64,000 nucleotides of DNA from positions 1-64,000 of IMG/VR virus record IMGVR_UViG_3300030329_003334; one strand, 5' to 3'. Shown here one piece after another: positions 1 to 64,000 of the stretch (position 1 is the stretch's first letter; the number at the start of each line of letters is the position of its first letter). The notes beneath the pieces are model-generated. The model ran no database searches. It saw nothing but the letters and a program-made list of their open reading frames with translations, and had not been told where the DNA came from. The DNA comes from a virus. The translations under genes were made by a program, and so were the position numbers.

Positions 1-2298
1 ACTCAAGTGGGTATTCCAGTGGTAACTGAAGTTTGTATTCCAAATGGAACTGTTATAGAATTTACTATGTTTGATTCTTTTGGAGATGGTTTATGTGGAT
101 CATGTTATGGAGGTGTAGATGGAACAGTATTAGTACAGACACTTTGTGGAGATACAATATACTCATTGTTACCAGGAAATGCTAATTTTGGTACAGATAC
201 ATCAACAATATATACAGTAGCGCCTTGTACGCCTAATATTATTTATGGTTGTACAACGCCAGGATTTACAGAATATAATCCTCAAGCTACAGTTGATGAT
301 AGTAGCTGTTCTACACCAGTGATAGTTGGCTGTATAGATTCAACATCACCAGATTACGACTCTCTAGCAAATACAATGCATCTAGTACCACAATGTCAAT
401 ATACATTGGTGATTACAGATGAAGCAGAAGATGGCTGGTTTGGAAGCTGGCTAGGTATATTACAAGATACTATAGCATTAGGTCCATTCCAAATGGGGCC
501 AAATGATGGATACTCACAATCATTTACTATTAGTTTAAGCGCTATGAGTCCTGTGGAAGTAATGTTTTTTGCTCCAGGTAACTCATCAACAACAGCAAGT
601 CAATGTGGTTTTTATTTAATAGGGCCAGAAGGAGATACTACAGTATCAGGAGGAACTAACGCATGGACAGATCCAATACTTCAATTCCCTTATAGATATA
701 ATGGAGTTCCTTATTGTGGTGATTATTGTACTGATGGAATATTTGGATGTATGGATTCAACTGCTTTGAATTATGATTCAACAGCCAACATGCCAGATAT
801 ATGTATAGCAAAAGTATTTGGATGTACTAATACGCTAGCTTTTAATTATGATTCTCTTGCTAATGTAGATGATGGATCTTGTGTAGCAATTGTAATAGGT
901 TGTATGGATTCTACAGCGTTTAATTTTAATCCATCGGCAAATACAATGGATTCAGCTTCTTGTGTTCCAGTAATATATGGTTGTATGGATGATACTATGT
1001 ATAACTATAATGCAGCAGCTAATACTTCAGATAGTTCATGTATTCCAGTAATCTTTGGGTGTACTGATGCTTTAGCATTTAATTATGACTCTACTGCGAA
1101 TACAAATAACGGTTCGTGTATTCCGTTTATATATGGATGTACAAATCCAGCAGCTATTAATTATGACCCATTAGCGAATACTGATGATTCAACATGTATA
1201 GGTATAATATATGGATGTACAGATCCTACTATGTATAACTATGATCCGTTGGCAAATACAGATAATGGTAGTTGTATTCCATTTATATATGGCTGTACTG
1301 ATAGTACAATGTATAATTATGACCCAATAGCTAATACTAATAATAATTCATGTATACCATATATATATGGTTGCACTGATCCAAGTGCTTTGAATTACGA
1401 TCCTAATGCTAATACAGATGATTTCTCTTGTATTTTACCGATTTATGGATGTATGGATAGTACAGCCTTTAACTACGATCCTAATGCAAATGTAGATAAT
1501 GGATCTTGTATACCTGTGATATATGGATGTACTAACCCAATAGCTCTTAACTATTGTGACTCTTGTAATACAGATGACTTTAGTTGTATATTACCTATAT
1601 ACGGATGTACAGATAGCACAATGTTTAATTTTAATCCTTTAGCCAATGTTGACAATAATTCTTGTATACCTTTTATTTACGGTTGTACTGATCCATCTAT
1701 GCTCAATTACAACCCAACCGCTAATACTGAAGACTTCAGTTGTATTCCTTACATTTACGGGTGTATGGATAGTACTGCTCTTAACTATGATTCATTGGCT
1801 AATACTGATAATGGTTCATGTGTGGCTGTTGTTGAAGGATGTATGGATGGAACTGCGTACAACTATGATCCTACGGCTAATGTCAATGACTCTAGTTCTT
1901 GCTTATATAGCGCTAATTGTGTCACTGGTGCGGGTAATCCTTATTGGCTCAATGACCCTTGTTATGCCTGGGTAATTGAAGTAGATCCTTATTGCTGTGA
2001 GAATGCTTGGGATAATATATGCCAACTAACTTATAATTATTGTATTGATGGTTGGCCTGAAGATGTAGATTTAAAAACAAGAGAAGAAGCATTAATAATT
2101 TATCCAAATCCAACAAGAGGAATTGTTAATCTATCTCAAGTAGTTGATATAAAAGTATATAGTTCTTTAGGAGAATTAATTATAGAACAAAGTAAAACAA
2201 ATAAAATAGATTTAGAAGAATATAATTCAGGTATATATAATATTATGATATTATATAAAGATAGAAGTATAAATTATAAAATAATTAAGTATGAGTAG
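1..2298 (+). CDS. Cys-rich repeat protein with T9SS (Por secretion) C-terminal sorting domain, 5'-partial
   Basis: Frame open from base 1; 17 GC(T/M)Dxx(A/M)xNYxxxANxDxxSC-type repeats; C-terminus IYPNPTRG...DLEEYNSGIYNI...YKIIK fits the T9SS type A CTD. Confidence 0.85.
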   Translation, partial: TQVGIPVVTEVCIPNGTVIEFTMFDSFGDGLCGSCYGGVDGTVLVQTLCGDTIYSLLPGNANFGTDTSTIYTVAPCTPNIIYGCTTPGFTEYNPQATVDDSSCSTPVIVGCIDSTSPDYDSLANTMHLVPQCQYTLVITDEAEDGWFGSWLGILQDTIALGPFQMGPNDGYSQSFTISLSAMSPVEVMFFAPGNSSTTASQCGFYLIGPEGDTTVSGGTNAWTDPILQFPYRYNGVPYCGDYCTDGIFGCMDSTALNYDSTANMPDICIAKVFGCTNTLAFNYDSLANVDDGSCVAIVIGCMDSTAFNFNPSANTMDSASCVPVIYGCMDDTMYNYNAAANTSDSSCIPVIFGCTDALAFNYDSTANTNNGSCIPFIYGCTNPAAINYDPLANTDDSTCIGIIYGCTDPTMYNYDPLANTDNGSCIPFIYGCTDSTMYNYDPIANTNNNSCIPYIYGCTDPSALNYDPNANTDDFSCILPIYGCMDSTAFNYDPNANVDNGSCIPVIYGCTNPIALNYCDSCNTDDFSCILPIYGCTDSTMFNFNPLANVDNNSCIPFIYGCTDPSMLNYNPTANTEDFSCIPYIYGCMDSTALNYDSLANTDNGSCVAVVEGCMDGTAYNYDPTANVNDSSSCLYSANCVTGAGNPYWLNDPCYAWVIEVDPYCCENAWDNICQLTYNYCIDGWPEDVDLKTREEALIIYPNPTRGIVNLSQVVDIKVYSSLGELIIEQSKTNKIDLEEYNSGIYNIMILYKDRSINYKIIKYE
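745..1902 (+). repeat. 15 tandem ~78-nt (26-aa) coding repeats
   Basis: Consecutive GCxD...NY...AN.D..SC units in the translation. Confidence 0.95.
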
Positions 2299-2318
2299 GA
2301 TATCTAGAAGAAATTTTG

Positions 2319-2326
2319 TATCTTTA
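2319..2326 (+). promoter_or_regulatory. Possible Bacteroidota sigma70 -7 box (TATCTTTA)
   Basis: One mismatch to TAnnTTTG, intergenic, upstream of ATG 2350; -33 box poor. Confidence 0.45.
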
Positions 2327-2349
2327 CAATACTCTAAATAATAGAAATT

Positions 2350-2694
2350 ATGGATTTTAAAACAAGCTCGGCTGGAAAGAATGGCCTTAAAAGAATTGAA
2401 AGAGCAATAGAAACTATGAATGCTCGACAAATGGGATGTTGTGGTTCGGAGTATATTGATGACACTGATGATCATACTGCACCTAGTGGCGGACATTATG
2501 TAGCTATTTTTGCTTGTACAGCAGCTGCATTAGATGCAAGTTCTATGCCTGGTAGTAATATATCAGATTTAGGAGATGCAGTTATACCAGCAGGAAGTAC
2601 TATATATGGGTATTTTCCTGTAATTAGTTTAGGATCTGGAACAGTTATTGCATATAAGAATTGTGGTTTTACAGCAACTGATTCAGGTGATTAA
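2350..2694 (+). CDS. Small virion-associated beta-rich protein
   Basis: 114 aa in the structural block; N-terminal helix ending in CC, then Gly/Ala/Thr-rich beta region. Confidence 0.55.
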   Translation: MDFKTSSAGKNGLKRIERAIETMNARQMGCCGSEYIDDTDDHTAPSGGHYVAIFACTAAALDASSMPGSNISDLGDAVIPAGSTIYGYFPVISLGSGTVIAYKNCGFTATDSGD

Positions 2695-2732
2695 GAATTA
2701 AAATAAATATTAATTAAATAAATAAATAAATT

Positions 2733-3332
2733 ATGTCAAAGTATAAAAACCCTTATGGAGGAAATGGTGGCAAAAAAACCACTAACCTCTTTTATAGATC
2801 AGGGATAAGTTCCCTAATAAGCAGAATTGAAAAAATAGAACATGAAGTATTCTGTTGTAAAGACGCAGAGGATATTTTTAGTATAGATGGTACTGCAACA
2901 TTAGTTCGTGAAACACATAACTATGGTACTATTTTATGGGCTGCAGAAGCAGATGCTGAAACACTTACTTTATATGCTCCTCAAAAAGGAGATAAATTAG
3001 ATATTATATTATCAGCAGATACTCATGGTAGTGGTGTTTCTATTACAACTGCAGTATTAAATAGTGCTAGTCATTATTTCTATGGTACTGTTTTTGTTAC
3101 TCAAAGTGATGCTGATGATACTATAGCAATGCAAACAAAATCTGCCGCAGAGAGTTTAAGTGATGTGAATGATCATCTTAATTTAGAAGATGATAATACT
3201 GCTACTGGAGGTCAAAGAGGAAATAAGATAAGTTTGATAGCAACAGCCGATAATGTGTGGCATGTAAGCGCTATATTAAGTACTACTGGTACACCATCAA
3301 GTATAGCAACAATGGCAGCAGCTGCAGTATAA
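2733..3332 (+). CDS. Putative fibre/decoration protein
   Basis: 199 aa; helix + CC, then TLTLxAPxxG...WHV domain typical of phage fibre tips. Confidence 0.55.
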   Translation: MSKYKNPYGGNGGKKTTNLFYRSGISSLISRIEKIEHEVFCCKDAEDIFSIDGTATLVRETHNYGTILWAAEADAETLTLYAPQKGDKLDIILSADTHGSGVSITTAVLNSASHYFYGTVFVTQSDADDTIAMQTKSAAESLSDVNDHLNLEDDNTATGGQRGNKISLIATADNVWHVSAILSTTGTPSSIATMAAAAV

Positions 3333-3334
3333 TA

Positions 3335-3365
3335 GTTGCAATTCTGAATTTTTTTATTATCTTTG
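3335..3365 (+). promoter_or_regulatory. Bacteroidota sigma70 promoter
   Basis: GTTG(3335)-N19-TATCTTTG(3358-3365), intergenic. Confidence 0.75.
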
Positions 3366-3390
3366 CAATAATTAATCAATAATACTGCAA

Positions 3391-4662
3391 ATGGATAATG
3401 TAAAAAAGTTAAGAGAACATCTGCTAACAAAGGGCAGAGACAAAAGTTACAATGAGTTGGCCGAGCTTTATCAGATTAAAGATAAGGCTGGGCACATCTC
3501 AGGAGAAAGAGTAAGAGGAGTATGGAGACGATTAAAAGTTTCTAGAGACCCTCAATCAGATAAGAACCTTCCAAAGGTTGTTAATGAAAACGGTAAACAA
3601 TTTATCGACTACTCTGGATCTGAAATTACAACCTTAGAAGACTTGGTTGATACTATTGGTGTTAACCTTGACTTCTGGGATGTTAAAAGTTTTAGGGCTT
3701 CGACCTGGCAAGATTTTAATGGAGATACAAAGTATGCTGTAAGAGCAAGTTTTGATCAAAGTAAAGAAGCTAGAGATAAAGTACGTGAAGAATTTATAGA
3801 GGAAGCTATTAAGCATTCTCCTAAATATAAACCCGTAAAATACCCTAAAGCTACAAGTAAAGAGAAAGTTGCATATGAAGTTAACTTACCAGATTTACAT
3901 TTAGGTAAGTTAAGTTGGGGAAAGGAAGTAGGACATAAATATGATGTTAATATAGCTAAGTCTATTTTTGTTCAAGCAGTTGATAAGTTATTAGCATATT
4001 CTCAGAACTTTCATATAGATAAGATAATTTTTCCAATAGGAAATGATTTACTTAACTCAGAAGGTTTGACAAGTGCTACAACAAAAGGAACGCCTCAACA
4101 AGATGATGTAAGATGGCAACGATCTTTTACAATGTGTAGAGAGATGCTTGTAGAAGTTATTGATAACTTAAGACTAGTAGCGCCTGTAGAGGTAATAATA
4201 GTTCCAGGTAATCATGATTATGAGCGGATGTTTTACATAGGTGATGCTATATATGCTTGGTATCATAACTGTGATGAGGTGGAAGTTAATAACGATCCTT
4301 CACCAAGAAAGTATACAACTTATGGAGTAAATTTGATTGGTCTCACACATGGTTCTAGCGAGAAGCAAACTGATCTGCCTTTGATTATGGCTTCAGAAAG
4401 ACCAGAGTTATGGGCAAAAGCAACTCATACTGAGTGGCATATAGGTCATCTACATAAAGCCAAATCTATGAACTGGGTAGATATAGATGAGAGGTTTGGT
4501 ACGATAATAAGGATATTACCTTCCTTATCTGGAACAGATGCTTGGCATCATGAGAAAGGGTTTGTTGGTAATACTAGGGCCGCTCAGGCATATGCTTGGG
4601 GAAAAGAAACTGGATACAAAGGTCACTTCCAGGTGAATGTTAATGAATTAAAATTAAATTAA
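3391..4662 (+). CDS. Calcineurin-like metallophosphoesterase with N-terminal HTH-like region
   Basis: DLH, GND, GNHD, HG and GHLH motifs in canonical order. Confidence 0.88.
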   Translation: MDNVKKLREHLLTKGRDKSYNELAELYQIKDKAGHISGERVRGVWRRLKVSRDPQSDKNLPKVVNENGKQFIDYSGSEITTLEDLVDTIGVNLDFWDVKSFRASTWQDFNGDTKYAVRASFDQSKEARDKVREEFIEEAIKHSPKYKPVKYPKATSKEKVAYEVNLPDLHLGKLSWGKEVGHKYDVNIAKSIFVQAVDKLLAYSQNFHIDKIIFPIGNDLLNSEGLTSATTKGTPQQDDVRWQRSFTMCREMLVEVIDNLRLVAPVEVIIVPGNHDYERMFYIGDAIYAWYHNCDEVEVNNDPSPRKYTTYGVNLIGLTHGSSEKQTDLPLIMASERPELWAKATHTEWHIGHLHKAKSMNWVDIDERFGTIIRILPSLSGTDAWHHEKGFVGNTRAAQAYAWGKETGYKGHFQVNVNELKLN

Positions 4663-4663
4663 A

Positions 4664-5065
4664 ATGGCAAAAGGATCAGATGATATAACAATGACTCTAA
4701 AGCTTGAAGGTAAAGATATTGGACCTGTACAACTTAATATGCAAGTAAGTAAAACAATAGCTGTTGGTGGAGGTGAATCAGGTATAATGAGCGCTACTTG
4801 TAGTACTACAGGACTAGATATTATTAACCGAGCGGCTGCTGGGAGAACATTTGTTTTTGTACATAATACAGGAACAACAAACGCTATTAAGATTCAAAGT
4901 GCTCCAACTGATGGAAGTACTTATTCACATATAGCAACAATTAATGCTGGCGAGTTTGGAATACTTCCACTTGCAGCAGGTACAATAGCAAATACAAAAT
5001 GTAGATTATTAACAGCTAGTGGAACAACTACTTGTAACTATGCTACATTTGAAATGAATAATTAA
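4664..5065 (+). CDS. Small beta-sandwich structural protein (paralogue 1)
   Basis: FVFVHNTG...IATINAGEFGILP, shared with 5083 and 9331. Confidence 0.6.
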   Translation: MAKGSDDITMTLKLEGKDIGPVQLNMQVSKTIAVGGGESGIMSATCSTTGLDIINRAAAGRTFVFVHNTGTTNAIKIQSAPTDGSTYSHIATINAGEFGILPLAAGTIANTKCRLLTASGTTTCNYATFEMNN

Positions 5066-5082
5066 TAAATAAATAACAAGAA

Positions 5083-5493
5083 ATGGCAACATTAAAATAT
5101 ACAATCGCAATTACTAGCGATGATGCATTTCCTCAAGCAATATCTTTTTCACGTACTTCTACATTAGATATAGATGGAGATTCTTCAGCTATAGGAGAAA
5201 GAGAGGTGGGAACTACAGCTGAAAGTTTGTTACCTACTACGGATGCAGGTACAATAGCTATTGAGTCTAGAGCTCTTATTTATGTTAAGAATGATGGTAG
5301 TAGTACAGACCCTAATTTAGAGATAGTCGTAATTGATGGAGATACTTCTGGTACTGCAGATATTATAACTATTAAAGGAGGAGAACAGGCAATATTCCCA
5401 TATCAACACGAAGATGGATCGGCTGTTGATATAACAATAAAGGCTAGTACAGGAACAGCATATTATAGTTATGCGTTCTGTGAGTTAACATAA
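5083..5493 (+). CDS. Small beta-sandwich structural protein (paralogue 2)
   Basis: LIYVKNDG...IITIKGGEQAIFP. Confidence 0.6.
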   Translation: MATLKYTIAITSDDAFPQAISFSRTSTLDIDGDSSAIGEREVGTTAESLLPTTDAGTIAIESRALIYVKNDGSSTDPNLEIVVIDGDTSGTADIITIKGGEQAIFPYQHEDGSAVDITIKASTGTAYYSYAFCELT

Positions 5494-5503
5494 AATAATA
5501 ATT

Positions 5504-5755
5504 ATGGCGAAATGTATTCACGGTAACGTGATAGATCAGTGTGGCTTTTGTCGTAAAGAAAGTATGCATAAGATTGTTGAAGGTACTATGTCTACTACAG
5601 AACGACCTAAAGGAGTTTCACGTCCTGATCTCAAAGAGATACTTCAAGATGTAGATCATCAAGCAGAACAAGAAAAGCGAGATGAGATAATGAAGGAATA
5701 TATATTAAATAGTTTTACTACTAAATTAGAAGATAAAGAAGATCAAGGTGAGTGA
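5504..5755 (+). CDS. Hypothetical protein with CxH-x6-CxxC zinc-knuckle motif
   Basis: CIHGNVIDQCGFC; overlaps the next start. Confidence 0.6.
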   Translation: MAKCIHGNVIDQCGFCRKESMHKIVEGTMSTTERPKGVSRPDLKEILQDVDHQAEQEKRDEIMKEYILNSFTTKLEDKEDQGE

Positions 5756-7238
5756 ATTTGTTAAAATAAAACCTGTAGGAGATATGATAACAGGTAGTCA
5801 GTTTAGAATAATATCAATTGGGATAAATGCTGCGACTATAACATGTCTTGCTGGAGATAGTTTGTTTACTTCTGAATTAAAAGAAGGAGATAAAGTTACT
5901 TTTTATAATAAATATAATAAGAGAAATTTACTTACTGCTATATATACAGTAGATTCTGTAACAAGTAATACAGTATTTGTAGCTAAAGAAATAGCTACTC
6001 TTATAAATAATAGATCTAAATCAGACGAAAATGGAAAGATTATATATAAGTATGCAACTAAAGAAGTTAATACATATTATAATTCCTATTCAGAAAAAAG
6101 AATTTTAAAAAAATCTGTTGTAGGATTTAAAGAAGATAATCATATATCTGATATTTCTTTAATAGATGTAGATTCTTCTTTAGTTGATACGGATAGTTAT
6201 GATTTAGTATCAAGTCCTACACCTATTAAATATACAGGTACTAGTGCTAATCAAAAAGAATTTGATGTTTTAGGTCATTATACAGGAAATTCTACTGCTG
6301 ATTATAAAGTAGAAATAGATGGAACAGGTGCTGCGCAAGTAGTAACTGTAACATGTGGTGCTGATTCTAGCGGCAGTTTAAATGCTACTGGATTTTGGAT
6401 TTATACTATAGCGGGTCCTGTATTAGTTATGATTCATGTTAATGGGGCAGATAGAAAATCTCAGTTTTCTACATCTAGTGGTGAATTTTTAGGCGGTTTT
6501 TCTAGTTATGGTATAAGAAGAAGTTATTCTGTATTTATAGACGAGAATGCAAATTCAAGTACTGTTGCTACAGCTGTATATAATGCATTAAATGATAGCG
6601 ATGATCATACTCCAGAATTTACTGTTAGTAATTTAAGTAGTAATACTTTTAGGATTACTTTGAAAAGTAAGGGAGTTATTGATATTCCTAAAGTTTTTCC
6701 TAGTATGACTTCTACTTCAACAGGTATCAGTTTTACTAGTGCAGACGGAGAAAGTAGTTTTACAGATGCTAACTTTGAAAGCGATGGGTTAGATTCTACA
6801 GTTTGGAATGAATATGATAGGATACTAGTATTAAATTCTGAAAAAAATGATGGAGCATATCAGTTTCATAGTAGAACTGATGGAAAAGTAATAATTAAAG
6901 GAGATAAATTTGTAAACGAAGACGCAGATAATAATTACCCAGTAATCGTAAAAAGTTATTATGTAGAATCTTGTGGTTTTACTTTTGCTACAAATACAGC
7001 AGGAACTAATTGTACTTTTAAATGGTCTGATACAAATGGAGAAACATGGAATGAATCAACTGTAGCTATAAAAGGAATACATCATTTAAATAATAATGTA
7101 CGTATAGAATTTCCTAAATTAGTTGATTATACATCAGGGGATTCTTGGACTTTTACAACACCTAAACCAAGTATGGTTAGAACTAGAACTAGTATAGAAG
7201 AATTAGATAAGATTTATAAATGCGCTGAAGTATGTTAA
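5748..7238 (+). CDS. Putative tail/fibre-associated structural protein
   Basis: 496 aa, Ser/Thr/Gly-rich beta domains; immediately upstream of ring gene. Confidence 0.55.
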   Translation: MSEFVKIKPVGDMITGSQFRIISIGINAATITCLAGDSLFTSELKEGDKVTFYNKYNKRNLLTAIYTVDSVTSNTVFVAKEIATLINNRSKSDENGKIIYKYATKEVNTYYNSYSEKRILKKSVVGFKEDNHISDISLIDVDSSLVDTDSYDLVSSPTPIKYTGTSANQKEFDVLGHYTGNSTADYKVEIDGTGAAQVVTVTCGADSSGSLNATGFWIYTIAGPVLVMIHVNGADRKSQFSTSSGEFLGGFSSYGIRRSYSVFIDENANSSTVATAVYNALNDSDDHTPEFTVSNLSSNTFRITLKSKGVIDIPKVFPSMTSTSTGISFTSADGESSFTDANFESDGLDSTVWNEYDRILVLNSEKNDGAYQFHSRTDGKVIIKGDKFVNEDADNNYPVIVKSYYVESCGFTFATNTAGTNCTFKWSDTNGETWNESTVAIKGIHHLNNNVRIEFPKLVDYTSGDSWTFTTPKPSMVRTRTSIEELDKIYKCAEVC

Positions 7239-7945
7239 TAAGAGATGTAATATCAAGAGTAAAATCATTATATAATAGAGGAGCTGCTAGTGACGATAGT
7301 AGATTATCTAATAGACATATTTATTCTAAAATACGATCTGTTAGATCTTTATTAATTAAAAGACAGCAAGATAAAAGAACTAAGCTTTCTCCTTGGAATA
7401 TACAAGTTCTTGAATGTTTACAAGTAGAACCTGTTGATCCTGCAACATGCGATTGTGTAGAAATAAAAGGTTGTAAATTACTTAGATCTAAATGTAAGTT
7501 ACCAAGAGCTATACAAACTAAAGTAGGAACTGGAATAGAGAATGTATCTTCTTTAGATGGTACTACTATATTTTCACCTACAACATGGGCTAAGAAGAAA
7601 TATAAATCAGGTAATAAATATACAAGTAAACAATCTGATTATTTTATAAGAGATGATTATTTGTATATAACTCATAATACTGTATTACAACGAGTATCTA
7701 TTAGTGGTGTCTTTGAAAATCCTTATGAAGTAGAAAGATTTAATAAAGACGGAAATTGTGCGTGTGAAGGAGATCCTGCGGATGCATGTGCAAATCCTAT
7801 GGATACTACATTAGCTTTAGAAGAGTATTTAATAGAACCATTAATGGAATTATGTGTAAAAGAACTTGTACAAATATTTGCACAAATGCCTGAAGATAAT
7901 GAAAATAATGCTAAAGCAACTGAAGTAGCTAATGACAAAGAGTAA
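7232..7945 (+). CDS. crAss-like tail ring (neck) protein
   Basis: SDDSRLSNR, QxLECL, LLRSKCKLP, YLY, GVFENP motifs; position before IHF-like gene. Confidence 0.75.
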   Translation: MLIRDVISRVKSLYNRGAASDDSRLSNRHIYSKIRSVRSLLIKRQQDKRTKLSPWNIQVLECLQVEPVDPATCDCVEIKGCKLLRSKCKLPRAIQTKVGTGIENVSSLDGTTIFSPTTWAKKKYKSGNKYTSKQSDYFIRDDYLYITHNTVLQRVSISGVFENPYEVERFNKDGNCACEGDPADACANPMDTTLALEEYLIEPLMELCVKELVQIFAQMPEDNENNAKATEVANDKE

Positions 7946-8345
7946 GACTTTAAAAGATAGTTTTAAAGACTATAAGAAAGAAGGGGGAGAACTAGATTAT
8001 ATACAATATAGAGATATATGTGAGAAGTATAATCAATATATTGTAAATTGTATAATAGAAGATACATTAGAATTTAAACTTCCAGAAAGATTAGGAAGTA
8101 TAAGAATAAGAAAAATAAAAGGTAAAGTCGGAGGTAAAAGAATAGATTGGGCTTTAACTAAGAAATATAATAAAAAGATATATCATCTTAATATGCATAC
8201 AGATGGATATTATTATAAATGGATGTGGCATAAGCAAGATGCTTGTTTTAAAAATAAATCTGTTTATTCTTTTGTAGCCCCAAGAAAAGCTAAAAGAAAA
8301 ATGGCAGGTTTATTAAAAGAAAATAAAATAGAGTTTTTTAATTAA
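7932..8345 (+). CDS. crAss-like IHF/HU-like DNA-binding protein
   Basis: FKLPERLGSIRIRK...IDWALTKK...IYHLNMHTDGY; basic; conserved position. Confidence 0.8.
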   Translation: MTKSKTLKDSFKDYKKEGGELDYIQYRDICEKYNQYIVNCIIEDTLEFKLPERLGSIRIRKIKGKVGGKRIDWALTKKYNKKIYHLNMHTDGYYYKWMWHKQDACFKNKSVYSFVAPRKAKRKMAGLLKENKIEFFN

Positions 8346-8350
8346 TTAAA

Positions 8351-9301
8351 ATGGCTGAAGTAAAATTAGTAAGTATAGAAAGAATTATAGCTGGTCTTTA
8401 TAGAGATGCTGGTATAGATTCTACTCAAGAATTAAGTGAGAATGATTTAATTGAGTGGTCTGGAGAAGCTTTAGAATTTATAGGAGCTTATCCTCAATAT
8501 CAAGAAGCTGTAGATTACTTAGATGTTTCTGATTATCGAGCAGAGATTCCTTGTGGTTTTCATAAATTAGTACAAATTGCTTATAAAACTACTGGAGGTG
8601 ATGCATGTGGCTGTGCTATTAGAATTAAAAGTTCTGATGGTTCTACTACATCTTGTAATAGTTCTACTTGTGGATGTGATTCCTCTTTAGAGGCTACTGT
8701 AGATCCGTGTGCTGCAGTTACTCAAGCAGAAGATGCTTTAGTTACTCAAGCTAAACAATTAGTAGATTATCATCTTACATATAGATTTAGTAATACTAGT
8801 GCTTATTATCAGCATTATAAACCTATGCGATTGGCTTCTTCGTCTTTTTCTAGAGGTAAATTAGCACATTGTGAAAATTGTATTAATGTATCAGTTAATT
8901 GTGATGAGGAATATAGTATAGATCATCCTTATATTAGAACTAGTTTTAAGAAAGGTAAATTATGTGTGGCATATATAAAACAACCTTTAGATGAGCGAGG
9001 ATGGCCTATGATACCTGATACTGTTAGTTATATAGAAGCAGTTAAAAGATATATCATATATAAATTAAAATATTCTGATTTTATTAAAGGACAAATACCT
9101 CCTCAAATCTTTATGAAAATAGAAGATGATTGGCAATGGTATTGTCGGCAAGCTAGAAATAAAATGAATATGCCTAATACTATTGATAAAATGCAGAATC
9201 TTTTAGAAATGCGTAAAAGGATATTTAATAAAGAAAGACGTTATTACGGCTTTTTTGGTAATTTAAGTCGAGGAGAAAGACTTACGTTACAAGGTAAATA
9301 A
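8351..9301 (+). CDS. crAss-like tail tubular/ring protein
   Basis: LIEWSGEALEFIG, TSFKKG, DERGWPMIPD, WQWYCRQA; upstream of muzzle. Confidence 0.78.
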   Translation: MAEVKLVSIERIIAGLYRDAGIDSTQELSENDLIEWSGEALEFIGAYPQYQEAVDYLDVSDYRAEIPCGFHKLVQIAYKTTGGDACGCAIRIKSSDGSTTSCNSSTCGCDSSLEATVDPCAAVTQAEDALVTQAKQLVDYHLTYRFSNTSAYYQHYKPMRLASSSFSRGKLAHCENCINVSVNCDEEYSIDHPYIRTSFKKGKLCVAYIKQPLDERGWPMIPDTVSYIEAVKRYIIYKLKYSDFIKGQIPPQIFMKIEDDWQWYCRQARNKMNMPNTIDKMQNLLEMRKRIFNKERRYYGFFGNLSRGERLTLQGK

Positions 9302-9330
9302 ATAATAAATAATAAATAAAATTAAATTAA

Positions 9331-9729
9331 ATGGCAACAACAGCAAAATTAACATTAGTAAGTTCTGATTTATTGTCTGATGCGCTAGACTTAGAAGTTA
9401 CTCAGACTTTATACAAAGCTGGAGCTAGTACAGATATAGCATTAGCAACTGGATTGGCTAGATATAGTGCAGGTACTACTTCAGAAACTAAGATTTTAGA
9501 AGCAGATGATTATACAGATAATAAAGCAGCTAAACTTTATATAAAAAATACATCAACTACTAGATCAGATTATATCTATCTTACTTTAGGTACAGCTGGT
9601 TCGTCTAGTACTATAGGTAGATTGTATGGAGGTGAGTGGGCTTTAATTCCTTGGTCAGGAGCTTCTGATATAAATCTTAATCAAAGTGGCGCATCAATTG
9701 TAATAGAATGGATGTTATTCTACGAATAG
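9331..9729 (+). CDS. Small beta-sandwich structural protein (paralogue 3)
   Basis: KLYIKNTS...IGRLYGGEWALIP. Confidence 0.6.
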   Translation: MATTAKLTLVSSDLLSDALDLEVTQTLYKAGASTDIALATGLARYSAGTTSETKILEADDYTDNKAAKLYIKNTSTTRSDYIYLTLGTAGSSSTIGRLYGGEWALIPWSGASDINLNQSGASIVIEWMLFYE

Positions 9730-9750
9730 GATAATTATATATATTGGTCT

Positions 9751-12700
9751 ATGGCTAAACAACAAGAACAGCAATCTGTTCCGCAATCTTCTATAAAGAG
9801 TGTAGATATAGAGCAGCCTATGAAAGGTATGGTTCAGGATATGAGTCCTCAAGCTCAACCTAATGGTACTTATAGATTTGCTTTAAATGCAGTTAATAAT
9901 ACTGAAGAAGGACAACAAGGATATTTAAGTAATGAGGAAGGTAACTTTCCTTGTTTAAATATATCTAATACTAATATTATTGATGCAAATGGTAATCTTA
10001 TAGATGCAGGAGGTAAGTGGAATGTAATAGGAAATGTTTATATAGGAAATGATACAGTATTATTATTTGCAGTTTTAAATAATGCTACAGGTTATCAAGG
10101 TCCAACTCTTTCTCGTTTGTATGAATTTAATACGAGTACATGTGAGACTAAAATTTTATTAACTTCTGATTGTTTAGCTTTTGATATTGCTTATCAAATA
10201 CAAGCTGTATATAGAATAAGAAAAGGATGTGAAAGAAATATTTATTTTACAGATAATTTAAATGAAGCTAGACAAATAAATATAGATTCATTAGAAAATT
10301 ATCTAGCTGCTGGAGCAGCTTATGATCGAGATAATCAAGATTTTTTGAAAATAGATATATGGGATTGCCGAAACTTTAGATTGTTTCCTCTTGTACAAGT
10401 ACCTGATATTGATTATGTGGCTACAGATGATTCTGGTGGTATTAGACAACAGCCTGGAGTATATCAAATATGTATTAGATATTTAGATGAGGATTTAAAT
10501 CCTAGTAGATTTTTTGATATAACTAATCCTATACCTTTATATAGAGATAGTACTGAGGATGCTCAAACTCTGTTTAATGATATTGAAGGAACAGCTAGTG
10601 GCGGTGATTTGAATACAAAATCTATAAGATATACATTTAGTAATTTAGATACTTCTTATACGTGGGTTGAAGTAGCTGTTATTCCTAGTACTCAAGGTAC
10701 TGGAGATAATAATGGATTTGCTTATTTAGTAGATTCTATTCCTATATTAGGAAATTCAAGTTTAGATTATAGATTTAGAGGAATAGATCCTGATAATGCT
10801 ACAGAAATAACTTTAGATGAAATATTAATTCCTACAATAGGCTATGATAAAGCTAAAACTATAGCACAAATAGATAATAGATTAGTACTTGGAAATGTAA
10901 CTTCTAGTTTTGTAGATCATGCTCTATTTCAAAGAGAAGCTTTAAAAATTACTTCTGAATATATAACAAATACAGTTCCAGCAGATAGTAAAACTCAGAC
11001 ACCTAAAGGAGGAGATTATTATTTTAATGGAAGATCTTATATGAGAGATGAGGTTTATTCTTTTGGTATTGTTTGGGTATTTAGAGACGGTTCTGAAAGT
11101 CCTGCATATCATATACCTGGAAGAGGGTTAAATCAAGATCGTTTTGGTAATTTTATGCCTGCGCAAGATACAAATAATCCTATGTCTCCGTGGTATAATG
11201 CAGCTTTAGGAGCTCAGCATAATAGAGAATTATGCGGGAATGCTATAGCTGGAACTACAGGTAATTGGGATACGGCTAAATATCCTGCAGATATACATAA
11301 TATGGATCATATAACTGCTGAAGATCCGACAACATGGCAGAATCCAAACGTACCTGAATATGCTAGATGGAAAATATATAATACAGCAAAACGTACTACA
11401 ACATATACTACTAATGGTGGTGATACATTTCATACAAAAGGAGAAATGGCTGGGTGGGAATCGGAAGATTTTGTTTATCCTGATTTAAGGGATTGTGATG
11501 GTAATCCTATATATAGAATACTTGATAACGCTGGTAATGTATTGGAAGATCTTACAGGTCAACCTATTAGACATCATAAAATGCCTGATACAACATTAGA
11601 GCCTCATTTTTATGGTACAAATAATGCTACTAGTGGGGATCCTAATATTTTTCCAAATACTGCTGCTTCTGGTACTAGTACTGTATTTAGACAAGCTGAA
11701 CAAATTTCTATATTAGGAGTTGAATTTAATAATATTATGGCACCTCCAGGAAATGCTCCTGATGGTGATCCATGGGTAAGTAAAATACAAGGTTGGAAAA
11801 TTGTTAAACAAGAAAGAACAGATTTTAATAAAAGTATAATAGATAAAGGAATTGTATATTATAATTATCAAGCTAGGACTTATTCTCACGGAGGTACTGT
11901 TGGAGGTGCTCCTGACGAATACTGTAATCAAACTGATATAGGCGGAGCTCAAAGTGATGTAGCATGTCATTTTTGGTTTCAAGGAAATCATTATAATAAA
12001 CATATTGGGTTATTTAGATCTAATGATACTTGGGCTCCTACTTATACAGGAGGACAAGTAGATAGAAATCCTTATGAATTTTCTAGTTGGCCTAATTGGT
12101 ATTATTTTGATGGGGGTTTTAAACCTTCGTTATTAGTACCTTCAGGGTGTAATTCAGTTGGTGCTGAAAATCTAAACGCAAATTCTTGCGATCATGGTAC
12201 AGATTGTGGTAGATGTGAAACTACAAGTAGTTCTTGTGTGCCTTATGCGAATATAGAGTGGGGAGGAGCAGGCTGGAATGGCGGTCAGAGCTCAGGTTGG
12301 AATGATTGGGCAAGTTGGCCTTTTCATAATAGTAATACTTTAACTATAGGAGATCCTGATACCGAGCAGGATATTAACCTTGGCGGAACTGGTTCTGCTG
12401 GAACAGATACAAGACAACGTTTACGAGGATCATTTACTAATAATCTATCTTATCATGGGGCTATTACAAAATTTTTAGATGCCGAACCTGTACCTTCTCA
12501 TATAAAAGTAGAACTTACATTAGAAGGTATATTATTACCAGCTCGAAAAAGTTGTTTTGAGGCTAATCATATGACAGGCTGCGATCCTAATCCTGGATGG
12601 CCTATCGGACAAGTACCTGAAGGAAGTTGGTTAGCTAGTGTATGTAAATATTCTAAAAGTACTGCTCCTTATTATAATATAACTAATGGAGTTAATAATG

Positions 12701-15216
12701 TATATGGTGGTCATTTTACTTGGCCTAATCATAATTTTCCTTTAGCTAATAGGAGTGTACTTAATTTCTTCAAAGTACAATGTCAAGAAAGGGTAGAAGG
12801 TGGTTTAAGTGATTTTGGTCAAGGAACATCTATTACTGATTTTGATAATTGTAAACAAGGCGATGCGTTTGTTATAGAATTAAACGGAAGTACTAATTGG
12901 AACGATAGTGCTAATCAGGGTTTTGGTATGCCTATACCAGGATTTAATACAGGTTTTAATCCTATTAGAGATGATAATAGTAATGTGGGAGAATGTAGCG
13001 GTTCAGATCATAATCCTACTAATGCTGCTAATATTACTAATAATATGAATTCTAATAATGTTTATAGTACATGTCATTATGTAGCATTAAAACAAAATAA
13101 TCCTGCTCAATATGGGAATATATTAGCTGCTACTTATATACCTTCGTCTAATAATATAACTAGAGTTAATGATACACTTCCTAGAACGATAATTGATACT
13201 AATGGAGATTCTTTTATAAGTAGATTAGCTTTTAGAAAACATGTACATACTAAAAAATGTGGCGGAAGTGGTAGAAATATATTCGGACAAAGTCAAAGAG
13301 CTTCACAAGTAGCATATTTAGTAACTAGACAAACTCCATATTTTTGGGTAGAGACTGATATAAATACAGATTTAAGAAATGGAGAAAATTCTACTGAAGG
13401 GCGGTGGTATCCTTATAACTTTGAAGGCGGAAATGCTTCTAATATAAATAATAATTGGCATGATAAAGAAGGAATTAGAAATATTACTGCTGATACTCCT
13501 GGTATTAAAGAACAATTAGGGTGGGATGGTATTGATCATAAGAGTGTATATGGATTTCCAGGAACCTATCCTGTAATGTGTGAGCAATATAATTATAATA
13601 GAGACTATAGTAAGACAAATAATGAACAAAAGTATTTTGCTATTCCTTTAGGTTTTGATTATTGTTCTGATTGTTATACTAAGTTTCCACATAGATTAGT
13701 ATATTCTCAACAATCTTTTCAAGAAGAAGCGGCAGATCATTATAGAGTATTTAGATCTGAAAATTATAAAGATGTACCTGGACATAGAGGAGATGTTTGG
13801 AATTTATTCGTAATGAATAATATACTATATTGCCAAACTGAAGAAGGATTATGGAAATTATTTACCTCTCAACAAACATTACAGACTCAAGGTGGAGAAG
13901 ATGTTGAATTAGGTACGGGAGAATTTTTATCTCAACCTCCTAGAGAATTAGTAGAATCTTCTACTGGATTTGCTGGTTGTCAATCTCAATGGGCTACTTT
14001 AACTACAGATAAAGGGGCTTTATTTGTAGACGCTTTAGATGCTAAAGTATTTTTATTAGCAGATAAAGTAACCGAGATATCTAAGATAGGAATGTATAAT
14101 TGGTTTGAAGAAAATGGAAGTTTACAATTAAAAGAATGGTTTAAAAATATATATGGATATGAATTTCCTCATTTAGATAATCCCGCTAATCCTATAGGTG
14201 TAGGTTATATTACATCTTATGATGCTAATAATCAAAGATATATAGTTACTAAAAAAGATTATATACCTAAAGCAGGTGTGCAATGGATAAACGAAGATAC
14301 AGATCCTAATATTAATTATGCTCCAGAGTGGGCTCCTTTAGGTATGTGGTCTAAGAATGCTACTCCTGATAGTTCAACTAATTGGGGTGGTTGGATCCAA
14401 CCTAATTGGGAAACAGAATTTTTTGATGAAGTATCATTTACAATTAGTTATTCTATATTAACTGATTCTTGGACATCATTTCATTCTTATTTACCTAATT
14501 ATTATATAGCAGGTAAAGATACATTTATATCAGGTATCAATCATTATGATCCTTTCTCAGGTCCTGGAACTGGTTATACTGGCGCTTATCAACAAGGATA
14601 TAAACATGGATTAAGAAGTATAAAAGATAATTATCAAATGTATTATGGACCTACATATCCATTTATAGTAGATGTTATATCTGTAACTAGTCCTTTAATG
14701 ACTGAAATATATGATAATTATCATTTATATACTAAAGTAAAAGAATATAATGTTGCAACAAAGCAATGGATAGATCGGAGATCTATAACATTTGATCAAG
14801 TCATGTTATATAATGATTATCAGGCTACTAACTTACTAACATTTACTAATAAAATAGCTAATCCTACTAATATGTTAAGTTCTATATCTACTCCTCCAGG
14901 TACAATAATATTAGATAAAAAAGAAAGAACCTGGAGTTTTAATGGATTTAGAGATGAGGTAGTTGATAGAAATACACCTATTTTTTCATCTGCTTTAGTA
15001 GATATATTAAATGATCCTAATTTTAATTATTATATTGATAAAGTTCCTAATCCTATAGCTTTTGCAGGTACAAGAAATTGGAATGAATCTCAAAGATTTA
15101 GGGATAAATATTTGGGTATTCGGTTATTTTTTAGTAACTTAGCAGGAAGTGGAAGTTCTGTTCCACGTCTAACATTTAATTATTTACAATCAGGCTCTAC
15201 AAAGTCTATTAGATAA
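9751..15216 (+). CDS. Muzzle / tail stabilization protein
   Basis: 1821 aa; KGMVQD..YRFALNAV, IYFTDN, NRLVLGN, SYMRDEVYSFGIV, WTSFHSYLP, RFRDKY. Confidence 0.85.
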   Translation: MAKQQEQQSVPQSSIKSVDIEQPMKGMVQDMSPQAQPNGTYRFALNAVNNTEEGQQGYLSNEEGNFPCLNISNTNIIDANGNLIDAGGKWNVIGNVYIGNDTVLLFAVLNNATGYQGPTLSRLYEFNTSTCETKILLTSDCLAFDIAYQIQAVYRIRKGCERNIYFTDNLNEARQINIDSLENYLAAGAAYDRDNQDFLKIDIWDCRNFRLFPLVQVPDIDYVATDDSGGIRQQPGVYQICIRYLDEDLNPSRFFDITNPIPLYRDSTEDAQTLFNDIEGTASGGDLNTKSIRYTFSNLDTSYTWVEVAVIPSTQGTGDNNGFAYLVDSIPILGNSSLDYRFRGIDPDNATEITLDEILIPTIGYDKAKTIAQIDNRLVLGNVTSSFVDHALFQREALKITSEYITNTVPADSKTQTPKGGDYYFNGRSYMRDEVYSFGIVWVFRDGSESPAYHIPGRGLNQDRFGNFMPAQDTNNPMSPWYNAALGAQHNRELCGNAIAGTTGNWDTAKYPADIHNMDHITAEDPTTWQNPNVPEYARWKIYNTAKRTTTYTTNGGDTFHTKGEMAGWESEDFVYPDLRDCDGNPIYRILDNAGNVLEDLTGQPIRHHKMPDTTLEPHFYGTNNATSGDPNIFPNTAASGTSTVFRQAEQISILGVEFNNIMAPPGNAPDGDPWVSKIQGWKIVKQERTDFNKSIIDKGIVYYNYQARTYSHGGTVGGAPDEYCNQTDIGGAQSDVACHFWFQGNHYNKHIGLFRSNDTWAPTYTGGQVDRNPYEFSSWPNWYYFDGGFKPSLLVPSGCNSVGAENLNANSCDHGTDCGRCETTSSSCVPYANIEWGGAGWNGGQSSGWNDWASWPFHNSNTLTIGDPDTEQDINLGGTGSAGTDTRQRLRGSFTNNLSYHGAITKFLDAEPVPSHIKVELTLEGILLPARKSCFEANHMTGCDPNPGWPIGQVPEGSWLASVCKYSKSTAPYYNITNGVNNVYGGHFTWPNHNFPLANRSVLNFFKVQCQERVEGGLSDFGQGTSITDFDNCKQGDAFVIELNGSTNWNDSANQGFGMPIPGFNTGFNPIRDDNSNVGECSGSDHNPTNAANITNNMNSNNVYSTCHYVALKQNNPAQYGNILAATYIPSSNNITRVNDTLPRTIIDTNGDSFISRLAFRKHVHTKKCGGSGRNIFGQSQRASQVAYLVTRQTPYFWVETDINTDLRNGENSTEGRWYPYNFEGGNASNINNNWHDKEGIRNITADTPGIKEQLGWDGIDHKSVYGFPGTYPVMCEQYNYNRDYSKTNNEQKYFAIPLGFDYCSDCYTKFPHRLVYSQQSFQEEAADHYRVFRSENYKDVPGHRGDVWNLFVMNNILYCQTEEGLWKLFTSQQTLQTQGGEDVELGTGEFLSQPPRELVESSTGFAGCQSQWATLTTDKGALFVDALDAKVFLLADKVTEISKIGMYNWFEENGSLQLKEWFKNIYGYEFPHLDNPANPIGVGYITSYDANNQRYIVTKKDYIPKAGVQWINEDTDPNINYAPEWAPLGMWSKNATPDSSTNWGGWIQPNWETEFFDEVSFTISYSILTDSWTSFHSYLPNYYIAGKDTFISGINHYDPFSGPGTGYTGAYQQGYKHGLRSIKDNYQMYYGPTYPFIVDVISVTSPLMTEIYDNYHLYTKVKEYNVATKQWIDRRSITFDQVMLYNDYQATNLLTFTNKIANPTNMLSSISTPPGTIILDKKERTWSFNGFRDEVVDRNTPIFSSALVDILNDPNFNYYIDKVPNPIAFAGTRNWNESQRFRDKYLGIRLFFSNLAGSGSSVPRLTFNYLQSGSTKSIR
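15111..15142 (+). promoter_or_regulatory. Possible internal promoter for cargo genes
   Basis: TTTG-N20-TAACTTAG within the muzzle 3' end; one mismatch. Confidence 0.4.
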
Positions 15217-15234
15217 TATTATAAAATCATAATT

Positions 15235-16881
15235 ATGAAAAGAAAAAATAAAAAGAAGCCTGATTATAGAAATATTGCACGTAATTTATATAATCAGAAA
15301 TATAATAAACCTTCTTATGATACAGGGGAAATAGTTCAACAAAATTTTGATGTTGATGAAATGACAGATTATTCAACTTATAGAGGTAATATCGGAAAAG
15401 GAGATCCATGTTTTGGATTATCTGATGAAGAATGTAGATTACTTATGGAACAGAATACTCAGCAGATTAAAGATATTGCTAGTAACGTTCCTGTTGTTGG
15501 TCAATTTGCAGCTCTTGGAGAAGGAATTGAAAGTGCTGCATATAGTGTAGATGAAGAATTTGGAGAACATATAGAGGCAGGTGTTACTAATCCAGCTGAA
15601 GCTGCTTATAAGAATTTTAAAGAAGGAGAATCAGGTAAGGCTTGGGCTAATGTAGCGGGGCTAGGATTATTTACAGGACGTGGAGGAACTCATGTACCTG
15701 GTAGAATGCGTTCTTATGATGAAGGAGCTGGTATACCACAACATACTCATCCTCATGTACTTACCCCACAAGAGCCACAACAAATGATGCAAGGGCCGCG
15801 ATCTCAATCATTGTATGATAAATATAGATCTGCAGGAGTACAGATACCAGTTGGATATACGGATTCTCCTGATGAGCAGATACGAATGTTATATGGACCA
15901 AAGTATGAACAGATTATTTCTGGTCAACAGGGGAGTACACAGAATATTGTAACTCCACCACCCACCCCACCAACATTAGAAAGTTTAATGGGAATGCCGA
16001 CTGATACAACGACAACTATGTATCCTGAGTTGGGATCTATGAGAAGAGGAACTAGAGTAAGATCTATGTATAATAAAGGTGATAAGGTTATGCCATACGA
16101 TCCTACAAAAACTGGATTCTCTGAAGAAGATATGCAAAAACATATTGAACAAGGAACTGCAATTACTACTAGGGGTGAGTTAATTAATTTATCAGATTTA
16201 GGTATAGCTAATTGGCAACAAATGCCTACAGACGAATTGAAAGCCTTAATAACTAATATAAGAATAGGTGCAGGAGGTCCTAAACCAACACAACCGCAAT
16301 TTGATATGATGTCTCCAGAAGAAAAAGAACTTTGGCAAACTCGATATGGAGATTATAAAATTCATGAGGATCAACCTACTAGAGAGGAAATGATGATGAT
16401 GCAAGGAGGACCTAGTTATGCATATGGAGATAGATTAGAGACAGCACAACGACAGGCTAAACAACAAATGTATTATGGACCTAGAGCTCCTAAAATTCCT
16501 GACAATCTTTATTCAGGTATGTACGGAACTAAAGTTCCAGGTTATAGAGCAGGAGATGTTGTGGGAAAGGCTGTGGGTGTAAATAAGGATATTGATCCTT
16601 CTCTCGAAGGTTTACACCCCGATGAACTAACATTAATTAATAGAGAGAGGGGAGAAATTGTAGAAAGACAATTACCTGGTTTAAATCAAGGAGATCCTGG
16701 TAATTATTTTGTGTATGGAGGAAAACTTCATTCTGATACTAGATCAGGTATGCCTAATGGAGGTGATAATGAAATAGAACAAATAGGTGCGTTTATAACT
16801 CCTAGAAAATATTCTGATAAAATGAAAAATATAGTTATAAATAGAAAAGAAAATCAAGATATACTAGAACAATTTGCTTAA
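15235..16881 (+). CDS. Putative virion cargo protein (possibly N-terminal half of a split gene)
   Basis: Low complexity, repeated YxxG(D/E)xV motifs, ERGE...G.LH...GG segment; between muzzle and ejection genes. Confidence 0.6.
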   Translation: MKRKNKKKPDYRNIARNLYNQKYNKPSYDTGEIVQQNFDVDEMTDYSTYRGNIGKGDPCFGLSDEECRLLMEQNTQQIKDIASNVPVVGQFAALGEGIESAAYSVDEEFGEHIEAGVTNPAEAAYKNFKEGESGKAWANVAGLGLFTGRGGTHVPGRMRSYDEGAGIPQHTHPHVLTPQEPQQMMQGPRSQSLYDKYRSAGVQIPVGYTDSPDEQIRMLYGPKYEQIISGQQGSTQNIVTPPPTPPTLESLMGMPTDTTTTMYPELGSMRRGTRVRSMYNKGDKVMPYDPTKTGFSEEDMQKHIEQGTAITTRGELINLSDLGIANWQQMPTDELKALITNIRIGAGGPKPTQPQFDMMSPEEKELWQTRYGDYKIHEDQPTREEMMMMQGGPSYAYGDRLETAQRQAKQQMYYGPRAPKIPDNLYSGMYGTKVPGYRAGDVVGKAVGVNKDIDPSLEGLHPDELTLINRERGEIVERQLPGLNQGDPGNYFVYGGKLHSDTRSGMPNGGDNEIEQIGAFITPRKYSDKMKNIVINRKENQDILEQFA

Positions 16882-16882
16882 T

Positions 16883-19498
16883 ATGGGAATTACTAAAAGA
16901 AAAAATATAAAAGATGTTCCTTATGACTTATTTAATAAGAATACAGCTGAACGTAATTTAACTAAATTAGAGGTAGAAGAAGATAATCTTAAGGCTACAA
17001 TTCATGATGAAAGAATAAATTCTGAAATAGAAGACTTAGCTGAAATTATAGAGATTACCCAAACTGGTAGAAATATAACAGAGAGAAAAGATGGTTCTTT
17101 ATCTTATCGGAAAGGGGGTAAAACTAAAACTGTATCTGATTTACAGAAAAGTTATTTAATGGATACATATTACGATCCGACTTATGCAGTAGGAGATATT
17201 GTTGAAGGCGATGATAAGTCTGGTATTTTTTCAAATATAAAATCGTCTATTAAAGGAACAACAGATCAATATAAATCAAGTTTAGATTCTTATATAACAG
17301 AAGGTAAAGATATATACTCTACATCTTTTGGAGGCGAAAAAAATATTTCAGTAGATGAACAAGGTAATCCAATAATTAATGAAGAAGAACAAATTATCGA
17401 AGGAGAAGAAAAAGAAGAAGTTGAAGATGCTGAAGTAGGTACTGGAGGTGGTAAAAATATAGGAGATTGGTTAGAGAAAGGAGTAAAATGGGTAGATGAT
17501 AAAATCTTTGGAGATACTAAAATTGGTAATGTAATTGAAGAAGGTGTTGGAGCAACAGGTAATATTGTACAAGGTGTTGTTACATTAGACCCAACTGCTC
17601 TAGTTGCAGGAGCTGAAGATGTAGTTGGTATGGGTGCTGATATAACAGCATTAGCTACAAAGGATGGTGAGAATACTGATCTTGAAAATTGGTTAAGAAC
17701 AGGAGAGTCTGGTGTACATACTGTTTCTGATTTTATGCAAGGTGATATAAAAGGAGGTATAGAGTCAGGTGTAGGTACTGCACAACAATTTTCAAAGGCT
17801 GCTGGTAATGAAGAGTTAGCTAGAACTATTGATCAAGGTTATGGTATGTATGAAAATATAAGTTCTTTAATACCTTCTACTGATCCAACTGATGATGTAT
17901 TGGATGACGAGACAACAGATCTTTTTTCAATGGCTAAAAGAGGAGGAAATGTTTATGATAATGGAGATGTAGTAGCTGATCCTTGGCGTTCTGCTTTAGA
18001 GTCTAAATTTGCAGGGGATGTGCCTTCAACTTTATTAGATTTTGATTGGCAGTCTCAAATTAAGCCTAAACCAGATGGTACATATCCATCTGAATTAATA
18101 GATGAGTTGGCTAGTGCCGCATATAGAAATCCAAATAAACCTCATTTAATTAGACTATCTTCTACTCCTGCAGAATATACAGGATATGAACTTCAAACAT
18201 CTAATAGTCAAGCAAAGAGAGTTCGTAAAGAATTAAGAAAGAAATTTCCAAATTTATCTAGAACGCAAGCTAGAAAGTTTCAGAAATTTTTATATGAAAG
18301 TGGATTAACTCCAGATACTATTACTAGTAAATCTGAAGGAGAGAATGAAAAAGAAACTGCTGCTAGCTATAGTAATTATGTAGATGATGATTTATATAAT
18401 ACATTTATTTCTAGTGGATTAATTAGAGGAAAGAATCTTAAGAAAGGAAAGAAAGGAAAGAAAGGAGGTAATGATAAATCAAGTTTATTTGAAGAAATAA
18501 AAAAAGGAACTAAAGGAGATAAAATAGGATTAACAGGAGTTTTAGCGGGGAATCTTGCTAATTTAGCTATAGCAAAAGCTAGTAGAGATGCTGATTTACC
18601 TATGAAGAACGTCTATGAAGGAGTGATGGATGAAGCTGTTAATATGAGAAAAAGAGATATAGGCAGACTAGAAGGACTTAAAGGACAAGCCGCAGCAGAT
18701 GTTCGTACAAGATTTGGTAGAACACCTGACACTGCAATGAGCTATCAACAACGTAGAGTTAGAGAATTACAAAGAGAACGTGCAATTGATAAAGCAGTAA
18801 GACAATCTAATTTAGGATATGATCAAACTATAGAAGGGCAAAAAAGTCAATTAGCTCAAATGATTGGACAAGGAAGTCAATTAGAAAGAGCAGGTGAAGC
18901 ACAAGCAAGACAAATAGAACAAGCGAATAGAGATGCTTATTTCTCTGCATTATCTGAAAGTGCTGCAGGAATATCTACAGGACTACAAAAGGTAGGACAA
19001 GATATGAATCTTAATAGATTAAATCAAACAGCTTTACAAGCATTACAAACTGGAAACTTTAAAGTCGTAGTAGGGCCTGATGGTGAACAACTTATATATG
19101 ATCCTGCAACTGGTACTTATACACCTTTAGTTAAGAAAACTAATAATAATAATAACAAAGAAGTAGTAAGTGAAGAAGAAGCAGCAGCAGTAGTACCTAC
19201 AAATGTGGCTGAAAATGAAGTTCAGCAAACAGAAGAAAATATTATAGAAGCCCAGGATATAGGATCTTTTGGGGCTTTAACTGATATTCCAGAAGAATAT
19301 GCACATAATGTAGCTACTATAGCAAATAAAACTTATTATAAAAGAGGAGGTGATTGGGTAGAAATTGGCGATGTAACAGATGTAACAGATGAAGAATGGA
19401 ATAATATGACTGTTTTTGAACAAGGCGCTATTCCAGAAGTACGTAAAAAAGGAGGCCGAATTAGAAAAAGAAAACGTAGAATGAACCTGAAATGGTAA
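16883..19498 (+). CDS. Putative virion cargo/ejection protein
   Basis: ATG 1 nt after previous stop (ORF track starts at TTG 16874); Gly-rich amphipathic helices, coiled coil, KxGG motifs. Confidence 0.6.
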   Translation: MGITKRKNIKDVPYDLFNKNTAERNLTKLEVEEDNLKATIHDERINSEIEDLAEIIEITQTGRNITERKDGSLSYRKGGKTKTVSDLQKSYLMDTYYDPTYAVGDIVEGDDKSGIFSNIKSSIKGTTDQYKSSLDSYITEGKDIYSTSFGGEKNISVDEQGNPIINEEEQIIEGEEKEEVEDAEVGTGGGKNIGDWLEKGVKWVDDKIFGDTKIGNVIEEGVGATGNIVQGVVTLDPTALVAGAEDVVGMGADITALATKDGENTDLENWLRTGESGVHTVSDFMQGDIKGGIESGVGTAQQFSKAAGNEELARTIDQGYGMYENISSLIPSTDPTDDVLDDETTDLFSMAKRGGNVYDNGDVVADPWRSALESKFAGDVPSTLLDFDWQSQIKPKPDGTYPSELIDELASAAYRNPNKPHLIRLSSTPAEYTGYELQTSNSQAKRVRKELRKKFPNLSRTQARKFQKFLYESGLTPDTITSKSEGENEKETAASYSNYVDDDLYNTFISSGLIRGKNLKKGKKGKKGGNDKSSLFEEIKKGTKGDKIGLTGVLAGNLANLAIAKASRDADLPMKNVYEGVMDEAVNMRKRDIGRLEGLKGQAAADVRTRFGRTPDTAMSYQQRRVRELQRERAIDKAVRQSNLGYDQTIEGQKSQLAQMIGQGSQLERAGEAQARQIEQANRDAYFSALSESAAGISTGLQKVGQDMNLNRLNQTALQALQTGNFKVVVGPDGEQLIYDPATGTYTPLVKKTNNNNNKEVVSEEEAAAVVPTNVAENEVQQTEENIIEAQDIGSFGALTDIPEEYAHNVATIANKTYYKRGGDWVEIGDVTDVTDEEWNNMTVFEQGAIPEVRKKGGRIRKRKRRMNLKW

Positions 19499-19516
19499 TT
19501 TAATTTAATATATTTG
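19486..19516 (+). promoter_or_regulatory. Bacteroidota sigma70 promoter for the ejection/RNAP operon
   Basis: TATATTTG at 19509-19516 in a 22-nt gap; weak -33 (CCTG). Confidence 0.6.
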
Positions 19517-19520
19517 CAAA

Positions 19521-22499
19521 ATGGGAGCAGGATATAAACCAACAACAGTACCGATTATAGATTATAAGTATAAAGTTCCATTTCAGGAACTTTTTACTGC
19601 ATTACAGTATAGACAAAAAAACTATGATGATAATGTAAAAGAATTAGATGCGTTAGAAGAATCATGGTTAACTCTAAGTTCTATACCTGGTGAAGAAGAT
19701 TTAGCTGCTAGAAAGAAAGCAGAATATGATTCTTATGTAAATCAAATAACTGAACAAGTAGGAGGAGATTTTAGTAGAGCAGATTCACTTATACGTAATG
19801 TATCTAGAACTCTAAAGAAAGATATGACTAGTGGTATGTTTGGTAAGATAGCTAATAATGCAGCTGCTTATAAAGCAATGAAAGAAGCCAATGATAAACG
19901 AGTTAAGTCTGGTAAAAAGGGACAAAGAATAACACAAAAGCAAGCAGATGCTGCTCTTATGATACAACTGAATAAATTTTATTCTGCTGGAGGTTCTGAA
20001 GCAGGAGCTACATTTAGTCCTTATAGTCCTGTGCCTTATTTTGATTTACAAAGCGCTGCTCAAGATTTTGTTGATAAATGGAAGCCTGATCAAGTAGTAG
20101 GTAATATTTATTTAGAACAAGCACAAAATGGAGATGCTATATTTAGACGAGTAGATACTAAAGAAATAGCTAGTGAAGATGAGATATTAACTGCAGTAAT
20201 GGCTCATTTAGAATCTAATGATATGGCATCTCAGTATGTAAATGAGTCGATAGCATTTGATATGTATGGAATTACTGATGATGATATAGCTACACCTGAA
20301 GGACAAGATAAAGTTAAACAAGCTAGAGAATCTTTGAAGAATTTCTATGATGAAGAGGATATACTTGCTATGTCTGATAAACAAGCATTAGTTGAAGCCA
20401 TGACTAAAAACACATATGCTAATGCTGCATTACCTTATGTATCTCAAGCTGGCTATGAACAAATATCTTCTCAAATATCTAATCTGCCAGAATCTTGGTA
20501 TAAGTTTGGAAATAATAAAGATGAGATATATTCTAATGTCTTTGTTAGTGAGTCTATGTTACCATTAGTTACAGGTCCTATAGGAGGTCATACATTCGAA
20601 AATACAGATCAACTTGAAGAATATGCTGAAAATTTAGATAGTCAAATAACTCAATTAGATATAGAAATACAGAAAATGGGAGAGGAGCTAATTGCTGATC
20701 CTGGAAATGAATCTATTGCTACACGTATAGGAGAACTTAGAGCTAGAAAAGGATTAGTTACATTAGCTAAAAATCAGTTTGAATCTCAGTATGGTCCTGT
20801 ATATCAAGATTTAGAATCTGCCAAAAATAGATTTATAGAAGAGAAGGGAGACGAGACTATGTACAATGATAATACTCCTACAAGAGGAGAATATATAGAG
20901 GCACTTACTAAGTTTAAACAGATAAATGGTTATAGTAATGATGGAGAAATGTGGCAAGATTTTACTAATTCTATAAAAGAGAGTAATCCTAGAATATATA
21001 AAATACTTACTGATGATGGTGAGAGGGCTAATGATAGTAATTATATTATGCAAGAGATGGATAGAATCTTTGGTCAATATTCTGGCGCTATTCACAAACC
21101 AGCTTTTGATAGAGCTAGAAAGAAGTTTTTTCATTCTCGTGGTTTTAATGGAGATAATTTTGAAAATATATTTTCAAAAGAAGCTGGATCTGAAGGACTA
21201 TTTACATCAGATCATGTTCTTAATTTGATGAATAACGATTACTGGATGAAGAAGTTTGTCGATAACCAAACTGAGATAGATTTAAATTCTATGCAATTAG
21301 CTGATCCTATAGAATATGCAGCAACTACATTTGCTGTTAGTCAAGAAGAAGGACATGAAGGAGAGCAATCTTCTTTATCTAAACTAATATCATCTAGTTA
21401 TCAAACAGATCCTCAAAATTTTGTAGTATTTGATGTAGGTGAAAATAAAGTATTAGATTATCCTGATAATCCAGCAAATTTAGTTATAACAGGAGTTTTA
21501 AACGATGTTAGTGGAGAAGGAGGTTATTGGTTAAAAGGATATATGCCTAAACTAGATGAGAATGATAATATAGTATATAATGCTCAAGGTATGCCTTTAT
21601 TTGATAAATCTTATTTGGTAGCTATGAATCCTTATATAGGAGGTAATAGTAGTATAATGAGAACTTTAGCTGATGGATTATCTAGAACAGGATCTGTAGA
21701 AGGAAGAGAAATGGCTAATAGATTATTTGGTCATTCATTTAGACAATCATTATCTTGGTTTGACTATCATGAACCTGATCAATCTGGGGCTACTCAATCT
21801 GTTGTTGCTAATATAGATCAAGATGATTATGTTAGAGTAGATAGAACATTAAATCTTAATACTCAAGCTCCTGAATTTAGATTATACCATCATGGAGGAT
21901 CCCAAGATGGAGATGTTATTAAAGATAGTAATGGAAGTGATATGATATTTTATTCTTTAGATGATGCTACTAATATGTATGAAGAGATTCATAAAGCTGC
22001 AAGTGGAACTCAAGATTTTAATCCTTATACAAATGAGTATCCTAGTTGGGTAGGAAGTGTGGGACAAGGAGGAATATTTACAAATGAAACTGCAGCTAAT
22101 ACTTATAAAATAGAAGCCAGATCTGCAGCTAATGGATTAGGATTAATAAATGCTTTTGATGCTGATAGTTTAAATATGAAGGTAGATAGCCAAGCTTATG
22201 CACCGTATATCTCAAGAGATTTAAAAACAGCTATAGATACAAGTGGATTAGGATCCCAGTTAAGCGGTGAGACATTAACTGGAGCTTTTAGAACTCCTCT
22301 ATATAATCAAATTTTAGCAAGTACAGATGAACATGTTTCTGAAAATAGTAAACATATGGAAGGTAAAGCTTTAGATATTCAGTATAGTGCTGAATTAGAA
22401 AGTTATTTAGAAGCAAATAAAGCTCGTTTACAAAATGAGGGTATTTCATTTTTAGTACACGGAGAAGGTAATCATATTCATATTCAGTATAATAAGTAA
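19521..22499 (+). CDS. Ejection/cargo protein with C-terminal peptidase M15-like domain
   Basis: AFRTPLYN...SKHMEGKALDI...NHIHIQ (H-x6-D and HxH zinc ligands). Confidence 0.8.
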   Translation: MGAGYKPTTVPIIDYKYKVPFQELFTALQYRQKNYDDNVKELDALEESWLTLSSIPGEEDLAARKKAEYDSYVNQITEQVGGDFSRADSLIRNVSRTLKKDMTSGMFGKIANNAAAYKAMKEANDKRVKSGKKGQRITQKQADAALMIQLNKFYSAGGSEAGATFSPYSPVPYFDLQSAAQDFVDKWKPDQVVGNIYLEQAQNGDAIFRRVDTKEIASEDEILTAVMAHLESNDMASQYVNESIAFDMYGITDDDIATPEGQDKVKQARESLKNFYDEEDILAMSDKQALVEAMTKNTYANAALPYVSQAGYEQISSQISNLPESWYKFGNNKDEIYSNVFVSESMLPLVTGPIGGHTFENTDQLEEYAENLDSQITQLDIEIQKMGEELIADPGNESIATRIGELRARKGLVTLAKNQFESQYGPVYQDLESAKNRFIEEKGDETMYNDNTPTRGEYIEALTKFKQINGYSNDGEMWQDFTNSIKESNPRIYKILTDDGERANDSNYIMQEMDRIFGQYSGAIHKPAFDRARKKFFHSRGFNGDNFENIFSKEAGSEGLFTSDHVLNLMNNDYWMKKFVDNQTEIDLNSMQLADPIEYAATTFAVSQEEGHEGEQSSLSKLISSSYQTDPQNFVVFDVGENKVLDYPDNPANLVITGVLNDVSGEGGYWLKGYMPKLDENDNIVYNAQGMPLFDKSYLVAMNPYIGGNSSIMRTLADGLSRTGSVEGREMANRLFGHSFRQSLSWFDYHEPDQSGATQSVVANIDQDDYVRVDRTLNLNTQAPEFRLYHHGGSQDGDVIKDSNGSDMIFYSLDDATNMYEEIHKAASGTQDFNPYTNEYPSWVGSVGQGGIFTNETAANTYKIEARSAANGLGLINAFDADSLNMKVDSQAYAPYISRDLKTAIDTSGLGSQLSGETLTGAFRTPLYNQILASTDEHVSENSKHMEGKALDIQYSAELESYLEANKARLQNEGISFLVHGEGNHIHIQYNK

Positions 22500-22504
22500 T
22501 TTCT

Positions 22505-25500
22505 ATGTCTAAAAAACAGCTAAATTATTCAGATCTAGCTAATAAAGCTATTAATAAGATTAATCCTGTTACTAATTTACCTACGGGAACTAGTATTACT
22601 AATAAGACTAGTAATATAATAGATCCATCTCCAGTAAAGACTACTTTAGATTATGCAGGTTTAAGAAATAAATCTAAAACTAGATCTTCTAGTTTATTAA
22701 AACCTATTAAAGCGCCTGGAATTGATTTAAAAGATTATAAATTAGTTCCTGAAGTAAGACTACATCAAGGTCAAGAAACTATTGATAGAATACGTGCTAA
22801 TAATCAACGATGGTATAAACAGTTAGGTAATTTTGTTGGACAAGCTCTTCTTGGAGAAGTAGTTGGAGGAGCTGTTATGGGATTCGGTGCTCTTGCAGAA
22901 CTTCCTAGTTTTATTATAGATTCAGCTCAAGGTAAAAGTGCAGATTTTGATAATGTTTTAATGAGTCTTGGTAATGATCTTAATGAGTGGACTAAAGAGA
23001 AAATGCCTATATATCAAGTTGCTCCTAATAAATCTTGGCAGATGGATGATTTTGGTTGGTGGATGGGTAATGGAGTTTCTATAGCATCTACTTTATCTTT
23101 AATGATTCCAGGTATGGCTGTAGTTAGAGGAGTAGGATGGTTAGGTAAAGCAATAAAAGTAGCTGATAAAATAGGAGATACTACTAAGTATTTTAGTAAA
23201 CTTGCAATTGGGGCTGGAACTATGAGGCATGGTGAGAATATGCGTGAGAGTTTTCAAGTAGCAAACGATGCTAGAAAATTAGCTTTAGATCAATTTAATA
23301 AGCCAGGAAATTATGAAGATTTTATAAATTCTGAGCATGGAAAAGATTTTATTAATTTTACTGGAGCTGATCCTGATGATCCTAATTCTAAAAAGCTAGC
23401 AGCTGATTATATTGCAGCTAAGGCAGGTTGGAGATCTTATAGAGTTAATTCTATTAATATTGTATTTGATGCATTACAAATAGCTCCTATGTTTAGAGGA
23501 TTTAAAGTAGGAACTAGAAATACTTTTGGAACTGCTAGTAAAGTAGCTAAGGCCCAAAGAACTGCATTAGGTAAACCAGATCCAGGAAGATTATCTAGAG
23601 CTTGGTCTTGGTCTAAGAGTACGTTAAATCCAGTTGTTTCTGCAACAGGTAGGCAATTAACAGAGGGTATTGAAGAAGGTATTAACTTTATTGGAGGTGA
23701 AGAAGGTACCTATAAAGCTGAAAAGATTTTAGGATTAGAAAATTCTAAATTTAGTTCTAGATTTGGTGAGTATATAAAAGATGGTCATTTATGGGAATCT
23801 GCATTTTGGGGAGTACTTGGAGGTATAGCTTTTGAAGGAGGTATTGGATTAACTCAAAGATGGACAGGTTCTAATAAGAATGGTCCTCATAGTGTTCCTG
23901 GAAAGATAGCAGAGATACAACAAAGAAAAGCATTTATTACACAAGCTACTAATAAACTTAGAGCTATACAAAATGCTGATCCTAGTTATACAGATATAAC
24001 AGGTGAATATAATTTTCAAAATATTACAGAAGAACAACGACAAGATCTTATAGCTGAAGTTAAAAGAGATATGGCATATAATTTAGGATTAAATGCTGCA
24101 GTAACAGGTAATATAGATTTACTATTAGAACAATTAGAGGATACTAAATTTCAAGAAAGTTTGATAGAATCTGGAGTTGTTGAAAAAGAAGGAATTGATC
24201 AGTTTATAGATGATATTAAAGAAGATGTATTAGAAGCTGAAGATGTTTATAAGAAACATGTGTCTAGATTTATTATGTCTTCTGCAACTGGCGCTGCTAA
24301 AAATTTACTTATAAATAAAAGTGTAGATTTAGATTTACAAAAAAGTAAAATAAATAAGACTAAACAAAAACTAGAAGAAAGAAATACAGAACTTAAACTT
24401 AAAGATACTACATATACTAAGTCTGAAGGAAATATGGACTTAGCTGTTAGAAAAGCAGCATTACAATTATCTAAAGCACAAATGATGATTGAAATGGCTA
24501 GAGCAGATGGGTTAAAGTTTAAATCTGAAGAGGCTAAAACAGAGGCTATTAATAGATATAAAAAGATTATAGAAAATATAGATAGTAAATTAAATGAAAT
24601 TGATTCTCAGGTTAAAGAATCTGGAGAAAAATTACCATCTGTTCAGGGTGTAGATGAACGTATTATAGATAATCAAGCAGCTATAGAAGGATATGATATT
24701 GCTGAAGATGTTATATCAGGTGATATAGCTAGTTTAAAAACTAAAAAAGAAGCAGAAAGAGCAGAAAAAGAAATAAAAGAACAAGCAGAAAGATCAAAAG
24801 AACTACAAGTTAAATTAGCTGAAGAAGCTATTAAGGATAGTTCTTTAGGACTTACTGATAATTCTTCTGCTGTAGAAATTAGAGAAGCTATTGAGAAATT
24901 AAAGGAAACTGAAAAAGGATTTAGAGATAAAGGAATGGAAGAGCCTGCTGATATTCTGTCTAAAAAAATTAAAGAATTAGAAGATAGAATAGGGTCAGGA
25001 GAAAAGAAAAATGAAGTAAAACGTTCTAAGAAAGAGACTAAAGGTGATCAAGCTGATCCTCCTAATCCTAATGAAACTGAAGCAGAAAAACTAGAAAGAT
25101 TAGAAAGACAAGGATTATTACCTAATCAAACTGATAAGGATATTGATGATATGAATCCTACTGTTGAAGATAGTATTACTGAAGATAATACAGAACAACA
25201 AACACAAGACGAAACTGTAGAAGTAATCTCAGAAACTGAAAATAATCCTATTGAATTTCCAGATCCTATATCTATCGGAGAAACTGAGATATTTACTTTT
25301 ATAGGAAGTTTAATTTATAATAGAGATCTTTCTACTAAAGGAGTTGTTCAAGTAAGTGATGCTATAGTTAAAGCATTAAAAGCTATTATGGATCTTAAAG
25401 TAGGCGATAAACTACAAGTAATAGCAGTTAATAAAAATGATATTGAATTACGTGATAGTAAAGGTAATGTTATAGGCTACCTTAATTCAGTTAGAGGTAA

Positions 25501-28500
25501 AGAAGCTCTTCTTAAAAAAGCTAAAAACGCATTAAAAACAGCAGAAAATAAAGAGGAAAAAGAATATCATGCAAGGAGAGTTAAAAGTATAGAAACAGAG
25601 ATTGCAACTATTAAGAGTATACGTGAATCTCTTGATCAGCTATGGACTGATGGTGTTATTAAGGAAGGAGATAGAGTAGGTGAAATGGAAGTTACTGATA
25701 AATTGAGAGGCCAACTTATAACCAATGAAGTAGAAGGAGCAAAACAATTTAGAGGTATAAATCAAGCTTTTGGTAAGAAGATAAGTCTTTATATGAATCA
25801 AAAAGAGACTGTACGCCAATTAGAACCTATATATGATGCTGATGGAAATGCAGTTCCTGTATTTGTTGGTTCTGGAATATCAGCTCCTATGTTTGGACCT
25901 GGTGTTATTTATACATTAGTTCAAGATGATACAGGCGGTCCACCAATGGCAGTACCTCTTTCTACGGCTAATGTAGATGCAAGACATGCTGAGTTTGTAT
26001 GGGAGGCTTTACTTGAATTAGCTAATCGTATGAATAAAAGAGCTGATGGTAAGTATATAAATGATCTTAGAAATAAAGAAATAAAAGATCTTAAAGATCT
26101 TATAAATGAGATAACTCTTACTGGTTCTACAATGGGTATTAAAATCCATAATGAAAAGATTGAGATACCTATGCCTGATGGTAATGTATTACAATTATAT
26201 TTTAGAGAAAAAGGACAAGGTAATATGAAAGGCGCTCCTGTAAAAGGAGGATTTAATTTAAGGATTCTTACAGCTGATGAAGCTTCTGGTAAAGTAGATA
26301 AAGTTAAAGGAAATTTTGTTTATGGTGCTAAAAGTATGGCAGATATTAAAACATTAACTTTAGCAGCTCTTACTAATTTAAAACGTCAAGTAAATAAAAA
26401 GAATTTTACTAAGAAAGGTAAATATAAATCTCCATTAACTGCTAATCTTAAATCTCCAATACTTGAAAATACTGGACAAGAGTATGATAGTTATTATGAT
26501 TACCTAACTCAAGAACAAACTGATGATGGGTTACCTGTATTAAGAACCGATGTAGGAGCTGTTATTAATGAAAAGAATAATGTTATTAGCCATTTTGTAG
26601 ACACAAGAGTTAGAATGTCTAATTTTAAATTTTTAGCAGGTATATCACCTTCAGGTCCTGGTAGAGGAAAAGTAGATGAGGAACTTCCAGGAGGTCCTGG
26701 AGCTCAAGAGATTCAACGAAAAGCGATGGAGAGATTAGCTGAAGAAGAAGAAGCTCCACCAGATGTAACGGCAAAAGATGTATCTGAAGGATTGAAAGAA
26801 AGTTTAGGAGAACAGTTTTTAAATAAAGAGGATATTAAAGGTATGAATATAGATCCTTTTGATGATGCTTTTGATAAATTATCTCGGAGAGATTTAGACG
26901 AATTAAATGATAATCTTGATCGCGCAGTAACAGAGAGAGATATTACAGAAGGATATGATAAAGAAGATGTAGATAGAGCCGAGAAGTGGTTTAAAAAGAA
27001 TCTTCCTCACGTACCTTTTAGTGTAGTTGATGGATTAATTAAAGAAGGTCCTACTGCATTTGGGAGATTTCATAATGCTGCTGTATCTTTATCTAATATA
27101 GCTAAAGAGGGTACTGCATATCATGAAGCATTCCATGCTGTATTTCATATGTATTTAAATCCTGTACAAAGACAGGAGTTATTAAAAGAAGCTAAAGAAA
27201 GATATGGTATAGAATATATGGATCTTAGTACTAATTCAGCTTTAAGAAATAAAGCTTTATTCGCTTTACTTAGAGAGAAATTACCTGGGTATGATGCGAA
27301 TACTCTTAAGAAACTTATAACTAAGAGAGTTATACCTCCTGATGTATATACAACTCCAGGAAATATAGATGAAAATACTGGTATTTTCTTGTTTATGAAT
27401 AAAAAAGAATATGCTGCCAAAAAGAAAGATACAGAAGATGCAATAGCTAGGATGGATCAAAATGCAATACAGCTTGATAAACTCTATTCGGATTTATTAT
27501 TAGGAATACCATTGGTTGATAGAACTAAGGAGGCTATTATGAAAATTGCAGAAAGACTATCAGATTATAGTAGCGAATGGAATTATTTTATTAATATGGC
27601 CAAGGAAATAACTGGATCTGAGGGATTATTGGAATTTATGGCTGAGGCGAAAGATCAATTAAATAAAGAGCTAAATAATATATATGATCGTAGTGCTAAC
27701 TTAGAATCTGAATTAAATCTTTTAAATGAATTCGAACAGCTTGTAAAAAATAAAGAACTTGATGAAATTAGTATAGGAATAAAAGCTTCAGAGATTGTAT
27801 TAGAGGAAAAACTTGCTGATGAGTTTATGACTTATATGCAAACTGGTGTAGAAGACACAAGTTGGACTGGAAGGATTAAGCAGTTCTTTAAAGATTTATT
27901 ACAGTATTTTAAAAATTTATTAGGTATAGGATCTGCTATAGATAGATTATTCTATGATATAAAGACAGCTAAATTTACATATAAGCCTGATGAAGCTGCT
28001 GTAAATCATGCTAAAAAAGTAGTAATGAATAGAGATGTGGAAGGAGAGCGAGTACCTGATAATAATATTCCTTCAGAAGGGTTTACAGATGCTGAAGAGA
28101 GAGCTTTACTAAATAAATTACCTGCTTTATATTATATGGTTAAGCAAAAAATGAATGCTAAAGCTGTTGCAGAAGCAAATCGAACTGGCGAAAGAGTTAA
28201 GCAGCCTGCTTTAGATGATATTAAAGCAGGAGTTATATCGTTATTATCTGCTAGATCTAAAATAGTAGATAATGTTACACATCAAAGAAACTTACTTAGA
28301 ACAATACAAGCTTTAAATAAAAGCGATTCTGATTTATGGAATAAAACTATAGGTATTGTTGCAAGAGATTATCAAGTTACTTCTAATTCTTTAGTTCAAG
28401 GATTAGAAGATGCTATATTAAACGATGAGTTAGAAGGAATGAATTCTGATGATCTTGCAGAAATTAAAAGAAATTGGGATGATGGAACTACAATGGGTAC

Positions 28501-31500
28501 AGATCAGAAAACAAGAGCAACAGGTGAAGTTAGATCTGTTGTTAGAATGACTCAATCAATTGAAGATATAGTTATTAATAAAGATGGAACTGTACAATAT
28601 ATAACTGAAAAAGATGATTTCTTAGGTTTAACTAATTTTTTAGATTTTGATAAAGTATATCCTTATTTAGCTGCTAACTTAGCTGGTATACAGAATGGAG
28701 AACAATTATTATTAAGACTAGAAGAACTCTCTAAATTTGATGTAAGTTTATTAAAACTTAAAAATCAAATAGATCCAGGATACTTAACTCCTAGAGAGCA
28801 AGAATTAAGTACCACAGAAAAACAAGTAATAAAAGAAAAGAAGAAAATATTATTAGCTAAATTTACTGTTACGTTTGCTAAACAAACTCCTACTATGGAT
28901 GTAGATTTAGTATCTGAACGTGGAAAAACAACAGTACATAAACCTTCTAGAGCAAATAATAATGATACTAAAGTTATATTAACAACTAAATGGATTTCTA
29001 ATATATTAACTAAGCATAGAAATAAAGAAGTAGATGTTAAGGCTTTAGCTAATGATATAAAGAAAATAGCTAGTCAGATATATATCGCTAATCAATTAGA
29101 CGATGCAGGACTCAAAAAATTATCTCAAGATATATCTAAAACTTTTGAAAAATTAGGTATAAATCTTATGGAGGGTACAACAAATAAAATGTCAGAAGCT
29201 ATTTTTAACGCTCTTTCTAATCCTGTATTTTTAATAAGGCATAAAACAGTTGGAGGTATTTTACAAAATGTTTTCTTATCGCCATTAGCTTGGGCAGCAG
29301 ATAATTTAGCAAAAAAAGATGTTGTATTTGATCAAGTAGGATCTCTAAGAGCTCTTGCTCAAGCTGTTAGATTTTTTAAATATGATATTATACAAAATAC
29401 TAGTTTAAATGTAGAGAATAAAACTCAATATACTGTTAGTGATTCTAATTTTATGTCTGATTTTTTTGCTAGATGGAAATCTGATAATCCTAGTGAGCGA
29501 TTTGCTTTAGCAGATGATATAGATATATTATTGGATATGCCTAGTATGAAGCATTCTAATTGGCTTAAACTAATGGTTCGGTATAATGAAGATGGTTCTA
29601 TTATGAGAATGGATGATGGAACTCCTATACTAAATGATGAGTTTTTTGAATTATTTGATTATTCTTATGAAGATGGATTAAAAAATACTGATAATAATAA
29701 AGGTATTAAGTATACTAATATGGAAGATGCGGATTGGTATTACTTAAATTTAGCCAAATTTATTAATGGTTTAGGAAGAACGGCAGCAGAAAATTGGTCT
29801 AAATTTCCTCAGCCTATTCCTTCAGATTCGAGTAATATTATATATATAACTGCTCCTAGATATAAAGGACAATTTATATACGAAAAAAAGAAAGCAGAAG
29901 AAGAAGGACAAGAAGATACAGAAGTATCTACTAATATATTAAGAACAGATTCTGGCTTGTCTAAAGCTTTGTTAAATTTAGTTAAACAAGAAGTACATGC
30001 TATGCATCAAGCTCAGTTATTATTATTTGAATTTGATTCTGAAGGTAATATAAAACTAGATGAGTTTGGTAAACCTATTATTAAAGAAGATTTAGATTAT
30101 AGAATTTTACAAAAAGATGTACATTATAAACAAGGTCCTAATGGAGAGAAGTTGATATTAGACGAAGATGGTTATCCGTTAGGAGAAATATTTAAGTTTA
30201 ATAGTTTTGTAGGTTTGAATAATATTATAGGAATACGTTCTCATGTAAGTCCTAGAACAGGTAAGGGTTTTATTAAGAATTTAGGTATAGGTAATGCTGA
30301 GATTAAAGCTATTAATGGAGTTATACAAAATACTTTAACTGATGAAATGTTACAACTTCAAGCTAATCCTGTATTTATGGCTCAAGTTTCTAAATTATGG
30401 GCATTAGCTAAAACTACTTATGCTACTAAAGAACATTTTATTATAGATTTTTTAGGTAATCAAAAAATATCTTTAGTAGAATCTCAAAATTGGTTTGCTG
30501 GTAATATAGCTGAGTTTAAGAATAAACAAGATAGTACTAAGAGAGCAAAACAAACTAATTCTCCTGGTATGAAACAAGCGGGTATATTTACTAATCCTAT
30601 GTTTGGTGTTATTGTTATTAAAGATTTAGTATTACCTTCTCAAGATATAGAAACAATAGCTACTACTCTTAAAGACGATATACAAAAAAGAAAGAATTAT
30701 AAAGGAACTGATGCAGAATTTAATATGGATAATATTATAGCAGAAAATCCTCAAAGTAGTCTTGAACGAGAAGTATATAGAATTGCTCGTCATTATTTAG
30801 CTATTAATACAGGTGATGCTCAGGGTTATGTAAGCTGGGAAAGGTATAAAAGACAGCTTAAAGATAATGCTATGTGGAATGATGATATAGCATTGATTGT
30901 TAAAAAAATAGATAATGATGAGTATATTACTCCTGAAGAGTTAAATGCTATTATGCAGCCTTTAAAAGGATTTTATTATAATAGATCTATTGATAAGAAT
31001 ACAAACAGATTAAGATCTAGACAACTTAAATATTCTACGGTACCTTTGATTCCTCAATTAATTAAAGGCACAGATCTAGAGATTTTAGCAGATAAAATGG
31101 ATGCATATGGTATAGACGAAACTGTATTTGAATCTGCATCTAAAGTAGGTACTTTAAGTGTATTTAAACTTCATGACGAAAATGGTCGTATACTTCCTGA
31201 TATATTTGAAGAGTTAGTTATGGCAGATGAATTCCATGTAGAATTATTAGATAATAATAGATGGATGAGGCAGCAAGATGTTCCTACTAAATTAGAACAA
31301 GTTACTGGAACATTAGGTACTCAGATAAAAGATTTGATTTTTACTAATTTATCTAATGATTCTATATATAAAGTAGCATTTAGTGAAATTTCTTTTACAG
31401 GTAAAGAGTTATTACAAAAGAATCTTGCTATAGCAGCAGCTAATATCGAAGAAGATGCTATGAATCTTTTAATGGAGATTGGGGCTGAAATAGTAGAAGA

Positions 31501-34500
31501 TTCAACAGCAGTTGGAGGTATACGAGTTATATTTAAAAATAATAAGAAAGTAAGAGCTTTATTAATAAGAGAGTTAACTAAGAGAGGACTTAATGATAAT
31601 TATATAAAAGCTATTTTACCTAAACCAGGTACAGATGAATTTAATTTACCTTTATTTTTCTCAGGAATGGCATCTAAATTTGAATCAGTATTACTTTCTT
31701 TATTTACAAATAATGTAACTAATCAAAAGTTTCCAGGATTTACTTCTGTTCAATTTTCTGGAGCATTCTTTAGAACTGGTAAGAAAGCAAGCGAATCTGT
31801 TCAAGCTCTGAATGAAGAGAGAATGCAAGGAGTTGAATATATTGATGGACATGATGCAAGCCAAAGATTAAGAACTACTAGAGATTCTGAATCTGGAATT
31901 ATAACAGCTGAAGTTATTGTATCTCGTCCTAATATGTTTAATCGACCAGATGGTACTCCTATTCCTATTAATGAAATAGATCCTGAAGTATTAGAAATGA
32001 TTGGGTATCGTATTCCTACTGAAGCTAAGCATTCTATGGTAGTATTTAAAGTAGTAGGATTTACTCCTGCAGCTACAGGTGATATAATTATTTTACCTGA
32101 TGATATTATAGCTCAAACTGGATCCGATTTTGATATTGATAAGATGCAAGTTATGGTATATACTTCTGAAAATGGTAAGAAGATTCACTATGATGATGAT
32201 AAAAGTCCTTCGGAAAATAGTAGAGATCAGAGAAATAATGGTTTATTAGATACGTTTATGTCTGTATTAAAAAATAGATATCATTTATCAGAGATGTTAG
32301 ATACAGGTAATTTTGATGATCTTAAAGAGATCAGAGAGGAGATGGATAATATTGATAATATAAAGGAAGAAACATTTGATATATCTTCATTTTCAGGACA
32401 AGATGAAATGCGTAAAAGAAATATATCTGGTAGAATACTTAAAGGTATATCTGCTACATTTAATAAGTTTGGAGCTATTGCTCAAAATACTAAGATGGTT
32501 TTATCTGAACCTTTTATTTGGAAATATAGATTAACAGAAATAGATGAAGCATCTGGTATAGAAATTAAGAGAAATGTAGAAGATTTTAAAGCTAGATATG
32601 GTGAAGAAAATGTTAGAGTAGAAGGTGAGTTTATTATTGTTACACATGAATTAATAGGTTGGACTAGAGACAATACACATTTAAATGCAAATGGTGATTT
32701 AGTTCTTAAACATTCAGCTCAAGGTATTACTGGTGCTGTTGATATTAGTAGTGATCCTACATTTAGTTCTTTTAATGTAAAAGCTTTTACTTATCCTATG
32801 GTAGCTGCAGCTACTTTAGTAGGTATTCCTTGGAAAGATATAGCTTGGTTAACTAAACAACAGATTGTAAAAGAAGTACAAGATAAATACTATGAAGCTA
32901 GAGGTATTCTTGGGGATAATACTCCTGTTCATCAAATAATTAGAGATATTAGAAATTCGTTTTTAAACGTATCTACTAATCCTACTTATCAAGGTAAATT
33001 ATTTGCTTTATTATCTGATGAAAAACAAAAACAAATATTAACTTTATTAAATAGAGCTAAGAAAGGTGATATATCATGGTCAGATTACTTTAATAAAAGA
33101 GCAGAAATAATAGGTATTTCTGAAGAAGTTGTTCCTTTAAGTAAAAACGAATTGAAAGATTTATACTTAACAAGTAAAAATTTCGATAACTTAACTAAAG
33201 AAGAAAAAATAGAGTATTATAAAAAACAATTACAAGTATTAAATAATTTCGAATATTTTAGAAAAATAGGTAGTGCTGTTAGTTCTACAGTATCAATTAC
33301 TAAAGCTGATACTATAGGAGCAGGACCACAAATGACTGTTACTTCTAATTTTGAACGGCAATTAGATTCTCATTTCGATAATGATGGTTCAATACAGGTT
33401 GAATTGGAAAATGGTGAATTAATAGATGCTGCTTTAGCTTTGCATCCTTCTTATTTTGGTAGAGATGCAGAATCTGTATATCCTACTTTAGATACTGTAT
33501 ATAGATTCTCTAATCAATTAAGTATAAAATCTGTAGGACAACATTTTATAGAACAACATCCTAGTTTTAGAATGATACTAGATGGAGTTATGGAAACTTT
33601 AAGAGGAGATAGATTCTTTAAATATGATGATAGAATAGAAGCGATAGTTAGAAATTGGGTAGTATCTTATCTTTTAAAAGATGCAGATATATTTAGTGAT
33701 TTAAGTGATTCTGATAAAAGAGATATACTTGGAATTACTTCTAAAGAAGATAGAAATATAACATCTTTAGCTGAAGATATAGCTAGTATTCAAAAGAGAT
33801 TTCCTAGTTTAGCACAATCAGATGGTCATATATTAGCTTTTTTAAATCCTAAATTATCTGAAAAAGATAAAAAGAATAATAATGGTATAGAATTTATAGA
33901 AGTTAATGAAATACCTAAAGATACTGTTATACAGAATCATATAAGTAGATCTCTTTTAAGAATGTATAGAGGCACTGCATTAGATGCTGATGGTAGATCT
34001 TTACCAGAAGATGTAAGAGAAGAATTACAAAGAATAGCTAAAAAGATTCTTCAATATGAATTTATAACTAGAGGATTAAACTTTGGACGTAATTCTTTAA
34101 CTGAAGTTATTGATACTAATATTAAATTGGACGAGCAATTAGGAGCGCATCTTGAAAGAAAATTACAGAGTTTTAATATGGGTAATGATCCTATGAAAAC
34201 AGGTGAAGAAAATTTAAATGAATTAATTCATAAAATTATACGAGCTAATTGGTTTAGACATGATATGGTTCCTAGAGTTAAAAGAAAAACTACTAAAGTA
34301 TTACGTTGGGATAAGAAGACTAGACAATATCAAGGTAAAGTAGAAACTGTTAGAGGTACAGGTAATTGGGTTCCTAATAGAGATGGTATTATTGTAACTG
34401 AAGGCAGAAAAAAATTAGATAAAGAACCTCCTAATGTTAGAAATTCACAGTATGTATATGTTCCTATATATAAGAAAATTACTCGTGGTAAAAATAAAGG

Positions 34501-36091
34501 TAATTGGGTATTAGTTTCTGATGTTTTATATATGCAATATGGAGAAGATCCTAGTACTGGAAAATTATATTGGATACCTGTGTCAAGGACTAGTCTTCCT
34601 GGTAAATTAATGGAGTTTGGTACCAAATCTATTTTAGATACTAACGATCCATATAGAGAAGCTTTTCCTTTTTCTAACGAACAAGAGGCTATGGATTATA
34701 TAGATGGTGTATTAAATGGTGATATAGATAGACAACAAGTATTAGATGAAATAGAAGATACTCAACAAGCATCTAAACAAGGATATGGTATAACTGTTAG
34801 TGAGGCGCAAAAAAGAGCAATAGAAATGATGGAAGATGGTGATCCTGATAAAATGAAAAAACTTATGGCTGCGTTTGAAAAAATGAGTCAAGGTGGCAAG
34901 GATAGGACTGATAAAATAATGAAGGCAATTGAAAAAGCAGATGAGAAAGATACTAATGCTCCTAAAGTTAAACAGATTAAGGCTGATCCTTCTTTTAAAA
35001 TACACTCTAAATCTGGATATGCAGCTAGAACTGCGGAAAATACTAAGTCACATGCTACTATAGATTTTTCTTTTGATCCTAATGTAGGATCAGGAGGAGT
35101 AAGAGGTACTACAAAAATTAATGTAGATAGGTTTAAACGTGAGTATATAGGTATTAGATTAGAATCAGATGGTACTATTCAAATAACTGATGAATTAGTT
35201 AAAGATATAGTTAATCAATTAAATAATGCTAATAAAGGCAAAGGAGCTGTAACTGTTAATATAGCGGGTCATGGTATAGCTAAAATGGCTAAACAAGGAG
35301 CTACTCAAAAACAATTAGATGATTCAGTGTATAAATTAGTTAAACAAATATTAGCTCATCCTGATCTTAAGAATAAAAATATTAAGATAAATACAGGAGG
35401 ACAGACAGGATTTGATGAAGCTGGTACTAAAGCAGCTATGAGATTAGGTATAGAGAATACTATTTTAGCTCCTAGAGGTTGGATGTTTAGAGATAAGGAA
35501 AATAATGATATTTCAGATGAACATGAGTTTAAAGCTAGATTTGGTATAGAAGCACTTGCTTCTACAGTTAAAGAAAAGAAAAAAACACGTTCTATGCAAC
35601 AAGAAGTAGGATTAACTAAAGTAGATTCTTTTCATAAATTTATTACAGAAGAAGGTTTTGTAAAAGTACCTCTTAAAAATTCTCAAAAAATGAAATATGA
35701 TGTAAAAGGTTGGGAAGGTATAGAGTTTTTTATAGAAACTGAAGGAAATAAAACTAGTGGTATTGTAACAGTATCTGAAGCTATAACAGGAGCTAGGGCA
35801 GTATCTGTTGAATATGGAAAAGATAAAAAGTCAAAGACTGCAAAAGAAGCAATATCTGAAGCTCGTAATCAAATGAAGGAAACAGCTAAAAAAGTTTCTT
35901 TTGATAAATTTAAAGCTACAATAGAAAAACATATAAAGGATTATGGATTAAATCCAGCTTATAGAAAACAAGTAAAATCTGATCCAAGTAAAACAGAAAA
36001 TCCTACTATGGATAAGATGTTAAAATTATTCGAACAACAACAGGTTGAGAAGAAGAAAAATGATGATAATTCAGAAACTAAATGTGATTAA
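22505..36091 (+). CDS. Giant virion RNA polymerase polyprotein (membrane-like N-terminus, zincin, two-barrel RNAP, SLOG-like domain)
   Basis: GYRIPTE and TGSDFDIDK (DFDID at 32126-32140); TGDAQGY, QLKYS, ESASKVG; HEAFH at 27122; GGQTGFD near 35395. Confidence 0.92.
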   Translation: MSKKQLNYSDLANKAINKINPVTNLPTGTSITNKTSNIIDPSPVKTTLDYAGLRNKSKTRSSSLLKPIKAPGIDLKDYKLVPEVRLHQGQETIDRIRANNQRWYKQLGNFVGQALLGEVVGGAVMGFGALAELPSFIIDSAQGKSADFDNVLMSLGNDLNEWTKEKMPIYQVAPNKSWQMDDFGWWMGNGVSIASTLSLMIPGMAVVRGVGWLGKAIKVADKIGDTTKYFSKLAIGAGTMRHGENMRESFQVANDARKLALDQFNKPGNYEDFINSEHGKDFINFTGADPDDPNSKKLAADYIAAKAGWRSYRVNSINIVFDALQIAPMFRGFKVGTRNTFGTASKVAKAQRTALGKPDPGRLSRAWSWSKSTLNPVVSATGRQLTEGIEEGINFIGGEEGTYKAEKILGLENSKFSSRFGEYIKDGHLWESAFWGVLGGIAFEGGIGLTQRWTGSNKNGPHSVPGKIAEIQQRKAFITQATNKLRAIQNADPSYTDITGEYNFQNITEEQRQDLIAEVKRDMAYNLGLNAAVTGNIDLLLEQLEDTKFQESLIESGVVEKEGIDQFIDDIKEDVLEAEDVYKKHVSRFIMSSATGAAKNLLINKSVDLDLQKSKINKTKQKLEERNTELKLKDTTYTKSEGNMDLAVRKAALQLSKAQMMIEMARADGLKFKSEEAKTEAINRYKKIIENIDSKLNEIDSQVKESGEKLPSVQGVDERIIDNQAAIEGYDIAEDVISGDIASLKTKKEAERAEKEIKEQAERSKELQVKLAEEAIKDSSLGLTDNSSAVEIREAIEKLKETEKGFRDKGMEEPADILSKKIKELEDRIGSGEKKNEVKRSKKETKGDQADPPNPNETEAEKLERLERQGLLPNQTDKDIDDMNPTVEDSITEDNTEQQTQDETVEVISETENNPIEFPDPISIGETEIFTFIGSLIYNRDLSTKGVVQVSDAIVKALKAIMDLKVGDKLQVIAVNKNDIELRDSKGNVIGYLNSVRGKEALLKKAKNALKTAENKEEKEYHARRVKSIETEIATIKSIRESLDQLWTDGVIKEGDRVGEMEVTDKLRGQLITNEVEGAKQFRGINQAFGKKISLYMNQKETVRQLEPIYDADGNAVPVFVGSGISAPMFGPGVIYTLVQDDTGGPPMAVPLSTANVDARHAEFVWEALLELANRMNKRADGKYINDLRNKEIKDLKDLINEITLTGSTMGIKIHNEKIEIPMPDGNVLQLYFREKGQGNMKGAPVKGGFNLRILTADEASGKVDKVKGNFVYGAKSMADIKTLTLAALTNLKRQVNKKNFTKKGKYKSPLTANLKSPILENTGQEYDSYYDYLTQEQTDDGLPVLRTDVGAVINEKNNVISHFVDTRVRMSNFKFLAGISPSGPGRGKVDEELPGGPGAQEIQRKAMERLAEEEEAPPDVTAKDVSEGLKESLGEQFLNKEDIKGMNIDPFDDAFDKLSRRDLDELNDNLDRAVTERDITEGYDKEDVDRAEKWFKKNLPHVPFSVVDGLIKEGPTAFGRFHNAAVSLSNIAKEGTAYHEAFHAVFHMYLNPVQRQELLKEAKERYGIEYMDLSTNSALRNKALFALLREKLPGYDANTLKKLITKRVIPPDVYTTPGNIDENTGIFLFMNKKEYAAKKKDTEDAIARMDQNAIQLDKLYSDLLLGIPLVDRTKEAIMKIAERLSDYSSEWNYFINMAKEITGSEGLLEFMAEAKDQLNKELNNIYDRSANLESELNLLNEFEQLVKNKELDEISIGIKASEIVLEEKLADEFMTYMQTGVEDTSWTGRIKQFFKDLLQYFKNLLGIGSAIDRLFYDIKTAKFTYKPDEAAVNHAKKVVMNRDVEGERVPDNNIPSEGFTDAEERALLNKLPALYYMVKQKMNAKAVAEANRTGERVKQPALDDIKAGVISLLSARSKIVDNVTHQRNLLRTIQALNKSDSDLWNKTIGIVARDYQVTSNSLVQGLEDAILNDELEGMNSDDLAEIKRNWDDGTTMGTDQKTRATGEVRSVVRMTQSIEDIVINKDGTVQYITEKDDFLGLTNFLDFDKVYPYLAANLAGIQNGEQLLLRLEELSKFDVSLLKLKNQIDPGYLTPREQELSTTEKQVIKEKKKILLAKFTVTFAKQTPTMDVDLVSERGKTTVHKPSRANNNDTKVILTTKWISNILTKHRNKEVDVKALANDIKKIASQIYIANQLDDAGLKKLSQDISKTFEKLGINLMEGTTNKMSEAIFNALSNPVFLIRHKTVGGILQNVFLSPLAWAADNLAKKDVVFDQVGSLRALAQAVRFFKYDIIQNTSLNVENKTQYTVSDSNFMSDFFARWKSDNPSERFALADDIDILLDMPSMKHSNWLKLMVRYNEDGSIMRMDDGTPILNDEFFELFDYSYEDGLKNTDNNKGIKYTNMEDADWYYLNLAKFINGLGRTAAENWSKFPQPIPSDSSNIIYITAPRYKGQFIYEKKKAEEEGQEDTEVSTNILRTDSGLSKALLNLVKQEVHAMHQAQLLLFEFDSEGNIKLDEFGKPIIKEDLDYRILQKDVHYKQGPNGEKLILDEDGYPLGEIFKFNSFVGLNNIIGIRSHVSPRTGKGFIKNLGIGNAEIKAINGVIQNTLTDEMLQLQANPVFMAQVSKLWALAKTTYATKEHFIIDFLGNQKISLVESQNWFAGNIAEFKNKQDSTKRAKQTNSPGMKQAGIFTNPMFGVIVIKDLVLPSQDIETIATTLKDDIQKRKNYKGTDAEFNMDNIIAENPQSSLEREVYRIARHYLAINTGDAQGYVSWERYKRQLKDNAMWNDDIALIVKKIDNDEYITPEELNAIMQPLKGFYYNRSIDKNTNRLRSRQLKYSTVPLIPQLIKGTDLEILADKMDAYGIDETVFESASKVGTLSVFKLHDENGRILPDIFEELVMADEFHVELLDNNRWMRQQDVPTKLEQVTGTLGTQIKDLIFTNLSNDSIYKVAFSEISFTGKELLQKNLAIAAANIEEDAMNLLMEIGAEIVEDSTAVGGIRVIFKNNKKVRALLIRELTKRGLNDNYIKAILPKPGTDEFNLPLFFSGMASKFESVLLSLFTNNVTNQKFPGFTSVQFSGAFFRTGKKASESVQALNEERMQGVEYIDGHDASQRLRTTRDSESGIITAEVIVSRPNMFNRPDGTPIPINEIDPEVLEMIGYRIPTEAKHSMVVFKVVGFTPAATGDIIILPDDIIAQTGSDFDIDKMQVMVYTSENGKKIHYDDDKSPSENSRDQRNNGLLDTFMSVLKNRYHLSEMLDTGNFDDLKEIREEMDNIDNIKEETFDISSFSGQDEMRKRNISGRILKGISATFNKFGAIAQNTKMVLSEPFIWKYRLTEIDEASGIEIKRNVEDFKARYGEENVRVEGEFIIVTHELIGWTRDNTHLNANGDLVLKHSAQGITGAVDISSDPTFSSFNVKAFTYPMVAAATLVGIPWKDIAWLTKQQIVKEVQDKYYEARGILGDNTPVHQIIRDIRNSFLNVSTNPTYQGKLFALLSDEKQKQILTLLNRAKKGDISWSDYFNKRAEIIGISEEVVPLSKNELKDLYLTSKNFDNLTKEEKIEYYKKQLQVLNNFEYFRKIGSAVSSTVSITKADTIGAGPQMTVTSNFERQLDSHFDNDGSIQVELENGELIDAALALHPSYFGRDAESVYPTLDTVYRFSNQLSIKSVGQHFIEQHPSFRMILDGVMETLRGDRFFKYDDRIEAIVRNWVVSYLLKDADIFSDLSDSDKRDILGITSKEDRNITSLAEDIASIQKRFPSLAQSDGHILAFLNPKLSEKDKKNNNGIEFIEVNEIPKDTVIQNHISRSLLRMYRGTALDADGRSLPEDVREELQRIAKKILQYEFITRGLNFGRNSLTEVIDTNIKLDEQLGAHLERKLQSFNMGNDPMKTGEENLNELIHKIIRANWFRHDMVPRVKRKTTKVLRWDKKTRQYQGKVETVRGTGNWVPNRDGIIVTEGRKKLDKEPPNVRNSQYVYVPIYKKITRGKNKGNWVLVSDVLYMQYGEDPSTGKLYWIPVSRTSLPGKLMEFGTKSILDTNDPYREAFPFSNEQEAMDYIDGVLNGDIDRQQVLDEIEDTQQASKQGYGITVSEAQKRAIEMMEDGDPDKMKKLMAAFEKMSQGGKDRTDKIMKAIEKADEKDTNAPKVKQIKADPSFKIHSKSGYAARTAENTKSHATIDFSFDPNVGSGGVRGTTKINVDRFKREYIGIRLESDGTIQITDELVKDIVNQLNNANKGKGAVTVNIAGHGIAKMAKQGATQKQLDDSVYKLVKQILAHPDLKNKNIKINTGGQTGFDEAGTKAAMRLGIENTILAPRGWMFRDKENNDISDEHEFKARFGIEALASTVKEKKKTRSMQQEVGLTKVDSFHKFITEEGFVKVPLKNSQKMKYDVKGWEGIEFFIETEGNKTSGIVTVSEAITGARAVSVEYGKDKKSKTAKEAISEARNQMKETAKKVSFDKFKATIEKHIKDYGLNPAYRKQVKSDPSKTENPTMDKMLKLFEQQQVEKKKNDDNSETKCD

Positions 36092-36093
36092 AT

Positions 36094-39000
36094 ATGGCAT
36101 GTAGATTAATAATAAAAGCTAAGAATGGTAAAGATAGTAAATTATTTAATGATTTGAATGATATATTTGGGGAAGAGTATGCTAAAAATTTATATGCTTT
36201 AGCTAACACAGATATATTTAAAACATGGTTAGCAAATAAATATGAATCTCCAGATTTCTCTTATAAGTATGATAACAATGGAGAAATAGAATATAGAGCG
36301 ATCTTAGAATTTTCTGAAAGTTATGATACTACTCCTATTAGCATGGCACGAGAATCTAGTAAAAATACAACTAGAAAAATAAATTTACTTAAACAAACAT
36401 TTAGAAATGTAGGTATTAATGTTAGTATTATAGAAGATTATGATATAGTAGGAAGAGCTCAGGTAGATCCTGCCACTGATGAGAATCAAGCTGTTATTAG
36501 ACTTAATCCTGATAAAGTATTTAAAGATACAATTATACATGAATTTGGTCATATATATGTAGATCTACTTGGAGAGGATCATCCTCTTGTTATAGCTGGT
36601 ATAAACCAACTTAAGAATACTGAATTATGGAAACAGGTAGAAGCAGCTTATCCTCATTTAACTCCTAATAAATTAGCTAAGGAAGTATTAGTAACTGCTA
36701 TTGGAAGAGAAGGTGCTGAAATTTTTGATACACAACGAGATCAGAGTAGGTTTCAAAGGGTACTTAATGCTATTTTTTCAGCTATATCTAGAGTATTAGG
36801 ATTAAATAGTTCTAATATTGCTAAAAGATTAGCTACAGAAATGCTTAACCAAAATCTTCAAAGAAATTTATCTGGAAAATTATCTGACTATACACAGCAT
36901 TCTATTAATGTAGAAGAAGGATTAAATCAAAAAGAACTTAATAAATATTTAAGTAATAAAATAGGTAATTTACATAAACAAATACGTAAGTTTAAATCTA
37001 TTGCTCCTGAATTTTCTGAAAGTTTAAAAGATATAGTTGATGAAATACAAAAAGCAGATACTCATGAACAATTAGAAAAGTTAAATACATATATATCTAG
37101 TACTTTAGGACGTGTTATTCAAATAGAAGATGACAATGGAAATGTGGTAGAAAGAGCAACAGGTATTGAAGGTCGTCTTATAGAAGTGGAAAATATGCTG
37201 GATGAAATTGATAGATTAAAAAACGCTGTCGCGGTAAAAGAATTAAATGGTAAACAATTAAGTCAAGAAGATATTAATAGATTAGAAGAGGATATTAAAG
37301 TGAAATTAATGTCAGTTATTAGATCTTTATATCATGCTAATGTTATGGTAGACTCTTTTAATGATATATCTGATTTAGATGATAGAGCAGAATATCCTCC
37401 TGTTATAAAAAAAGCAATACGAAGCTTACAAGATAATATAGGAAAAATAGCTAAATTAAGAGCAAGAAGTATAAGATTAGGTAAAAGAGCTTTTATAACG
37501 CAACTTAAAGAATATACTTCTAATAAAGAAATATTAGATAATGCTGAAAATATATTTGAAAATAATTTTGATGAATCTGGGACTCAGCGTTGGATGGATG
37601 CTTTAGCTGATACAAATCATTCTTTTATAGCTTTAGTAAGAAAAAGAGTAGCTGAAGAATTAGACAAGAAAAGATTAGATGTTATAAGATTAAAGAGAGA
37701 GTGGGAAGATGAAGTAAAAATTCTTAAACAAAATGGTATAAAATTAGAAGACTTTTTTGAAGAAGTAGATGGAATCAAAACAGGTCGTTTTATACAAGAA
37801 TATGATGAGGCTGAGTTTTATAGGTTAAAATCAGAAATGTTTGATAGGTATTTTAGTTTAATGAATAGAGCTAATGCTTTAGCTAAAGGTACTAAAGAAA
37901 GAAGCGAATTACTTAAAGAAGCTAAGAAATTAATTAGAGATTTTTATCAAGAAAATACACAACCTATTGAAAATTGGCAACAAATAGTTGAAGCTAAAAA
38001 AGCAAAATTATCTCCTGAAAGATTCGAACAATGGTTAAAAGATAATTTTTATAGTGGACGTGGAGGCAGGTTATATCCTAGAGGTAAAGAAGTTGTTGAA
38101 ATGAAAAAAGAAAAATTTCGTAATCCTAAATTTGATATTTTAATGTCTGATCCAGTTAAAAAAAGGTTTTATGAATATTACCAACGTCTTATAAACGAAT
38201 TAACAGCGCACAGTAATAATGATTTTTTAAGACGAGGATTTTTACCTGCTGTTCCTCTAGATCAGAGAAACTATATACAAGCTTTAAGAGATAATGTAGG
38301 TTGGAGAACTTTACAAGAAGAACAAGAAGAATTTCAAGAAGATGAAGCTAAAGAAGTATTAGTAGATGAAACTGGTAAAGTAATTAATTTCATACCTTTC
38401 TATTATATGACTAAATTAGATCAATTAGATTTAAAAGATATAAATAATGAAAGTCTTACTAATGAAGAAATAGAGGAGAGAATAAAAGAAAATAAAAAAA
38501 TTAGAGAAGAAAATAAAAGAAGACATGCAGAAAGATTAGATTTTAATCTAGAAAAAACTATGCCTCGTTTTATAGATACGGCTTTAAATCATAGAGCTAA
38601 AACAGCTATGGAGGAAGAAGTATTATTTGCTAGAGAAATATTGACTCATACTCAAATAAGAAAAAAGACAGGAAGTATATTAGGAAGAGGTAAAAGAGTT
38701 ATAGATAAAACTTTTAAGCAAGATATGAATGAAGATAGAGATGCAACTGATGATGCATCAGAGTCTAATATATTAAAACATTTTGATGATTGGATACAGA
38801 TGGTGTTTTATGAAAAATTTGAAGAAGACGAAGGTGCTTGGACTAAAGCTTCTAGAGTATTACAAAATTGGGCCTCTCTTAGAGGTATTGGTTGGAATGT
38901 ATTTTCTGGTATAAATAATAAGATGTATGGATTTATGCAAACTCATATAGAAGCAGCGGGTAGTCAGTTTTTTGGTTATTCAGAATATAGGAAAGCAAGT

Positions 39001-40230
39001 TCAGATTATTATGCTAATATACATGAGTATTTAATGGAAGGAATTACTTCTAGTGTAAAAGGAGAAGAATCTAATGTATTTTCTTCTAATAGTAAAGCAG
39101 GAGGATTAATGGTTATGTTTGATATATTACAATCTCAAGATGAATTAGCTGAGCAAGCGGGAGGGCCTGAAAGATCTAAATTACATAAATTTAAGTTCTT
39201 TACAGATTCTGCTTATGCGATGCAACATATTGGAGAACATAGTATGCAAAATATTACTATGTTAGCTATGCTTAGAAGATATAAAGTAGATCCTAGTAAT
39301 GGAAAAATTTATAGAAATTCTGAAGCATATGCTAGAAAAAATGGATTATCTTATAATACTCCTGAAGAGAAAGCAGATATTCAAAAGAAATTTAAAGAGC
39401 TAGAATCTGTATACGATGTATATGAATTAGTAGATGGTTATACACAACTTAAAAAAGGAAGATTTATATCTGATAAAGAATGGTCTGAATTTAGACAAGA
39501 AATTATAGGTGTAAATCAATATATGCATGGTATTTATAATAAAGAAGATGCGGGCGCCATGCAAAAATATGGTCTTGCAAGATTAGCAATACAATTTAGA
39601 AAATGGGCCCGTCCTGGATGGAACCGTAGATGGGGTAGTAAATTTGGACAATCTTATTGGAATGAAAGACGTAATATGTTAGATGAAGGTATGTATGTAA
39701 CTACAGCTAAATTTACATGGCAATTATTAAAAGACTATAGAAACTTTTTTAGTAATTCTAAATTAAATTGGGATAGTCTCGATGAAACACAGAAAGCAAA
39801 TGTTAAACGATCAGCTATGGAATTATTACTTCTAATTAGTGTTATATTATTTACTCAAATGCTAAAAGGAATGGAAGAAGAAGACGATGATTTAAAAGAA
39901 AGTAAAGCATTTAATATTCTTATGTATCAATCAGATAGATTATGGACTGAAATAGCTACTTATTCTCCTGTATACGGTTGGTTTAATGAGGCTAGTAAGT
40001 TAATGCAATCTCCTACTGCTTCTTGGAATATGGTTGAAGATGTATATAAATTAGCTTATAATACTTTTGCTTATCCATTTAGAACTGAAAAAGAAAGAAT
40101 ATTTAAATCTGGCGTTAATTATGGAGATGATAAAATAAATACATATCTTAGAAAATCTGTTCCTTTATATAATCAAGTAGGTAGATGGAATAGATTAGAA
40201 AAACATAATAAATTTTATAAACTATTCTAA
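36094..40230 (+). CDS. Large ejection protein with zincin motif
   Basis: TIIHEFGH (36538)...KEVLVTAIG; helical body; hydrophobic segment near C-terminus; follows RNAP. Confidence 0.75.
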   Translation: MACRLIIKAKNGKDSKLFNDLNDIFGEEYAKNLYALANTDIFKTWLANKYESPDFSYKYDNNGEIEYRAILEFSESYDTTPISMARESSKNTTRKINLLKQTFRNVGINVSIIEDYDIVGRAQVDPATDENQAVIRLNPDKVFKDTIIHEFGHIYVDLLGEDHPLVIAGINQLKNTELWKQVEAAYPHLTPNKLAKEVLVTAIGREGAEIFDTQRDQSRFQRVLNAIFSAISRVLGLNSSNIAKRLATEMLNQNLQRNLSGKLSDYTQHSINVEEGLNQKELNKYLSNKIGNLHKQIRKFKSIAPEFSESLKDIVDEIQKADTHEQLEKLNTYISSTLGRVIQIEDDNGNVVERATGIEGRLIEVENMLDEIDRLKNAVAVKELNGKQLSQEDINRLEEDIKVKLMSVIRSLYHANVMVDSFNDISDLDDRAEYPPVIKKAIRSLQDNIGKIAKLRARSIRLGKRAFITQLKEYTSNKEILDNAENIFENNFDESGTQRWMDALADTNHSFIALVRKRVAEELDKKRLDVIRLKREWEDEVKILKQNGIKLEDFFEEVDGIKTGRFIQEYDEAEFYRLKSEMFDRYFSLMNRANALAKGTKERSELLKEAKKLIRDFYQENTQPIENWQQIVEAKKAKLSPERFEQWLKDNFYSGRGGRLYPRGKEVVEMKKEKFRNPKFDILMSDPVKKRFYEYYQRLINELTAHSNNDFLRRGFLPAVPLDQRNYIQALRDNVGWRTLQEEQEEFQEDEAKEVLVDETGKVINFIPFYYMTKLDQLDLKDINNESLTNEEIEERIKENKKIREENKRRHAERLDFNLEKTMPRFIDTALNHRAKTAMEEEVLFAREILTHTQIRKKTGSILGRGKRVIDKTFKQDMNEDRDATDDASESNILKHFDDWIQMVFYEKFEEDEGAWTKASRVLQNWASLRGIGWNVFSGINNKMYGFMQTHIEAAGSQFFGYSEYRKASSDYYANIHEYLMEGITSSVKGEESNVFSSNSKAGGLMVMFDILQSQDELAEQAGGPERSKLHKFKFFTDSAYAMQHIGEHSMQNITMLAMLRRYKVDPSNGKIYRNSEAYARKNGLSYNTPEEKADIQKKFKELESVYDVYELVDGYTQLKKGRFISDKEWSEFRQEIIGVNQYMHGIYNKEDAGAMQKYGLARLAIQFRKWARPGWNRRWGSKFGQSYWNERRNMLDEGMYVTTAKFTWQLLKDYRNFFSNSKLNWDSLDETQKANVKRSAMELLLLISVILFTQMLKGMEEEDDDLKESKAFNILMYQSDRLWTEIATYSPVYGWFNEASKLMQSPTASWNMVEDVYKLAYNTFAYPFRTEKERIFKSGVNYGDDKINTYLRKSVPLYNQVGRWNRLEKHNKFYKLF

Positions 40231-40250
40231 TTATTCCTTTGAGCAAGGAT

Positions 40251-40294
40251 AAAAAAAAGAAGTAGAGAGGGATACAATTAAGTATCCCTCTTTT
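40251..40294. terminator. Bidirectional intrinsic terminator between convergent modules
   Basis: AGAGGGATAC-AATTAA-GTATCCCTCT hairpin, T run to the right and A8 to the left. Confidence 0.85.
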
Positions 40295-40330
40295 AGTAAA
40301 ATCGAATAAAACTAAAAACTACTTCAATAA

Positions 40331-41704
40331 TTATCTATATCTATCTTTTACTGATTTAGCTACTATTTCAAAATAACCACCATCCTTATTTTTAAATGAT
40401 TTTTCAAACTTACCATCTATCCAAAATAATATTTGATTATTATCGTGATATTTTTCAAAACATTCTGGTAATCTTCCACAATCTAGAACAACAAAGTAAA
40501 CCTTATCAGAATAGTCTTCAATGGGATCGAAATAATCATATCCATCTGTTACTATAATACTTGGTCTATTTTGTTGTTTACTTTTATCTATACATTGCTT
40601 AATATCAGTACCTCCATCAAATGTTTTACTGAAAATTTCACCCTCGTTTAATTTAACTAATTGATCAGTACTGGAAAATAAATATACATCTTTTAATATA
40701 CCTAACTTTAGCATTTTATAAACAAAAATTCTAGATAGTGTTCTCAAAGTGGTAGTTTTTGATTGTGATTCTGTACCATCATTAAAGTTAACTCTGCCGC
40801 ACATTGATCCAGAATCATCTATATAGACATCAAATCCCATATAATATTTTTTTTCATTTACAGATAAATCAGGATATAATACTTCATGTAAAAAGTTTTC
40901 TAAGTTATTAATATCATCTATATCATCTGCATCAAATAAAGAATCTTCATTAGTTTTAGCTATTCCTCCTATAGATTCTGTTGCATTAGTTACTATACTT
41001 TTAACAAATTGGTTTATTTGTCTTTTAGTTATATTAACTTTATTTAATATACCAGAGTCTAATAAAGAATCTACCATTTTTAAATCTGCAGGATGATTTC
41101 CTTTACCTATACCCATATCATCTGCTTTTCTAATACTTTTTCTTATCTTATTCATAGCTCTAGTTGCAGCATTATTTAATCCTTTACCAATATCATTTTG
41201 ATTAATGTCTTCTCCATTTTTTATTAATTGATTTAGATTATCCATTGTTTCTTTAAAGTCATGGCTAGAATTATCATAAAAATATTTTCCTAAAGTATCT
41301 ATAATTACTTTAGCTGCTATATAACTAAAACCAAATCTATCTTGAGTAACCATTCTTAATAAATGATTATCTAAACTAGATAGAAAATGATGAAACCAAT
41401 ACATTTTAGGATTTACTTTAACAATTCTTTTTTCATTAAACCATAACTTAAAGCAATCTAATGCCGCAGATTTTCCATAACTTTGATCAATTACATCGCT
41501 CTCTGATTCTTGATTAACTAAACCAATACCCTCTGAAAATTGTCTATAATATTGTGTATCTCTTAATTGCTTACATAACATATCAGCTATATAATTTTCT
41601 AGATTAGGTTTAATAATAGCATGTTTTTGAACAGATAGATCCACATCGGGATCTATCCATTCATTCAAAATATTATTATTATTTATATTATTTGTGTAAC
41701 TCAT
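40331..41704 (-). CDS. VWA-domain protein (MoxR partner)
   Basis: MIDAS DDSGS, GGTD, IVTDG; adjacent to AAA+. Confidence 0.85.
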   Translation of the reverse strand: MSYTNNINNNNILNEWIDPDVDLSVQKHAIIKPNLENYIADMLCKQLRDTQYYRQFSEGIGLVNQESESDVIDQSYGKSAALDCFKLWFNEKRIVKVNPKMYWFHHFLSSLDNHLLRMVTQDRFGFSYIAAKVIIDTLGKYFYDNSSHDFKETMDNLNQLIKNGEDINQNDIGKGLNNAATRAMNKIRKSIRKADDMGIGKGNHPADLKMVDSLLDSGILNKVNITKRQINQFVKSIVTNATESIGGIAKTNEDSLFDADDIDDINNLENFLHEVLYPDLSVNEKKYYMGFDVYIDDSGSMCGRVNFNDGTESQSKTTTLRTLSRIFVYKMLKLGILKDVYLFSSTDQLVKLNEGEIFSKTFDGGTDIKQCIDKSKQQNRPSIIVTDGYDYFDPIEDYSDKVYFVVLDCGRLPECFEKYHDNNQILFWIDGKFEKSFKNKDGGYFEIVAKSVKDRYR

Positions 41705-41721
41705 AATTTTTAATTTTTAAT

Positions 41722-42864
41722 TTAAACAATATCATCACTATAATCATTATCATTAGCAGTAGCAAAAGTTACTTCTTTTAAAGTATCTAAAGCTCCATCT
41801 TGCCAAAATTGTAATAGATTAGGTTTAGACTTAAATTTATCGCGGTAGTATATTATTAAATCATCACTCGCTTTTTCATTGAAATGATTATTTAAATCTG
41901 CAGTTAATTCTTCTACTTTACGTTTATAAGATCTCATTTTACCTAATTCGTCTAAATCTTCTAAAATATTAGATACATATACTTCTGTATAATTCTGATT
42001 ATTTCCTGCTATAACACCTTCTAGCCCTTGAATTTTAGTTCTCAAATTGTTTTCTTTCTTTGTCTCTAATTTACTTGAAAGATCTGCAACGTGAGAAGGA
42101 GCTATAAGTTCACAACATTTCATTAAAGCTTCTATTTCATCTACTTCATAGATTAATTTTATCGCTTTAACTAAATTATGTAAATATGATGCAGTTCTAT
42201 CTGATACAGCTTCATATACTACTTTAATAAATTTAACGATGTTTTTATCACTAATTTGTTCTTTATTTATATCCTCTTTTGTAGGCATAGGAATATCCAA
42301 ATCTATAACTTTATTTTTCCATATGTCTTTAAATTGTCCTGCACCAACTCTTTCAACTTTTTGAGTTAATACAAATCTATCCCAAAAAGGATTTTCTAAT
42401 TCGTCTTCAGGTATTACATTACATGATCCAGCAAATACCGTCCAATCGCATTTCTTTATTTCATCTCCATAAAATAAAGCTTTTTCTCTCATTACAGATA
42501 ATAAAGTATTTCTTACTCCAGAAGTACCTTTATCTACCTCATTAATTAATAAAAATTCAGCATCTGCTATAGGCGCATCTATTTTATATTCTTTATCCTC
42601 CATTAAAGCTTTCATGTTTACTCTACCCTTAATTTCAGAAGTTTTAGTACCTTCATCTAATTCTATAATAAAAGTTTTATCTTTTACTAGATCAGAGTTA
42701 TAGTTATACTTTGCTGCAGCATAATCTATTAAGCATTGAGTTTTTCCAACACCTGGTTCTCCTAATAATAAAACGGGAAGTTGTGTTAACTCCCCGAGCG
42801 CTAGTACTTTAAATGTTTCTTCTTTTCCTACTAATCTTGTTTTAATTTTTCTTATTGTTGTCAT
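41722..42864 (-). CDS. MoxR/RavA-like AAA+ ATPase
   Basis: GEPGVGKT, LLINEVDK, NTLLSVMRE, FWDRF. Confidence 0.85.
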   Translation of the reverse strand: MTTIRKIKTRLVGKEETFKVLALGELTQLPVLLLGEPGVGKTQCLIDYAAAKYNYNSDLVKDKTFIIELDEGTKTSEIKGRVNMKALMEDKEYKIDAPIADAEFLLINEVDKGTSGVRNTLLSVMREKALFYGDEIKKCDWTVFAGSCNVIPEDELENPFWDRFVLTQKVERVGAGQFKDIWKNKVIDLDIPMPTKEDINKEQISDKNIVKFIKVVYEAVSDRTASYLHNLVKAIKLIYEVDEIEALMKCCELIAPSHVADLSSKLETKKENNLRTKIQGLEGVIAGNNQNYTEVYVSNILEDLDELGKMRSYKRKVEELTADLNNHFNEKASDDLIIYYRDKFKSKPNLLQFWQDGALDTLKEVTFATANDNDYSDDIV

Positions 42865-43903
42865 ATTTTTTAAATTGATTTAAGTTAATAATTCCACTGT
42901 TGTTATATACTTCTTTCTTTATTTCCCAGTTTTTAGTTTCTTGATGCCATTCTACCTCACTAATTAGTTCGGTTACACCTTTTACTCTTTTACCAGTATA
43001 TAAAGATTTGCCTCCGTTCCATCCTACTTCTAGATCTTCAGAGCTAGTTTTAAATATTAATGGTTGATTATTGCAAGCAGTTTCTGCAACTATAAATAAA
43101 AAAGGTTTTATTTCATATCCAGGATATAATATAGATAGATCTTTTTCTATAAATTTACTATAAATAGCTGCTTGTCTATAATAAGCATATTTTACATAAC
43201 TAGATTCAAAACTATATACAGGTTTTCCTGTAGTTTTTAAATCTATTGCTTGAATAGTTTTAAGATGATGATCTATAATAACTTTATCTATCATTCCTCT
43301 AATTATATACTGTTTTCCTGACTCAGTTATATATTCCATTTCAAATTCCAGCTGATTCTTTATTTCTTGTAAGGGCCCAGCTGTAATAAAATATTTACCA
43401 GTGTGCTCGGATGAAGTTAACATATTCACCATATTAACAGTTTGATTATATTCGTCTTCAGATAAGATAGTTTTATCTGTATTTTCTATTATAAAATTAA
43501 CATACTCTTGAATATTAGGATCTTCAAACTTTTTAATTACGGATTCAAATTTAATTTTAAATCCAGATGCTCCATATGCCATACCTCTTATTTCTTCTTC
43601 TAAAAATGAATCTTCAGCACAGTCTCTGTCTTTTTGCGCAGCAATTTTATACTTTATATACGCACTAATAAAATCTCCCATCATTCCACCAGGGGCTTCT
43701 AATTTAGAGACAACATATCTATTTTTAAATTCATCGGGCTCAGTAAGCATACAATCTACTGCTGATCCTTTTCTAAAAAAAGTTGTATCCTCTTCTTTAG
43801 GATTAAGTATATGTTCTCTATAAAATGTTGGACTATAATCCAATAAATTTAATGAAGAAAAACTTAACTTATGATTTTCTAATGTTTTTATTTGTTTTTC
43901 CAT
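42842..43903 (-). CDS. PD-(D/E)xK exonuclease (RecE/ExoVIII-like)
   Basis: SFSSL, GSAVD, GMID, IDLKT, YYRQAAIY. Confidence 0.85.
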   Translation of the reverse strand: MEKQIKTLENHKLSFSSLNLLDYSPTFYREHILNPKEEDTTFFRKGSAVDCMLTEPDEFKNRYVVSKLEAPGGMMGDFISAYIKYKIAAQKDRDCAEDSFLEEEIRGMAYGASGFKIKFESVIKKFEDPNIQEYVNFIIENTDKTILSEDEYNQTVNMVNMLTSSEHTGKYFITAGPLQEIKNQLEFEMEYITESGKQYIIRGMIDKVIIDHHLKTIQAIDLKTTGKPVYSFESSYVKYAYYRQAAIYSKFIEKDLSILYPGYEIKPFLFIVAETACNNQPLIFKTSSEDLEVGWNGGKSLYTGKRVKGVTELISEVEWHQETKNWEIKKEVYNNSGIINLNQFKKYDNNKKN

Positions 43904-43904
43904 T

Positions 43905-44498
43905 TTATATTATTTGTAAATTAAATACTAATTTTCTTTCGTCTACAGATTCTACATAAGATATTTGACCAGAACTTCTAACGATCTCTATACTATCATC
44001 AGATATTTTTCCACATTCTACCAAAGTATCCAAAAACCATTTAGTCCAGGGCCATAAATTATCACAATCCCACGGTTGACCTTCGTCTGGTTTATATATA
44101 TCTATCCATACTCTTAGATATTCTCCTTTCTTTAATTTTATTATAGGAAGTTCATCTATATAAGGTTTTAGATATTCATGTACCCATCGAGCTACTTTAG
44201 CTCTAGAATGATAGTTCAAGCTACCATCATATATTCTCTGCCCATTAATAGTCCAGTATTTAGGTTTACCTGCTACTAAAGGATTAGACAATACTCTGTT
44301 GCCCACAGAGTCTACTAAAAATCCTTTTTTATCCCAGTTATATTCTCCGCTTTTTAATCTTCTTTGATGTTTTTGAGGTAAATCTTCTGGTTTTAAAGAA
44401 TCTTTAATTTTATTATAATATTTAGCACGCCTTCTTTTTGAAATAGGGACTCTATTTTCAAAATTAGGGAGCACTACTTTCCACACATTTGCGCTCAT
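43905..44498 (-). CDS. RusA-like Holliday junction resolvase
   Basis: DCDNL...KWFLD...DDS. Confidence 0.7.
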   Translation of the reverse strand: MSANVWKVVLPNFENRVPISKRRRAKYYNKIKDSLKPEDLPQKHQRRLKSGEYNWDKKGFLVDSVGNRVLSNPLVAGKPKYWTINGQRIYDGSLNYHSRAKVARWVHEYLKPYIDELPIIKLKKGEYLRVWIDIYKPDEGQPWDCDNLWPWTKWFLDTLVECGKISDDSIEIVRSSGQISYVESVDERKLVFNLQII

Positions 44499-44499
44499 C

Positions 44500-45501
44500 T
44501 TAAATTAATTTGGTTAATAAATATTTTCCATTTTCACTTCCATACATACTTACATACTCACTTATATCTTTACAATGTGTTGAAGTAGGTATAAATACTA
44601 TTTTAGCATTAGGAAGTATTTTTTGTAATTCTTTTGCACCTTTAATACCTGCATCATCATTATCATATAATATAACTATATTCTTATATTGAAGATCTAA
44701 TGATTCGAGAATCTTATAGTCTATATGATTAGTTTCAGCTTGTGGTGCTATAGAATCTAAATTAAACGATCGTAAACACATCACGTCTTTCATTGATTTA
44801 GTGATCACGAGAGTTTCAGTTTCTTGTGTTAGTTGTGAAAATCCTTGAAGTTGTTTATTAGTTGCATTACTTAACCACTTATATTTACCTTTTTGAGCTT
44901 TAGGCCTATATACTTTTACTTTATTATCTCCAAGTCTATAACAATATATAGGGTTAGTTTTATAATATCTAAATATAAGTTTCTTATTTACAAATATATA
45001 TTTAGCTGAAAATACATTATATTCTTTAAGTATATTAATATCTATATTAAACTGAGCCCAGTATTCTAAATCTTCTTTAGTAAAATGCTGTGGTTTAAAT
45101 TGTATTAGAGTATTCTTTTTTTCTTTAATTACTTCATTTTTAAAACACTCATATTCAATTTTTTCTGTAATTACATTATTAGGGCCATTTAATCCTAAAT
45201 TCATATCAGAATTTATAATATTAAGTGAGGTATTAAAAGTAGATCCAGTTATTAACATAACTAAATCAAAACAACTACCTTGGTAGCCGTTAAAATCTTT
45301 AAATCTCATTTCTCCTCCAGGAGCATAATATATATTAAATGATGGATTTTTATCTTTTCTAAAGGGACTATGATACATTTTCCCTAATTTAAAATCAAAT
45401 CCTAAATAATGTCTAAATATTTCTTCTTCACTAGTAACATCAAGTATATCTTTTTTAGTTAAAGAGGGTTTATACTCTTCAACGTTTTCTAAATTATACA
45501 T
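44500..45501 (-). CDS. dnaG: DNA primase (crAss-type DnaG/TOPRIM)
   Basis: SPFRKDKNPSF, FKDF, ITKSMKD, YDNDxAG, KDISE. Confidence 0.88.
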   Translation of the reverse strand: MYNLENVEEYKPSLTKKDILDVTSEEEIFRHYLGFDFKLGKMYHSPFRKDKNPSFNIYYAPGGEMRFKDFNGYQGSCFDLVMLITGSTFNTSLNIINSDMNLGLNGPNNVITEKIEYECFKNEVIKEKKNTLIQFKPQHFTKEDLEYWAQFNIDINILKEYNVFSAKYIFVNKKLIFRYYKTNPIYCYRLGDNKVKVYRPKAQKGKYKWLSNATNKQLQGFSQLTQETETLVITKSMKDVMCLRSFNLDSIAPQAETNHIDYKILESLDLQYKNIVILYDNDDAGIKGAKELQKILPNAKIVFIPTSTHCKDISEYVSMYGSENGKYLLTKLI

Positions 45502-45523
45502 AATATTATAGTTTTGAAAGAAA

Positions 45524-45598
45524 CAGAAAAAGAGGAGTTTCGTCCTCTAGGAATGAACTTAATCGTCCTTTAGGCCTCTGTTATCTCCTCAGTTTCTG
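45524..45598 (-). ncRNA. Structured intergenic element upstream of primase
   Basis: CAGAAA/TTTCTG and GAGGAG/CTCCTC closing stem; internal 12-nt direct repeat. Confidence 0.55.
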
Positions 45599-45615
45599 AA
45601 TCAAGGTGGATCTTT

Positions 45616-46197
45616 CTAGAATGGCAAGTCATCTGAATCAGTAGAATTTACTTCTACTTCTGCTTTAGCGCTTTCTTTTTCCATTTTATCATTATTTCCA
45701 ATCTTTAATCCAGTTGGATTAGTTGTCATAATTTCGATAAAAGGACAGAAATTAGGTAAAGCAGCATAATCTCTGTAATTATATATAACTTTTAATCTTA
45801 TAAGAGTACCTTGATATTTGGTTCCCATAAAATTAATTAAATTATCACATAATTCATTGAAAGTACTTCCGCTAACTGAAAAAGAGTTTGGATCTACAAA
45901 TTTTGTACAGATATGCTTAATTCTAATAAGCATATTATTTACTCTTCTTTTTGTAGCTTCTTCTTTACTTTCGCCTTCTTTCTTATTCACTCTCTCAGGA
46001 TCTACATCCCATTCTAAGTGTTTAAGTTTGTTCCCTTCTAGGTCACTAAAACTAAAACATAAATAAGTACTACCATTGCTAGCAGTTTCTTTACTAATGT
46101 TTTCTAAAGTACAGTTATCGTTTATTCCTACAGGAATACTTGATACTGAACTTTGTTCTTGCACTTGCGTGCTCTGATTAATTTCATACATACTCAT
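45616..46197 (-). CDS. Putative single-stranded DNA-binding protein
   Basis: Acidic C-terminal tail DSDDLPF; position in replication module. Confidence 0.65.
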   Translation of the reverse strand: MSMYEINQSTQVQEQSSVSSIPVGINDNCTLENISKETASNGSTYLCFSFSDLEGNKLKHLEWDVDPERVNKKEGESKEEATKRRVNNMLIRIKHICTKFVDPNSFSVSGSTFNELCDNLINFMGTKYQGTLIRLKVIYNYRDYAALPNFCPFIEIMTTNPTGLKIGNNDKMEKESAKAEVEVNSTDSDDLPF

Positions 46198-46229
46198 AAT
46201 AATTTAAATTTAAATTGGTTACTAAAATA

Positions 46230-46916
46230 CTATTTTAATTCGAAATTAGCAAATGCATCATCTTCTTTTTCAACATTGCTATCTTCTTGATTATCAGACT
46301 GTTGTACTTCTTGAGAATCATCTGTATGATTTTCATTAGTACTATTGTCATGAATTTCACTACTAGAAGACGTAGAAACAACTTCACCTCCAGATTTTTC
46401 TATAGCTTGATGTAAATCATTTATAGTATCTTGAGCTTTTTGTTCATTACTTTTTTCACCAGGAGGATGTTCTTTTATATAAGCTACTGGTACATCTTCT
46501 GCTTCTTCTTCTATATTTTCTTCCCACCCATCATTATCTTCTTCAACTTTAACAATTTTATAAAATACATATTCAGGATAAGTTGTACTATATATAGCTT
46601 CTTCACATACATACATATCTTCTTCTCCAGTTCCTGGTAATCCCATATATGATCTTATATCTCTGTCATGAGGTATATTTTTAATATATCCTTGCTTATT
46701 TACAGCTACACCATCTCCATCAGGAGCAGTATATATATGTAAATCTTTTTCGCCTTCACTTGGGTATGCTATACCTATTCTGTTATTATTAGCGTCTATT
46801 TTTAATCTAGACATTAGTGCTGGTGATAGTCTCATTTGGCCTTCGCCTTTTAATTTTATAGCTAAACTATCTCCGAAAGAATTCAATCTTTCTCTTCTTT
46901 TTCCAATTAGTTTCAT
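46230..46916 (-). CDS. Hypothetical protein with long acidic tail
   Basis: 228-aa ORF co-oriented with neighbours. Confidence 0.7.
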   Translation of the reverse strand: MKLIGKRRERLNSFGDSLAIKLKGEGQMRLSPALMSRLKIDANNNRIGIAYPSEGEKDLHIYTAPDGDGVAVNKQGYIKNIPHDRDIRSYMGLPGTGEEDMYVCEEAIYSTTYPEYVFYKIVKVEEDNDGWEENIEEEAEDVPVAYIKEHPPGEKSNEQKAQDTINDLHQAIEKSGGEVVSTSSSSEIHDNSTNENHTDDSQEVQQSDNQEDSNVEKEDDAFANFELK

Positions 46917-46918
46917 AT

Positions 46919-47062
46919 TTATTTATTTTTATTTGGTTTATCAAAATTTTTCATGTTTTTCATGAATTTTTTATTATCTTCTATTTTAAGACCTTGCTCT
47001 AAAGCATATTTTGCTAGTAATATAGTTCCTATTATTACTAGTATTAAAATTAATATATACAT
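46919..47062 (-). CDS. Small membrane protein, 47 aa (not in ORF track)
   Basis: MYILILILVIIGTILLAKYALEQG...; fills the gap between neighbours. Confidence 0.7.
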   Translation of the reverse strand: MYILILILVIIGTILLAKYALEQGLKIEDNKKFMKNMKNFDKPNKNK

Positions 47063-47064
47063 AA

Positions 47065-47745
47065 TTAGTTATAATATTCGTTTATAGTTTTAATTACATT
47101 ACTTATATCATTTGGAATCTTAAATTCAAACATATCTCTAGGAGATTTTGCAGTTGTAGTTCCATCAGATTGAGTTATAAAATTATATATTCTCTCACCG
47201 TCAGCATTTAAAGACACGTCTGTAAATAATACTACAGTAAACATACCCTCCATAGTTATTACATTATCTACTAATTTGCCTACAGTTTTAAATTTAAGTC
47301 TTCTACTACCTGATAAATCTGTAGATTGCTCAGCATGCCCAATCATTACAAAATTAATATCTTCTCTCATATTTTTACCAGCTGTAGCGATCTCCCATGC
47401 ATGTAATCCTATCTCTGTAAATTTATCAAATCCACGTTCATTGGCCCTACGCATGTATTCATTAGCCATTATATATTGAAAATCATCTATAATTACATTC
47501 TTAATATGAGGCATATTTTCATCTATATGTTTCATAGTTTGTACTATAGTAGAAGCTCTATCAGATTCTATATAATTACCTTGAGGATTTTCTTTAGATA
47601 ATTTAGTATAATTACCTTTCCATCCTCTAAATGGCATAGGCTTATTACCTACATTTACAATGAATGTTTCTTTAGGGTCTAAGTTTTCTAAACTAGTGGA
47701 CTTCCCTGAACCACTTTCTCCGATAATTAAAATTTCTTGTGACAT
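47065..47745 (-). CDS. AAA_24 / Sak4-like ATPase
   Basis: GESGSGKST, IIDDFQY, KTVGKLVD, TAKSP. Confidence 0.85.
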   Translation of the reverse strand: MSQEILIIGESGSGKSTSLENLDPKETFIVNVGNKPMPFRGWKGNYTKLSKENPQGNYIESDRASTIVQTMKHIDENMPHIKNVIIDDFQYIMANEYMRRANERGFDKFTEIGLHAWEIATAGKNMREDINFVMIGHAEQSTDLSGSRRLKFKTVGKLVDNVITMEGMFTVVLFTDVSLNADGERIYNFITQSDGTTTAKSPRDMFEFKIPNDISNVIKTINEYYN

Positions 47746-47746
47746 T

Positions 47747-48790
47747 TTATTCTTTTTTGTTATTATTTATTTTATCTATATCTTCTATTTTTAACTGACC
47801 TTTTTCATCAGGTATATCATATTCATCTACTCTATTATATTTTAATATGTCTACCATACTCATTACTATTCCAGATTCTCCATCTCTATTTTTTAAAATA
47901 TGCCAATATATCATTGGTTGTGATGGTTTTTCAGGATTAATAACAGGTAAATGATGTGGGCCATATGTTTGCATATTAAGCATATATGGTTTATGTGTAA
48001 TTAAAACATAATCTGATCCATGAAATACAGCATCTGATCCAAAAATATCTTTTTTCATAGGATAATTTTGCATAGGATTAGTCATTCTATCAGATTTTTC
48101 TATCTCTCTATTTAACTGACTTATAACTATAAATATACATTTAATTTCCTTTTTAGCTAGCATCATCATTCTATATAATTTTACTAAACTTTCTCTTTCA
48201 CTGTCTCCAGCTTTATGTTTAGTTAATAAAGTGTGATCTATTAATATTACAGTTCCGTATTCTTCATCTTGAGTTTTAGTTTTTCTCATCTCATGAAAAT
48301 GCATAATAGTATGATACATCTCTTCTACTGTACCAGGAATATCTACATAATATATACTATATTTTCTAGATATACTATTTACTACATTCTCTGCTCGTTG
48401 ATACATTTCATCATCTAAGTCTTCATTGCTAGAATATAACTGACCTACAGTTCTATATAATTTATGAGATATTTTTCTACCTACTTGTTTCATTGCTAGC
48501 ATCTCAAAGTTAAATGATAATACTGAAAAATTTTCATCAGGATTGTTATCAAAAAGACTAGTTTCTAAATCATTTGCTATACTTGATTTACCAGAACCAG
48601 ACATTCCTGCTATTGTCATTATCACGTTCCAATCTAATCCACCCATAGTTGCTTTATTAAACTTATCCCATCTAGTTGCTAAAGAATGTACTAATCCTTT
48701 TCTACGTTGATCTATGTATTCTAAGATTTCTTTTCCTGCATTTCTAATATGAGAATAAGTTAATGTTTTTTTAGATGACTTTTCCTCCAT
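47747..48790 (-). CDS. dnaB: Replicative DnaB-family helicase
   Basis: GMSGSGKS, NFEM, LIDH, SQLNR, LKNRDG. Confidence 0.9.
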   Translation of the reverse strand: MEEKSSKKTLTYSHIRNAGKEILEYIDQRRKGLVHSLATRWDKFNKATMGGLDWNVIMTIAGMSGSGKSSIANDLETSLFDNNPDENFSVLSFNFEMLAMKQVGRKISHKLYRTVGQLYSSNEDLDDEMYQRAENVVNSISRKYSIYYVDIPGTVEEMYHTIMHFHEMRKTKTQDEEYGTVILIDHTLLTKHKAGDSERESLVKLYRMMMLAKKEIKCIFIVISQLNREIEKSDRMTNPMQNYPMKKDIFGSDAVFHGSDYVLITHKPYMLNMQTYGPHHLPVINPEKPSQPMIYWHILKNRDGESGIVMSMVDILKYNRVDEYDIPDEKGQLKIEDIDKINNNKKE

Positions 48791-49433
48791 AATCTATGTT
48801 GTTGTTGTTATTATTATTTGTATTTTTCATGTGCTCTTGTACATCTATATATACTTCATCTCTTAAATAATTTTTAAGAGTTTTAATATACATCATTTTT
48901 CCGCTTTTTTTCAAATTATCTACATAATAAGATAAAAGTTCTAACATTTTTTGATGCTTAAGTTTATTAGATTTTAAAATGCCTATATATATTTCTTTGC
49001 ATAATTTTTTCTGTAATCTTAAACTTGATTCTGCTCCATTAGATCTCAAAGTGCTTAAAGGATATGCTTCATAAAATTCTTCAAATTCTTTAATATACTT
49101 TTCTAATGCTAAATCGTTTAGATCATCATCTCCTAATAGTAAATTATCAGCTTTAGCGTCTGCAAAACTATCTACCATAGATTTAATAAATCTTATTCCT
49201 TTAGCGGTTGGCTTAAATCCATCCAAATTAACTTCTTTGGCATCTCTTCTCACCATTATATATTTTGCTTTGACTAAAGGAGCAACATCTTTCATTGTTA
49301 TTGTATCTATTTCTTTATAAGTACGTAATAAATATACTTTATTATATACATAACAATATATTATAAAATAATCTTTTAGACTTAAGTTATTATCTATTAA
49401 TATGTTGATAAAAGGTTTTCCAAATGGTATCAT
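48771..49433 (-). CDS. Putative replication initiator / helicase loader
   Basis: FEEFYEAYP motif; overlaps dnaB start. Confidence 0.5.
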   Translation of the reverse strand: MIPFGKPFINILIDNNLSLKDYFIIYCYVYNKVYLLRTYKEIDTITMKDVAPLVKAKYIMVRRDAKEVNLDGFKPTAKGIRFIKSMVDSFADAKADNLLLGDDDLNDLALEKYIKEFEEFYEAYPLSTLRSNGAESSLRLQKKLCKEIYIGILKSNKLKHQKMLELLSYYVDNLKKSGKMMYIKTLKNYLRDEVYIDVQEHMKNTNNNNNNNIDYGGKVI

Positions 49434-49666
49434 TTTCCTTTTTTAATTTCTGCTTCCCATTCAGCCCAAGTTTCATGCATTTGTTCTGCTTGTTCCGCTG
49501 TTATAAATTGTTTTTCTTTTAAATGTATTTTATGATCATGTTCTTCTTCAAAAAATATTTCTTTTGTTTTAGTAGCTTTATATATATTCCACAATTTTCC
49601 TCTAAAAAATATTCTTTTAATCTTTTCCTTCTTCTGGTTTGCTAGCTTTTTTAACTGTTGTATCAT
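49430..49666 (-). CDS. Hypothetical protein
   Basis: 78 aa, overlapping neighbours. Confidence 0.55.
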   Translation of the reverse strand: MIQQLKKLANQKKEKIKRIFFRGKLWNIYKATKTKEIFFEEEHDHKIHLKEKQFITAEQAEQMHETWAEWEAEIKKGK

Positions 49667-49955
49667 AATTTGTAAAGTTTAGTGAAATTAATAATAAAAT
49701 TATATATCCTGCTAGATCCCATAATGAATCTGCTGTCTTACTTGTAATTCCTCCATTTTGTAATCTATGTAGTTTATCATCTATTCTACAACATAATCCA
49801 AATTGTTTAGGAGTCATTGCTTCCATATTCGATTTTGTTCCAAATATAGGATCTCCTTGAGTAGCAGAATCACCATAGTCTTGATTTTTAGCAGTAAGTA
49901 AATTAATTAATTGTTCACCTACTTTTTTAATTTTCCATTGTGTGTGTTTTTCCAT
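49617..49955 (-). CDS. DUF1599 / nucleotide-modification-associated domain protein
   Basis: KNQDYGDS...RIDDKLHRL...DSLWDLAGY. Confidence 0.8.
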   Translation of the reverse strand: MEKHTQWKIKKVGEQLINLLTAKNQDYGDSATQGDPIFGTKSNMEAMTPKQFGLCCRIDDKLHRLQNGGITSKTADSLWDLAGYIILLLISLNFTNYDTTVKKASKPEEGKD

Positions 49956-49966
49956 AATTTTAATTT

Positions 49967-50080
49967 TAAAGGGCGAGGTCGGCCAAGTATTTATGGTGGC
50001 AGTCTCCCTATCATATAAACCACATTTGACATTTTTAAAGCTAGCTCGTTAGACTCTAAAATACTCAACCTGTTTGGCCC
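49967..50080 (-). ncRNA. Structured intergenic element (three-way junction + U tract)
   Basis: GGGC/GCCC and GGUUGAGUAUUU/AAAUACUUGGCC with G-U pairs on the - strand. Confidence 0.6.
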
Positions 50081-51259
50081 TTATGTTAATATTTCATTTA
50101 ATGTTTCTATCCATTCACAGTTATAATCATTTTGAGTTCTCTTTCGTACCCATTTAACTTCCTGAGTACCACGTACATAGAGATTTATATACAAAGCTTG
50201 TTTACCTTCTATCATTCTTAATACTCTACCTCTTCTTTGTATATTATCTAATGCTTTAGAACTACCTGCAGCACATATTCCAAGAGAACATTCTGGTACA
50301 TTTAAACCAGCATTTAATGCTTTAACAGAACTTATTAATCTTACTTTAGTTCTTCCATCACCGAATTCTTTGAGAGCTCGTTTCTTGTCTTTAAGTTTCA
50401 TTTTAGAATGAAAAGTTATACACTCTTCTCCTAAAATATCTTGTAGATTCTCCGCAAAGTTAATACTTTGACTAAAAACAAGACCCTTTCTGTTAGGAAA
50501 TTTATTAACAATTTTCTTGATTAATTCTACTTTATTTACAGCATTATAGCAAATATTTTTCCTTTTTTGCATTGCCATATAAAATATATTTGCCCATTTA
50601 GCTTCTTCTTTATCTTTAGAATTCTTTAATTTTGTAGCATTCTCAAAAGCTACAAATCTACCTCCTAATTCATTAGTTGCTTTATTAAATAATGTATCAA
50701 ATCTCTTATATTCTTTAACTTCTTCTTCGGTAAAACTTACTCCTAAATTATATACTTTATATGGTGATACTAATTCTAGATCTAATGCATCTAAAGTATC
50801 TGTTTTTTTAATTGTAGGCGCAAATCCTTTTAGATATTCTTTATATTCATCATTTTCTGGTTCTGTAGCTGTTAAACAATATATATTATCAAAACTATTA
50901 TTTTCGTATAAGTTTCTATATTCATAAGATAAAGTAGTATGTACTTCATCTACTATTAATATAGAACAGGTATAATTTTCCCATTTGTATACAGTTTGTA
51001 TACATTGTATATCTATTCGATCTTTATATTTAGATAATTTCCATTTTTTTAATTCATTTGGCCATTCATTATCTCTTAAATTTTCAGTAGGAACAACTAT
51101 TAAAGCCTTATTATATATATCTTTAGATAAAATATGATCAATTGCCATTAATCCCATTTTAGTTTTACCTATACCTGTAGCTGCTATAGAAGTTCCTTTA
51201 CAATTATTATTTATCCACGCATCTATATGTTCTTTTTGTTCTTTATCTTTATTATTCAT
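50081..51259 (-). CDS. Superfamily 2 helicase
   Basis: TGIGKT, VDEVH, TAT, QRRGRVLR. Confidence 0.9.
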   Translation of the reverse strand: MNNKDKEQKEHIDAWINNNCKGTSIAATGIGKTKMGLMAIDHILSKDIYNKALIVVPTENLRDNEWPNELKKWKLSKYKDRIDIQCIQTVYKWENYTCSILIVDEVHTTLSYEYRNLYENNSFDNIYCLTATEPENDEYKEYLKGFAPTIKKTDTLDALDLELVSPYKVYNLGVSFTEEEVKEYKRFDTLFNKATNELGGRFVAFENATKLKNSKDKEEAKWANIFYMAMQKRKNICYNAVNKVELIKKIVNKFPNRKGLVFSQSINFAENLQDILGEECITFHSKMKLKDKKRALKEFGDGRTKVRLISSVKALNAGLNVPECSLGICAAGSSKALDNIQRRGRVLRMIEGKQALYINLYVRGTQEVKWVRKRTQNDYNCEWIETLNEILT

Positions 51260-51507
51260 ATTAAAATATTTATAATTTTTCTAAATCTTGCCATTACTTG
51301 TGTAAAAGTTTTGGAAGATTTATTATAATACATTGGACTTAGAGGTACAAACTGATGCTTTTCCATTGTTTCATTTACTCCCTTTTGTAATCTTTTTTTA
51401 TTAGGACCTTCAGCTAAAATAACTTCTTCTATATCAGGCATAAACCTATCGTGAGGCCCTCTGTCATTACCAAAAAGCTGTTTTTTCTTTTTTGTTTGTT
51501 TTTTCAT
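51256..51507 (-). CDS. Hypothetical basic protein
   Basis: 83 aa; 4-nt overlap with helicase. Confidence 0.6.
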   Translation of the reverse strand: MKKQTKKKKQLFGNDRGPHDRFMPDIEEVILAEGPNKKRLQKGVNETMEKHQFVPLSPMYYNKSSKTFTQVMARFRKIINILI

Positions 51508-51524
51508 GTTGTGTGTAATTTAAT

Positions 51525-51597
51525 AAAAGAGCGGGTAAGCGCTCTTTTGGTACTACGACTGATAAAACAAGTATTAGTTCTAGCTTACCCTAGAACT
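51525..51597 (-). ncRNA. Two-hairpin kissing-loop element overlapping a terminator-like hairpin
   Basis: Perfect 8-bp and 9-bp stems with complementary loops GGUAAG / CUUACC. Confidence 0.7.
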
Positions 51598-51723
51598 GTA
51601 AAAAGGAAAGAAAGAGAAATTGCATAACTGTATGTATATTACTAACGCAATATTTCATATACTATCTAGTTTTCTCTCTTTCTAACCTATTAATTAAAGG
51701 CAGAAATCATGACATAACGACCT

Positions 51724-51972
51724 TTAATCATTTTTATCTTCTTTAAATACTACAGTTTTAAATCTATCATCTTCTGGATTATTATCTGTATATTTATTTT
51801 TCCATTTATCTACCTCTGCAAAATATAGTTTTCTGAATTTATCTAATTCTTCTCGCGTATCTTTAATTTCTATTGATACTACAGAAAACGTTAACAACGA
51901 TCCAAGTATTGCTCCTCCTGCTATTGATATAGCTATTACCAGTAAAGGTACAAATATATTTGTATATTCCAT
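51724..51972 (-). CDS. Small membrane-anchored protein
   Basis: N-terminal hydrophobic helix plus coiled coil. Confidence 0.7.
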   Translation of the reverse strand: MEYTNIFVPLLVIAISIAGGAILGSLLTFSVVSIEIKDTREELDKFRKLYFAEVDKWKNKYTDNNPEDDRFKTVVFKEDKND

Positions 51973-52217
51973 TATTTCTTAAATTTAATATGTTTTATTT
52001 TTATTTTACTTATACAAGATTCAATTTTAATTATATCTATGTATCCATTTTTATCATAAGGAACATAGTCTAATCCTGTAATTTTATTAAACTTCTTCAT
52101 ATCATTATCTATTAGATTTAATATATACTTTTGAAAATCTATCATTTTCTGAAGTTCTTCTCTGAATTGTTTTTTAGTTATTTTATTCTTTTTTAACTTT
52201 TTAATTGTTTCTTTCAT
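51972..52217 (-). CDS. Hypothetical protein
   Basis: 81 aa, coupled to next gene. Confidence 0.6.
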   Translation of the reverse strand: MKETIKKLKKNKITKKQFREELQKMIDFQKYILNLIDNDMKKFNKITGLDYVPYDKNGYIDIIKIESCISKIKIKHIKFKK

Positions 52218-52234
52218 AATTTTAAATATTAAAT

Positions 52235-52365
52235 AAAAAAGAAGAGAGTCCAGCTGACCTGAGTAACGTTGTTGTACCCTTCAGGAATAAACCACTATAG
52301 TGTTTCGTTTAATTTATTCTCTGGGGAATCTATTTCCAGTACTTCTGAGGTATGAAACTCTCTTC
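52235..52365 (-). ncRNA. Multibranch structured element downstream of polA
   Basis: GAAGAGAGU/ACUCUCUUC closing stem + U6; inner CUGG/CCAG, GAAUAAA/UUUAUUC, CCUGA/UCAGG arms. Confidence 0.65.
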
Positions 52366-52377
52366 TATTTATATTAT

Positions 52378-54276
52378 TTATTTACACCATTTATCTGATA
52401 TATTTTCATCTACAACCATATCAACGTCTTTGCAGATAACTTTACCTGCTGCTAACATTAATTTTTCTTGCTGACTTACCCAATGATCTACATAATCTTC
52501 TCTTACTTCACAAGTTATTTCATCATGTACTTGTGAAACTATTCTAACTTTATCATGTAAATTATTCATTATAATATAATCAGCAATCCAGGCTAATGCT
52601 TGTTTTATCATATCAGCTCCTGATCCTTGAATCGGTGTATTTTTAGATGCTCGTTCAATTTCGCCTAATCTTTGAAATTTATGAGAATTTGGCATAGTGT
52701 CTAAATCTTTATGATCTTCAAACCATCTAATCCTTCTATAAGGCTTAAATGTTTTAATATATCCATATTTTTTCCCATAATTACCTAATGAATTAAGAAA
52801 CTTTTTAATTTTAGGCAAAGACTCAAAATATTTATCAATAAAATGTTTAGCATCTGTCTGTGGTATATCTAAAGTATCTGCTAATTTCATATATGACATG
52901 CCATAAGCTAAACCAAAATTAATAGTTTTGGCTACATCTCTGTAAGATTTACCTCTTAAAAAATCAGGTTTATTTTTAACTTTATTTATATCTATATCAA
53001 ATACTAAAGCAGCTACTTTACCGTGAACATCTTCTCCTTTATTAAATGCAGTTAACCACATAGGGTCCTTCGATCCCTCAGCAATTAATCTTAACTCCTG
53101 GCCTGAATAATCCATAGTAACTAATTTCCATCCTTCTTCAGCATGAAAACAGTTTCTATATTTATCATCAGCTGGTATATTTTGCATATTAGGATAACTC
53201 TGATATGAATATTTACCTTTTTGCCCAGAAGACACACGACCTGTATTTAATATTTGCCAAAATACAGTATGTATTTTTTGACTACTTTTATTTAAATATT
53301 TAATAAATTCTTTACCATATGTAGTTCTTAATTTAGCTTTCTTTCTATAATCTATTATAGTTTTAATAAGAATATGCTGCTTCTGCCTTTTAAATAATTC
53401 TAACATATTAGTGTTCTGTAAACTAGGATCCAGGGTTTGTAATACTTTAGTTACCTGTGACGGGGACGACCATTTAATACCTACCTCCCTTCCTTTTTTA
53501 CCAAACATATCTAATTGAATACCAGGTAGTTTGAATTTTTCTAACTCTTTTGTAGATAGTACTATATTATCTAGTTCAGTCTCTAATTCTTGTGAAGTAT
53601 CTTCGGCATTCTTTGCTAGCTCCAGCCACCTGTCTTTATCAAAACACATACCATTCCATTCTATTTCAGCAAATGCTCTTAAGGCCCCATTTTCTAAATC
53701 TAAAACGTTCTTCAGATCTAAATTATTAATTGATTCCATTTGTTTCTCTCTTATAGGTATCAAATATTCTACATCTTTAGCACCATATATAATTTGATTT
53801 TCTGTAAATGGTTCACCTTTTTTTATTTTACTAAACTCTCCTCTAGTATCCTTTTCCATTTCTACTCCCATGTACCTAAGCAATACTTTATCTAATCCAT
53901 ATCCATATCCTCTTTTTCCACAGTTTAAGACTACCTCTGCTAACATAGTATCATATATACCATTCAATCTAAATCCAAAACTACTTAAAATAAATTTATA
54001 ATCAAATTTTAAATTATGGCCTAATTTGATCCATCTATCGTCTTCAAATAAAGGGCGTAATATACTTATATCAATATCTCTAGTATCTATAACGAACTGC
54101 ACATTCTCATCTCCAATTTGAAGCATAATAACTTTATTTTTATGCCAGTCTACTCCATCAGTTTCAGTATCTATAGCTACAAAAGTTTTATAATTAAAAT
54201 AATCTATTACATCATTTAATGTAGCTGTTTCTAAATTATTAAAAACTGTTTGTTTATTACTTATATATTTAATCAT
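52378..54276 (-). CDS. polA: Family A DNA polymerase with 3'-5' exonuclease
   Basis: DTET, HNLKFD; motif A DYSGQELR, B RDVAKTINFGLAYG, C VHDE. Confidence 0.95.
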   Translation of the reverse strand: MIKYISNKQTVFNNLETATLNDVIDYFNYKTFVAIDTETDGVDWHKNKVIMLQIGDENVQFVIDTRDIDISILRPLFEDDRWIKLGHNLKFDYKFILSSFGFRLNGIYDTMLAEVVLNCGKRGYGYGLDKVLLRYMGVEMEKDTRGEFSKIKKGEPFTENQIIYGAKDVEYLIPIREKQMESINNLDLKNVLDLENGALRAFAEIEWNGMCFDKDRWLELAKNAEDTSQELETELDNIVLSTKELEKFKLPGIQLDMFGKKGREVGIKWSSPSQVTKVLQTLDPSLQNTNMLELFKRQKQHILIKTIIDYRKKAKLRTTYGKEFIKYLNKSSQKIHTVFWQILNTGRVSSGQKGKYSYQSYPNMQNIPADDKYRNCFHAEEGWKLVTMDYSGQELRLIAEGSKDPMWLTAFNKGEDVHGKVAALVFDIDINKVKNKPDFLRGKSYRDVAKTINFGLAYGMSYMKLADTLDIPQTDAKHFIDKYFESLPKIKKFLNSLGNYGKKYGYIKTFKPYRRIRWFEDHKDLDTMPNSHKFQRLGEIERASKNTPIQGSGADMIKQALAWIADYIIMNNLHDKVRIVSQVHDEITCEVREDYVDHWVSQQEKLMLAAGKVICKDVDMVVDENISDKWCK

Positions 54277-54829
54277 CTTTTAATTCTTCTTTACAATCAT
54301 CACACATATTATAAGCTTTCTTTAAAAGCCCAACAAATCTACCACTCATGCTTTTAGCATCTTCACCTTCTATAATAAGGTCATCTCTAGGAATTAAACT
54401 AAGATTATTATTTTCTTCTTTTATTTCAAAACTCATTGCTGCCATATTTTCTCCTAAAAATTCAAACCATAAATTCAATAATTCTATTCTTTCTTCATGC
54501 TGAGAAGGCCTCATCTGCATTGCTTCTTCTTTAGTTAAATTTTCTGTTATTTCTCTAGGTAATGCCCAAGCTTCAGATGCAAAACAAATAATATTAGTTT
54601 CAGCTGTTCTGATCATATCTAACATTATTTCTAATACTGCGTCCTTACCATTTTGACTTTCGAATCCTTCCATAGGTAATCCAAATTTCTTTCTATAACC
54701 ATCTTTAGATAATAAAAATAAAGCTGGAGATAATCTTAAATTTTCATTTAAATATAAATTAGTAACAAACTTTAATGTAGCTAATTTAAAATCATTAATT
54801 TCTTCTTTAGTTGGTTTTTCAATTGACAT
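54269..54829 (-). CDS. Hypothetical protein
   Basis: 186 aa; SEAW...RPSQHEERIE motif. Confidence 0.7.
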   Translation of the reverse strand: MSIEKPTKEEINDFKLATLKFVTNLYLNENLRLSPALFLLSKDGYRKKFGLPMEGFESQNGKDAVLEIMLDMIRTAETNIICFASEAWALPREITENLTKEEAMQMRPSQHEERIELLNLWFEFLGENMAAMSFEIKEENNNLSLIPRDDLIIEGEDAKSMSGRFVGLLKKAYNMCDDCKEELKDD

Positions 54830-54856
54830 AATAATATAATTTATTGGTTAATACTT

Positions 54857-54967
54857 AAAAAAATACCTCAACTCTAATAGGATCCATGATCTAGATAAAA
54901 ACGGAAACTATAAAAATCTAGGTATAGTTCTTCAATGTATAAACTATACAATCCTATTAAAGTGAGG
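54857..54967 (-). ncRNA. Three-way-junction structured element + U7
   Basis: CCUCA..UAAUAGGAU / AUCCUAUUA..UGAGG; inner GUAUAGUU/AACUAUAC and CUAGAU/AUCUAG. Confidence 0.65.
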
Positions 54968-54978
54968 GTGAAATATTT

Positions 54979-55272
54979 TTAATCTTCAGTCTCGTCAGGT
55001 GGCGTGTCTTCTGATTGTTGTTGTGCGGCTTCTATATATTTTATGGTTTGATTTACCATATCTTCTTCATGACCTTTAAATTCTTTGTAATAAGTTCCCA
55101 TTAATTTACTTGGCCATATATGTTTACCTTTAAGTTTTTGTTTTTCTATTGTTTTAATTAACTTACGTCTAGCTTTATACTCTTCATAAGTTTCTCCTTC
55201 TAATCTATATGATGCACTAGAAAATTTAAATTCTTTTTCTACAGATCTATCTTCTTTTTTATCTTTAGCCAT
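54979..55272 (-). CDS. Hypothetical protein (likely start MAKDKK)
   Basis: RLEGETYEEYKARR motif; start abuts upstream stop. Confidence 0.65.
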   Translation of the reverse strand: MAKDKKEDRSVEKEFKFSSASYRLEGETYEEYKARRKLIKTIEKQKLKGKHIWPSKLMGTYYKEFKGHEEDMVNQTIKYIEAAQQQSEDTPPDETED

Positions 55273-55568
55273 TATTTTGTTTTTAAAACATCTAATAAAT
55301 AACATTCAGAATCATTATGTAAATAATTATATATATCTATTATTTTATATTTACCTCTTTCATTAAATGTTATAGTATTACCTATAGATAGCACAGGGCC
55401 TCCTTCATACGCTATTTCTATTATTTTTCCTTCTTCTTTATCATCATATTTTATGGATGAAGTTGGATCATCAGAATAAATAATTATTCCTCCTTCGTCT
55501 TCAGGTAAAAACTTAAATGTACGTCTTTGTTTGTCTTTATTTAATATATTTATTACTCTTCTCTTCAT
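55272..55568 (-). CDS. Hypothetical protein (likely start MKRRV)
   Basis: ATG just downstream of a predicted promoter. Confidence 0.6.
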   Translation of the reverse strand: MKRRVINILNKDKQRRTFKFLPEDEGGIIIYSDDPTSSIKYDDKEEGKIIEIAYEGGPVLSIGNTITFNERGKYKIIDIYNYLHNDSECYLLDVLKTK

Positions 55569-55576
55569 ATTAAATG

Positions 55577-55608
55577 CAAACATACAAAAAATAATATACA
55601 TTAGCAAC
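55577..55608 (-). promoter_or_regulatory. Bacteroidota sigma70 promoter facing the replication module
   Basis: On - strand GTTG-N20-TATGTTTG(CA), in the gap 55569-55610. Confidence 0.65.
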
Positions 55609-55610
55609 TA

Positions 55611-55844
55611 TTACATATTTTTTTTCAACATAATAGTGTGTATATCATGGCATCTTCTGTTAGTTTTAAATGGAGATTTCATTGTATTATAAGATTCAAA
55701 TTTATATAAAGGTACACTTAATTCTATTTCTCCACTATATTTAAAATAGTTATCAAAATTAATTACAGTACTTTTATATAATTCATTTAATCTTTGTTCT
55801 GTTTTTTGTTCTTCTATAAAATTTTTTATTATATCTTCGTCCAT
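55611..55844 (-). CDS. Hypothetical protein
   Basis: 77 aa. Confidence 0.6.
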   Translation of the reverse strand: MDEDIIKNFIEEQKTEQRLNELYKSTVINFDNYFKYSGEIELSVPLYKFESYNTMKSPFKTNRRCHDIHTIMLKKNM

Positions 55845-56014
55845 AAGTCTTCTTCTTTTAAATTATATTTTTTCATTAAGTTTATTAATTTTCTCTTTAA
55901 TGTACTTTTTTTAGCACTTGGAACATCAAACGGACTATCCATTACAACTCTTTTCATTCTAGTTATTGTTTTAGATAGATTTTTACAAATTTCTATTGCA
56001 GATTCTTTTGACAT
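55829..56014 (-). CDS. Hypothetical protein
   Basis: 61 aa. Confidence 0.6.
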   Translation of the reverse strand: MSKESAIEICKNLSKTITRMKRVVMDSPFDVPSAKKSTLKRKLINLMKKYNLKEEDLWTKI

Positions 56015-56035
56015 AATTATTTGGTTTTAGTTAAT

Positions 56036-56091
56036 AAAAAAAGAACGGAGCTACAAATTGGCTAGTCGTAATACTTGTAATACTCCGTTCT
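56036..56091 (-). terminator. Extended terminator-like hairpin
   Basis: AGAACGGAG/CUCCGUUCU + U tract; inner UACAA/UUGUA. Confidence 0.7.
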
Positions 56092-56119
56092 CTCTCCTCG
56101 TACAACACACAACAAGAAA

Positions 56120-56599
56120 TCATTTAAAGACTTTATTAAATTTATCAGAACAATCTTCTAATTCATTATCTATAATATCTCTTATTCTCATTAATATAGA
56201 AATTAAAGAATTGTCTGTTAAATCTTTTAAATTTATATTAAAATTAGATAGCTTAATCTTTTCATCTTTATATTTGTCTTTCTTATTAATATATTTATCT
56301 ATTTGTTTAAGTTTATCTACAAAATCACTAGGATTATCTACATCAGCTAAAGATTTTAATAATCCATCAGCATTAGAAGAATATTCATCCTTATTATTAT
56401 CAGGTAACTTAATTTCTACATTAATAGATATTTTATTAATACTAGAATTCTTATCCATATTAATAATAGCTTCACATGCATTATTAATAGTTTCCTTATA
56501 GTTTCTAAATTTATCACAAAGTTCTACTATATTCTTTGTTTGATTAAACTTAGCTTTTACTATATCATAATTTTTAACTGTATCTTTTTTACTAGCCAT
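56120..56599 (-). CDS. Hypothetical protein
   Basis: 159 aa. Confidence 0.65.
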   Translation of the reverse strand: MASKKDTVKNYDIVKAKFNQTKNIVELCDKFRNYKETINNACEAIINMDKNSSINKISINVEIKLPDNNKDEYSSNADGLLKSLADVDNPSDFVDKLKQIDKYINKKDKYKDEKIKLSNFNINLKDLTDNSLISILMRIRDIIDNELEDCSDKFNKVFK

Positions 56600-56626
56600 A
56601 ATATTTATTTTTATACATTTATAATA

Positions 56627-57022
56627 TTAGAAATCATTCTTTTTCTCACTTAAATGAGATTCAAAACCTTCTCTATCAACACCATATGCTTGATAGCTGT
56701 TTTCTTTTCCATATGCTCTTTCAAGTATATTTTCGAATAATGCTTTAGTTATTTCAGGTGGAGGTAAATGGTGTGCCATTTGTTCTGTCATTCTATGTAC
56801 AGTATTTGCATTACCAAATGCCATGCCTAAAACTAATATATCATTAGCATTTTTTGGATTAACTTTTTTAATTATTTTTTCTATAAGTAAAGATTTACTA
56901 ATATCTCCTTCTTTTGCACCTATTTCATGCATAAATTTAGGTATATCCATAGGATCTAAATTAGTAGGAACAGCTTTTGAGAAATGTTTTTCTTCATGGT
57001 CAAAATTAAATTTTATTTCCAT
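56627..57022 (-). CDS. Hypothetical protein
   Basis: 131 aa. Confidence 0.65.
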   Translation of the reverse strand: MEIKFNFDHEEKHFSKAVPTNLDPMDIPKFMHEIGAKEGDISKSLLIEKIIKKVNPKNANDILVLGMAFGNANTVHRMTEQMAHHLPPPEITKALFENILERAYGKENSYQAYGVDREGFESHLSEKKNDF

Positions 57023-57575
57023 CTTTCTTGTTTTTGTTGTTAATATTTATTTCTTCTATCATACTACATATATTTTCATATTCAGAACTATCTATCATAC
57101 TATCTTCAGATTTCTCTAAAGTCATTTCAAAATTATTTATAATAATATGACCATGTCCTTTAAATATAGAATAGATATTTTCACCAGGTAATATAACATA
57201 TGTTGCTGTATGAACTAATTCATCTTTTATCTTATACGGAATTACTTCTCTTGTAACTATATCACCAGCTATTTTTGTTCCAATATAATTAAGTGCTTTA
57301 TCAGGTGGTACTCTTTTCCAAACAGGAATGCCTATACTATTTCTAGACTGAAACATTAATCTAGATCTAACTAATCCAAAAGGACAATTAACGCTAACAA
57401 AATCTATTAAATAATACTCAACTGGTTCTTGATCAGTTTCTTTTGTTATATTAATATATCCTTTTATACCATTAGAACTTTTTATTCTAATGGCTTTAGG
57501 ATTATCAGATAATCTAACACCAACTATTTCAATCTCTCTGTCTTCTTTTATAAATTCTACTTCAGTCATCACCAT
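57006..57575 (-). CDS. Hypothetical phage protein
   Basis: 189 aa; GDIVTREVIPY...YVILPGE. Confidence 0.65.
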   Translation of the reverse strand: MVMTEVEFIKEDREIEIVGVRLSDNPKAIRIKSSNGIKGYINITKETDQEPVEYYLIDFVSVNCPFGLVRSRLMFQSRNSIGIPVWKRVPPDKALNYIGTKIAGDIVTREVIPYKIKDELVHTATYVILPGENIYSIFKGHGHIIINNFEMTLEKSEDSMIDSSEYENICSMIEEININNKNKKDGNKI

Positions 57576-57759
57576 ATGCTTTAATTAATTTTAAAAGTTG
57601 CTCTGCTACATCTCCATTAAATTCTGCATTCTTTCTGATCCAATCTCTGTTTTCTTGTATACACTTTAATAATAACTCTTGATTCTGTATAATTATTTGT
57701 AAATATTCTCCAATAATATAATCTTTATCAGAGGTTTTCTGTTGTGTTGTTTTGCTCAT
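57562..57759 (-). CDS. Hypothetical protein
   Basis: 65 aa, overlapping chain. Confidence 0.55.
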   Translation of the reverse strand: MSKTTQQKTSDKDYIIGEYLQIIIQNQELLLKCIQENRDWIRKNAEFNGDVAEQLLKLIKAYGDD

Positions 57760-57937
57760 TTTTCAATAGTTTTTTATAATCATTAATATAGTCTAATAAG
57801 TGTTTTGCATATGTAGTATAATACATTGCGCCTTCAAAGTGAAATCTCACTTGTTCATCTTCTATTGCGGCTTCATACGCTTCTCTTAAACTTTTTTCTT
57901 TTTCCACCAATATACTTACTAATTTCATTTTTGCCAT
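57728..57937 (-). CDS. Hypothetical protein
   Basis: 69 aa; FHFEG...YAKHLLDY. Confidence 0.65.
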   Translation of the reverse strand: MAKMKLVSILVEKEKSLREAYEAAIEDEQVRFHFEGAMYYTTYAKHLLDYINDYKKLLKNEQNNTTENL

Positions 57938-57939
57938 AT

Positions 57940-58242
57940 CTATTCTTTTTTAATTACTCTATCAAATTTATACCTACCCCAAAAGTTTTTCCTAAATATA
58001 ATTAAATCATCTATTTTAATCAATGCAAATTCTCCAAATGTACAATAATAGGTATCACCATTTTCTAATGCAATTGCATAATTTGTATAAGGTTCTTCTA
58101 TTATCTTATCTATAACTTTGAGTGTAATTTCTTTATTATATTTAAAATCATTAGCCATTGTTTGGCTATAACTATTATGACTTAGTAACATAAAAACAGT
58201 ACTAATCAAAGATAGCATTATTATTTTTATTATTGCTTTCAT
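57940..58242 (-). CDS. Secreted hypothetical protein
   Basis: Bacteroidota-type signal peptide ending SYS-Q. Confidence 0.65.
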   Translation of the reverse strand: MKAIIKIIMLSLISTVFMLLSHNSYSQTMANDFKYNKEITLKVIDKIIEEPYTNYAIALENGDTYYCTFGEFALIKIDDLIIFRKNFWGRYKFDRVIKKE

Positions 58243-58263
58243 TTTAAATTCATTTAATTGTTA

Positions 58264-58683
58264 TTATTTTACCCATTCTCCTTCTTTTATATCTTTCATC
58301 TCTTTAGATATTAATCTAATTTTATTAGATCTAATTACAGACATTAATGTTTTCTTTAACTCATACATCTTATTTTCTATATCTTCATAGAACTTTGGAG
58401 ATGATTTCACTACATCAAAAATGTGAATATAATATCTACATTTAAGATCATAATTACCAACATGGTAATTTCTAGAACTTATATCTATATTCTTTTGATT
58501 ATAAGATTTTAAATTTACTTTTTGAATAAATTTGTATACATCTTTACTTATTTGTAAAGTATATAGTATTTCCATAGCTCCATCTAATAATAATTTATAT
58601 CTATATCCTTTATTTCTAATAGTAAACAAATCCTGCGTTATATTTTCTTGAAATATAACTGGCTTTTTAGTTTCCTTTTCCAT
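58264..58683 (-). CDS. Hypothetical protein
   Basis: 139 aa. Confidence 0.6.
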   Translation of the reverse strand: MEKETKKPVIFQENITQDLFTIRNKGYRYKLLLDGAMEILYTLQISKDVYKFIQKVNLKSYNQKNIDISSRNYHVGNYDLKCRYYIHIFDVVKSSPKFYEDIENKMYELKKTLMSVIRSNKIRLISKEMKDIKEGEWVK

Positions 58684-58954
58684 TATTAAATAGTTTAATT
58701 ATAATTTCTGTTAATATATCTATTTTTCCTTCTAATATTTTTATATCTGTTGTAGCTTTATGTCTTTCATTAAGCAATTCATTCTTAGTTGCTTCTAACT
58801 CTTTTTGTACATCTATTGTACATGCATTACCTCTTGCTGATGGATAATTTTGTATCATTTCTAATACATCTTCATAGTTTAATATGTCATAATCAGCTTG
58901 GCCAGCACCATCATGACCTATTTGTATTGAATTTAATATATCTTCTGCTTTCAT
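58667..58954 (-). CDS. Hypothetical coiled-coil protein
   Basis: 95 aa. Confidence 0.6.
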   Translation of the reverse strand: MKAEDILNSIQIGHDGAGQADYDILNYEDVLEMIQNYPSARGNACTIDVQKELEATKNELLNERHKATTDIKILEGKIDILTEIIIKLFNNGKGN

Positions 58955-58972
58955 ATCTTTATATTTTAAGTA

Positions 58973-59188
58973 TTATTTAACTTTACATTTATTCTCATCA
59001 ACACACTTTTCATCCTCTTCTAAATCCCATATAACTACCATGCCATCTCCTCCTTCACTATCCCAAGTATCTGGATGGTTATCTCTTATTTTCTCTGCTT
59101 CTTCCATTGTATCTACATTTGCTATGAAATATGTACTAACTCCACAACACATACATCCTATTTGCTGTACTAAATATCTTTTCTTCAT
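58973..59188 (-). CDS. Hypothetical protein (GCxxCGV motif)
   Basis: 71 aa. Confidence 0.65.
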   Translation of the reverse strand: MKKRYLVQQIGCMCCGVSTYFIANVDTMEEAEKIRDNHPDTWDSEGGDGMVVIWDLEEDEKCVDENKCKVK

Positions 59189-59206
59189 CTTTTTATATTT
59201 TAAATG

Positions 59207-59338
59207 TTAATATAAACTGTAAAATCCTGATAAATATAAAATGAGAAGAAATATTGATGTTCCTAATACAGATCCCCAAAATCCAACCCAAATTACTATT
59301 CCTAATAATTCTAATATTATTTTTAATATATCTTTCAT
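59207..59338 (-). CDS. Small membrane protein, 43 aa (not in ORF track)
   Basis: MKDILKIILELLGIVIWVGFWGSVLGTSIFLLILYLSGFYSLY; AGAAATTATG start context. Confidence 0.65.
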   Translation of the reverse strand: MKDILKIILELLGIVIWVGFWGSVLGTSIFLLILYLSGFYSLY

Positions 59339-59367
59339 AATTTCTTTTTTAAATAAATTGATAAAAT

Positions 59368-59580
59368 TCGCCTTGGGACTACCTCTATTCGCTAGAATAG
59401 AAGTAGCGTGCTCGTCAGCACTATTTCTGAGTCGCTAAACTCAACCCGATTATACTCCATAAAAGAGAATAACCCACATATCGGACTTCAATGTGTTTAT
59501 TAATGAGCCTATATATAAGGACTCATCCTTAGAGATGCACATGAGGCTTAGCATAAAGCTTTGAACCGTTCGCATCGTTT
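59368..59580 (-). ncRNA. ~210-nt multi-hairpin structured RNA candidate
   Basis: GC-richer intergenic gap with at least six hairpins, including 12-bp CUACUUCUAUUC/GAAUAGAGGUAG. Confidence 0.6.
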
Positions 59581-59585
59581 GTTTA

Positions 59586-59852
59586 TTACCTATAAGCTGG
59601 GCAATTTTGCGCTGCTTGCCAACTAAATCCTCCACAAGAAGATTGAGTTGACATACAAGATGAGAATAAAAACATACATATAATAGCTATTGCTATTGAT
59701 GTAAGTATTCCATATCCTAATCCTTTTTCTATTCTCTTGTGTTTTATATCTCTATCTATTCTTTCATAGTTAGCCCTCATTACTTCTGGATCTGATTTAT
59801 AAGGACTAATCTTCTGTCCTTTACTATTTACCATATATTTTATTTCTGCCAT
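59586..59852 (-). CDS. Membrane/lipoprotein-like small protein
   Basis: Hydrophobic helix ending FLFSSC (lipobox-like), Cys-containing tail. Confidence 0.65.
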   Translation of the reverse strand: MAEIKYMVNSKGQKISPYKSDPEVMRANYERIDRDIKHKRIEKGLGYGILTSIAIAIICMFLFSSCMSTQSSCGGFSWQAAQNCPAYR

Positions 59853-59869
59853 GATTTCTAATTTTTTAA

Positions 59870-59947
59870 TTAATAACTATCTCTTTCTTTTGAAGAAGGT
59901 AATAGAACTATTGCTAGTCCTATCACCACTAATATTTTGAATAACAT
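59870..59947 (-). CDS. Membrane peptide, 25 aa (not in ORF track)
   Basis: MLFKILVVIGLAIVLLPSSKERDSY fills the gap. Confidence 0.5.
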   Translation of the reverse strand: MLFKILVVIGLAIVLLPSSKERDSY

Positions 59948-59959
59948 TATAAATTCCCT

Positions 59960-60109
59960 TTACAACTTAGTAGGGATAGAATGCATTCCTATACCTATTA
60001 TACAAAATGGTAAAATGATAACTAAACCATTATGACTTTCATAACCAATACCAAATGCAAATAGTTTTTCAAAACTTGCTTTAAGAACGAACTTTTTTCT
60101 AATTTCCAT
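59960..60109 (-). CDS. Small protein, 49 aa (not in ORF track)
   Basis: MEIRKKFVLK...LVIILPFCIIGIG; AGAAATCATG start context. Confidence 0.6.
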   Translation of the reverse strand: MEIRKKFVLKASFEKLFAFGIGYESHNGLVIILPFCIIGIGMHSIPTKL

Positions 60110-60145
60110 GATTTCTAATTTAAAGTTAATACTGTTAATTGTGTG

Positions 60146-60742
60146 TTAATACCTGTAATGTCCTGTTATTTTCCAATCAAATAAACAATCTTCAATTACT
60201 TGTCCATAACCTATGTTATGTATCACTTTGTATTCAGAGTGATAGTTGCTTGGTACATTTACTACTATACCAATATGATTTAATCCTCCTCCTAAATCCC
60301 AGGTTACAATATCACCTGGTAAATATTTAGTTGGATTAGGTATTGTCGGCAATGATTCTCCATATCTTTCAAATAATGTTTGAAGATTTGGTACTCTTCT
60401 ATGATCTATATTTGGATCAACTTTATCATCTGTTAATTGATAACAATTTAGACCTATTTCTCTAGTGTACTTAATATCTTCATGTATTAATTGTTGTAAA
60501 TCAATACCTAATTTCCTATAAGCTCTTATAACAACGTCAGTACATACACCTATGTTATCTGGTACATCACCCATTGGATAATCTATTGCATAATAAGAAC
60601 CATCATACTTTATAGTCCAATCTTCCAATGATTTCGCTGCTACTGCTAATTTATCATAAAAGCTAGGATTGTCTTGTGCATTTATATTTAAAAATATAAA
60701 TAAACAATAACTAATAATCAATAAAATTCTATTCGTTTTCAT
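60146..60742 (-). CDS. DUF1287 (YijF-like) secreted protein
   Basis: Signal peptide INA-Q; GVCTDVVIRAYR, IDHRRVPNL, GDIVTW, HIGIV, HNIG. Confidence 0.9.
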   Translation of the reverse strand: MKTNRILLIISYCLFIFLNINAQDNPSFYDKLAVAAKSLEDWTIKYDGSYYAIDYPMGDVPDNIGVCTDVVIRAYRKLGIDLQQLIHEDIKYTREIGLNCYQLTDDKVDPNIDHRRVPNLQTLFERYGESLPTIPNPTKYLPGDIVTWDLGGGLNHIGIVVNVPSNYHSEYKVIHNIGYGQVIEDCLFDWKITGHYRY

Positions 60743-60890
60743 GATTTCTTTTGTGTTTATCCTTCCTGTTATAAGCCTTCTTACTTTTATGTACTCTAGA
60801 TGAGGGAGGCCTTATACCTAATTCTAGATCAACTCTTCTTCTTATTGCTCTTTTTCTCTTTATACTTAGTCTTTTATTTTCTCGTGCCAT
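60729..60890 (-). CDS. Basic 53-aa peptide with ArfA-like motif (not in ORF track)
   Basis: MARENKRLSIKRKRAIRRRVDLELGIRPPSSRVHKSKKAYNRKDKHKRNHENE; AGAAATCATG start context. Confidence 0.7.
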   Translation of the reverse strand: MARENKRLSIKRKRAIRRRVDLELGIRPPSSRVHKSKKAYNRKDKHKRNHENE

Positions 60891-60901
60891 GATTTCTTTT
60901 T

Positions 60902-60991
60902 TTATTTATCATCATTACATACTGAATATACTATACATACTAGTAATAGCATTACTACTGCAGTAATTATAAGTGGTGGTAATATTGTCAT
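60902..60991 (-). CDS. Membrane peptide, 29 aa (not in ORF track)
   Basis: MTILPPLIITAVVMLLLVCIVYSVCNDDK. Confidence 0.55.
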   Translation of the reverse strand: MTILPPLIITAVVMLLLVCIVYSVCNDDK

Positions 60992-61010
60992 ATCATTTAA
61001 ATATTAATAT

Positions 61011-61174
61011 AAAAAGAACAGTACTAATAAATCCATGTATCTTAGCGGTATTTATAAAGTATTTTCTTGAATTTAATCAAGACGTTTTATACTATTTATA
61101 TCTACGGTTATAAATAATAATCACTGATCAAGTGATATTTAAACTAACTGTTCAATGTCACACCTAAATGTGAC
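61011..61174 (-). ncRNA. Multibranch structured element + U5
   Basis: GAACAGU/ACUGUUC closing stem; inner AUCACU/AGUGAU, UAUUUAUA/UAUAAAUA, UCUUGA/UCAAGA; leading GUCACA/UGUGAC hairpin. Confidence 0.6.
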
Positions 61175-61178
61175 TAGT

Positions 61179-61388
61179 TTATTTTATTCTTTTGTTTTTA
61201 TTTGGGATTATATCTGCATATGCAAACACAGCAGCTGCAAATAAAAAGATTAATGAGTAGATTAAACAGAAATTACTCTGAAATGACCCACTGTTAGATC
61301 CATATAATCCTACATACATTAATAAGAATGCCTGTATAACAGACATGATTGATCCTATTATGTATTTGTTCTTACTTATTTTCTTCAT
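61179..61388 (-). CDS. Two-TM small membrane protein
   Basis: Two hydrophobic helices. Confidence 0.7.
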   Translation of the reverse strand: MKKISKNKYIIGSIMSVIQAFLLMYVGLYGSNSGSFQSNFCLIYSLIFLFAAAVFAYADIIPNKNKRIK

Positions 61389-61424
61389 GATTACTCTTTT
61401 TATAGTCTTTTATTCTATTAAATT

Positions 61425-61513
61425 AAAGAGTACACAATAGTAATGTCCCACAGAGTTATTACTTCAGTGTGGAACTGTGTTTGTCCTCTCCATTACTATT
61501 GTGATTACTCTTT
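61425..61513 (-). ncRNA. Long stem-loop (8 + 13 bp), RNase III-site-like
   Basis: AAAGAGTA.CACAATAGTAATG / CATTACTATTGTG..TACTCTTT. Confidence 0.6.
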
Positions 61514-61560
61514 ATGTTATTGCTATACTATATTAATGTATAGTGTTGTATGTTGTATTA

Positions 61561-61606
61561 AAAAACAAGTGAAATACCCCTGTTGAGAGGTATAACACTC
61601 GTTTTT
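61561..61606 (-). terminator. Terminator-like hairpin
   Basis: AAAAACGAGUG..AUACCUCU-CAAC-AGGGGUAU..CACUUGUUUUU; G-U pairs on - strand. Confidence 0.65.
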
Positions 61607-61724
61607 GTTCAGATTAAGCATTAACTGTTCGATTCTTAACCAAATCAATGGAAGAACGGATGCATAGCTTCCGTATAATCTGTTATATTCTACTTATAGT
61701 AGTAAGAGTTTGAGCAAAGCTCTC

Positions 61725-61967
61725 TTACGAGAACTTTAACCACGTGAACTCAATCACTTCACCAGTTTCTTCGTCCGTGACTGAAGAGACTTCAGTGTGA
61801 ACTTTAGTTGCGCCTTCAATATTGAGATAGTCGCCTATCTCAGGATTGATGCCTTCCTTCAAGTTGGTGAAGCCAACTGTAGATTGAATAATGTCACCCA
61901 TTTGTTGCTCAACGGCAACAGTGGCTGCTTTGCCACTTTCTGATACATACAAAACTTTTGCTTTCAT
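61725..61967 (-). CDS. First gene of the leftward block, small beta protein
   Basis: 80 aa; visibly higher GC than the rest of the window. Confidence 0.75.
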   Translation of the reverse strand: MKAKVLYVSESGKAATVAVEQQMGDIIQSTVGFTNLKEGINPEIGDYLNIEGATKVHTEVSSVTDEETGEVIEFTWLKFS

Positions 61968-62109
61968 AATTTCGATTTTAGAATTTCATACGGGGACTAT
62001 CCCCGCACAAAACTGAGTGGGAGTCTTTGATAGTGGTGGTTTATGATCTCGAATATATATATATTTTTATTTTTTTTCTTCAAAATTTTTTTTTAGAATT
62101 TTTTTATTG

Positions 62110-62117
62110 TATATTTG
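62110..62117 (+). promoter_or_regulatory. Bacteroidota -7 box upstream of candidate sRNA
   Basis: TATATTTG(CA) after a T-rich tract. Confidence 0.6.
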
Positions 62118-62121
62118 CATA

Positions 62122-62330
62122 TCATTAGTTTATAACTAAGACACCTCGCCAGGAGAAAAAAGGGTTTAATGAAGCGGGGCAACTACGTCTTATGATATAT
62201 ACAAATCATACTATATATCACAACTGTTCTTAATTGAACAGAAAAGATCCATGGAGATCTCTTCTTCGGAAGTTCTTGGGAAAATTCAAACGGCACAAAA
62301 AAATCGGGTGGGGGATAAGGTGTCGTGTAT
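62122..62330 (+). ncRNA. Stand-alone structured RNA candidate (~200 nt)
   Basis: GACACCU/AGGUGUC closing stem, four inner hairpins including C(UUCG)G; own promoter; no ORF. Confidence 0.65.
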
Positions 62331-62360
62331 CTAGTAGAAGTATAAATACTTAATAAAAGT

Positions 62361-62391
62361 TTTGGTAATTAAAATAAATGTTATATATTTG
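62361..62391 (+). promoter_or_regulatory. Consensus Bacteroidota sigma70 promoter
   Basis: TTTG-N19-TATATTTG. Confidence 0.85.
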
Positions 62392-62414
62392 CATTGAATT
62401 GCTATATAATAGTT

Positions 62415-62792
62415 ATGAAAAGATTGAAGAAACAGAATGTTAATAGAAAAGAGTTCTACCCACAATATCTTAAATTAGTAAATGTGATATTGCCTAAACC
62501 TCTTACTGCAAAGGAGATTGAAATACTGTCTGCTTTTATGGAGTTAGAGGGGGATTTAGTGGAAAGTGATAGATTCGGAACTCAGGCTAGAAAACTTGTT
62601 AGGGAGAAATTTGGGTTTAAGAAACATTCTAATATAGACAATTATATAAAATATTTTAAAAGAAAGGGGATTTTGTATATTGATAAATCTGATAATAAGT
62701 TAAAAGTTATTGGAAGTATTGATATACCTAAAGAAGAAAAAGAAGTCGAGTTATCATTTAATTTTACATTTAGTGATGGAGGAAATAAGTAA
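62415..62792 (+). CDS. Putative winged-helix DNA-binding protein (start MKRLKK)
   Basis: LTAKEIEILS...RKLVREKFG...NYIKYFKRKGIL. Confidence 0.6.
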   Translation: MKRLKKQNVNRKEFYPQYLKLVNVILPKPLTAKEIEILSAFMELEGDLVESDRFGTQARKLVREKFGFKKHSNIDNYIKYFKRKGILYIDKSDNKLKVIGSIDIPKEEKEVELSFNFTFSDGGNK

Positions 62793-63006
62793 AAATACTG
62801 GAATAGATAGTCTTATCCAAATGGGTAAAGAAGAAGCCATTGAAAAAAGAGGTAATGCAAAGTTTTTAATTATAAATCCTTTAGGGTCTATGGTTTTAAA
62901 AGAAATACTAGCACTTGAAGATACTATGGAATTACCTAAGTTTTATAAGGGATTAGAGGTAGTTTATACAATAGATCAGTATGAAGAAGTCGCAAGAGTT
63001 TATTAA
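62776..63006 (+). CDS. Hypothetical protein (start MEEISK)
   Basis: Overlapping chain. Confidence 0.55.
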   Translation: MEEISKNTGIDSLIQMGKEEAIEKRGNAKFLIINPLGSMVLKEILALEDTMELPKFYKGLEVVYTIDQYEEVARVY

Positions 63007-63241
63007 AAATTTGGCAGAAGAGAAAAATTTACCTATCTTTGCAATAGATAAAGTTATTAAGCATCAATTTAGATTCTTAAAAAAATGTATGCAGAGTGAT
63101 GAATTACCTAATATTTATTTAAAAAATTTAGGGAGATTTAAGGTAAAGTTAAAAAGATTAGAATGGATGATAGAGCAAATAGATGATAAAAAAGAATTAG
63201 ATAAACTAAATAAAGCAAAAAATGCCAGGGAAAAAAAATAA
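62981..63241 (+). CDS. IHF/HU-like protein
   Basis: IKNLAEE...VIKHQFRF...IYLKNLGRFKVK. Confidence 0.75.
   Translation: MKKSQEFIKNLAEEKNLPIFAIDKVIKHQFRFLKKCMQSDELPNIYLKNLGRFKVKLKRLEWMIEQIDDKKELDKLNKAKNAREKK
63010..63041 (+). promoter_or_regulatory. Internal consensus promoter
   Basis: TTTG-N20-TATCTTTG(CA) inside the IHF-like gene. Confidence 0.5.
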
Positions 63242-63455
63242 TGATATAAGTAATGAAGCTATAAATTTAGCTACTACTTATTGGGAGAGTAAAAAAAATG
63301 ATTCATCTAGTTTATTACTTGATCTTATAGAAGACGCTGCAGATGATACTATGGAAAGATATGAAGCTAAAATGAGAAAAGCTGTAAATGAATTTCATCA
63401 AGCTAATGATATATTAACTATTTTAAATAACGTAAAAAATGACAGAAAAAAATAA
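63222..63455 (+). CDS. Hypothetical protein
   Basis: 77 aa. Confidence 0.6.
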   Translation: MPGKKNNDISNEAINLATTYWESKKNDSSSLLLDLIEDAADDTMERYEAKMRKAVNEFHQANDILTILNNVKNDRKK

Positions 63456-63675
63456 ATGCTATTATGATTTTACAAGGAATTTACCGCCAGAAGATGGTAT
63501 AAGTATGGTTATGTGTGGAAAAGGAAGTTGTAAATGTCCTGCTGTGAATATACATAAAGAATTAGAAAAAGTAGTTTTAGGTGGAGAAGAAGAAGGATAT
63601 AGTGTATGGACGAAAGAACAATTTAAAATAATGGTAGAAAATATTAAAAAAGGAGAATTCGATGAGTATATTTAA
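63439..63675 (+). CDS. Hypothetical protein (C-x4-CxCP motif, DUF397-like pattern)
   Basis: CGKGSCKCPAV...WTKEQFKIMVENIKKGEFD. Confidence 0.6.
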   Translation: MTEKNKCYYDFTRNLPPEDGISMVMCGKGSCKCPAVNIHKELEKVVLGGEEEGYSVWTKEQFKIMVENIKKGEFDEYI

Positions 63676-64000
63676 AAACATTAAAGACGGCTGGACTAAT
63701 TATATGAAAGCCTTTGGAGACTATCACGGAGAAAAGGTAAGTCCTCAAGTAGAAAAGATAGCTAGAGAAAGAGCTGATATTTGTAAAGGATGTCCTGAAT
63801 TAAAAGAATCAGGATTTTATAAACTAGTAGATAAAGTAATAAATAGAATAGACGGCACGAAAGATCATAAAAAGGTTTTACATCGTGCTGAAACTCCTAC
63901 AGTAGCTGATGAAAGCATGTGGGATGGAAGAACGTATAAGTGTGGACAATGTGGTTGTCAATTTCCTGCTAATGTATATTCTCCTGGTAAAACGTGTCCT
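63662..64000 (+). CDS. Cys-rich DUF6171-like protein, 3'-partial (not in ORF track)
   Basis: MSIFKNIKDGW...RADICKGC...CGQCGC...KTCP; frame open to window end. Confidence 0.75.
   Translation, partial: MSIFKNIKDGWTNYMKAFGDYHGEKVSPQVEKIARERADICKGCPELKESGFYKLVDKVINRIDGTKDHKKVLHRAETPTVADESMWDGRTYKCGQCGCQFPANVYSPGKTCP

Follow-up and report, generated by a model that had tools for sequence, protein, structure and literature searches.

Intergenic RNA folds in the early gene block of an uncultured marine crAss-like phage: candidate terminator-type hairpins with enlarged loops

Described stem-loop systems and the early intergenic elements

Elaborate intercistronic hairpins are found in the early transcript of phage T7, where they are RNase III sites, and they are neither followed by U runs nor swapped between slots. 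The lambda nut/boxB and HK022 put RNAs are conserved hairpins of early transcripts; a protein or the polymerase recognises their loops in cis and thereby controls downstream termination, and these anti-termination signals are separate from the terminators. REP/BIME, ERIC and Correia elements, which are multi-copy and have conserved termini, are transcribed intergenic stem-loops that are mobile between sites and can affect mRNA stability and termination. Intrinsic terminators and attenuators are built by an intergenic stem and a U run on the transcribed strand.

The window analysed here is a stretch of 64,000 nucleotides, positions 1 to 64,000 of the IMG/VR record IMGVR_UViG_3300030329_003334, and belongs to the 94-kb genome of an uncultured marine crAss-like phage. 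A preliminary description of the window pointed out 11 folds, all on the - strand, in the gaps of its leftward early block, and assigned them to a single design, in which a long-range closing stem, usually followed by a U tract, encloses inner hairpins. These elements share the stem and U run with intrinsic terminators, but their loops have 30-130 nt instead of 3-8 nt and are folded, and three of them, those of modules A (51609-51683), B (45524-45598) and C (56036-56091), have a conserved sequence. Purine/pyrimidine tracts of modest G+C make up the stems, and the enzyme that transcribes the elements is probably a two-barrel virion RNA polymerase (RNAP). As in T7, the hairpins lie between the cistrons of an early polycistronic phage transcript and would stay as protective 3' structures if cleaved, but a continuous duplex of ~20 bp is present only in 54857-54967 and 61425-61513. 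Unlike in lambda and HK022, the conserved loop is inside the terminator-type stem itself, and no N-like protein was identified. In contrast to REP/BIME, ERIC and Correia elements, the modules are single-copy per genome, with variable termini and a conserved interior; a reading as MITEs is ruled out, since the modules are single-copy and their termini, the closing stems, vary between copies.

The promoter-early stem-loop (PeSL) cassettes of T4-type phages include an early promoter and share sequence within a genome, which leads to homologous recombination (PMC2839356, PMC4122927). PeSLs and the present elements are both small intergenic terminator-type stem-loops of early hyperplastic regions with many small ORFs, and both flank the places where related phages differ by the insertion, deletion or replacement of genes. 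However, the elements of the window have no common sequence within the genome, and their conserved part is the interior of the hairpin. Self-BLAST of the 94-kb genome detects no similarity between them, as the preliminary description had noted by eye. Matches to sigma-70-like promoters are fewer than in shuffles, and the early promoters of crAss-like virion RNAPs are undefined. In phage phi14:2, the replicative module is early throughout and the virion RNAP gp66 transcribes it, no common promoter motif was found upstream of the early transcripts, early intergenic RNAs are highly abundant, and gp66 uses single-stranded or denatured DNA as template in vitro (bioRxiv 10.1101/2020.03.07.982082).

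Folding and design of the early gaps

Each of the 11 sites was folded on the - strand and compared with 200 dinucleotide shuffles; since the limits of the sites had been chosen in the preliminary description, ten whole gaps of the - block were folded as well, together with 30 length-matched coding controls. The shapes described are recovered at all 11 sites, and nine of them are far more stable than their shuffles (z -2.7 to -5.4); this excess does not extend to 49967-50080 (z -1.2) and 52235-52365 (z -1.7), whose energies are no better than those of coding controls. The ten whole gaps have a mean z of -3.1 on the transcribed strand, against -0.9 (sd 1.25) for the coding controls (Mann-Whitney p=2e-4). 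The late + block is almost without folds, as had been stated: its seven gaps have a mean z of -0.8, and only 84327-84402 (z -4.7) is structured.

The transcribed strand of the - block gaps folds better than the other one by 1.2 z units (Wilcoxon p=0.0098), an asymmetry that is absent in the coding controls (-0.22, p=0.58). Four sites (51525, 51609, 61425 and 45524) fold about equally well on both strands, like any palindrome. The asymmetry of the gaps, together with the inner G-U pairs of module A, which are invariant, and the G-U/A-U/G-C exchanges seen in the same module, supports selection at the RNA level, in agreement with the preliminary description.

At eight sites, namely 45524, 51609, 52235, 54857, 56036 and 61011 and the terminal hairpins of 51525 and 61561, a U run clearly follows the closing stem, and this part of the proposed design stands; 59368-59580 and 61425-61513 are unclear in this respect. 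A stem directly before a U run on the transcribed strand is lacking at 59368, 61425 and 49967. The closing stems span 52-127 nt and do not show the short loop (3-8 nt) and G+C-rich stem of ordinary terminators, and a terminator consensus scan catches nothing but a sub-hairpin of B and, within 51525-51597, hairpin 1, missing the hairpin with the U run (51525-51548). A wide stem with a U run is found in 5 of the 10 gaps of the window, versus 2.2+-1.3 in shuffles, and in 15 of 40 gaps of non-redundant close relatives, versus 4.6+-2.1, so the wide design is about three-fold above shuffles in the close clade; for narrow terminators, the gaps of these relatives show no enrichment. Among the 252 gaps of distant relatives, narrow hairpin-plus-U terminators are enriched (75 versus 32-52 in shuffles) and the wide stem with U run is not. 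The presence of narrow terminators in such gaps suggests that a terminator at these places is the norm of the family, and favours termination as the core function of the elements.

Among the individual sites, the fold in the gap after the helicase gene (49967-50080) is weak (transcribed strand, z -1.2; opposite strand, +0.4); its position is occupied in the relative L002 by a gene of 271 aa, no homologue was found, and it is not supported as a structured element. The wide hairpin after PolA (52235-52365; z -1.7 for the site and -2.4 for the whole gap) is closed by GAAGAGAGTTT and GGACTCTCTTC, followed by U6, around an interior of ~105 nt. The closest PolA relatives found include P0002 (84% identity), from a 13.9-kb contig. 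Two perfect hairpins are present in 51525-51597 (z -3.0): hairpin 1 (51576-51597) has an 8-bp stem and the loop GGTAAG, and hairpin 2 (51525-51548) is a classical terminator, in which a 9-bp stem with the loop CTTACC precedes a U run. Between the two loops there is complementarity of 6 nt, extended to 8 nt by the closing pairs (GGGTAAGC and GCTTACCC), and L008, whose contig stops there, retains the loop GGGTAAGC of hairpin 1 with a changed stem.

The wide hairpin 54857-54967 (z -5.4; whole gap -3.9) has an 18-bp closing stem (CCTCACTTTAATAGGAT with ATCCTATTAGAGTTGAGG) around two inner hairpins and is followed by TATTTTTTT. At 61011-61174 (z -4.3), a small hairpin (61157-61174) precedes a wide one, whose closing stem GAACAGT/ACTGTTC encloses four inner hairpins and is followed by U5; the whole gap has a z of only -1.3 because the rest of it (60902-60991) is an ORF of 29 aa. 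Small ORFs for hydrophobic peptides, rather than RNA folds, occupy part of two gaps (60902-60991 and 59870-59947). The site 61425-61513 is a near-perfect inverted repeat of ~22 bp with a 36-nt loop and no U run; it is equally stable on either strand (z -5.0 on - and -5.2 on +), and folding gives no preference for one of them. Its 5' arm starts with AAAGAGTAATCA, a 12-mer that is repeated at 61388-61399, overlapping the ATG of the next gene. No homologue was found for 52235-52365, 54857-54967, 61011-61174 or 61425-61513. The leader region after the first early gene (61561-61720; z -5.1, and -7.0 for the whole gap 61389-61724) contains several hairpins, the last of which is of terminator type, AAAAACGAGTG...CACTTGTTTTT, with a structured loop. 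The leader 61545-61724 does not align with L002 or L013, which have different hairpins at the syntenic place. Many of the matches of 61968-62160 in distant relatives are low-complexity A/T runs and were discarded.

The longest element is a run of ~seven hairpins over 213 nt (59368-59580; z -3.7 as transcribed, and -2.6 when the opposite strand is folded), which has neither an enclosing stem nor a U run. The motif UAGCG(A) is in two of its loops (59432-59437 and 59389-59394). It is inside a 2.2-kb stretch that is absent from L002; no homologue was found in ~1.5 Mb of relatives, there is no Rfam or tmRNA match, and the adjoining 88-aa protein, used as query, gave no usable relative. A candidate 'family D' (59189-59585 with G001, G002 and L018) was rejected, being a 5'-UTR motif shared before homologous genes and not the 213-nt element. 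The absence of the elements from Rfam, a check proposed in the preliminary description, is confirmed: the window has no match at gathering threshold, and scans of its elements in pieces of 136 to 231 bases, at E up to 10, give nothing credible. No tRNA or tmRNA genes are present in the window.

Six well-folded elements have no homologue in the sequences searched, even where the flanking genes are syntenic, and any function of these six is argued from folding energy alone. With these six, and with two elements that are thermodynamically unremarkable, the idea of a single design or one system was not borne out. It might be thought that the elements are plain constitutive intrinsic terminators or mRNA-stabilising hairpins, with interiors of neutral filler and incidental inner hairpins: most closing stems end in U runs, comparable gaps of distant relatives have terminators of the ordinary narrow form, conservation is absent from six elements, and 49967 and 52235 are no stabler than controls. 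This is unlikely, because the wide design is about three times as frequent in the close clade as in shuffles and the interiors of A, B and C are much more conserved than neighbouring coding DNA, with compensating stems, which is the opposite of neutral filler.

Conserved modules and their exchange between slots

Module A (51609-51683, z -3.1) has an 11-bp purine/pyrimidine closing stem, in which AGAAAGAGAGA pairs with TCTCTTTCT plus a wobble pair, followed by TTCCTTTTT, and a folded core of ~50 nt, which is nearly invariant. It is the most conserved DNA between G000 and G001, being 95% identical in G001, a genome otherwise at most 72% alike, and it is 88% identical in L002/L010, where it is located in a different slot. 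Six of its 30 predicted pairs are altered on both sides, and the base of the stem appears as AAAG/CTTT, CAAG/CTTG or GGGG/CCCC. L008 carries a hairpin unrelated to module A inside the same AGGTT...TTCCTTT frame. A degenerate A pattern, searched in viral contigs, gave no extra copies.

Module B (45524-45598, z -2.7) is closed by a two-part stem, CAGAAA..GAGGAG with CTCCTC..TTTCTG, and has a U-rich tail at 45510-45523. Its conserved core of ~48 nt (about 45538-45585) is composed of GATAAC, a hairpin from two 12-nt repeats CCTA[A/G]AGGACGA, the 13-nt loop CGATTAAGTTCAT and ACGAAAC. Six copies are known, in the window, L002, L042, L041/G002, L013 and L043, and their cores are 92-99% identical, against ~66% for the flanking primase DNA. 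The closing stems vary by lineage yet always pair, with four of six pairs altered on both sides, and the inner helix does not vary among the copies. The covariance model R1 finds one B copy per genome and no further copies in 340 kb, and the B 19-mer has only chance-level matches in genome contigs, in addition to the L002 contig, which is catalogued as a Nanoarchaeota MAG. For the 3' arm, either the distal arm or the proximal AGAGGA is a possible partner; a two-state switch was dropped, as the alternative pairing is kept in only three of five lineages.

Module C (56036-56091, z -5.0) is a terminator-type hairpin, AGAACGGAG with CTCCGTTCT, plus U7, and its loop of ~30 nt includes the conserved TACAAGTATTACGAC. 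Copies are syntenic in L008, L009 and L002/L010; four of 20 predicted pairs are altered on both sides, and the 15-mer of the loop is nearly invariant. The covariation expected among homologues is thus present in A, B and C as compensatory changes, with low statistical power at 3-6 sequences per module. In all three modules the interior is far more conserved than adjacent coding DNA and the closing stem changes by compensation; non-conserved interiors, which by the preliminary description would count against its proposal if all elements had them, are not found here.

The gene contexts of A and B differ from phage to phage, and unrelated modules substitute for one another at the same slots. The slot after PolA holds family F in L002/L003/L009, B in L013, a module G in L011/L063 and another one in L015/L019, and at the slot of 54857-54967, L008 and G002 have a conserved module that is unrelated, and L002/L009 have a plain terminator. 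The B modules of L013 and L043 are 92% identical, and one is right after PolA while the other is ~1 kb after a Sak4 homologue. With conserved loops and co-varying stems in at least three elements, and with modules swapped between gaps, A, B and C look like more than plain terminators. GOLLD RNA, tmRNA, pistol ribozyme and tRNA genes are found in relatives in the same kind of intergenic slots and on the same strand of the early region, but the elements of the window match no Rfam model, and A, B and C are much smaller.

The presence of bona fide RNA genes in these slots of relatives is consistent with the elements being independent small-RNA genes, i.e., new ncRNA families within the operon. 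Nuclease processing, or termination at the closing stem, would set such RNAs free to work in trans on targets of the host or of the phage. The single-copy, strongly conserved and context-independent A and B and the highly abundant early intergenic RNAs of phi14:2 point in the same direction. This reading is nevertheless doubtful, since it covers at most a few of the 11 elements and neither A nor B is preceded by a recognised promoter. In the phage genome, the conserved loops have no antisense target of at least 12 nt except a complement of a 12-mer of the core of A at 92196, which is on the untranscribed strand of the late block.

All three large rearrangement breakpoints between the window and L002 fall in element-bearing gaps, as would be seen if the elements acted as DNA, as inverted repeats that are recombination hot spots, cruciforms or protein-binding sites and delimit shuffled gene modules. 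In B, the two TCCT-NN-AGGA half-palindromes could be operators, or the hairpins could be promoters of the virion RNAP as in phage N4; B also has two 12-bp direct repeats 23 bp apart, several elements are equally stable on both strands, and gp66 works on single-stranded or denatured DNA in vitro. Such a DNA-level role is very unlikely, because the set of gaps, and not coding DNA, folds better on the transcribed strand, the G-U pairs of A would turn into C-A mismatches in the opposite strand, the covariation of the stems leaves no constant sequence for a protein to read, and no sequence is shared within the genome to drive homologous exchange.

Proposed role in early transcription

Judged from sequence, there is about an even chance that the elements are terminator-type hairpins between the cistrons of the early operon, and that RNA modules, some with a function, have developed from their loops. 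They would be RNA structures within the polycistronic early (replication) transcript, which, by homology with phi14:2, is probably made by an injected virion RNAP. Their putative common core is a hairpin of the factor-independent-terminator type, in which purines dominate the 5' arm and pyrimidines the 3' arm and a U run follows; its most likely roles are the formation or attenuation of 3' ends and the protection of the upstream mRNA. In this clade, the loop of the hairpin appears to be enlarged into a folded insert of 30-130 nt, and at least three inserts (A, B and C) would be functional modules under strong purifying selection. The inserts are probably recognition sites for trans-acting proteins or RNAs that tune read-through, or the bodies of released stable small RNAs. 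Whole modules are traded between the intergenic slots of related phages, and by this exchange the slots behave like docking sites for RNA genes. The U run may act differently for a two-barrel virion RNAP than for a bacterial RNAP, and to express an operon with ten strong terminators, read-through or internal promoters would be needed, neither of which was identified.

A more far-reaching proposal, to which we give a low probability, is that A, B, C and their counterparts in relatives constitute a previously undescribed class of regulatory RNA cassettes that can be exchanged. In each, a terminator stem would be joined to a sensor or binding loop, which a phage or host factor, or the two-barrel virion RNAP, would read to adjust read-through for one gene after another of the early operon; in this clade the cassettes would be traded between slots alongside tRNAs, tmRNA, GOLLD and ribozymes.

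These terminator-type stems with conserved, swappable loops are concrete candidates for termination or attenuation signals of the virion RNAP of crAss-like phages, and some of the modules may be new small phage RNAs. In marine crAss-like phages, the intergenic slots of the early region are a general home for structured RNAs, including GOLLD, tmRNA, pistol ribozymes, tRNAs and several unnamed families, which makes them a rich hunting ground for RNA discovery.

Folding of the gaps in the minus strand block

The source of the sequence is a marine crAss-like phage. Its record of 94,021 bp has 117-bp direct terminal repeats, and the window covers the first 64 kb of it. Its replication genes are found on the minus strand block, at about 40.3 to 62.2 kb, among them those of primase (44500-45501), Sak4 (47065-47745), DnaB (47747-48790), a helicase (50081-51259) and PolA (52378-54276), all on the minus strand. 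In the cultured relative phi14:2, the entire replicative module belongs to the early class, which is transcribed by gp66, an injected virion RNA polymerase, and a common upstream motif was not found for the early transcripts (bioRxiv 10.1101/2020.03.07.982082). By homology with phi14:2, the minus strand block of the window would be an early operon. At the left genome end, a series of direct repeats (860-1815, plus strand), which are imperfect and about 26-42 nt in length, lies inside a repeat-rich ORF.

The preliminary description proposed eleven intergenic RNA folds in this block, between 45524 and 61725, and all eleven sites fold as described. Scored against 200 dinucleotide shuffles, nine of them are more stable than expected (z -2.7 to -5.4), while 49967-50080 (z -1.2) and 52235-52365 (z -1.7) are not outstanding. 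Because the site limits were the choice of that description, ten whole gaps of the block were folded too, and their mean z on the transcribed strand is -3.1, against -0.9 (sd 1.25) for 30 coding segments matched to them in length and taken from the same block (p=2e-4). The late block has almost no such folds, as had been stated: its seven plus strand gaps have a mean z of -0.8, with one exception, 84327-84402 (plus strand, outside the window), which is the only strongly structured late-block gap (z -4.7). The convergent junction of the late and early blocks, at 40231-40330, folds strongly on both strands, and these two folds are likely ordinary terminators.

Taken as a set, the gaps are more stably folded on the transcribed strand than on the opposite one, by 1.2 z units (p=0.0098). 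The coding controls lack this bias (p=0.58), which speaks for selection at the RNA level and against an effect of base composition. A rival reading takes the elements as DNA-level recombination or binding sites. The element at 61425-61513 is an almost perfect palindrome, both strands of which fold equally. An exact 12-nt direct repeat, AAAGAGTAATCA, has one copy at the start of the 5' arm of this palindrome (61502-61513) and a second that overlaps the start codon ATG of the following gene (61388-61399), both on the minus strand; it could provide an alternative pairing or be the trace of a duplication. Tiny minus strand ORFs of 29, 25 and 43 aa (60902-60991, 59870-59947 and 59207-59338, respectively), which encode hydrophobic, membrane-helix-like peptides, are located in or beside gaps taken as non-coding, and the first two make up parts of two gaps.

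Wide closing stems and narrow terminators

The wide design was defined for each gap as a helix of 6 bp or more with a span of no less than 45 nt and a U run behind it. The window genome has it in 5 of 10 gaps, against 2.2±1.3 in shuffles, and has 2 narrow terminators against 3.0±1.2. Among the close relatives, made non-redundant, 15 of 40 gaps have the wide design (shuffles 4.6±2.1, with a maximum of 9 in 20 shuffles) and 5 the narrow form (6.8±1.6), so the excess over shuffles in the close clade concerns the wide design and not the narrow form. The pattern is reversed in 252 gaps of distant relatives, whose PolA is 43-63% identical: narrow hairpin-plus-U terminators are enriched (75 against 32-52), whereas wide stems are not (44 against 18-45). 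From this reversal, early genes are as a rule separated by a terminator-type signal across the family, and loop expansion is particular to the close clade of the window phage. A rival reading takes the elements themselves as plain terminators.

Conserved modules and their exchange between slots

No similarity between elements was found within the genome, in line with the lack of shared primary sequence reported at first, and three elements, named modules A, B and C, have interiors conserved in other phages. Compensatory stem changes are present in all three, in comparisons of only 3-6 sequences per module. No Rfam match was found for A, B or C, including scans of 136-231 bases. Over 65 nt, module A (51609-51683) has 95% identity to a copy in G001; this complete genome of 93 kb elsewhere aligns at 72% or less, except for two coding stretches of 44-54 nt (85-89%). 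The copy in contigs L002/L010 is 88% identical. The three copies are in three different gene contexts. The base of the stem varies as AAAG/CTTT, CAAG/CTTG and GGGG/CCCC, 6 of the 30 predicted pairs are changed on both sides, and G-U pairs, which the opposite strand would show as C-A mismatches, are retained in the inner helices.

Module B (45524-45598) is known in six copies, with a core of roughly 48 nt that is 92-99% identical, against about 66% for the adjoining primase DNA. Its closing stems are unrelated in sequence across lineages, yet every one of them still forms its pairs, with a T run after it, and 4 of 6 pairs are changed on both sides. In L013 module B comes directly after PolA, and the L043 copy, about 1 kb after a Sak4 homologue, is 92% identical to that of L013, stems included; the match of these copies in different contexts shows that module B relocates as a whole unit. 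The B 19-mer is also present in NZCU01000020.1, a contig listed in GenBank under a Nanoarchaeota MAG, and in L002 (IMGVR_UViG_2785511176_000001), which are both of 18,547 bp and probably one mis-binned contig. Module C (56036-56091) is syntenic in four relatives, and its loop 15-mer is nearly invariant. For the six elements at 52235-52365, 54857-54967, 59368-59580, 61011-61174, 61425-61513 and 61561-61720, about 1.5 Mb of relatives yielded no detectable homologue, even with syntenic flanking genes, and their putative function is argued by folding energy only.

Identical slots carry unrelated modules in different phages. The slot after the 82-aa gene has A in the window and a different hairpin, in the same AGGTT...TTCCTTT frame, in L008, and another slot has A in L002 but module G in L009; G is found again after PolA in L011 and L063. 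Past PolA the slot is filled by 52235-52365 in the window, by family F in L002/L003/L009, by B in L013, by G in L011 and by another RNA in L015/L019. At the slot that precedes the 186-aa/PolA pair, the window has 54857-54967, L008 and the related genome G002 (IMGVR_UViG_3300006754_000045) have a different conserved module, and L002/L009 have a plain terminator. A further 1 Mb or so of relatives has many intergenic families that occur both upstream and downstream of PolA. The stretch directly past PolA in L015 (11903-12183) and L019 (1076-1791) is large, very stable, conserved and non-coding, with a U8 run at its end, and no Rfam match was found for it.

Known RNA genes occupy some of these slots as well, and a rival reading takes the elements as independent small-RNA genes. 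The slots of G002 contain a full-length GOLLD RNA (216 bits), a tmRNA (75 bits) and a pistol ribozyme (69 bits), on the minus strand of the early region upstream of PolA (L055:15155-18339, equal to G002 35155-38339). In more distant relatives, tRNA-like genes, recognized by eye from sequence and fold, lie on either side of PolA at no fixed position (L084:4055-4127; L092:5313-5766 and 11306-11413; L122:12859-13137; L140:6978-7079 and 7815-8101). L087 and L092 have in common an unnamed conserved RNA-like stretch, adjoining tRNA-like sequences.

Loop contacts, flanking motif and possible roles

The loops (51533-51540 and 51583-51590, minus strand) of two adjacent perfect hairpins are complementary over 8 nt (GGGTAAGC / GCTTACCC), and a loop-loop contact of GGGUAAGC with GCUUACCC is predicted in the 51508-51723 RNA. 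In L008 the first-hairpin loop is kept and the stem in front is changed. An ATTAAC(C/T)AA motif recurs about 20-25 nt upstream of start codons, often immediately past the module U run, at 56027-56035, 54844-54852 and 44510-44518 (minus strand) in the window, at L065:11975-12000 and 12214-12238, and past module B in L013; a common 5'-UTR or initiation signal is a possible reading of it.

Among described systems, the nearest analogues are the PeSL terminator/promoter cassettes found in T4-type phages (PMC2839356, PMC4122927), which are multi-copy and share sequence, unlike the window elements. The elements are best read as terminator-type hairpins of the early transcript with expanded loops, some of the loop inserts being functional RNA modules that are exchanged between slots. 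Candidate roles of these modules are transcription attenuation, factor binding, processing or the formation of stable small RNAs.

What the first reader, a model, noticed from the sequence alone, without database searches (positions are those of the whole stretch)
51525..51597. Perfect kissing-loop pair built onto a terminator hairpin
Seen on the - strand: AGUUCUAG-[GGUAAG]-CUAGAACU, a 27-nt linker, then AAAAGAGCG-[CUUACC]-CGCUCUUUU. Both stems are perfect. The two 6-nt loops are exact reverse complements, extendable to 8 bp (GGGUAAGC/GCUUACCC). The second hairpin ends in a U run about 18 nt before the next ATG, at the head of the helicase/DnaB gene run. Inference: a loop-loop pseudoknot acting as an attenuator switch, nuclease-resistant knot, or RNA dimerisation module.
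Basis: partly seen in the sequence, partly recalled or inferred. Interest (0 to 1): 0.75.

Follow-up and report, generated by a model that had tools for sequence, protein, structure and literature searches.

The report
Conserved kissing-hairpin pair before phage helicase genes
Two neighbouring RNA hairpins with matching tips, the second like a weak transcription stop signal, lie in a non-coding gap of a marine crAss-like phage and recur in its one known close relative; the hairpins are selected, but tip-to-tip pairing is only plausible.

Summary
On the - strand, H1 (51597-51576) and H2 (51548-51525) are perfect hairpins of 8 and 9 bp. Their 6-nt loops, GGUAAG and CUUACC, are exact complements. 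They are 27 nt apart, and H2 ends 17 nt before the ATG of an 83-aa ORF that overlaps a SNF2-type helicase gene.

They are the last two of four hairpins filling a 216-nt gap in the replication-gene block of a 94-kb crAss-like phage. In the model phage phi14:2, this block is the early class, transcribed by the virion RNA polymerase.

Only one informative relative could be fetched (L130, helicase 88% identical).
- It keeps both stems, each through one compensatory change and one G.U change.
- It keeps 11 of 12 loop bases. The single loop change turns a G-C kissing pair into G.U.
- The linker is scrambled.
- All five one-sided stem or loop changes give G.U on the - strand RNA only.

So the hairpins are selected RNA structures. 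The loop-loop contact is plausible but rests on n=2 and has no double covariation. Its function (clamping a weak terminator or 3' end) is inferred. No Rfam family matches.

This scan's earlier AI notes describe the same hairpin-kisses-terminator design in other phages. I did not verify those notes.

The parts
51691..51730 (-). Ha: 8-11-bp stem with a 20-nt loop. It starts at the stop codon of the upstream 82-aa ORF.
   Evidence: Fold. The loop and 5' arm are 100% identical in L130 (27-nt invariant block). The 3' arm differs at two positions, both giving G.U on this strand. The sense strand folds at -6.3 kcal/mol in L130, the antisense at 0.0. The loop contains the complement of AGAAAUCAUG, which occurs at four early-gene positions.
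51604..51688 (-). H0: long hairpin followed by a U-rich tail.
   Evidence: Fold. In L130 the 3-bp base and the UU/UU internal loop are kept, but the upper stem is replaced by an unrelated G5/C5 stem.
51576..51597 (-). H1: perfect 8-bp stem, 6-nt loop GGUAAG (51589-51584).
   Evidence: -9.4 kcal/mol. In L130: one G-C to A-U compensatory change, one C-G to U.G change, and the loop is 6/6 identical.
51549..51575 (-). 27-nt U-rich single-stranded linker.
   Evidence: Unpaired or weakly paired. Only about 12 of 27-30 aligned positions are shared with L130, with indels.
51525..51548 (-). H2: perfect 9-bp stem (A4/U4 base plus a 5-bp GC core), 6-nt loop CUUACC (51539-51534). Terminator-like.
   Evidence: -9.9 kcal/mol overall, core only -5.6. 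In L130: one C-G to U-A compensatory change, one G-C to G.U change, and a loop C to U change that keeps a G.U pair with the H1 loop. It has the same layout as the strong convergent terminator at about 40259-40295 (A-tract, stem, 6-nt loop, U-tract).
51508..51524 (-). 17-nt A/U- and CA-rich leader without a Shine-Dalgarno sequence.
   Evidence: In L130 it is expanded to 28 nt by CA repeats.
51256..51507 (-). 83-aa ORF of unknown function. Its end overlaps the helicase start by 4 nt.
   Evidence: Conserved homologues at 68-79% identity. No Pfam or PHROG match.

Best explanation
H1 and H2 are the 3' half of a four-hairpin, non-coding intercistronic RNA element (Ha-H0-H1-H2). It sits in the - strand replication-gene transcript of a crAss-like phage. 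H2, with its A-tract and U-tract, is a weak, leaky intrinsic-terminator or 3'-end hairpin placed 17 nt before the next gene.

After H2 folds, the pre-formed H1 loop docks onto the H2 loop through a 6-bp intramolecular kissing helix in which every loop base is paired, as in TAR-TAR*. The 27-nt linker is long enough for both stems and the kiss to coexist. The kiss therefore clamps and stabilises the weak H2 hairpin rather than competing with it. This would tune how much RNA ends, or survives, at this point, and so the ratio of upstream (DNA polymerase) to downstream (helicase/primase) message.

Shown: the two hairpins, their RNA-level conservation, and retained loop complementarity in one relative. 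Inferred: that the kiss forms, and what it does.
For: - Anatomy.
- The whole gap is more structured than shuffles in both phages: z = -4.3 and -3.6.
- In L130, 23 of 23 proposed pairs are still pairs. H1 and H2 each have one compensatory and one wobble change, and the kiss helix has one G-C to G.U change.
- Loops are 11/12 identical and stems 28/34, while the linker is about 40-45% identical. Four-fold degenerate sites in the adjacent helicase gene are 72% identical.
- All five one-sided changes in Ha, H1, H2 and the kiss are C to U or A to G opposite G or U. They keep pairing only in the - strand RNA. Antisense folds in L130 are much weaker.
- There is no conserved ORF in the gap.
- The kiss duplex scores -5.7 kcal/mol even with a bimolecular initiation penalty.
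- A solved precedent exists for 6-nt loops with no unpaired loop bases: HIV-2 TAR-TAR*, PDB 1KIS, as described in PMC6795135.
- H2 has the same layout as the phage's strong convergent terminator, but only a 5-bp GC core.
- The genes downstream must be reached by read-through. There is no room for a promoter after H2, and no host-type TAnnTTTG box anywhere in the gap.
- Context: the 4528-aa ORF carries the crAss virion-RNAP region with a DFDID motif. In phi14:2 the whole replication module is early and transcribed by that enzyme.
Against: - There is only one informative homologue, and no double (compensatory) change in the loop-loop helix.
- At 72% neutral identity, 11/12 conserved loop bases has p of about 0.1.
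- The pair's rarity is about 0.005 per genome under the strict criterion but 0.16-0.7 under looser ones, and the finding was picked from a very large scan.
- The consensus terminator scan does not call H2. Its U-run is base-paired to the A-run and is followed by only AUUAAAU.
- It is unknown whether the two-barrel virion RNAP responds to hairpin terminators.
- No other gap in this genome, in phi14:2, or in the 60%-identity relatives shows the design, so it is not a general design of this phage group.
- A kiss that forms only after H2 has folded may come too late to influence termination itself.
Confidence: 0.4

Rival explanations
1. The two hairpins are independent (a stabilising or processing hairpin and a weak terminator). 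Their loops are complementary by coincidence, and the loops look conserved only because the two phages are close or because each loop is constrained for its own reason.
For: - The looser chance estimates are not small: 0.16 per genome and 18% of shuffles, and 0.7 expected in the early block with relaxed rules.
- There is a large look-elsewhere factor.
- At 72% four-fold identity, 11/12 conserved loop bases has p of about 0.1.
- The only loop change is a transition, which has roughly a 1 in 4 to 1 in 2 chance of being compatible.
- The design is not repeated elsewhere in this genome.
Against: - Exact whole-loop complementarity with three G/C pairs has a probability of about 4e-5 per hairpin pair at this base composition (my calculation frequencies).
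- The loops are at least as conserved as the stems, while the linker between them is scrambled.
- Both partners are displayed in apical loops of perfect stems only 27 nt apart.
Confidence: 0.33
2. The kiss acts as a transcription gate or attenuator. The H1 loop captures the nascent H2 loop and changes the efficiency of termination at H2. This could raise it by nucleating the weak hairpin, or lower it as in the guanidine-IV riboswitch. A phage or host factor, or the change of polymerase between early and later infection, might modulate it.
For: - H2 is terminator-like and lies 17 nt before the ATG.
- There is a published case in which a kissing loop between an upstream hairpin and the terminator hairpin decides read-through: guanidine-IV (PMC11611296).
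- This scan's earlier AI notes report the same design as promoter-proximal leaders in other phages. Those notes are unverified leads.
Against: - No alternative, mutually exclusive fold was found.
- The 24-27-nt linker removes the steric competition that drives guanidine-IV.
- No Rfam riboswitch model matches.
- No promoter was found upstream, so the element looks intercistronic rather than a leader.
Confidence: 0.15
3. The loops work in trans. One possibility is head-to-tail multimerisation of transcripts, as with phi29 pRNA. Another is pairing of one loop with a different phage or host RNA, with the other loop acting as an internal mask.
For: - Non-self-complementary loop pairs permit both intra- and intermolecular pairing.
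- In the same gap, the conserved Ha loop is complementary to a 10-nt motif found at four early-gene positions. That hints the element may present antisense loops.
Against: - A flexible 27-nt tether makes intramolecular pairing kinetically favoured.
- The only other GGGTAAGC in the genome lies inside a coding region at 73105.
- 6-8-nt matches in trans are uninformative, and loop-to-transcript matches in this block are no longer than in reversed-loop controls.
- There is no Rfam pRNA match.
Confidence: 0.07
4. The element is a DNA-level feature: palindromic protein-binding sites, a cruciform, a replication origin, or a hairpin-type promoter for the virion RNAP, by analogy with N4.
For: - The element lies within the replication module.
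- Early promoters of crAss-like phages have no known sequence motif, and the phi14:2 virion RNAP was assayed on denatured phage DNA and M13 DNA.
Against: - All five one-sided substitutions give G.U on the - strand, which are A.C mismatches on the template strand and break the duplex palindromes.
- Antisense-strand folds collapse in L130.
- The motif is not repeated at other gene starts.
Confidence: 0.05

Closest known systems
[quoted passage not shown]
   Same: Two hairpins with 6-nt loops that are fully complementary, all six loop bases paired with no unpaired loop nucleotides, and stacking between the three helices.
   Different: TAR-TAR* is an engineered intermolecular pair. Here the two hairpins are natural, sit on one RNA, and are tethered by 27 nt. 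No structure or probing data exist for them.
Guanidine-IV (mepA) riboswitch (PMC11611296, PMC7736828)
   Same: An upstream hairpin loop kisses the loop of a hairpin that is part of an intrinsic terminator just before a gene. The kiss decides the terminator's fate.
   Different: In guanidine-IV the kiss competes with completion of the terminator stem and needs a ligand. Here the long linker lets both coexist, and the loops are plain Watson-Crick complements without a conserved ligand pocket. There is no Rfam match, and the context is phage replication genes, not guanidine exporters.
Intercistronic hairpins of phage early transcripts (T7 RNase III sites; leaky terminators between lambda early genes) - from my own knowledge
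   Same: Structured elements between genes of a long early or replication transcript, positioned shortly before the next start codon. They are thought to set message ends and stability.
   Different: Those elements have no loop-loop tertiary contact, and neither processing nor termination has been shown here.
phi29 pRNA interlocking loops (from my own knowledge; Rfam model did not match)
   Same: A phage RNA carrying two different, mutually complementary loops.
   Different: The pRNA loops pair between molecules (4 bp) to build a packaging ring, and the RNA lies at the genome end. Here intramolecular pairing is favoured and the context is intercistronic.
Abundant intergenic non-coding RNAs of crAss-like phage phi14:2 (g004-g006 junctions; bioRxiv 10.1101/2020.03.07.982082)
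   Same: Non-coding intergenic transcripts of unknown function within the early, virion-RNAP-transcribed block of a marine crAss-like phage.
   Different: They lie at a different position in the block. My scan of the phi14:2 early block found no comparable hairpin pair with complementary loops.
'Kissing-loop terminator leader RNAs' reported by this scan's own follow-up agents in other phages (AI notes; unpublished and not verified by me)
   Same: A 5' hairpin loop complementary to the loop of a terminator-like hairpin that ends 13-20 nt before an ATG. The phages are AT-rich, several of them Bacteroidota phages. No Rfam family matches.
   Different: Those elements are described as promoter-proximal leaders, often in several copies per genome with different 'addresses', and with covariation. 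Here there is a single copy, no detectable promoter upstream, an intercistronic position, and only one relative.

Membership tests
Intrinsic (Rho-independent) terminator (H2) | Stable G+C-rich stem-loop | tested here: inconclusive
   The stem is 9 bp, but only a 5-bp GC core. Energies are -9.9 kcal/mol overall and -5.6 for the core, and -2.5 for the L130 core. This is weaker than the phage's own convergent terminator.
Intrinsic (Rho-independent) terminator (H2) | U-tract directly 3' of the stem | tested here: inconclusive
   The U4 run is paired to A4 and is followed by AUUAAAU. L130 has U7. The consensus scan did not list H2, although it listed H1.
Intrinsic (Rho-independent) terminator (H2) | Transcript 3' ends map at the U-tract | not testable with these tools
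   No transcriptome data for this uncultured phage.
Kissing-loop complex (TAR-TAR* type) | Two stable hairpins whose apical loops are Watson-Crick complementary over at least 5-6 nt | tested here: met
Kissing-loop complex (TAR-TAR* type) | Loop-loop pairs maintained by covariation in homologues | tested here: inconclusive
   With n=2, five pairs are invariant and one changes from G-C to G.U. There is no double change.
Kissing-loop complex (TAR-TAR* type) | Mg2+-dependent protection of the loops, rescued by compensatory mutants | not testable with these tools
   This is a bench experiment.
Guanidine-IV riboswitch (mepA motif) | Match to the curated covariance model | tested here: not met
   No such match at E<=10 in the window or in L130.
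Guanidine-IV riboswitch (mepA motif) | The kiss is sterically incompatible with the complete terminator stem | tested here: not met
   A 27-nt linker (24-26 nt in L130) separates the complete stems. No competing fold was found. The mechanism is as described in PMC11611296.
phi29-type pRNA | Rfam model match and a position next to packaging genes or the genome end | tested here: not met
   No match. The element lies between the DNA polymerase and helicase genes.
Scan-internal 'kissing-loop terminator leader' class (AI notes) | A 5' hairpin loop complementary to the loop of a terminator-like hairpin that ends shortly before an ATG | tested here: met
   (17 nt before the ATG). L130 has 28 nt.
Scan-internal 'kissing-loop terminator leader' class (AI notes) | A promoter directly upstream (promoter-proximal leader) | tested here: inconclusive
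   There is no TAnnTTTG-type box in the gap, although such boxes precede + strand late genes. Virion-RNAP promoters have no known motif.
Crassvirales-like phage (context) | Giant virion protein with the two-barrel RNAP DFDxD motif, and opposed replication and structural blocks | tested here: met
   DFDID at residue 3208 of the 4528-aa ORF. It is 27% identical to crAssphage 'RNAP catalytic subunit' genes. PolA is about 30% identical to crAss-like phages. Gene layout.

The most novel reading that the evidence does not exclude
The H1-H2 pair is one instance of a widespread, still uncatalogued class of phage RNA gates, in which an upstream hairpin loop kisses the loop of a weak terminator just before a gene. 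Here the gate would be used inside the early operon of a crAss-like phage to meter read-through by the virion-packaged (or host) RNA polymerase from the DNA polymerase genes into the helicase/primase genes. It would work together with the neighbouring Ha loop, which is antisense to the start regions of the earliest genes.
Probability: 0.25. Interest if true: 0.7.

Novelty: new variant of a known kind. Interest (0 to 1): 0.45.

Why it matters
How crAss-like phages control the long early transcripts made by their unusual virion RNA polymerase is unknown. Their abundant intergenic RNAs have no assigned function. A conserved intercistronic RNA with a loop-loop clamp on a weak terminator would be a concrete, mutable handle on that question. 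If the design really recurs across phages, as this scan's earlier notes suggest, it would define a new cis-regulatory RNA class that works without a ligand pocket. If the loop match is a coincidence, what remains is an ordinary pair of conserved intergenic hairpins.

Tried and rejected
**Searches for more homologues (one useful locus found)**
- blastn against phage records: no match.
- Viral contigs with the 83-aa and 82-aa ORFs, an alignment of the 83-aa ORF homologues, the invariant 18-mer, and a loop-plus-arm pattern: all empty.
- A loop-only pattern gave 119 hits, none with the hairpins, so these are chance matches.
- Genome contigs, searched twice: empty.
- The single metagenome scan gave L130. 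L131 is cut 133 nt before the helicase gene.
The contigs of P0002, P0003 and P0005-P0010 could therefore not be read.

**Other checks**
- Covariance model R1 finds the element once in the genome and once in L130. It finds nothing in the 60%-identity relatives.
- Rfam: nothing. tRNA/tmRNA: none.
- Rejected: a coding reading of the gap.
- Rejected: a + strand RNA or DNA hairpin.
- Rejected: a nested 8-bp long-range helix.
- Rejected: the invariant 27-nt box as a repeated promoter motif.
- Rejected: the third GGGTAAGC at 73105 as a target, because it lies in coding sequence.
- Rejected: a general excess of loop-antisense matches in the early block, which is no different from controls.
- phi14:2's early block shows no comparable high-quality kissing pair.

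Full report
**Observation**

- H1 has 8-bp arms at 51597-51590 and 51583-51576 around the loop GGUAAG.
- A 27-nt linker follows.
- H2 has 9-bp arms at 51548-51540 and 51533-51525 around the loop CUUACC.
- After 17 more nt comes the ATG (51507) of an 83-aa ORF.

The repeat finder reports the two perfect stems and the 8-nt inverted repeat that spans the loops. The MFE and centroid folds contain both hairpins. The claimed 8-bp extension borrows the closing G-C pair of each stem, so the usable kiss is 6 bp. A nested fold that uses the 8-mer pairing costs about 9 kcal/mol more than the two hairpins.

**Context**

The record is a 94,021-bp virus genome with direct terminal repeats. Several results identify it as a distant crAss-like phage:
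- Its 4528-aa ORF contains a DFDID motif.
- The surrounding 600 residues match the 'RNAP catalytic subunit' genes of crAssphage and of Bacteroides, Flavobacterium and Cellulophaga crAss-like phages at about 27% identity.
- PolA is about 30% identical to crAss-like phages.

Start codons lack Shine-Dalgarno sequences, and TAnnTTTG(C) boxes precede + strand late genes. Both fit a Bacteroidota host.

The element lies in the - strand block (about 40.3-62 kb). The local gene order is PolA, 81-aa ORF, 82-aa ORF, the 216-nt gap, 83-aa ORF, SNF2-type helicase, and further on a DnaB-like helicase. In the model crAss-like phage phi14:2, the whole replication module is the early class and is transcribed by the virion RNAP. 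Early transcripts there show no promoter motif, and two intergenic early RNAs are very abundant and of unknown function. Extending this to the present phage is an inference by analogy.

**The gap as a whole**

The gap 51508-51723 plus a few flanking bases folds into four hairpins: Ha, H0, H1 and H2. The fold energy is -57 kcal/mol, z = -4.3, and no shuffle does as well. No host-type promoter box lies in the gap, and there is no room for one after H2. The helicase genes must therefore be reached by read-through. Other gaps in the block also hold long stems followed by U-rich tails. The convergent junction at about 40.26 kb holds a strong bidirectional terminator with the same A-tract, stem, 6-nt loop, U-tract layout as H2, but a 10-bp G+C-rich stem. 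H2 thus looks like a deliberately weak version of this phage's terminator.

**Chance**

Using perfect stems of at least 6 bp and loops of 3-9 nt, the genome has 344 hairpins and 185 neighbouring pairs. Only this pair has 6-nt loop complementarity.
- Whole-loop complementarity between equal-length loops occurs in about 2-3e-5 of random loop pairs, or about 0.005 per genome.
- The looser criterion (any 6 contiguous complementary bases) is expected 0.16 times per genome and is reached in 18% of loop shuffles.
- With relaxed hairpin rules, the early block alone expects 0.7.

Given how many windows this scan reads, a coincidence cannot be excluded from one genome.

**Homologues**

Relatives with about 60% identical helicase (L004-L010, L132-L141) go from PolA through a 35-nt gap to an unrelated small ORF and then the helicase. 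They lack the whole region. One metagenome contig, L130 (helicase 88% identical), has it. A second, L131, is cut off too early. All other routes were empty or closed (see Tried and rejected).

**The window compared with L130**
- Stems: H1 keeps its stem through one G-C to A-U double change and one C-G to U.G change. H2 keeps its stem through one C-G to U-A double change and one G-C to G.U change.
- Loops: the H1 loop is identical. The H2 loop becomes CUUACU, which turns the terminal G-C of the kiss into G.U. All 23 proposed pairs remain pairs.
- Neutral yardsticks: the linker shares only about 12 of 27-30 positions and has indels. The upper stem of H0 is replaced by an unrelated G5/C5 stem. 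Four-fold sites in the adjacent helicase gene are 72% identical.
- Strand: Ha has an invariant 27-nt block, and its stem is kept by two changes that both give G.U. In total, five of five one-sided changes give G.U on the - strand RNA and would be A.C on the other strand. As a rough estimate, if about one random stem substitution in four is of that kind, p is about 0.001. In L130 the sense folds are all more stable than the antisense folds: Ha -6.3 vs 0.0, H1 -6.9 vs -1.6, H2 -6.8 vs -5.8 kcal/mol.
- Coding: no ORF is conserved across the gap.

Conclusion from the comparison: the hairpins are selected structures of the sense RNA. For the kiss itself the evidence is weaker. The loops are at least as conserved as the stems, and the one change is compatible. 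However, 11/12 conserved loop bases has p of about 0.1 against four-fold-site divergence (about 0.001 against linker divergence), and there is no double covariation.

**Mechanism**
- Energetics: H1 is -9.4 and H2 -9.9 kcal/mol. The GC core of H2 is only -5.6, and -2.5 in L130. The 6-bp loop duplex is -5.7 kcal/mol even with a bimolecular initiation penalty.
- Precedent: a complex in which both 6-nt loops pair completely is known from the solved HIV-2 TAR-TAR* structure (1KIS), which is bent and stabilised by stacking and Mg2+ (PMC6795135).
- Geometry (my estimate): a 27-nt tether easily spans a stack of 8 + 6 + 9 bp.
- Contrast with the known case: in the guanidine-IV riboswitch, a kiss between an upstream hairpin and the terminator hairpin prevents completion of the terminator and so gives read-through (PMC11611296). 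Here the two can coexist, and I found no competing fold.
- Reading I commit to, at 0.4 confidence: the kiss is a clamp that stabilises a weak, leaky terminator or 3'-end hairpin. It sets how much transcript ends or survives between the polymerase and helicase genes.
- Rivals: coincidence (0.33), a true termination gate (0.15), trans or intermolecular pairing (0.07), and a DNA-level feature (0.05).

**What is known, and novelty**

No Rfam family matches in either phage. A covariance model of the pair finds only the two copies. phi14:2's early block shows no comparable pair.

This scan's own earlier notes describe the same design in at least nine other phage genomes, several from Bacteroidota phages and two from marine phages. 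In that design a first hairpin loop is complementary to the loop of a terminator-like hairpin just before an ATG, and follow-up agents reported covariation. These are AI notes that I could not check. They gave me the guanidine-IV lead, which I followed up, and they raise the possibility that this is one member of a broader uncatalogued class. They differ from this case in being promoter-proximal leaders, often present in several copies.

I rate the finding a new variant of a known kind (a kissing-loop contact combined with a terminator-like hairpin). The hairpins are well supported. The kiss is plausible, and its function is inferred.

Noticed in passing
window 51691-51730 (-): Hairpin Ha has a 27-nt block (5' arm plus the 20-nt loop) that is 100% identical in L130, the most conserved non-coding stretch in the gap. 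Its loop contains the complement of AGAAAUCAUG. That motif occurs four times on the - strand (59850, 60107, 60740, 60888), apparently at early-ORF starts, and nowhere else. By length alone the match is no better than reversed-loop controls.
   Followed up: partly
window 51604-51688 (-); L130:571-625: Hairpin H0 keeps its 3-bp base and UU/UU internal loop in both phages. Its upper stem is purine/pyrimidine-rich and long in the window but G5/C5 with a different interior in L130. Either the stem covaries wholesale or the module was swapped.
   Followed up: partly
window 49956-50080 (-) vs L130:2159-2215 and L131:1301-1357: The 125-nt structured gap after the helicase gene is absent from the two 88%-identity relatives, which have an unstructured 57-nt gap. 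These intercistronic folds are therefore gained and lost quickly.
   Followed up: partly
window 22505-36091 (+): A 4528-aa ORF carries the crAss-type virion RNA polymerase region (DFDID at residue 3208). It is about twice the length of phi14:2 gp66, so it may be a fusion with neighbouring virion proteins.
   Followed up: partly
window 40231-40330: A strong bidirectional terminator (A8, 10-bp G+C-rich stem, 6-nt loop, U4) lies at the convergent junction of the structural and replication blocks. z = -4.85.
   Followed up: no
window 3358, 19509, 62110, 62384; genome 73003, 78384, 78455 (+): TAnnTTTG(C) boxes of the Bacteroidota type sit just upstream of + strand genes. The - strand replication block has almost none in its gaps. 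This fits host-RNAP late genes and an early block driven by the virion RNAP.
   Followed up: no
L130:719-746: The leader between H2 and the ATG is expanded by CA/CACA repeats (28 nt against 17 nt in the window).
   Followed up: no
L004-L010, L132-L141: In the clade with 60% identical helicase, PolA is followed after about 35 nt by an unrelated ORF of about 65 aa and then the helicase. The two small ORFs and the structured gap of the window are specific to the window's own close clade.
   Followed up: partly

Follow-up and report, generated by a model that had tools for sequence, protein, structure and literature searches.

We have analyzed a non-coding locus in a virus genome (IMG/VR record IMGVR_UViG_3300030329_003334), of which the window, as the term is used here, is the first 64 kb (64,000 nucleotides). 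The record is complete at 94,021 bp and its ends repeat each other over 117 bp, forming a terminal repeat at 1/94021. It contains an ORF of 4,528 amino acids, and this ORF, together with matches to portal, terminase and capsid proteins, identifies the source as a crAss-like phage. Genes on the minus strand, DNA polymerase among them, occupy 40.3-62.0 kb. The plus-strand genes start at 62.4 kb with a 125-aa protein (phrog_16323), an HU/IHF-like protein and small proteins, in that order; further along the same module lie the large terminase (70.9 kb), the portal (73.0 kb) and the major head protein (79.7 kb). This co-directional late module runs from 62.4 kb to 94 kb and continues into 1-40 kb, for a total of about 70 kb. 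A divergent gap of 447 bp (61968-62414) separates the replication module from the late/structural module and holds the RNA gene described here. GC skew changes sign at this strand switch, and the G+C content is 33-41% in the RNA segment as against 18-28% in the flanking spacers. One point of setting is to be corrected: the RNA heads a late/structural module, with terminase, portal and capsid genes downstream, and not an early one.

The first gene of the late module (62415-62792, plus strand) encodes the 125-aa protein, for which AlphaFold2 gives a model with a pLDDT of 86 and Foldseek returns weak matches to the winged helices of Fur, LexA and MarR; it is thus predicted to be a winged-helix protein. 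It is 60-74% identical across the marine clade, and a homologue 40% identical to it (KT876724, 1753-2112) is encoded by FpV4 and Fpv1-3, cultured phages of Flavobacterium psychrophilum in which the RNA models described below find no match. On the other side of the gap, near the start of the leftward module, a DUF1287 protein (60146-60742, minus strand; E = 3e-58) includes a weak CHAP-like stretch and may be a cell-wall hydrolase.

Two features precede the RNA within the gap. The more distant is a second conserved non-coding element (61985-62055, no strand assigned), which lies across an A/T-rich spacer from the RNA. It consists of a hairpin with a 3-nt loop, CGGGGA-CUA-UCCCCG, and then GAGUGGGAGUCUUUGAU...CUCGA, a segment of the general form GGGGA.UUUGAU...GGU.G...CUCGA. 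This element is highly conserved in the close relative L013, where the hairpin reads UGGGGA-AUA-UCCCCA, and it is recognisable in most phage loci (GUAGGG...CCCUAC in L141). No leftward TAnnTTTG box was found near it. The second feature is promoter P1 (62077-62117, plus strand), made up of T tracts at 62077-62085 and 62092-62098 and a Bacteroidota-type -7 box, TATATTTG, at 62110-62117, exactly where the box had been reported. Plain TAnnTTTG boxes number 159 in the 94-kb genome, whereas the layout of two T tracts and a -7 box occurs there once, at the promoter of the RNA. In most of the related phage loci, too, the RNA comes after comparable A/T tracts. The probable transcription start is the A at 62124, 7 nt past the -7 box; an A stands directly before the first hairpin in 22 of 23 aligned relatives. 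Since this hairpin begins 5-18 nt past the -7 box, usually right after the A, it should lie at or near the 5' end of the transcript.

The next gene has a promoter of its own, promoter P2 (62361-62391, plus strand), with the same box, TATATTTG, at 62384-62391 ahead of the ATG at 62415, as the initial annotation had also noted. Between the last hairpin of the RNA and the next ORF a TAnnTTTG box is found in 22 of 25 related loci, so that the RNA, which was described as promoter-driven, need not be the 5' UTR of that gene. The spacing between the G-rich box of the RNA and the next promoter ranges from about 25 to about 190 nt among loci, and in three of them (L023, L156 and L193) the next -7 box starts only 2-6 nt past the last hairpin. 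Within the crAss-like clade the RNA precedes the 125-aa winged-helix gene in every locus that has enough downstream DNA, and in some loci an extra gene is inserted between the two. No site resembling an intrinsic terminator was found in 61600-62800, nor a U run after the last hairpin in the relatives; polymerase starting at promoter P1 should therefore enter the late genes unless the RNA is cut or transcription is terminated in some other way. The description of the segment as free of ORFs is nearly true; it contains only a 37-aa frame with a GTG start on the minus strand and a 39-aa frame with a TTG start on the plus strand. A reading in which the G-rich tract serves as the Shine-Dalgarno site of a small ORF was rejected, because start codons are not conserved.

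Searches of the RNA catalogues gave no known family. Comparison of 61000-63000 with Rfam 15 by cmscan, at E values up to 10, returned chance-level matches only; the best of those overlapping the RNA were ceN113 (22.3 bits, against a gathering score of 40) and TCL6_1 (16 bits, against 60). The families covered include pRNA, 6S, 6S-Flavo, tmRNA, riboswitches, ROOL and GOLLD. ARAGORN finds no tRNA or tmRNA gene in the whole window, in agreement with the earlier remark that the RNA is not tRNA-like. A BLAST search of the region and of the RNA of one relative against 50,697 phage records yielded nothing relevant. A resemblance of short segments to 16S rRNA (GGCUAC..ACGU, AGUAAU) was dropped, since the order of the segments differs and no rRNA model matches. 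The single-sequence fold energy is unremarkable, with z = -1.74 on the plus strand (11 of 200 shuffles were as good) and -2.84 on the minus strand, and the case for an RNA therefore rests on comparison with relatives.

Such relatives were obtained in several ways. The closest, L013, is 82% identical over the whole divergent gap, and when the two are aligned by eye the RNA core is far better conserved than the surrounding spacers. The syntenic search suggested in the initial annotation was carried out with the downstream 125-aa protein, and the loci fetched in this way carry a recognisable homologue of the RNA. A degenerate pattern search of IMG/VR produced about 25 distinct related sequences in phage contigs. 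With a second pattern, 70 stretches were collected from metagenome contigs, mostly marine, and 68 of these, representing 45 distinct sequences, match the model of the 5' domain described below; this set is largely separate from the IMG/VR set, with several members lying on the same contigs as IMG/VR loci. The genome collections contributed two Chitinophaga genomes and a phage contig inside a Nanoarchaeota bin. The latter, L162 (NZCU01000008.1), is a 7.75-kb crAss-like phage fragment, the same DNA as L013/L035 and the closest relative of the window, and it was probably misbinned into the Nanoarchaeota MAG under which this contig is deposited. Two covariance models were used. Model R1 started from the four closest sequences and a structure drawn by hand, and all matches were aligned to it; model R2 describes the 5' domain alone and was applied to the metagenome matches. 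Plain MAFFT alignment with RNAalifold had recovered only one of the helices, P2.

Covariation shows that the transcript is a row of seven local hairpins (P1, P2 and A to E), without a long-range closing stem. The 5'-terminal hairpin P1 (helix 1; 62125-62139, UUAGU at 62125-29 with ACUAA at 62135-39) had escaped the initial annotation. All 5 of its pairs change on both sides, and it is 98.8% paired in the 45 distinct metagenome sequences. It is followed by the core of the 5' domain (62140-62192), which consists of GACA, hairpin P2 with its conserved loop CA.GA.AA...AUGAA, and C.ACUACGUC (62180-89). The P2 helix (CCUCGC at 62144-49 with GCGGGG at 62174-79) is 99.4-100% paired, and 5-6 of its 6 pairs change on both sides; its purine-rich loop and ACUACGUC are nearly invariant.

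The four inner hairpins that had been proposed, A to D, are indeed present, and compensatory changes keep all four in relatives. Hairpin A (helices 3 and 4; 62193-62220) pairs UGAUAUAUA at 62193-62201 with UAUAUAUCA at 62212-62220, and the close relative L013 has an A-U to U-A swap in it. Hairpin B (helix 5; 62224-62241) pairs CUGUUC at 62224-62229 with GAACAG at 62236-62241, with changes on both sides at 6 of 6 pairs. Hairpin C (helix 6; 62245-62260, AGAUC at 62245-62249 with GAUCU at 62256-62260) has the loop CAUGGA, is 97.7% paired and shows changes on both sides at 5 of 5 pairs. Hairpin D (helix 7; 62261-62272, CUUC-UUCG-GAAG, 62261-64 with 62269-72) does so at 4 of 4. These hairpins vary in length among relatives. 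Hairpin D ranges from 4 to 9 bp, hairpins A and B are absent in two clades, and A is missing from the L006/L030 and L138 clades; the middle of the RNA consequently looks like a spacer or scaffold.

Downstream of hairpin D, the single-stranded linker UUCUUGGGAAAAUUCAAA (62273-62290) contains GGG and a AAUUCAAA motif that are kept across clades. The conserved unpaired linkers between hairpins can be summarized as C.ACUACGUC and GGGAAAAUUCAAA (the latter also given as GGGAAUUCAAA). The last hairpin, E (helix 8; 62291-62325), pairs CGGCAC at 62291-96 with GUGUCG at 62320-25 around a 23-nt loop composed of an A run and GGGUGGGGGAUAAG. Its pairing stands at 99.1%, both sides change in 5 of the 6 pairs, and in other clades its arms read AGCAC/GUGCU, AUCAC/GUGAU, AACUC/GAGUU or GGCCGC/GCGGUC. 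The G-rich loop of hairpin E is conserved, with the consensus GGGAGGGGAUAAG. Two further pairings were considered and rejected: a pseudoknot of the P2 loop (AGAAAA) with the linker UUUUCU pairs no better than shuffles do, and a 3-bp GAY/GUC pairing proposed by RNAalifold is invariant on both sides and has no covariation support.

Over the 41 pairs of the full fold, 95.7% of the pair cells in 27 distinct sequences are standard, compared with 65.5 ± 1.1% after shuffling of the 3' partners and 35-46% after shifting them by 1-3 columns; because this 27-row alignment was fitted to model R1, the pairing figures are somewhat inflated. The structure is thus conserved among relatives, a point on which the initial annotation had made its own proposal depend. 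Changes on both sides are seen in 39 of the 41 pairs in the same 27 sequences. In the metagenome set, aligned to R2, hairpins P1 and P2 are 99.5% paired against 70.7% in shuffles (45 distinct sequences), and the sequences of the arms can also be read directly in the raw loci. G-U cells outnumber A-C cells by 30 to 14 in the full fold, and P1 and P2 of the metagenome set have about 20 G-U cells against 2 unpaired cells. The excess of G-U over A-C indicates that the folded strand is the plus strand.

The same comparison does not bear out the architecture first proposed, in which GACACCU (62140) and AGGUGUC (62324) close the whole RNA, with further pairing of CUCGCC to GGUGGG. The 11 pairs of this stem are paired in 70.5% of cases, compared with 70.0% in shuffles, and no excess covariation across the family supports a multiloop closed by a 5'/3' stem. 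The single-sequence minimum-energy fold does use GACACCU/AGGUGUC. The bases in question pair locally instead, CCUCGC with GCGGGG in P2 and GUGUCG with CGGCAC in E; the 3' arm of hairpin E changes along with its local 5' partner, while the 5' GAYAC stays invariant. The closing stem may form as an alternative conformer in this particular phage but, judged by the alignments, is not a conserved feature of the RNA family.

We conclude with high confidence that 62124-62325 on the plus strand is a real structured RNA and the representative of a new family. The signature of its 5' domain, namely hairpin P1 directly before GAYAC, a 6-bp P2 around a CA.GA.AA...AUGA loop, and C.ACUACGUC, is present in the window RNA, where model R2 reaches 71.9 bits (62124-62191), and is shared by the 23 sequences of the seed and by 68 from metagenomes. 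The window RNA likewise has the 3' hairpin, whose stem covaries and whose loop is G-rich, of the GGGAGGG type; this loop is found in all phage-type members. The RNA is single-copy in the phage genome. Neither R1 nor R2 matches the cultured phages phi14:2, crAss001, crAss002 and FpV4.

The 5' domain by itself also matches mobile elements of bacteria, so crAss-like phages, which the initial annotation had envisaged as its setting, are not the only one: the RNA is also carried by marine contigs with integrases and, in a diverged form, by three Bacteroidota genomes. On the marine contigs L174, L234 and L189 (L174:3600-5560, L234:1200-3240, L189:390-2450) the order is a tyrosine integrase with Arm-DNA-bind_5 and SAM_5 domains, an HTH_17 excisionase-like protein of 86-88 aa, and the RNA. 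L174 and L234 cease to be homologous some 230 nt past the RNA, which looks like the boundary of an integrated element. In Chitinophaga sp. CF118 (L166:11793-14800, L167:4432-6003) two large serine recombinase genes bound a region of roughly 6 kb that contains a diverged, longer RNA. None of the small ORFs in this region matches a family, and a RecQ gene and sugar-nucleotide genes lie beyond it. In another genome of the Chitinophaga family, and in a near-identical metagenome contig, the RNA is 0.5 kb from two tyrosine integrases; the copy in C. ginsengisoli has a tRNA 0.75 kb away and, immediately downstream, an ApeA-type HEPN gene. The neighbours are convergent to the RNA in Chitinophaga and in one other genome of its family. 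The bacterial form retains the 5' domain and a CGGAGGG tract, the latter in a setting different from the phage E loop, and has two additional hairpins, one with an AGUAAU loop and the other terminator-like, with a U run. Apart from the nearby tRNA, the bacterial versions have no match in Rfam. Neither the upstream element (61985-62055) nor the T tracts accompany the RNA into the integrative elements.

Occurrence of the same RNA in unrelated gene contexts agrees with its proposed independence of the next gene. Its presence on unrelated integrative elements beside recombinases suggests, moreover, that selection acts on the RNA itself and not on its neighbours. Among 151 genomes of the Chitinophaga family only 2 match the RNA model, and in a sample of 151 genomes from the phylum no other genome does; such rarity in host genomes marks the RNA as cargo of mobile elements and not as a housekeeping RNA of the host. 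The family is, then, uncatalogued and carried on mobile elements of Bacteroidota; in its general kind it belongs with the orphan structured RNAs already known from phages and mobile elements.

As to function, we tentatively prefer, while granting that it may well be wrong, a free-standing molecule that would act in trans. Host RNA polymerase would start at A62124 from promoter P1, and the position of the RNA at the head of the late/structural module suggests that it would be made when that module is on. The covarying hairpins would provide a nuclease-resistant scaffold and spacer, and the near-invariant unpaired motifs, chiefly the G-rich E loop and the P2 loop, would bind a partner from the host or from the element, either a protein or a C/U-rich RNA. 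What leads us to this reading is that the RNA has its own promoter, that it travels between contexts without its neighbours, and that its unpaired loops and linkers are conserved on a scaffold that covaries. Scanning the phage genome for duplexes with the E loop revealed no outstanding target site; the top sites reach -25.6 kcal/mol and, the antisense strand of the RNA gene itself excepted, none is singled out.

The RNA could also act in cis, as a leader of the late operon that folds at the 5' end of transcripts from a strong promoter P1, a possible although rather doubtful explanation. It might then render polymerase resistant to terminators, by analogy with the put RNAs of HK022 or with EAR RNAs, or stabilise the ~70-kb message, suggestions that we regard as equally doubtful; it is about as questionable whether promoter P2 would be only basal and whether the RNA of integrative elements would head an operon after excision and circularisation. 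In the phage loci the RNA always heads the co-directional module with terminase, portal and capsid genes, no terminator follows it, and where the next -7 box comes 2-6 nt past hairpin E (L023, L156 and L193) read-through is nearly unavoidable. That L174 and L234 lose their similarity about 230 nt past the RNA is as would be expected if the RNA points out of the element. A leader would, however, be dispensable where the first gene has its own consensus promoter, as it does in 22 of 25 loci, and known antiterminator RNAs are much smaller, whereas 4 of the 7 hairpins here are dispensable spacers. The convergent neighbours in the Chitinophaga loci also oppose action in cis, but since in the integrative elements the RNA lies near the apparent end of the element, and a gene could follow it after excision and circularisation, the argument that they offer for action in trans is weak there. 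A quite unlikely alternative is that the RNA is an origin transcript or replication primer: the transcript from promoter P1 would form a stable RNA-DNA hybrid at the G-rich tract and be processed to a primer, and the A/T-rich tract and the element at 61985-62055 would, in an equally unlikely extension, be the unwinding and recognition parts of the origin. Such an origin would suit a divergent strand switch with a sign change in GC skew, adjoined by an (AT)n/T-tract region and a conserved non-coding element, and the 3' part of the RNA is G-rich; the missing terminator would be expected, and as every mobile element needs an origin the spread to integrative elements would be explained. The skew change, however, is fully confounded with the change of coding strand, and the loop that contains the G tract is closed by a covarying stem, which favours a folded RNA over a hybrid. 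The upstream element and T tracts, moreover, stay behind in the phages, and no iterons were found; a search for iteron-like direct repeats near the RNA in phage and bacterial loci gave none that was convincing.

A role in DNA packaging is very unlikely. The RNA might work with the packaging machinery, loosely in the manner of phi29 pRNA, or the region might serve as a recognition site beside a winged-helix, small-terminase-like gene and IHF-like genes, and it is just as improbable that small integrative elements copy the RNA so as to be packaged by a helper phage. The cos site of lambda adjoins the gene for the winged-helix subunit Nu1 and uses IHF, and phage satellites copy the packaging signals of their helpers. 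The RNA, for its part, is directly upstream of winged-helix and IHF-like genes at the head of the operon with terminase and portal, and the small integrase-excisionase elements that carry it could be satellites. Against this, the 117-bp terminal repeat of the record lies at 1/94021, away from the RNA, the winged-helix gene is 8 kb from the terminase gene, the covariation fits a single-stranded fold and not a double-stranded protein site, and neither pRNA nor any other Rfam family matches. It is most improbable that the locus encodes no RNA at all and consists of a cluster of inverted repeats in the DNA, together with G-rich boxes, to which regulators of the two divergent promoters bind, or of a small protein gene. 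Both the upstream element and the E loop do carry GGGGA-type boxes on the plus strand, and winged-helix and IHF-like genes are adjacent. But the arms vary freely while pairing is kept in seven helices, which is unlike the evolution of protein half-sites; G-U cells outnumber A-C cells, and loci differ several-fold in the spacing between the G box and the next promoter. A small gene is opposed by the gain and loss of whole hairpins whose lengths are not divisible by three, and by frames of only 37-39 aa with non-ATG starts. Finally, the RNA may be a portable module shared by lytic crAss-like phages and integrase-excisionase elements for the same step on free DNA, either RNA-primed replication or packaging recognition, which we consider unlikely. 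If the packaging version were true, the integrative elements would be satellites with the RNA signal of their helper, a mimicry of cos/pac at the level of RNA.

Several known RNAs offer points of comparison with the free-standing molecule that we prefer. The Cellulophaga crAss-like phage phi14:2 expresses two abundant intergenic ncRNAs, at levels above those of most genes, whose function was left undetermined (Drobysheva et al., bioRxiv 10.1101/2020.03.07.982082). The window RNA resembles them as a promoter-driven intergenic RNA of a marine crAss-like phage with a Bacteroidota host. The phi14:2 RNAs are seen at the earliest time sampled and lie at junctions g004-g006, among low gene numbers, whereas the window RNA heads the late module and has a host-type promoter. 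Furthermore, R1 and R2 find no match in the 100-kb phi14:2 record (KC821624), and the motifs were not seen in it. These RNAs are the closest published analogue, and by the R1 and R2 models they are not homologous.

The pR' 6S RNA of lambda and the put RNAs of HK022 are structured RNAs of 70-190 nt located directly behind the promoter of a long operon, late or early. The window RNA is also a short structured RNA right behind a promoter that heads an operon; the likeness is positional and no homology is claimed. The lambda 6S transcript has a strong intrinsic terminator at its end and no conserved fold, and the window RNA, in contrast, has no terminator. The put RNAs are composed of two hairpins and act in cis on polymerase, unlike the window RNA with its seven hairpins and a separate promoter for the first gene. 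The pRNA of phi29 (Rfam RF00044) is a molecule of ~170 nt with its own promoter that acts in trans on a protein machine and has a 5'/3' closing helix and kissing loops. It shares with the window RNA the status of a phage-encoded structured RNA with its own promoter, action in trans being only proposed for the latter; the closing helix is unsupported in the window RNA, which has no Rfam match at E values up to 10. ColE1 RNA II and the mitochondrial LSP transcript, which ends at CSBII, prime DNA synthesis through a persistent hybrid made by their G-rich 3' part. The window RNA is similarly a promoter-driven, folded RNA with a G-rich 3' part, its G tract, however, being held in the loop of a covarying hairpin. 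ROOL and GOLLD are likewise conserved orphan RNAs, supported by covariation and found on phages and mobile elements; the window RNA is much smaller and simpler, and has no match in Rfam.

Crass-like phages are among the most abundant phages known, and to our knowledge the timing of their late genes, the start of their replication and the packaging of their DNA are largely unknown. Few non-coding features at the junction between replication and structural genes are as well conserved in the marine clade as this RNA, and the comparative support for it is unusually clean. It is a defined object of 200 nt with precise helices and conserved loops, amenable to probing, pull-down, mutation and entry in an RNA catalogue. 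A minor observation concerns phi14:2 (L136, KC821624), in which non-coding sequences at about 1810-1850 and 4470-4500 contain tRNA-like T-arm sequences, GGTTCGAATCC and GGGGGTTCGAATCCCCCCGACTCCAC; the latter, as far as its sequence allows one to judge, looks like the 3' end of a tmRNA or tRNA.
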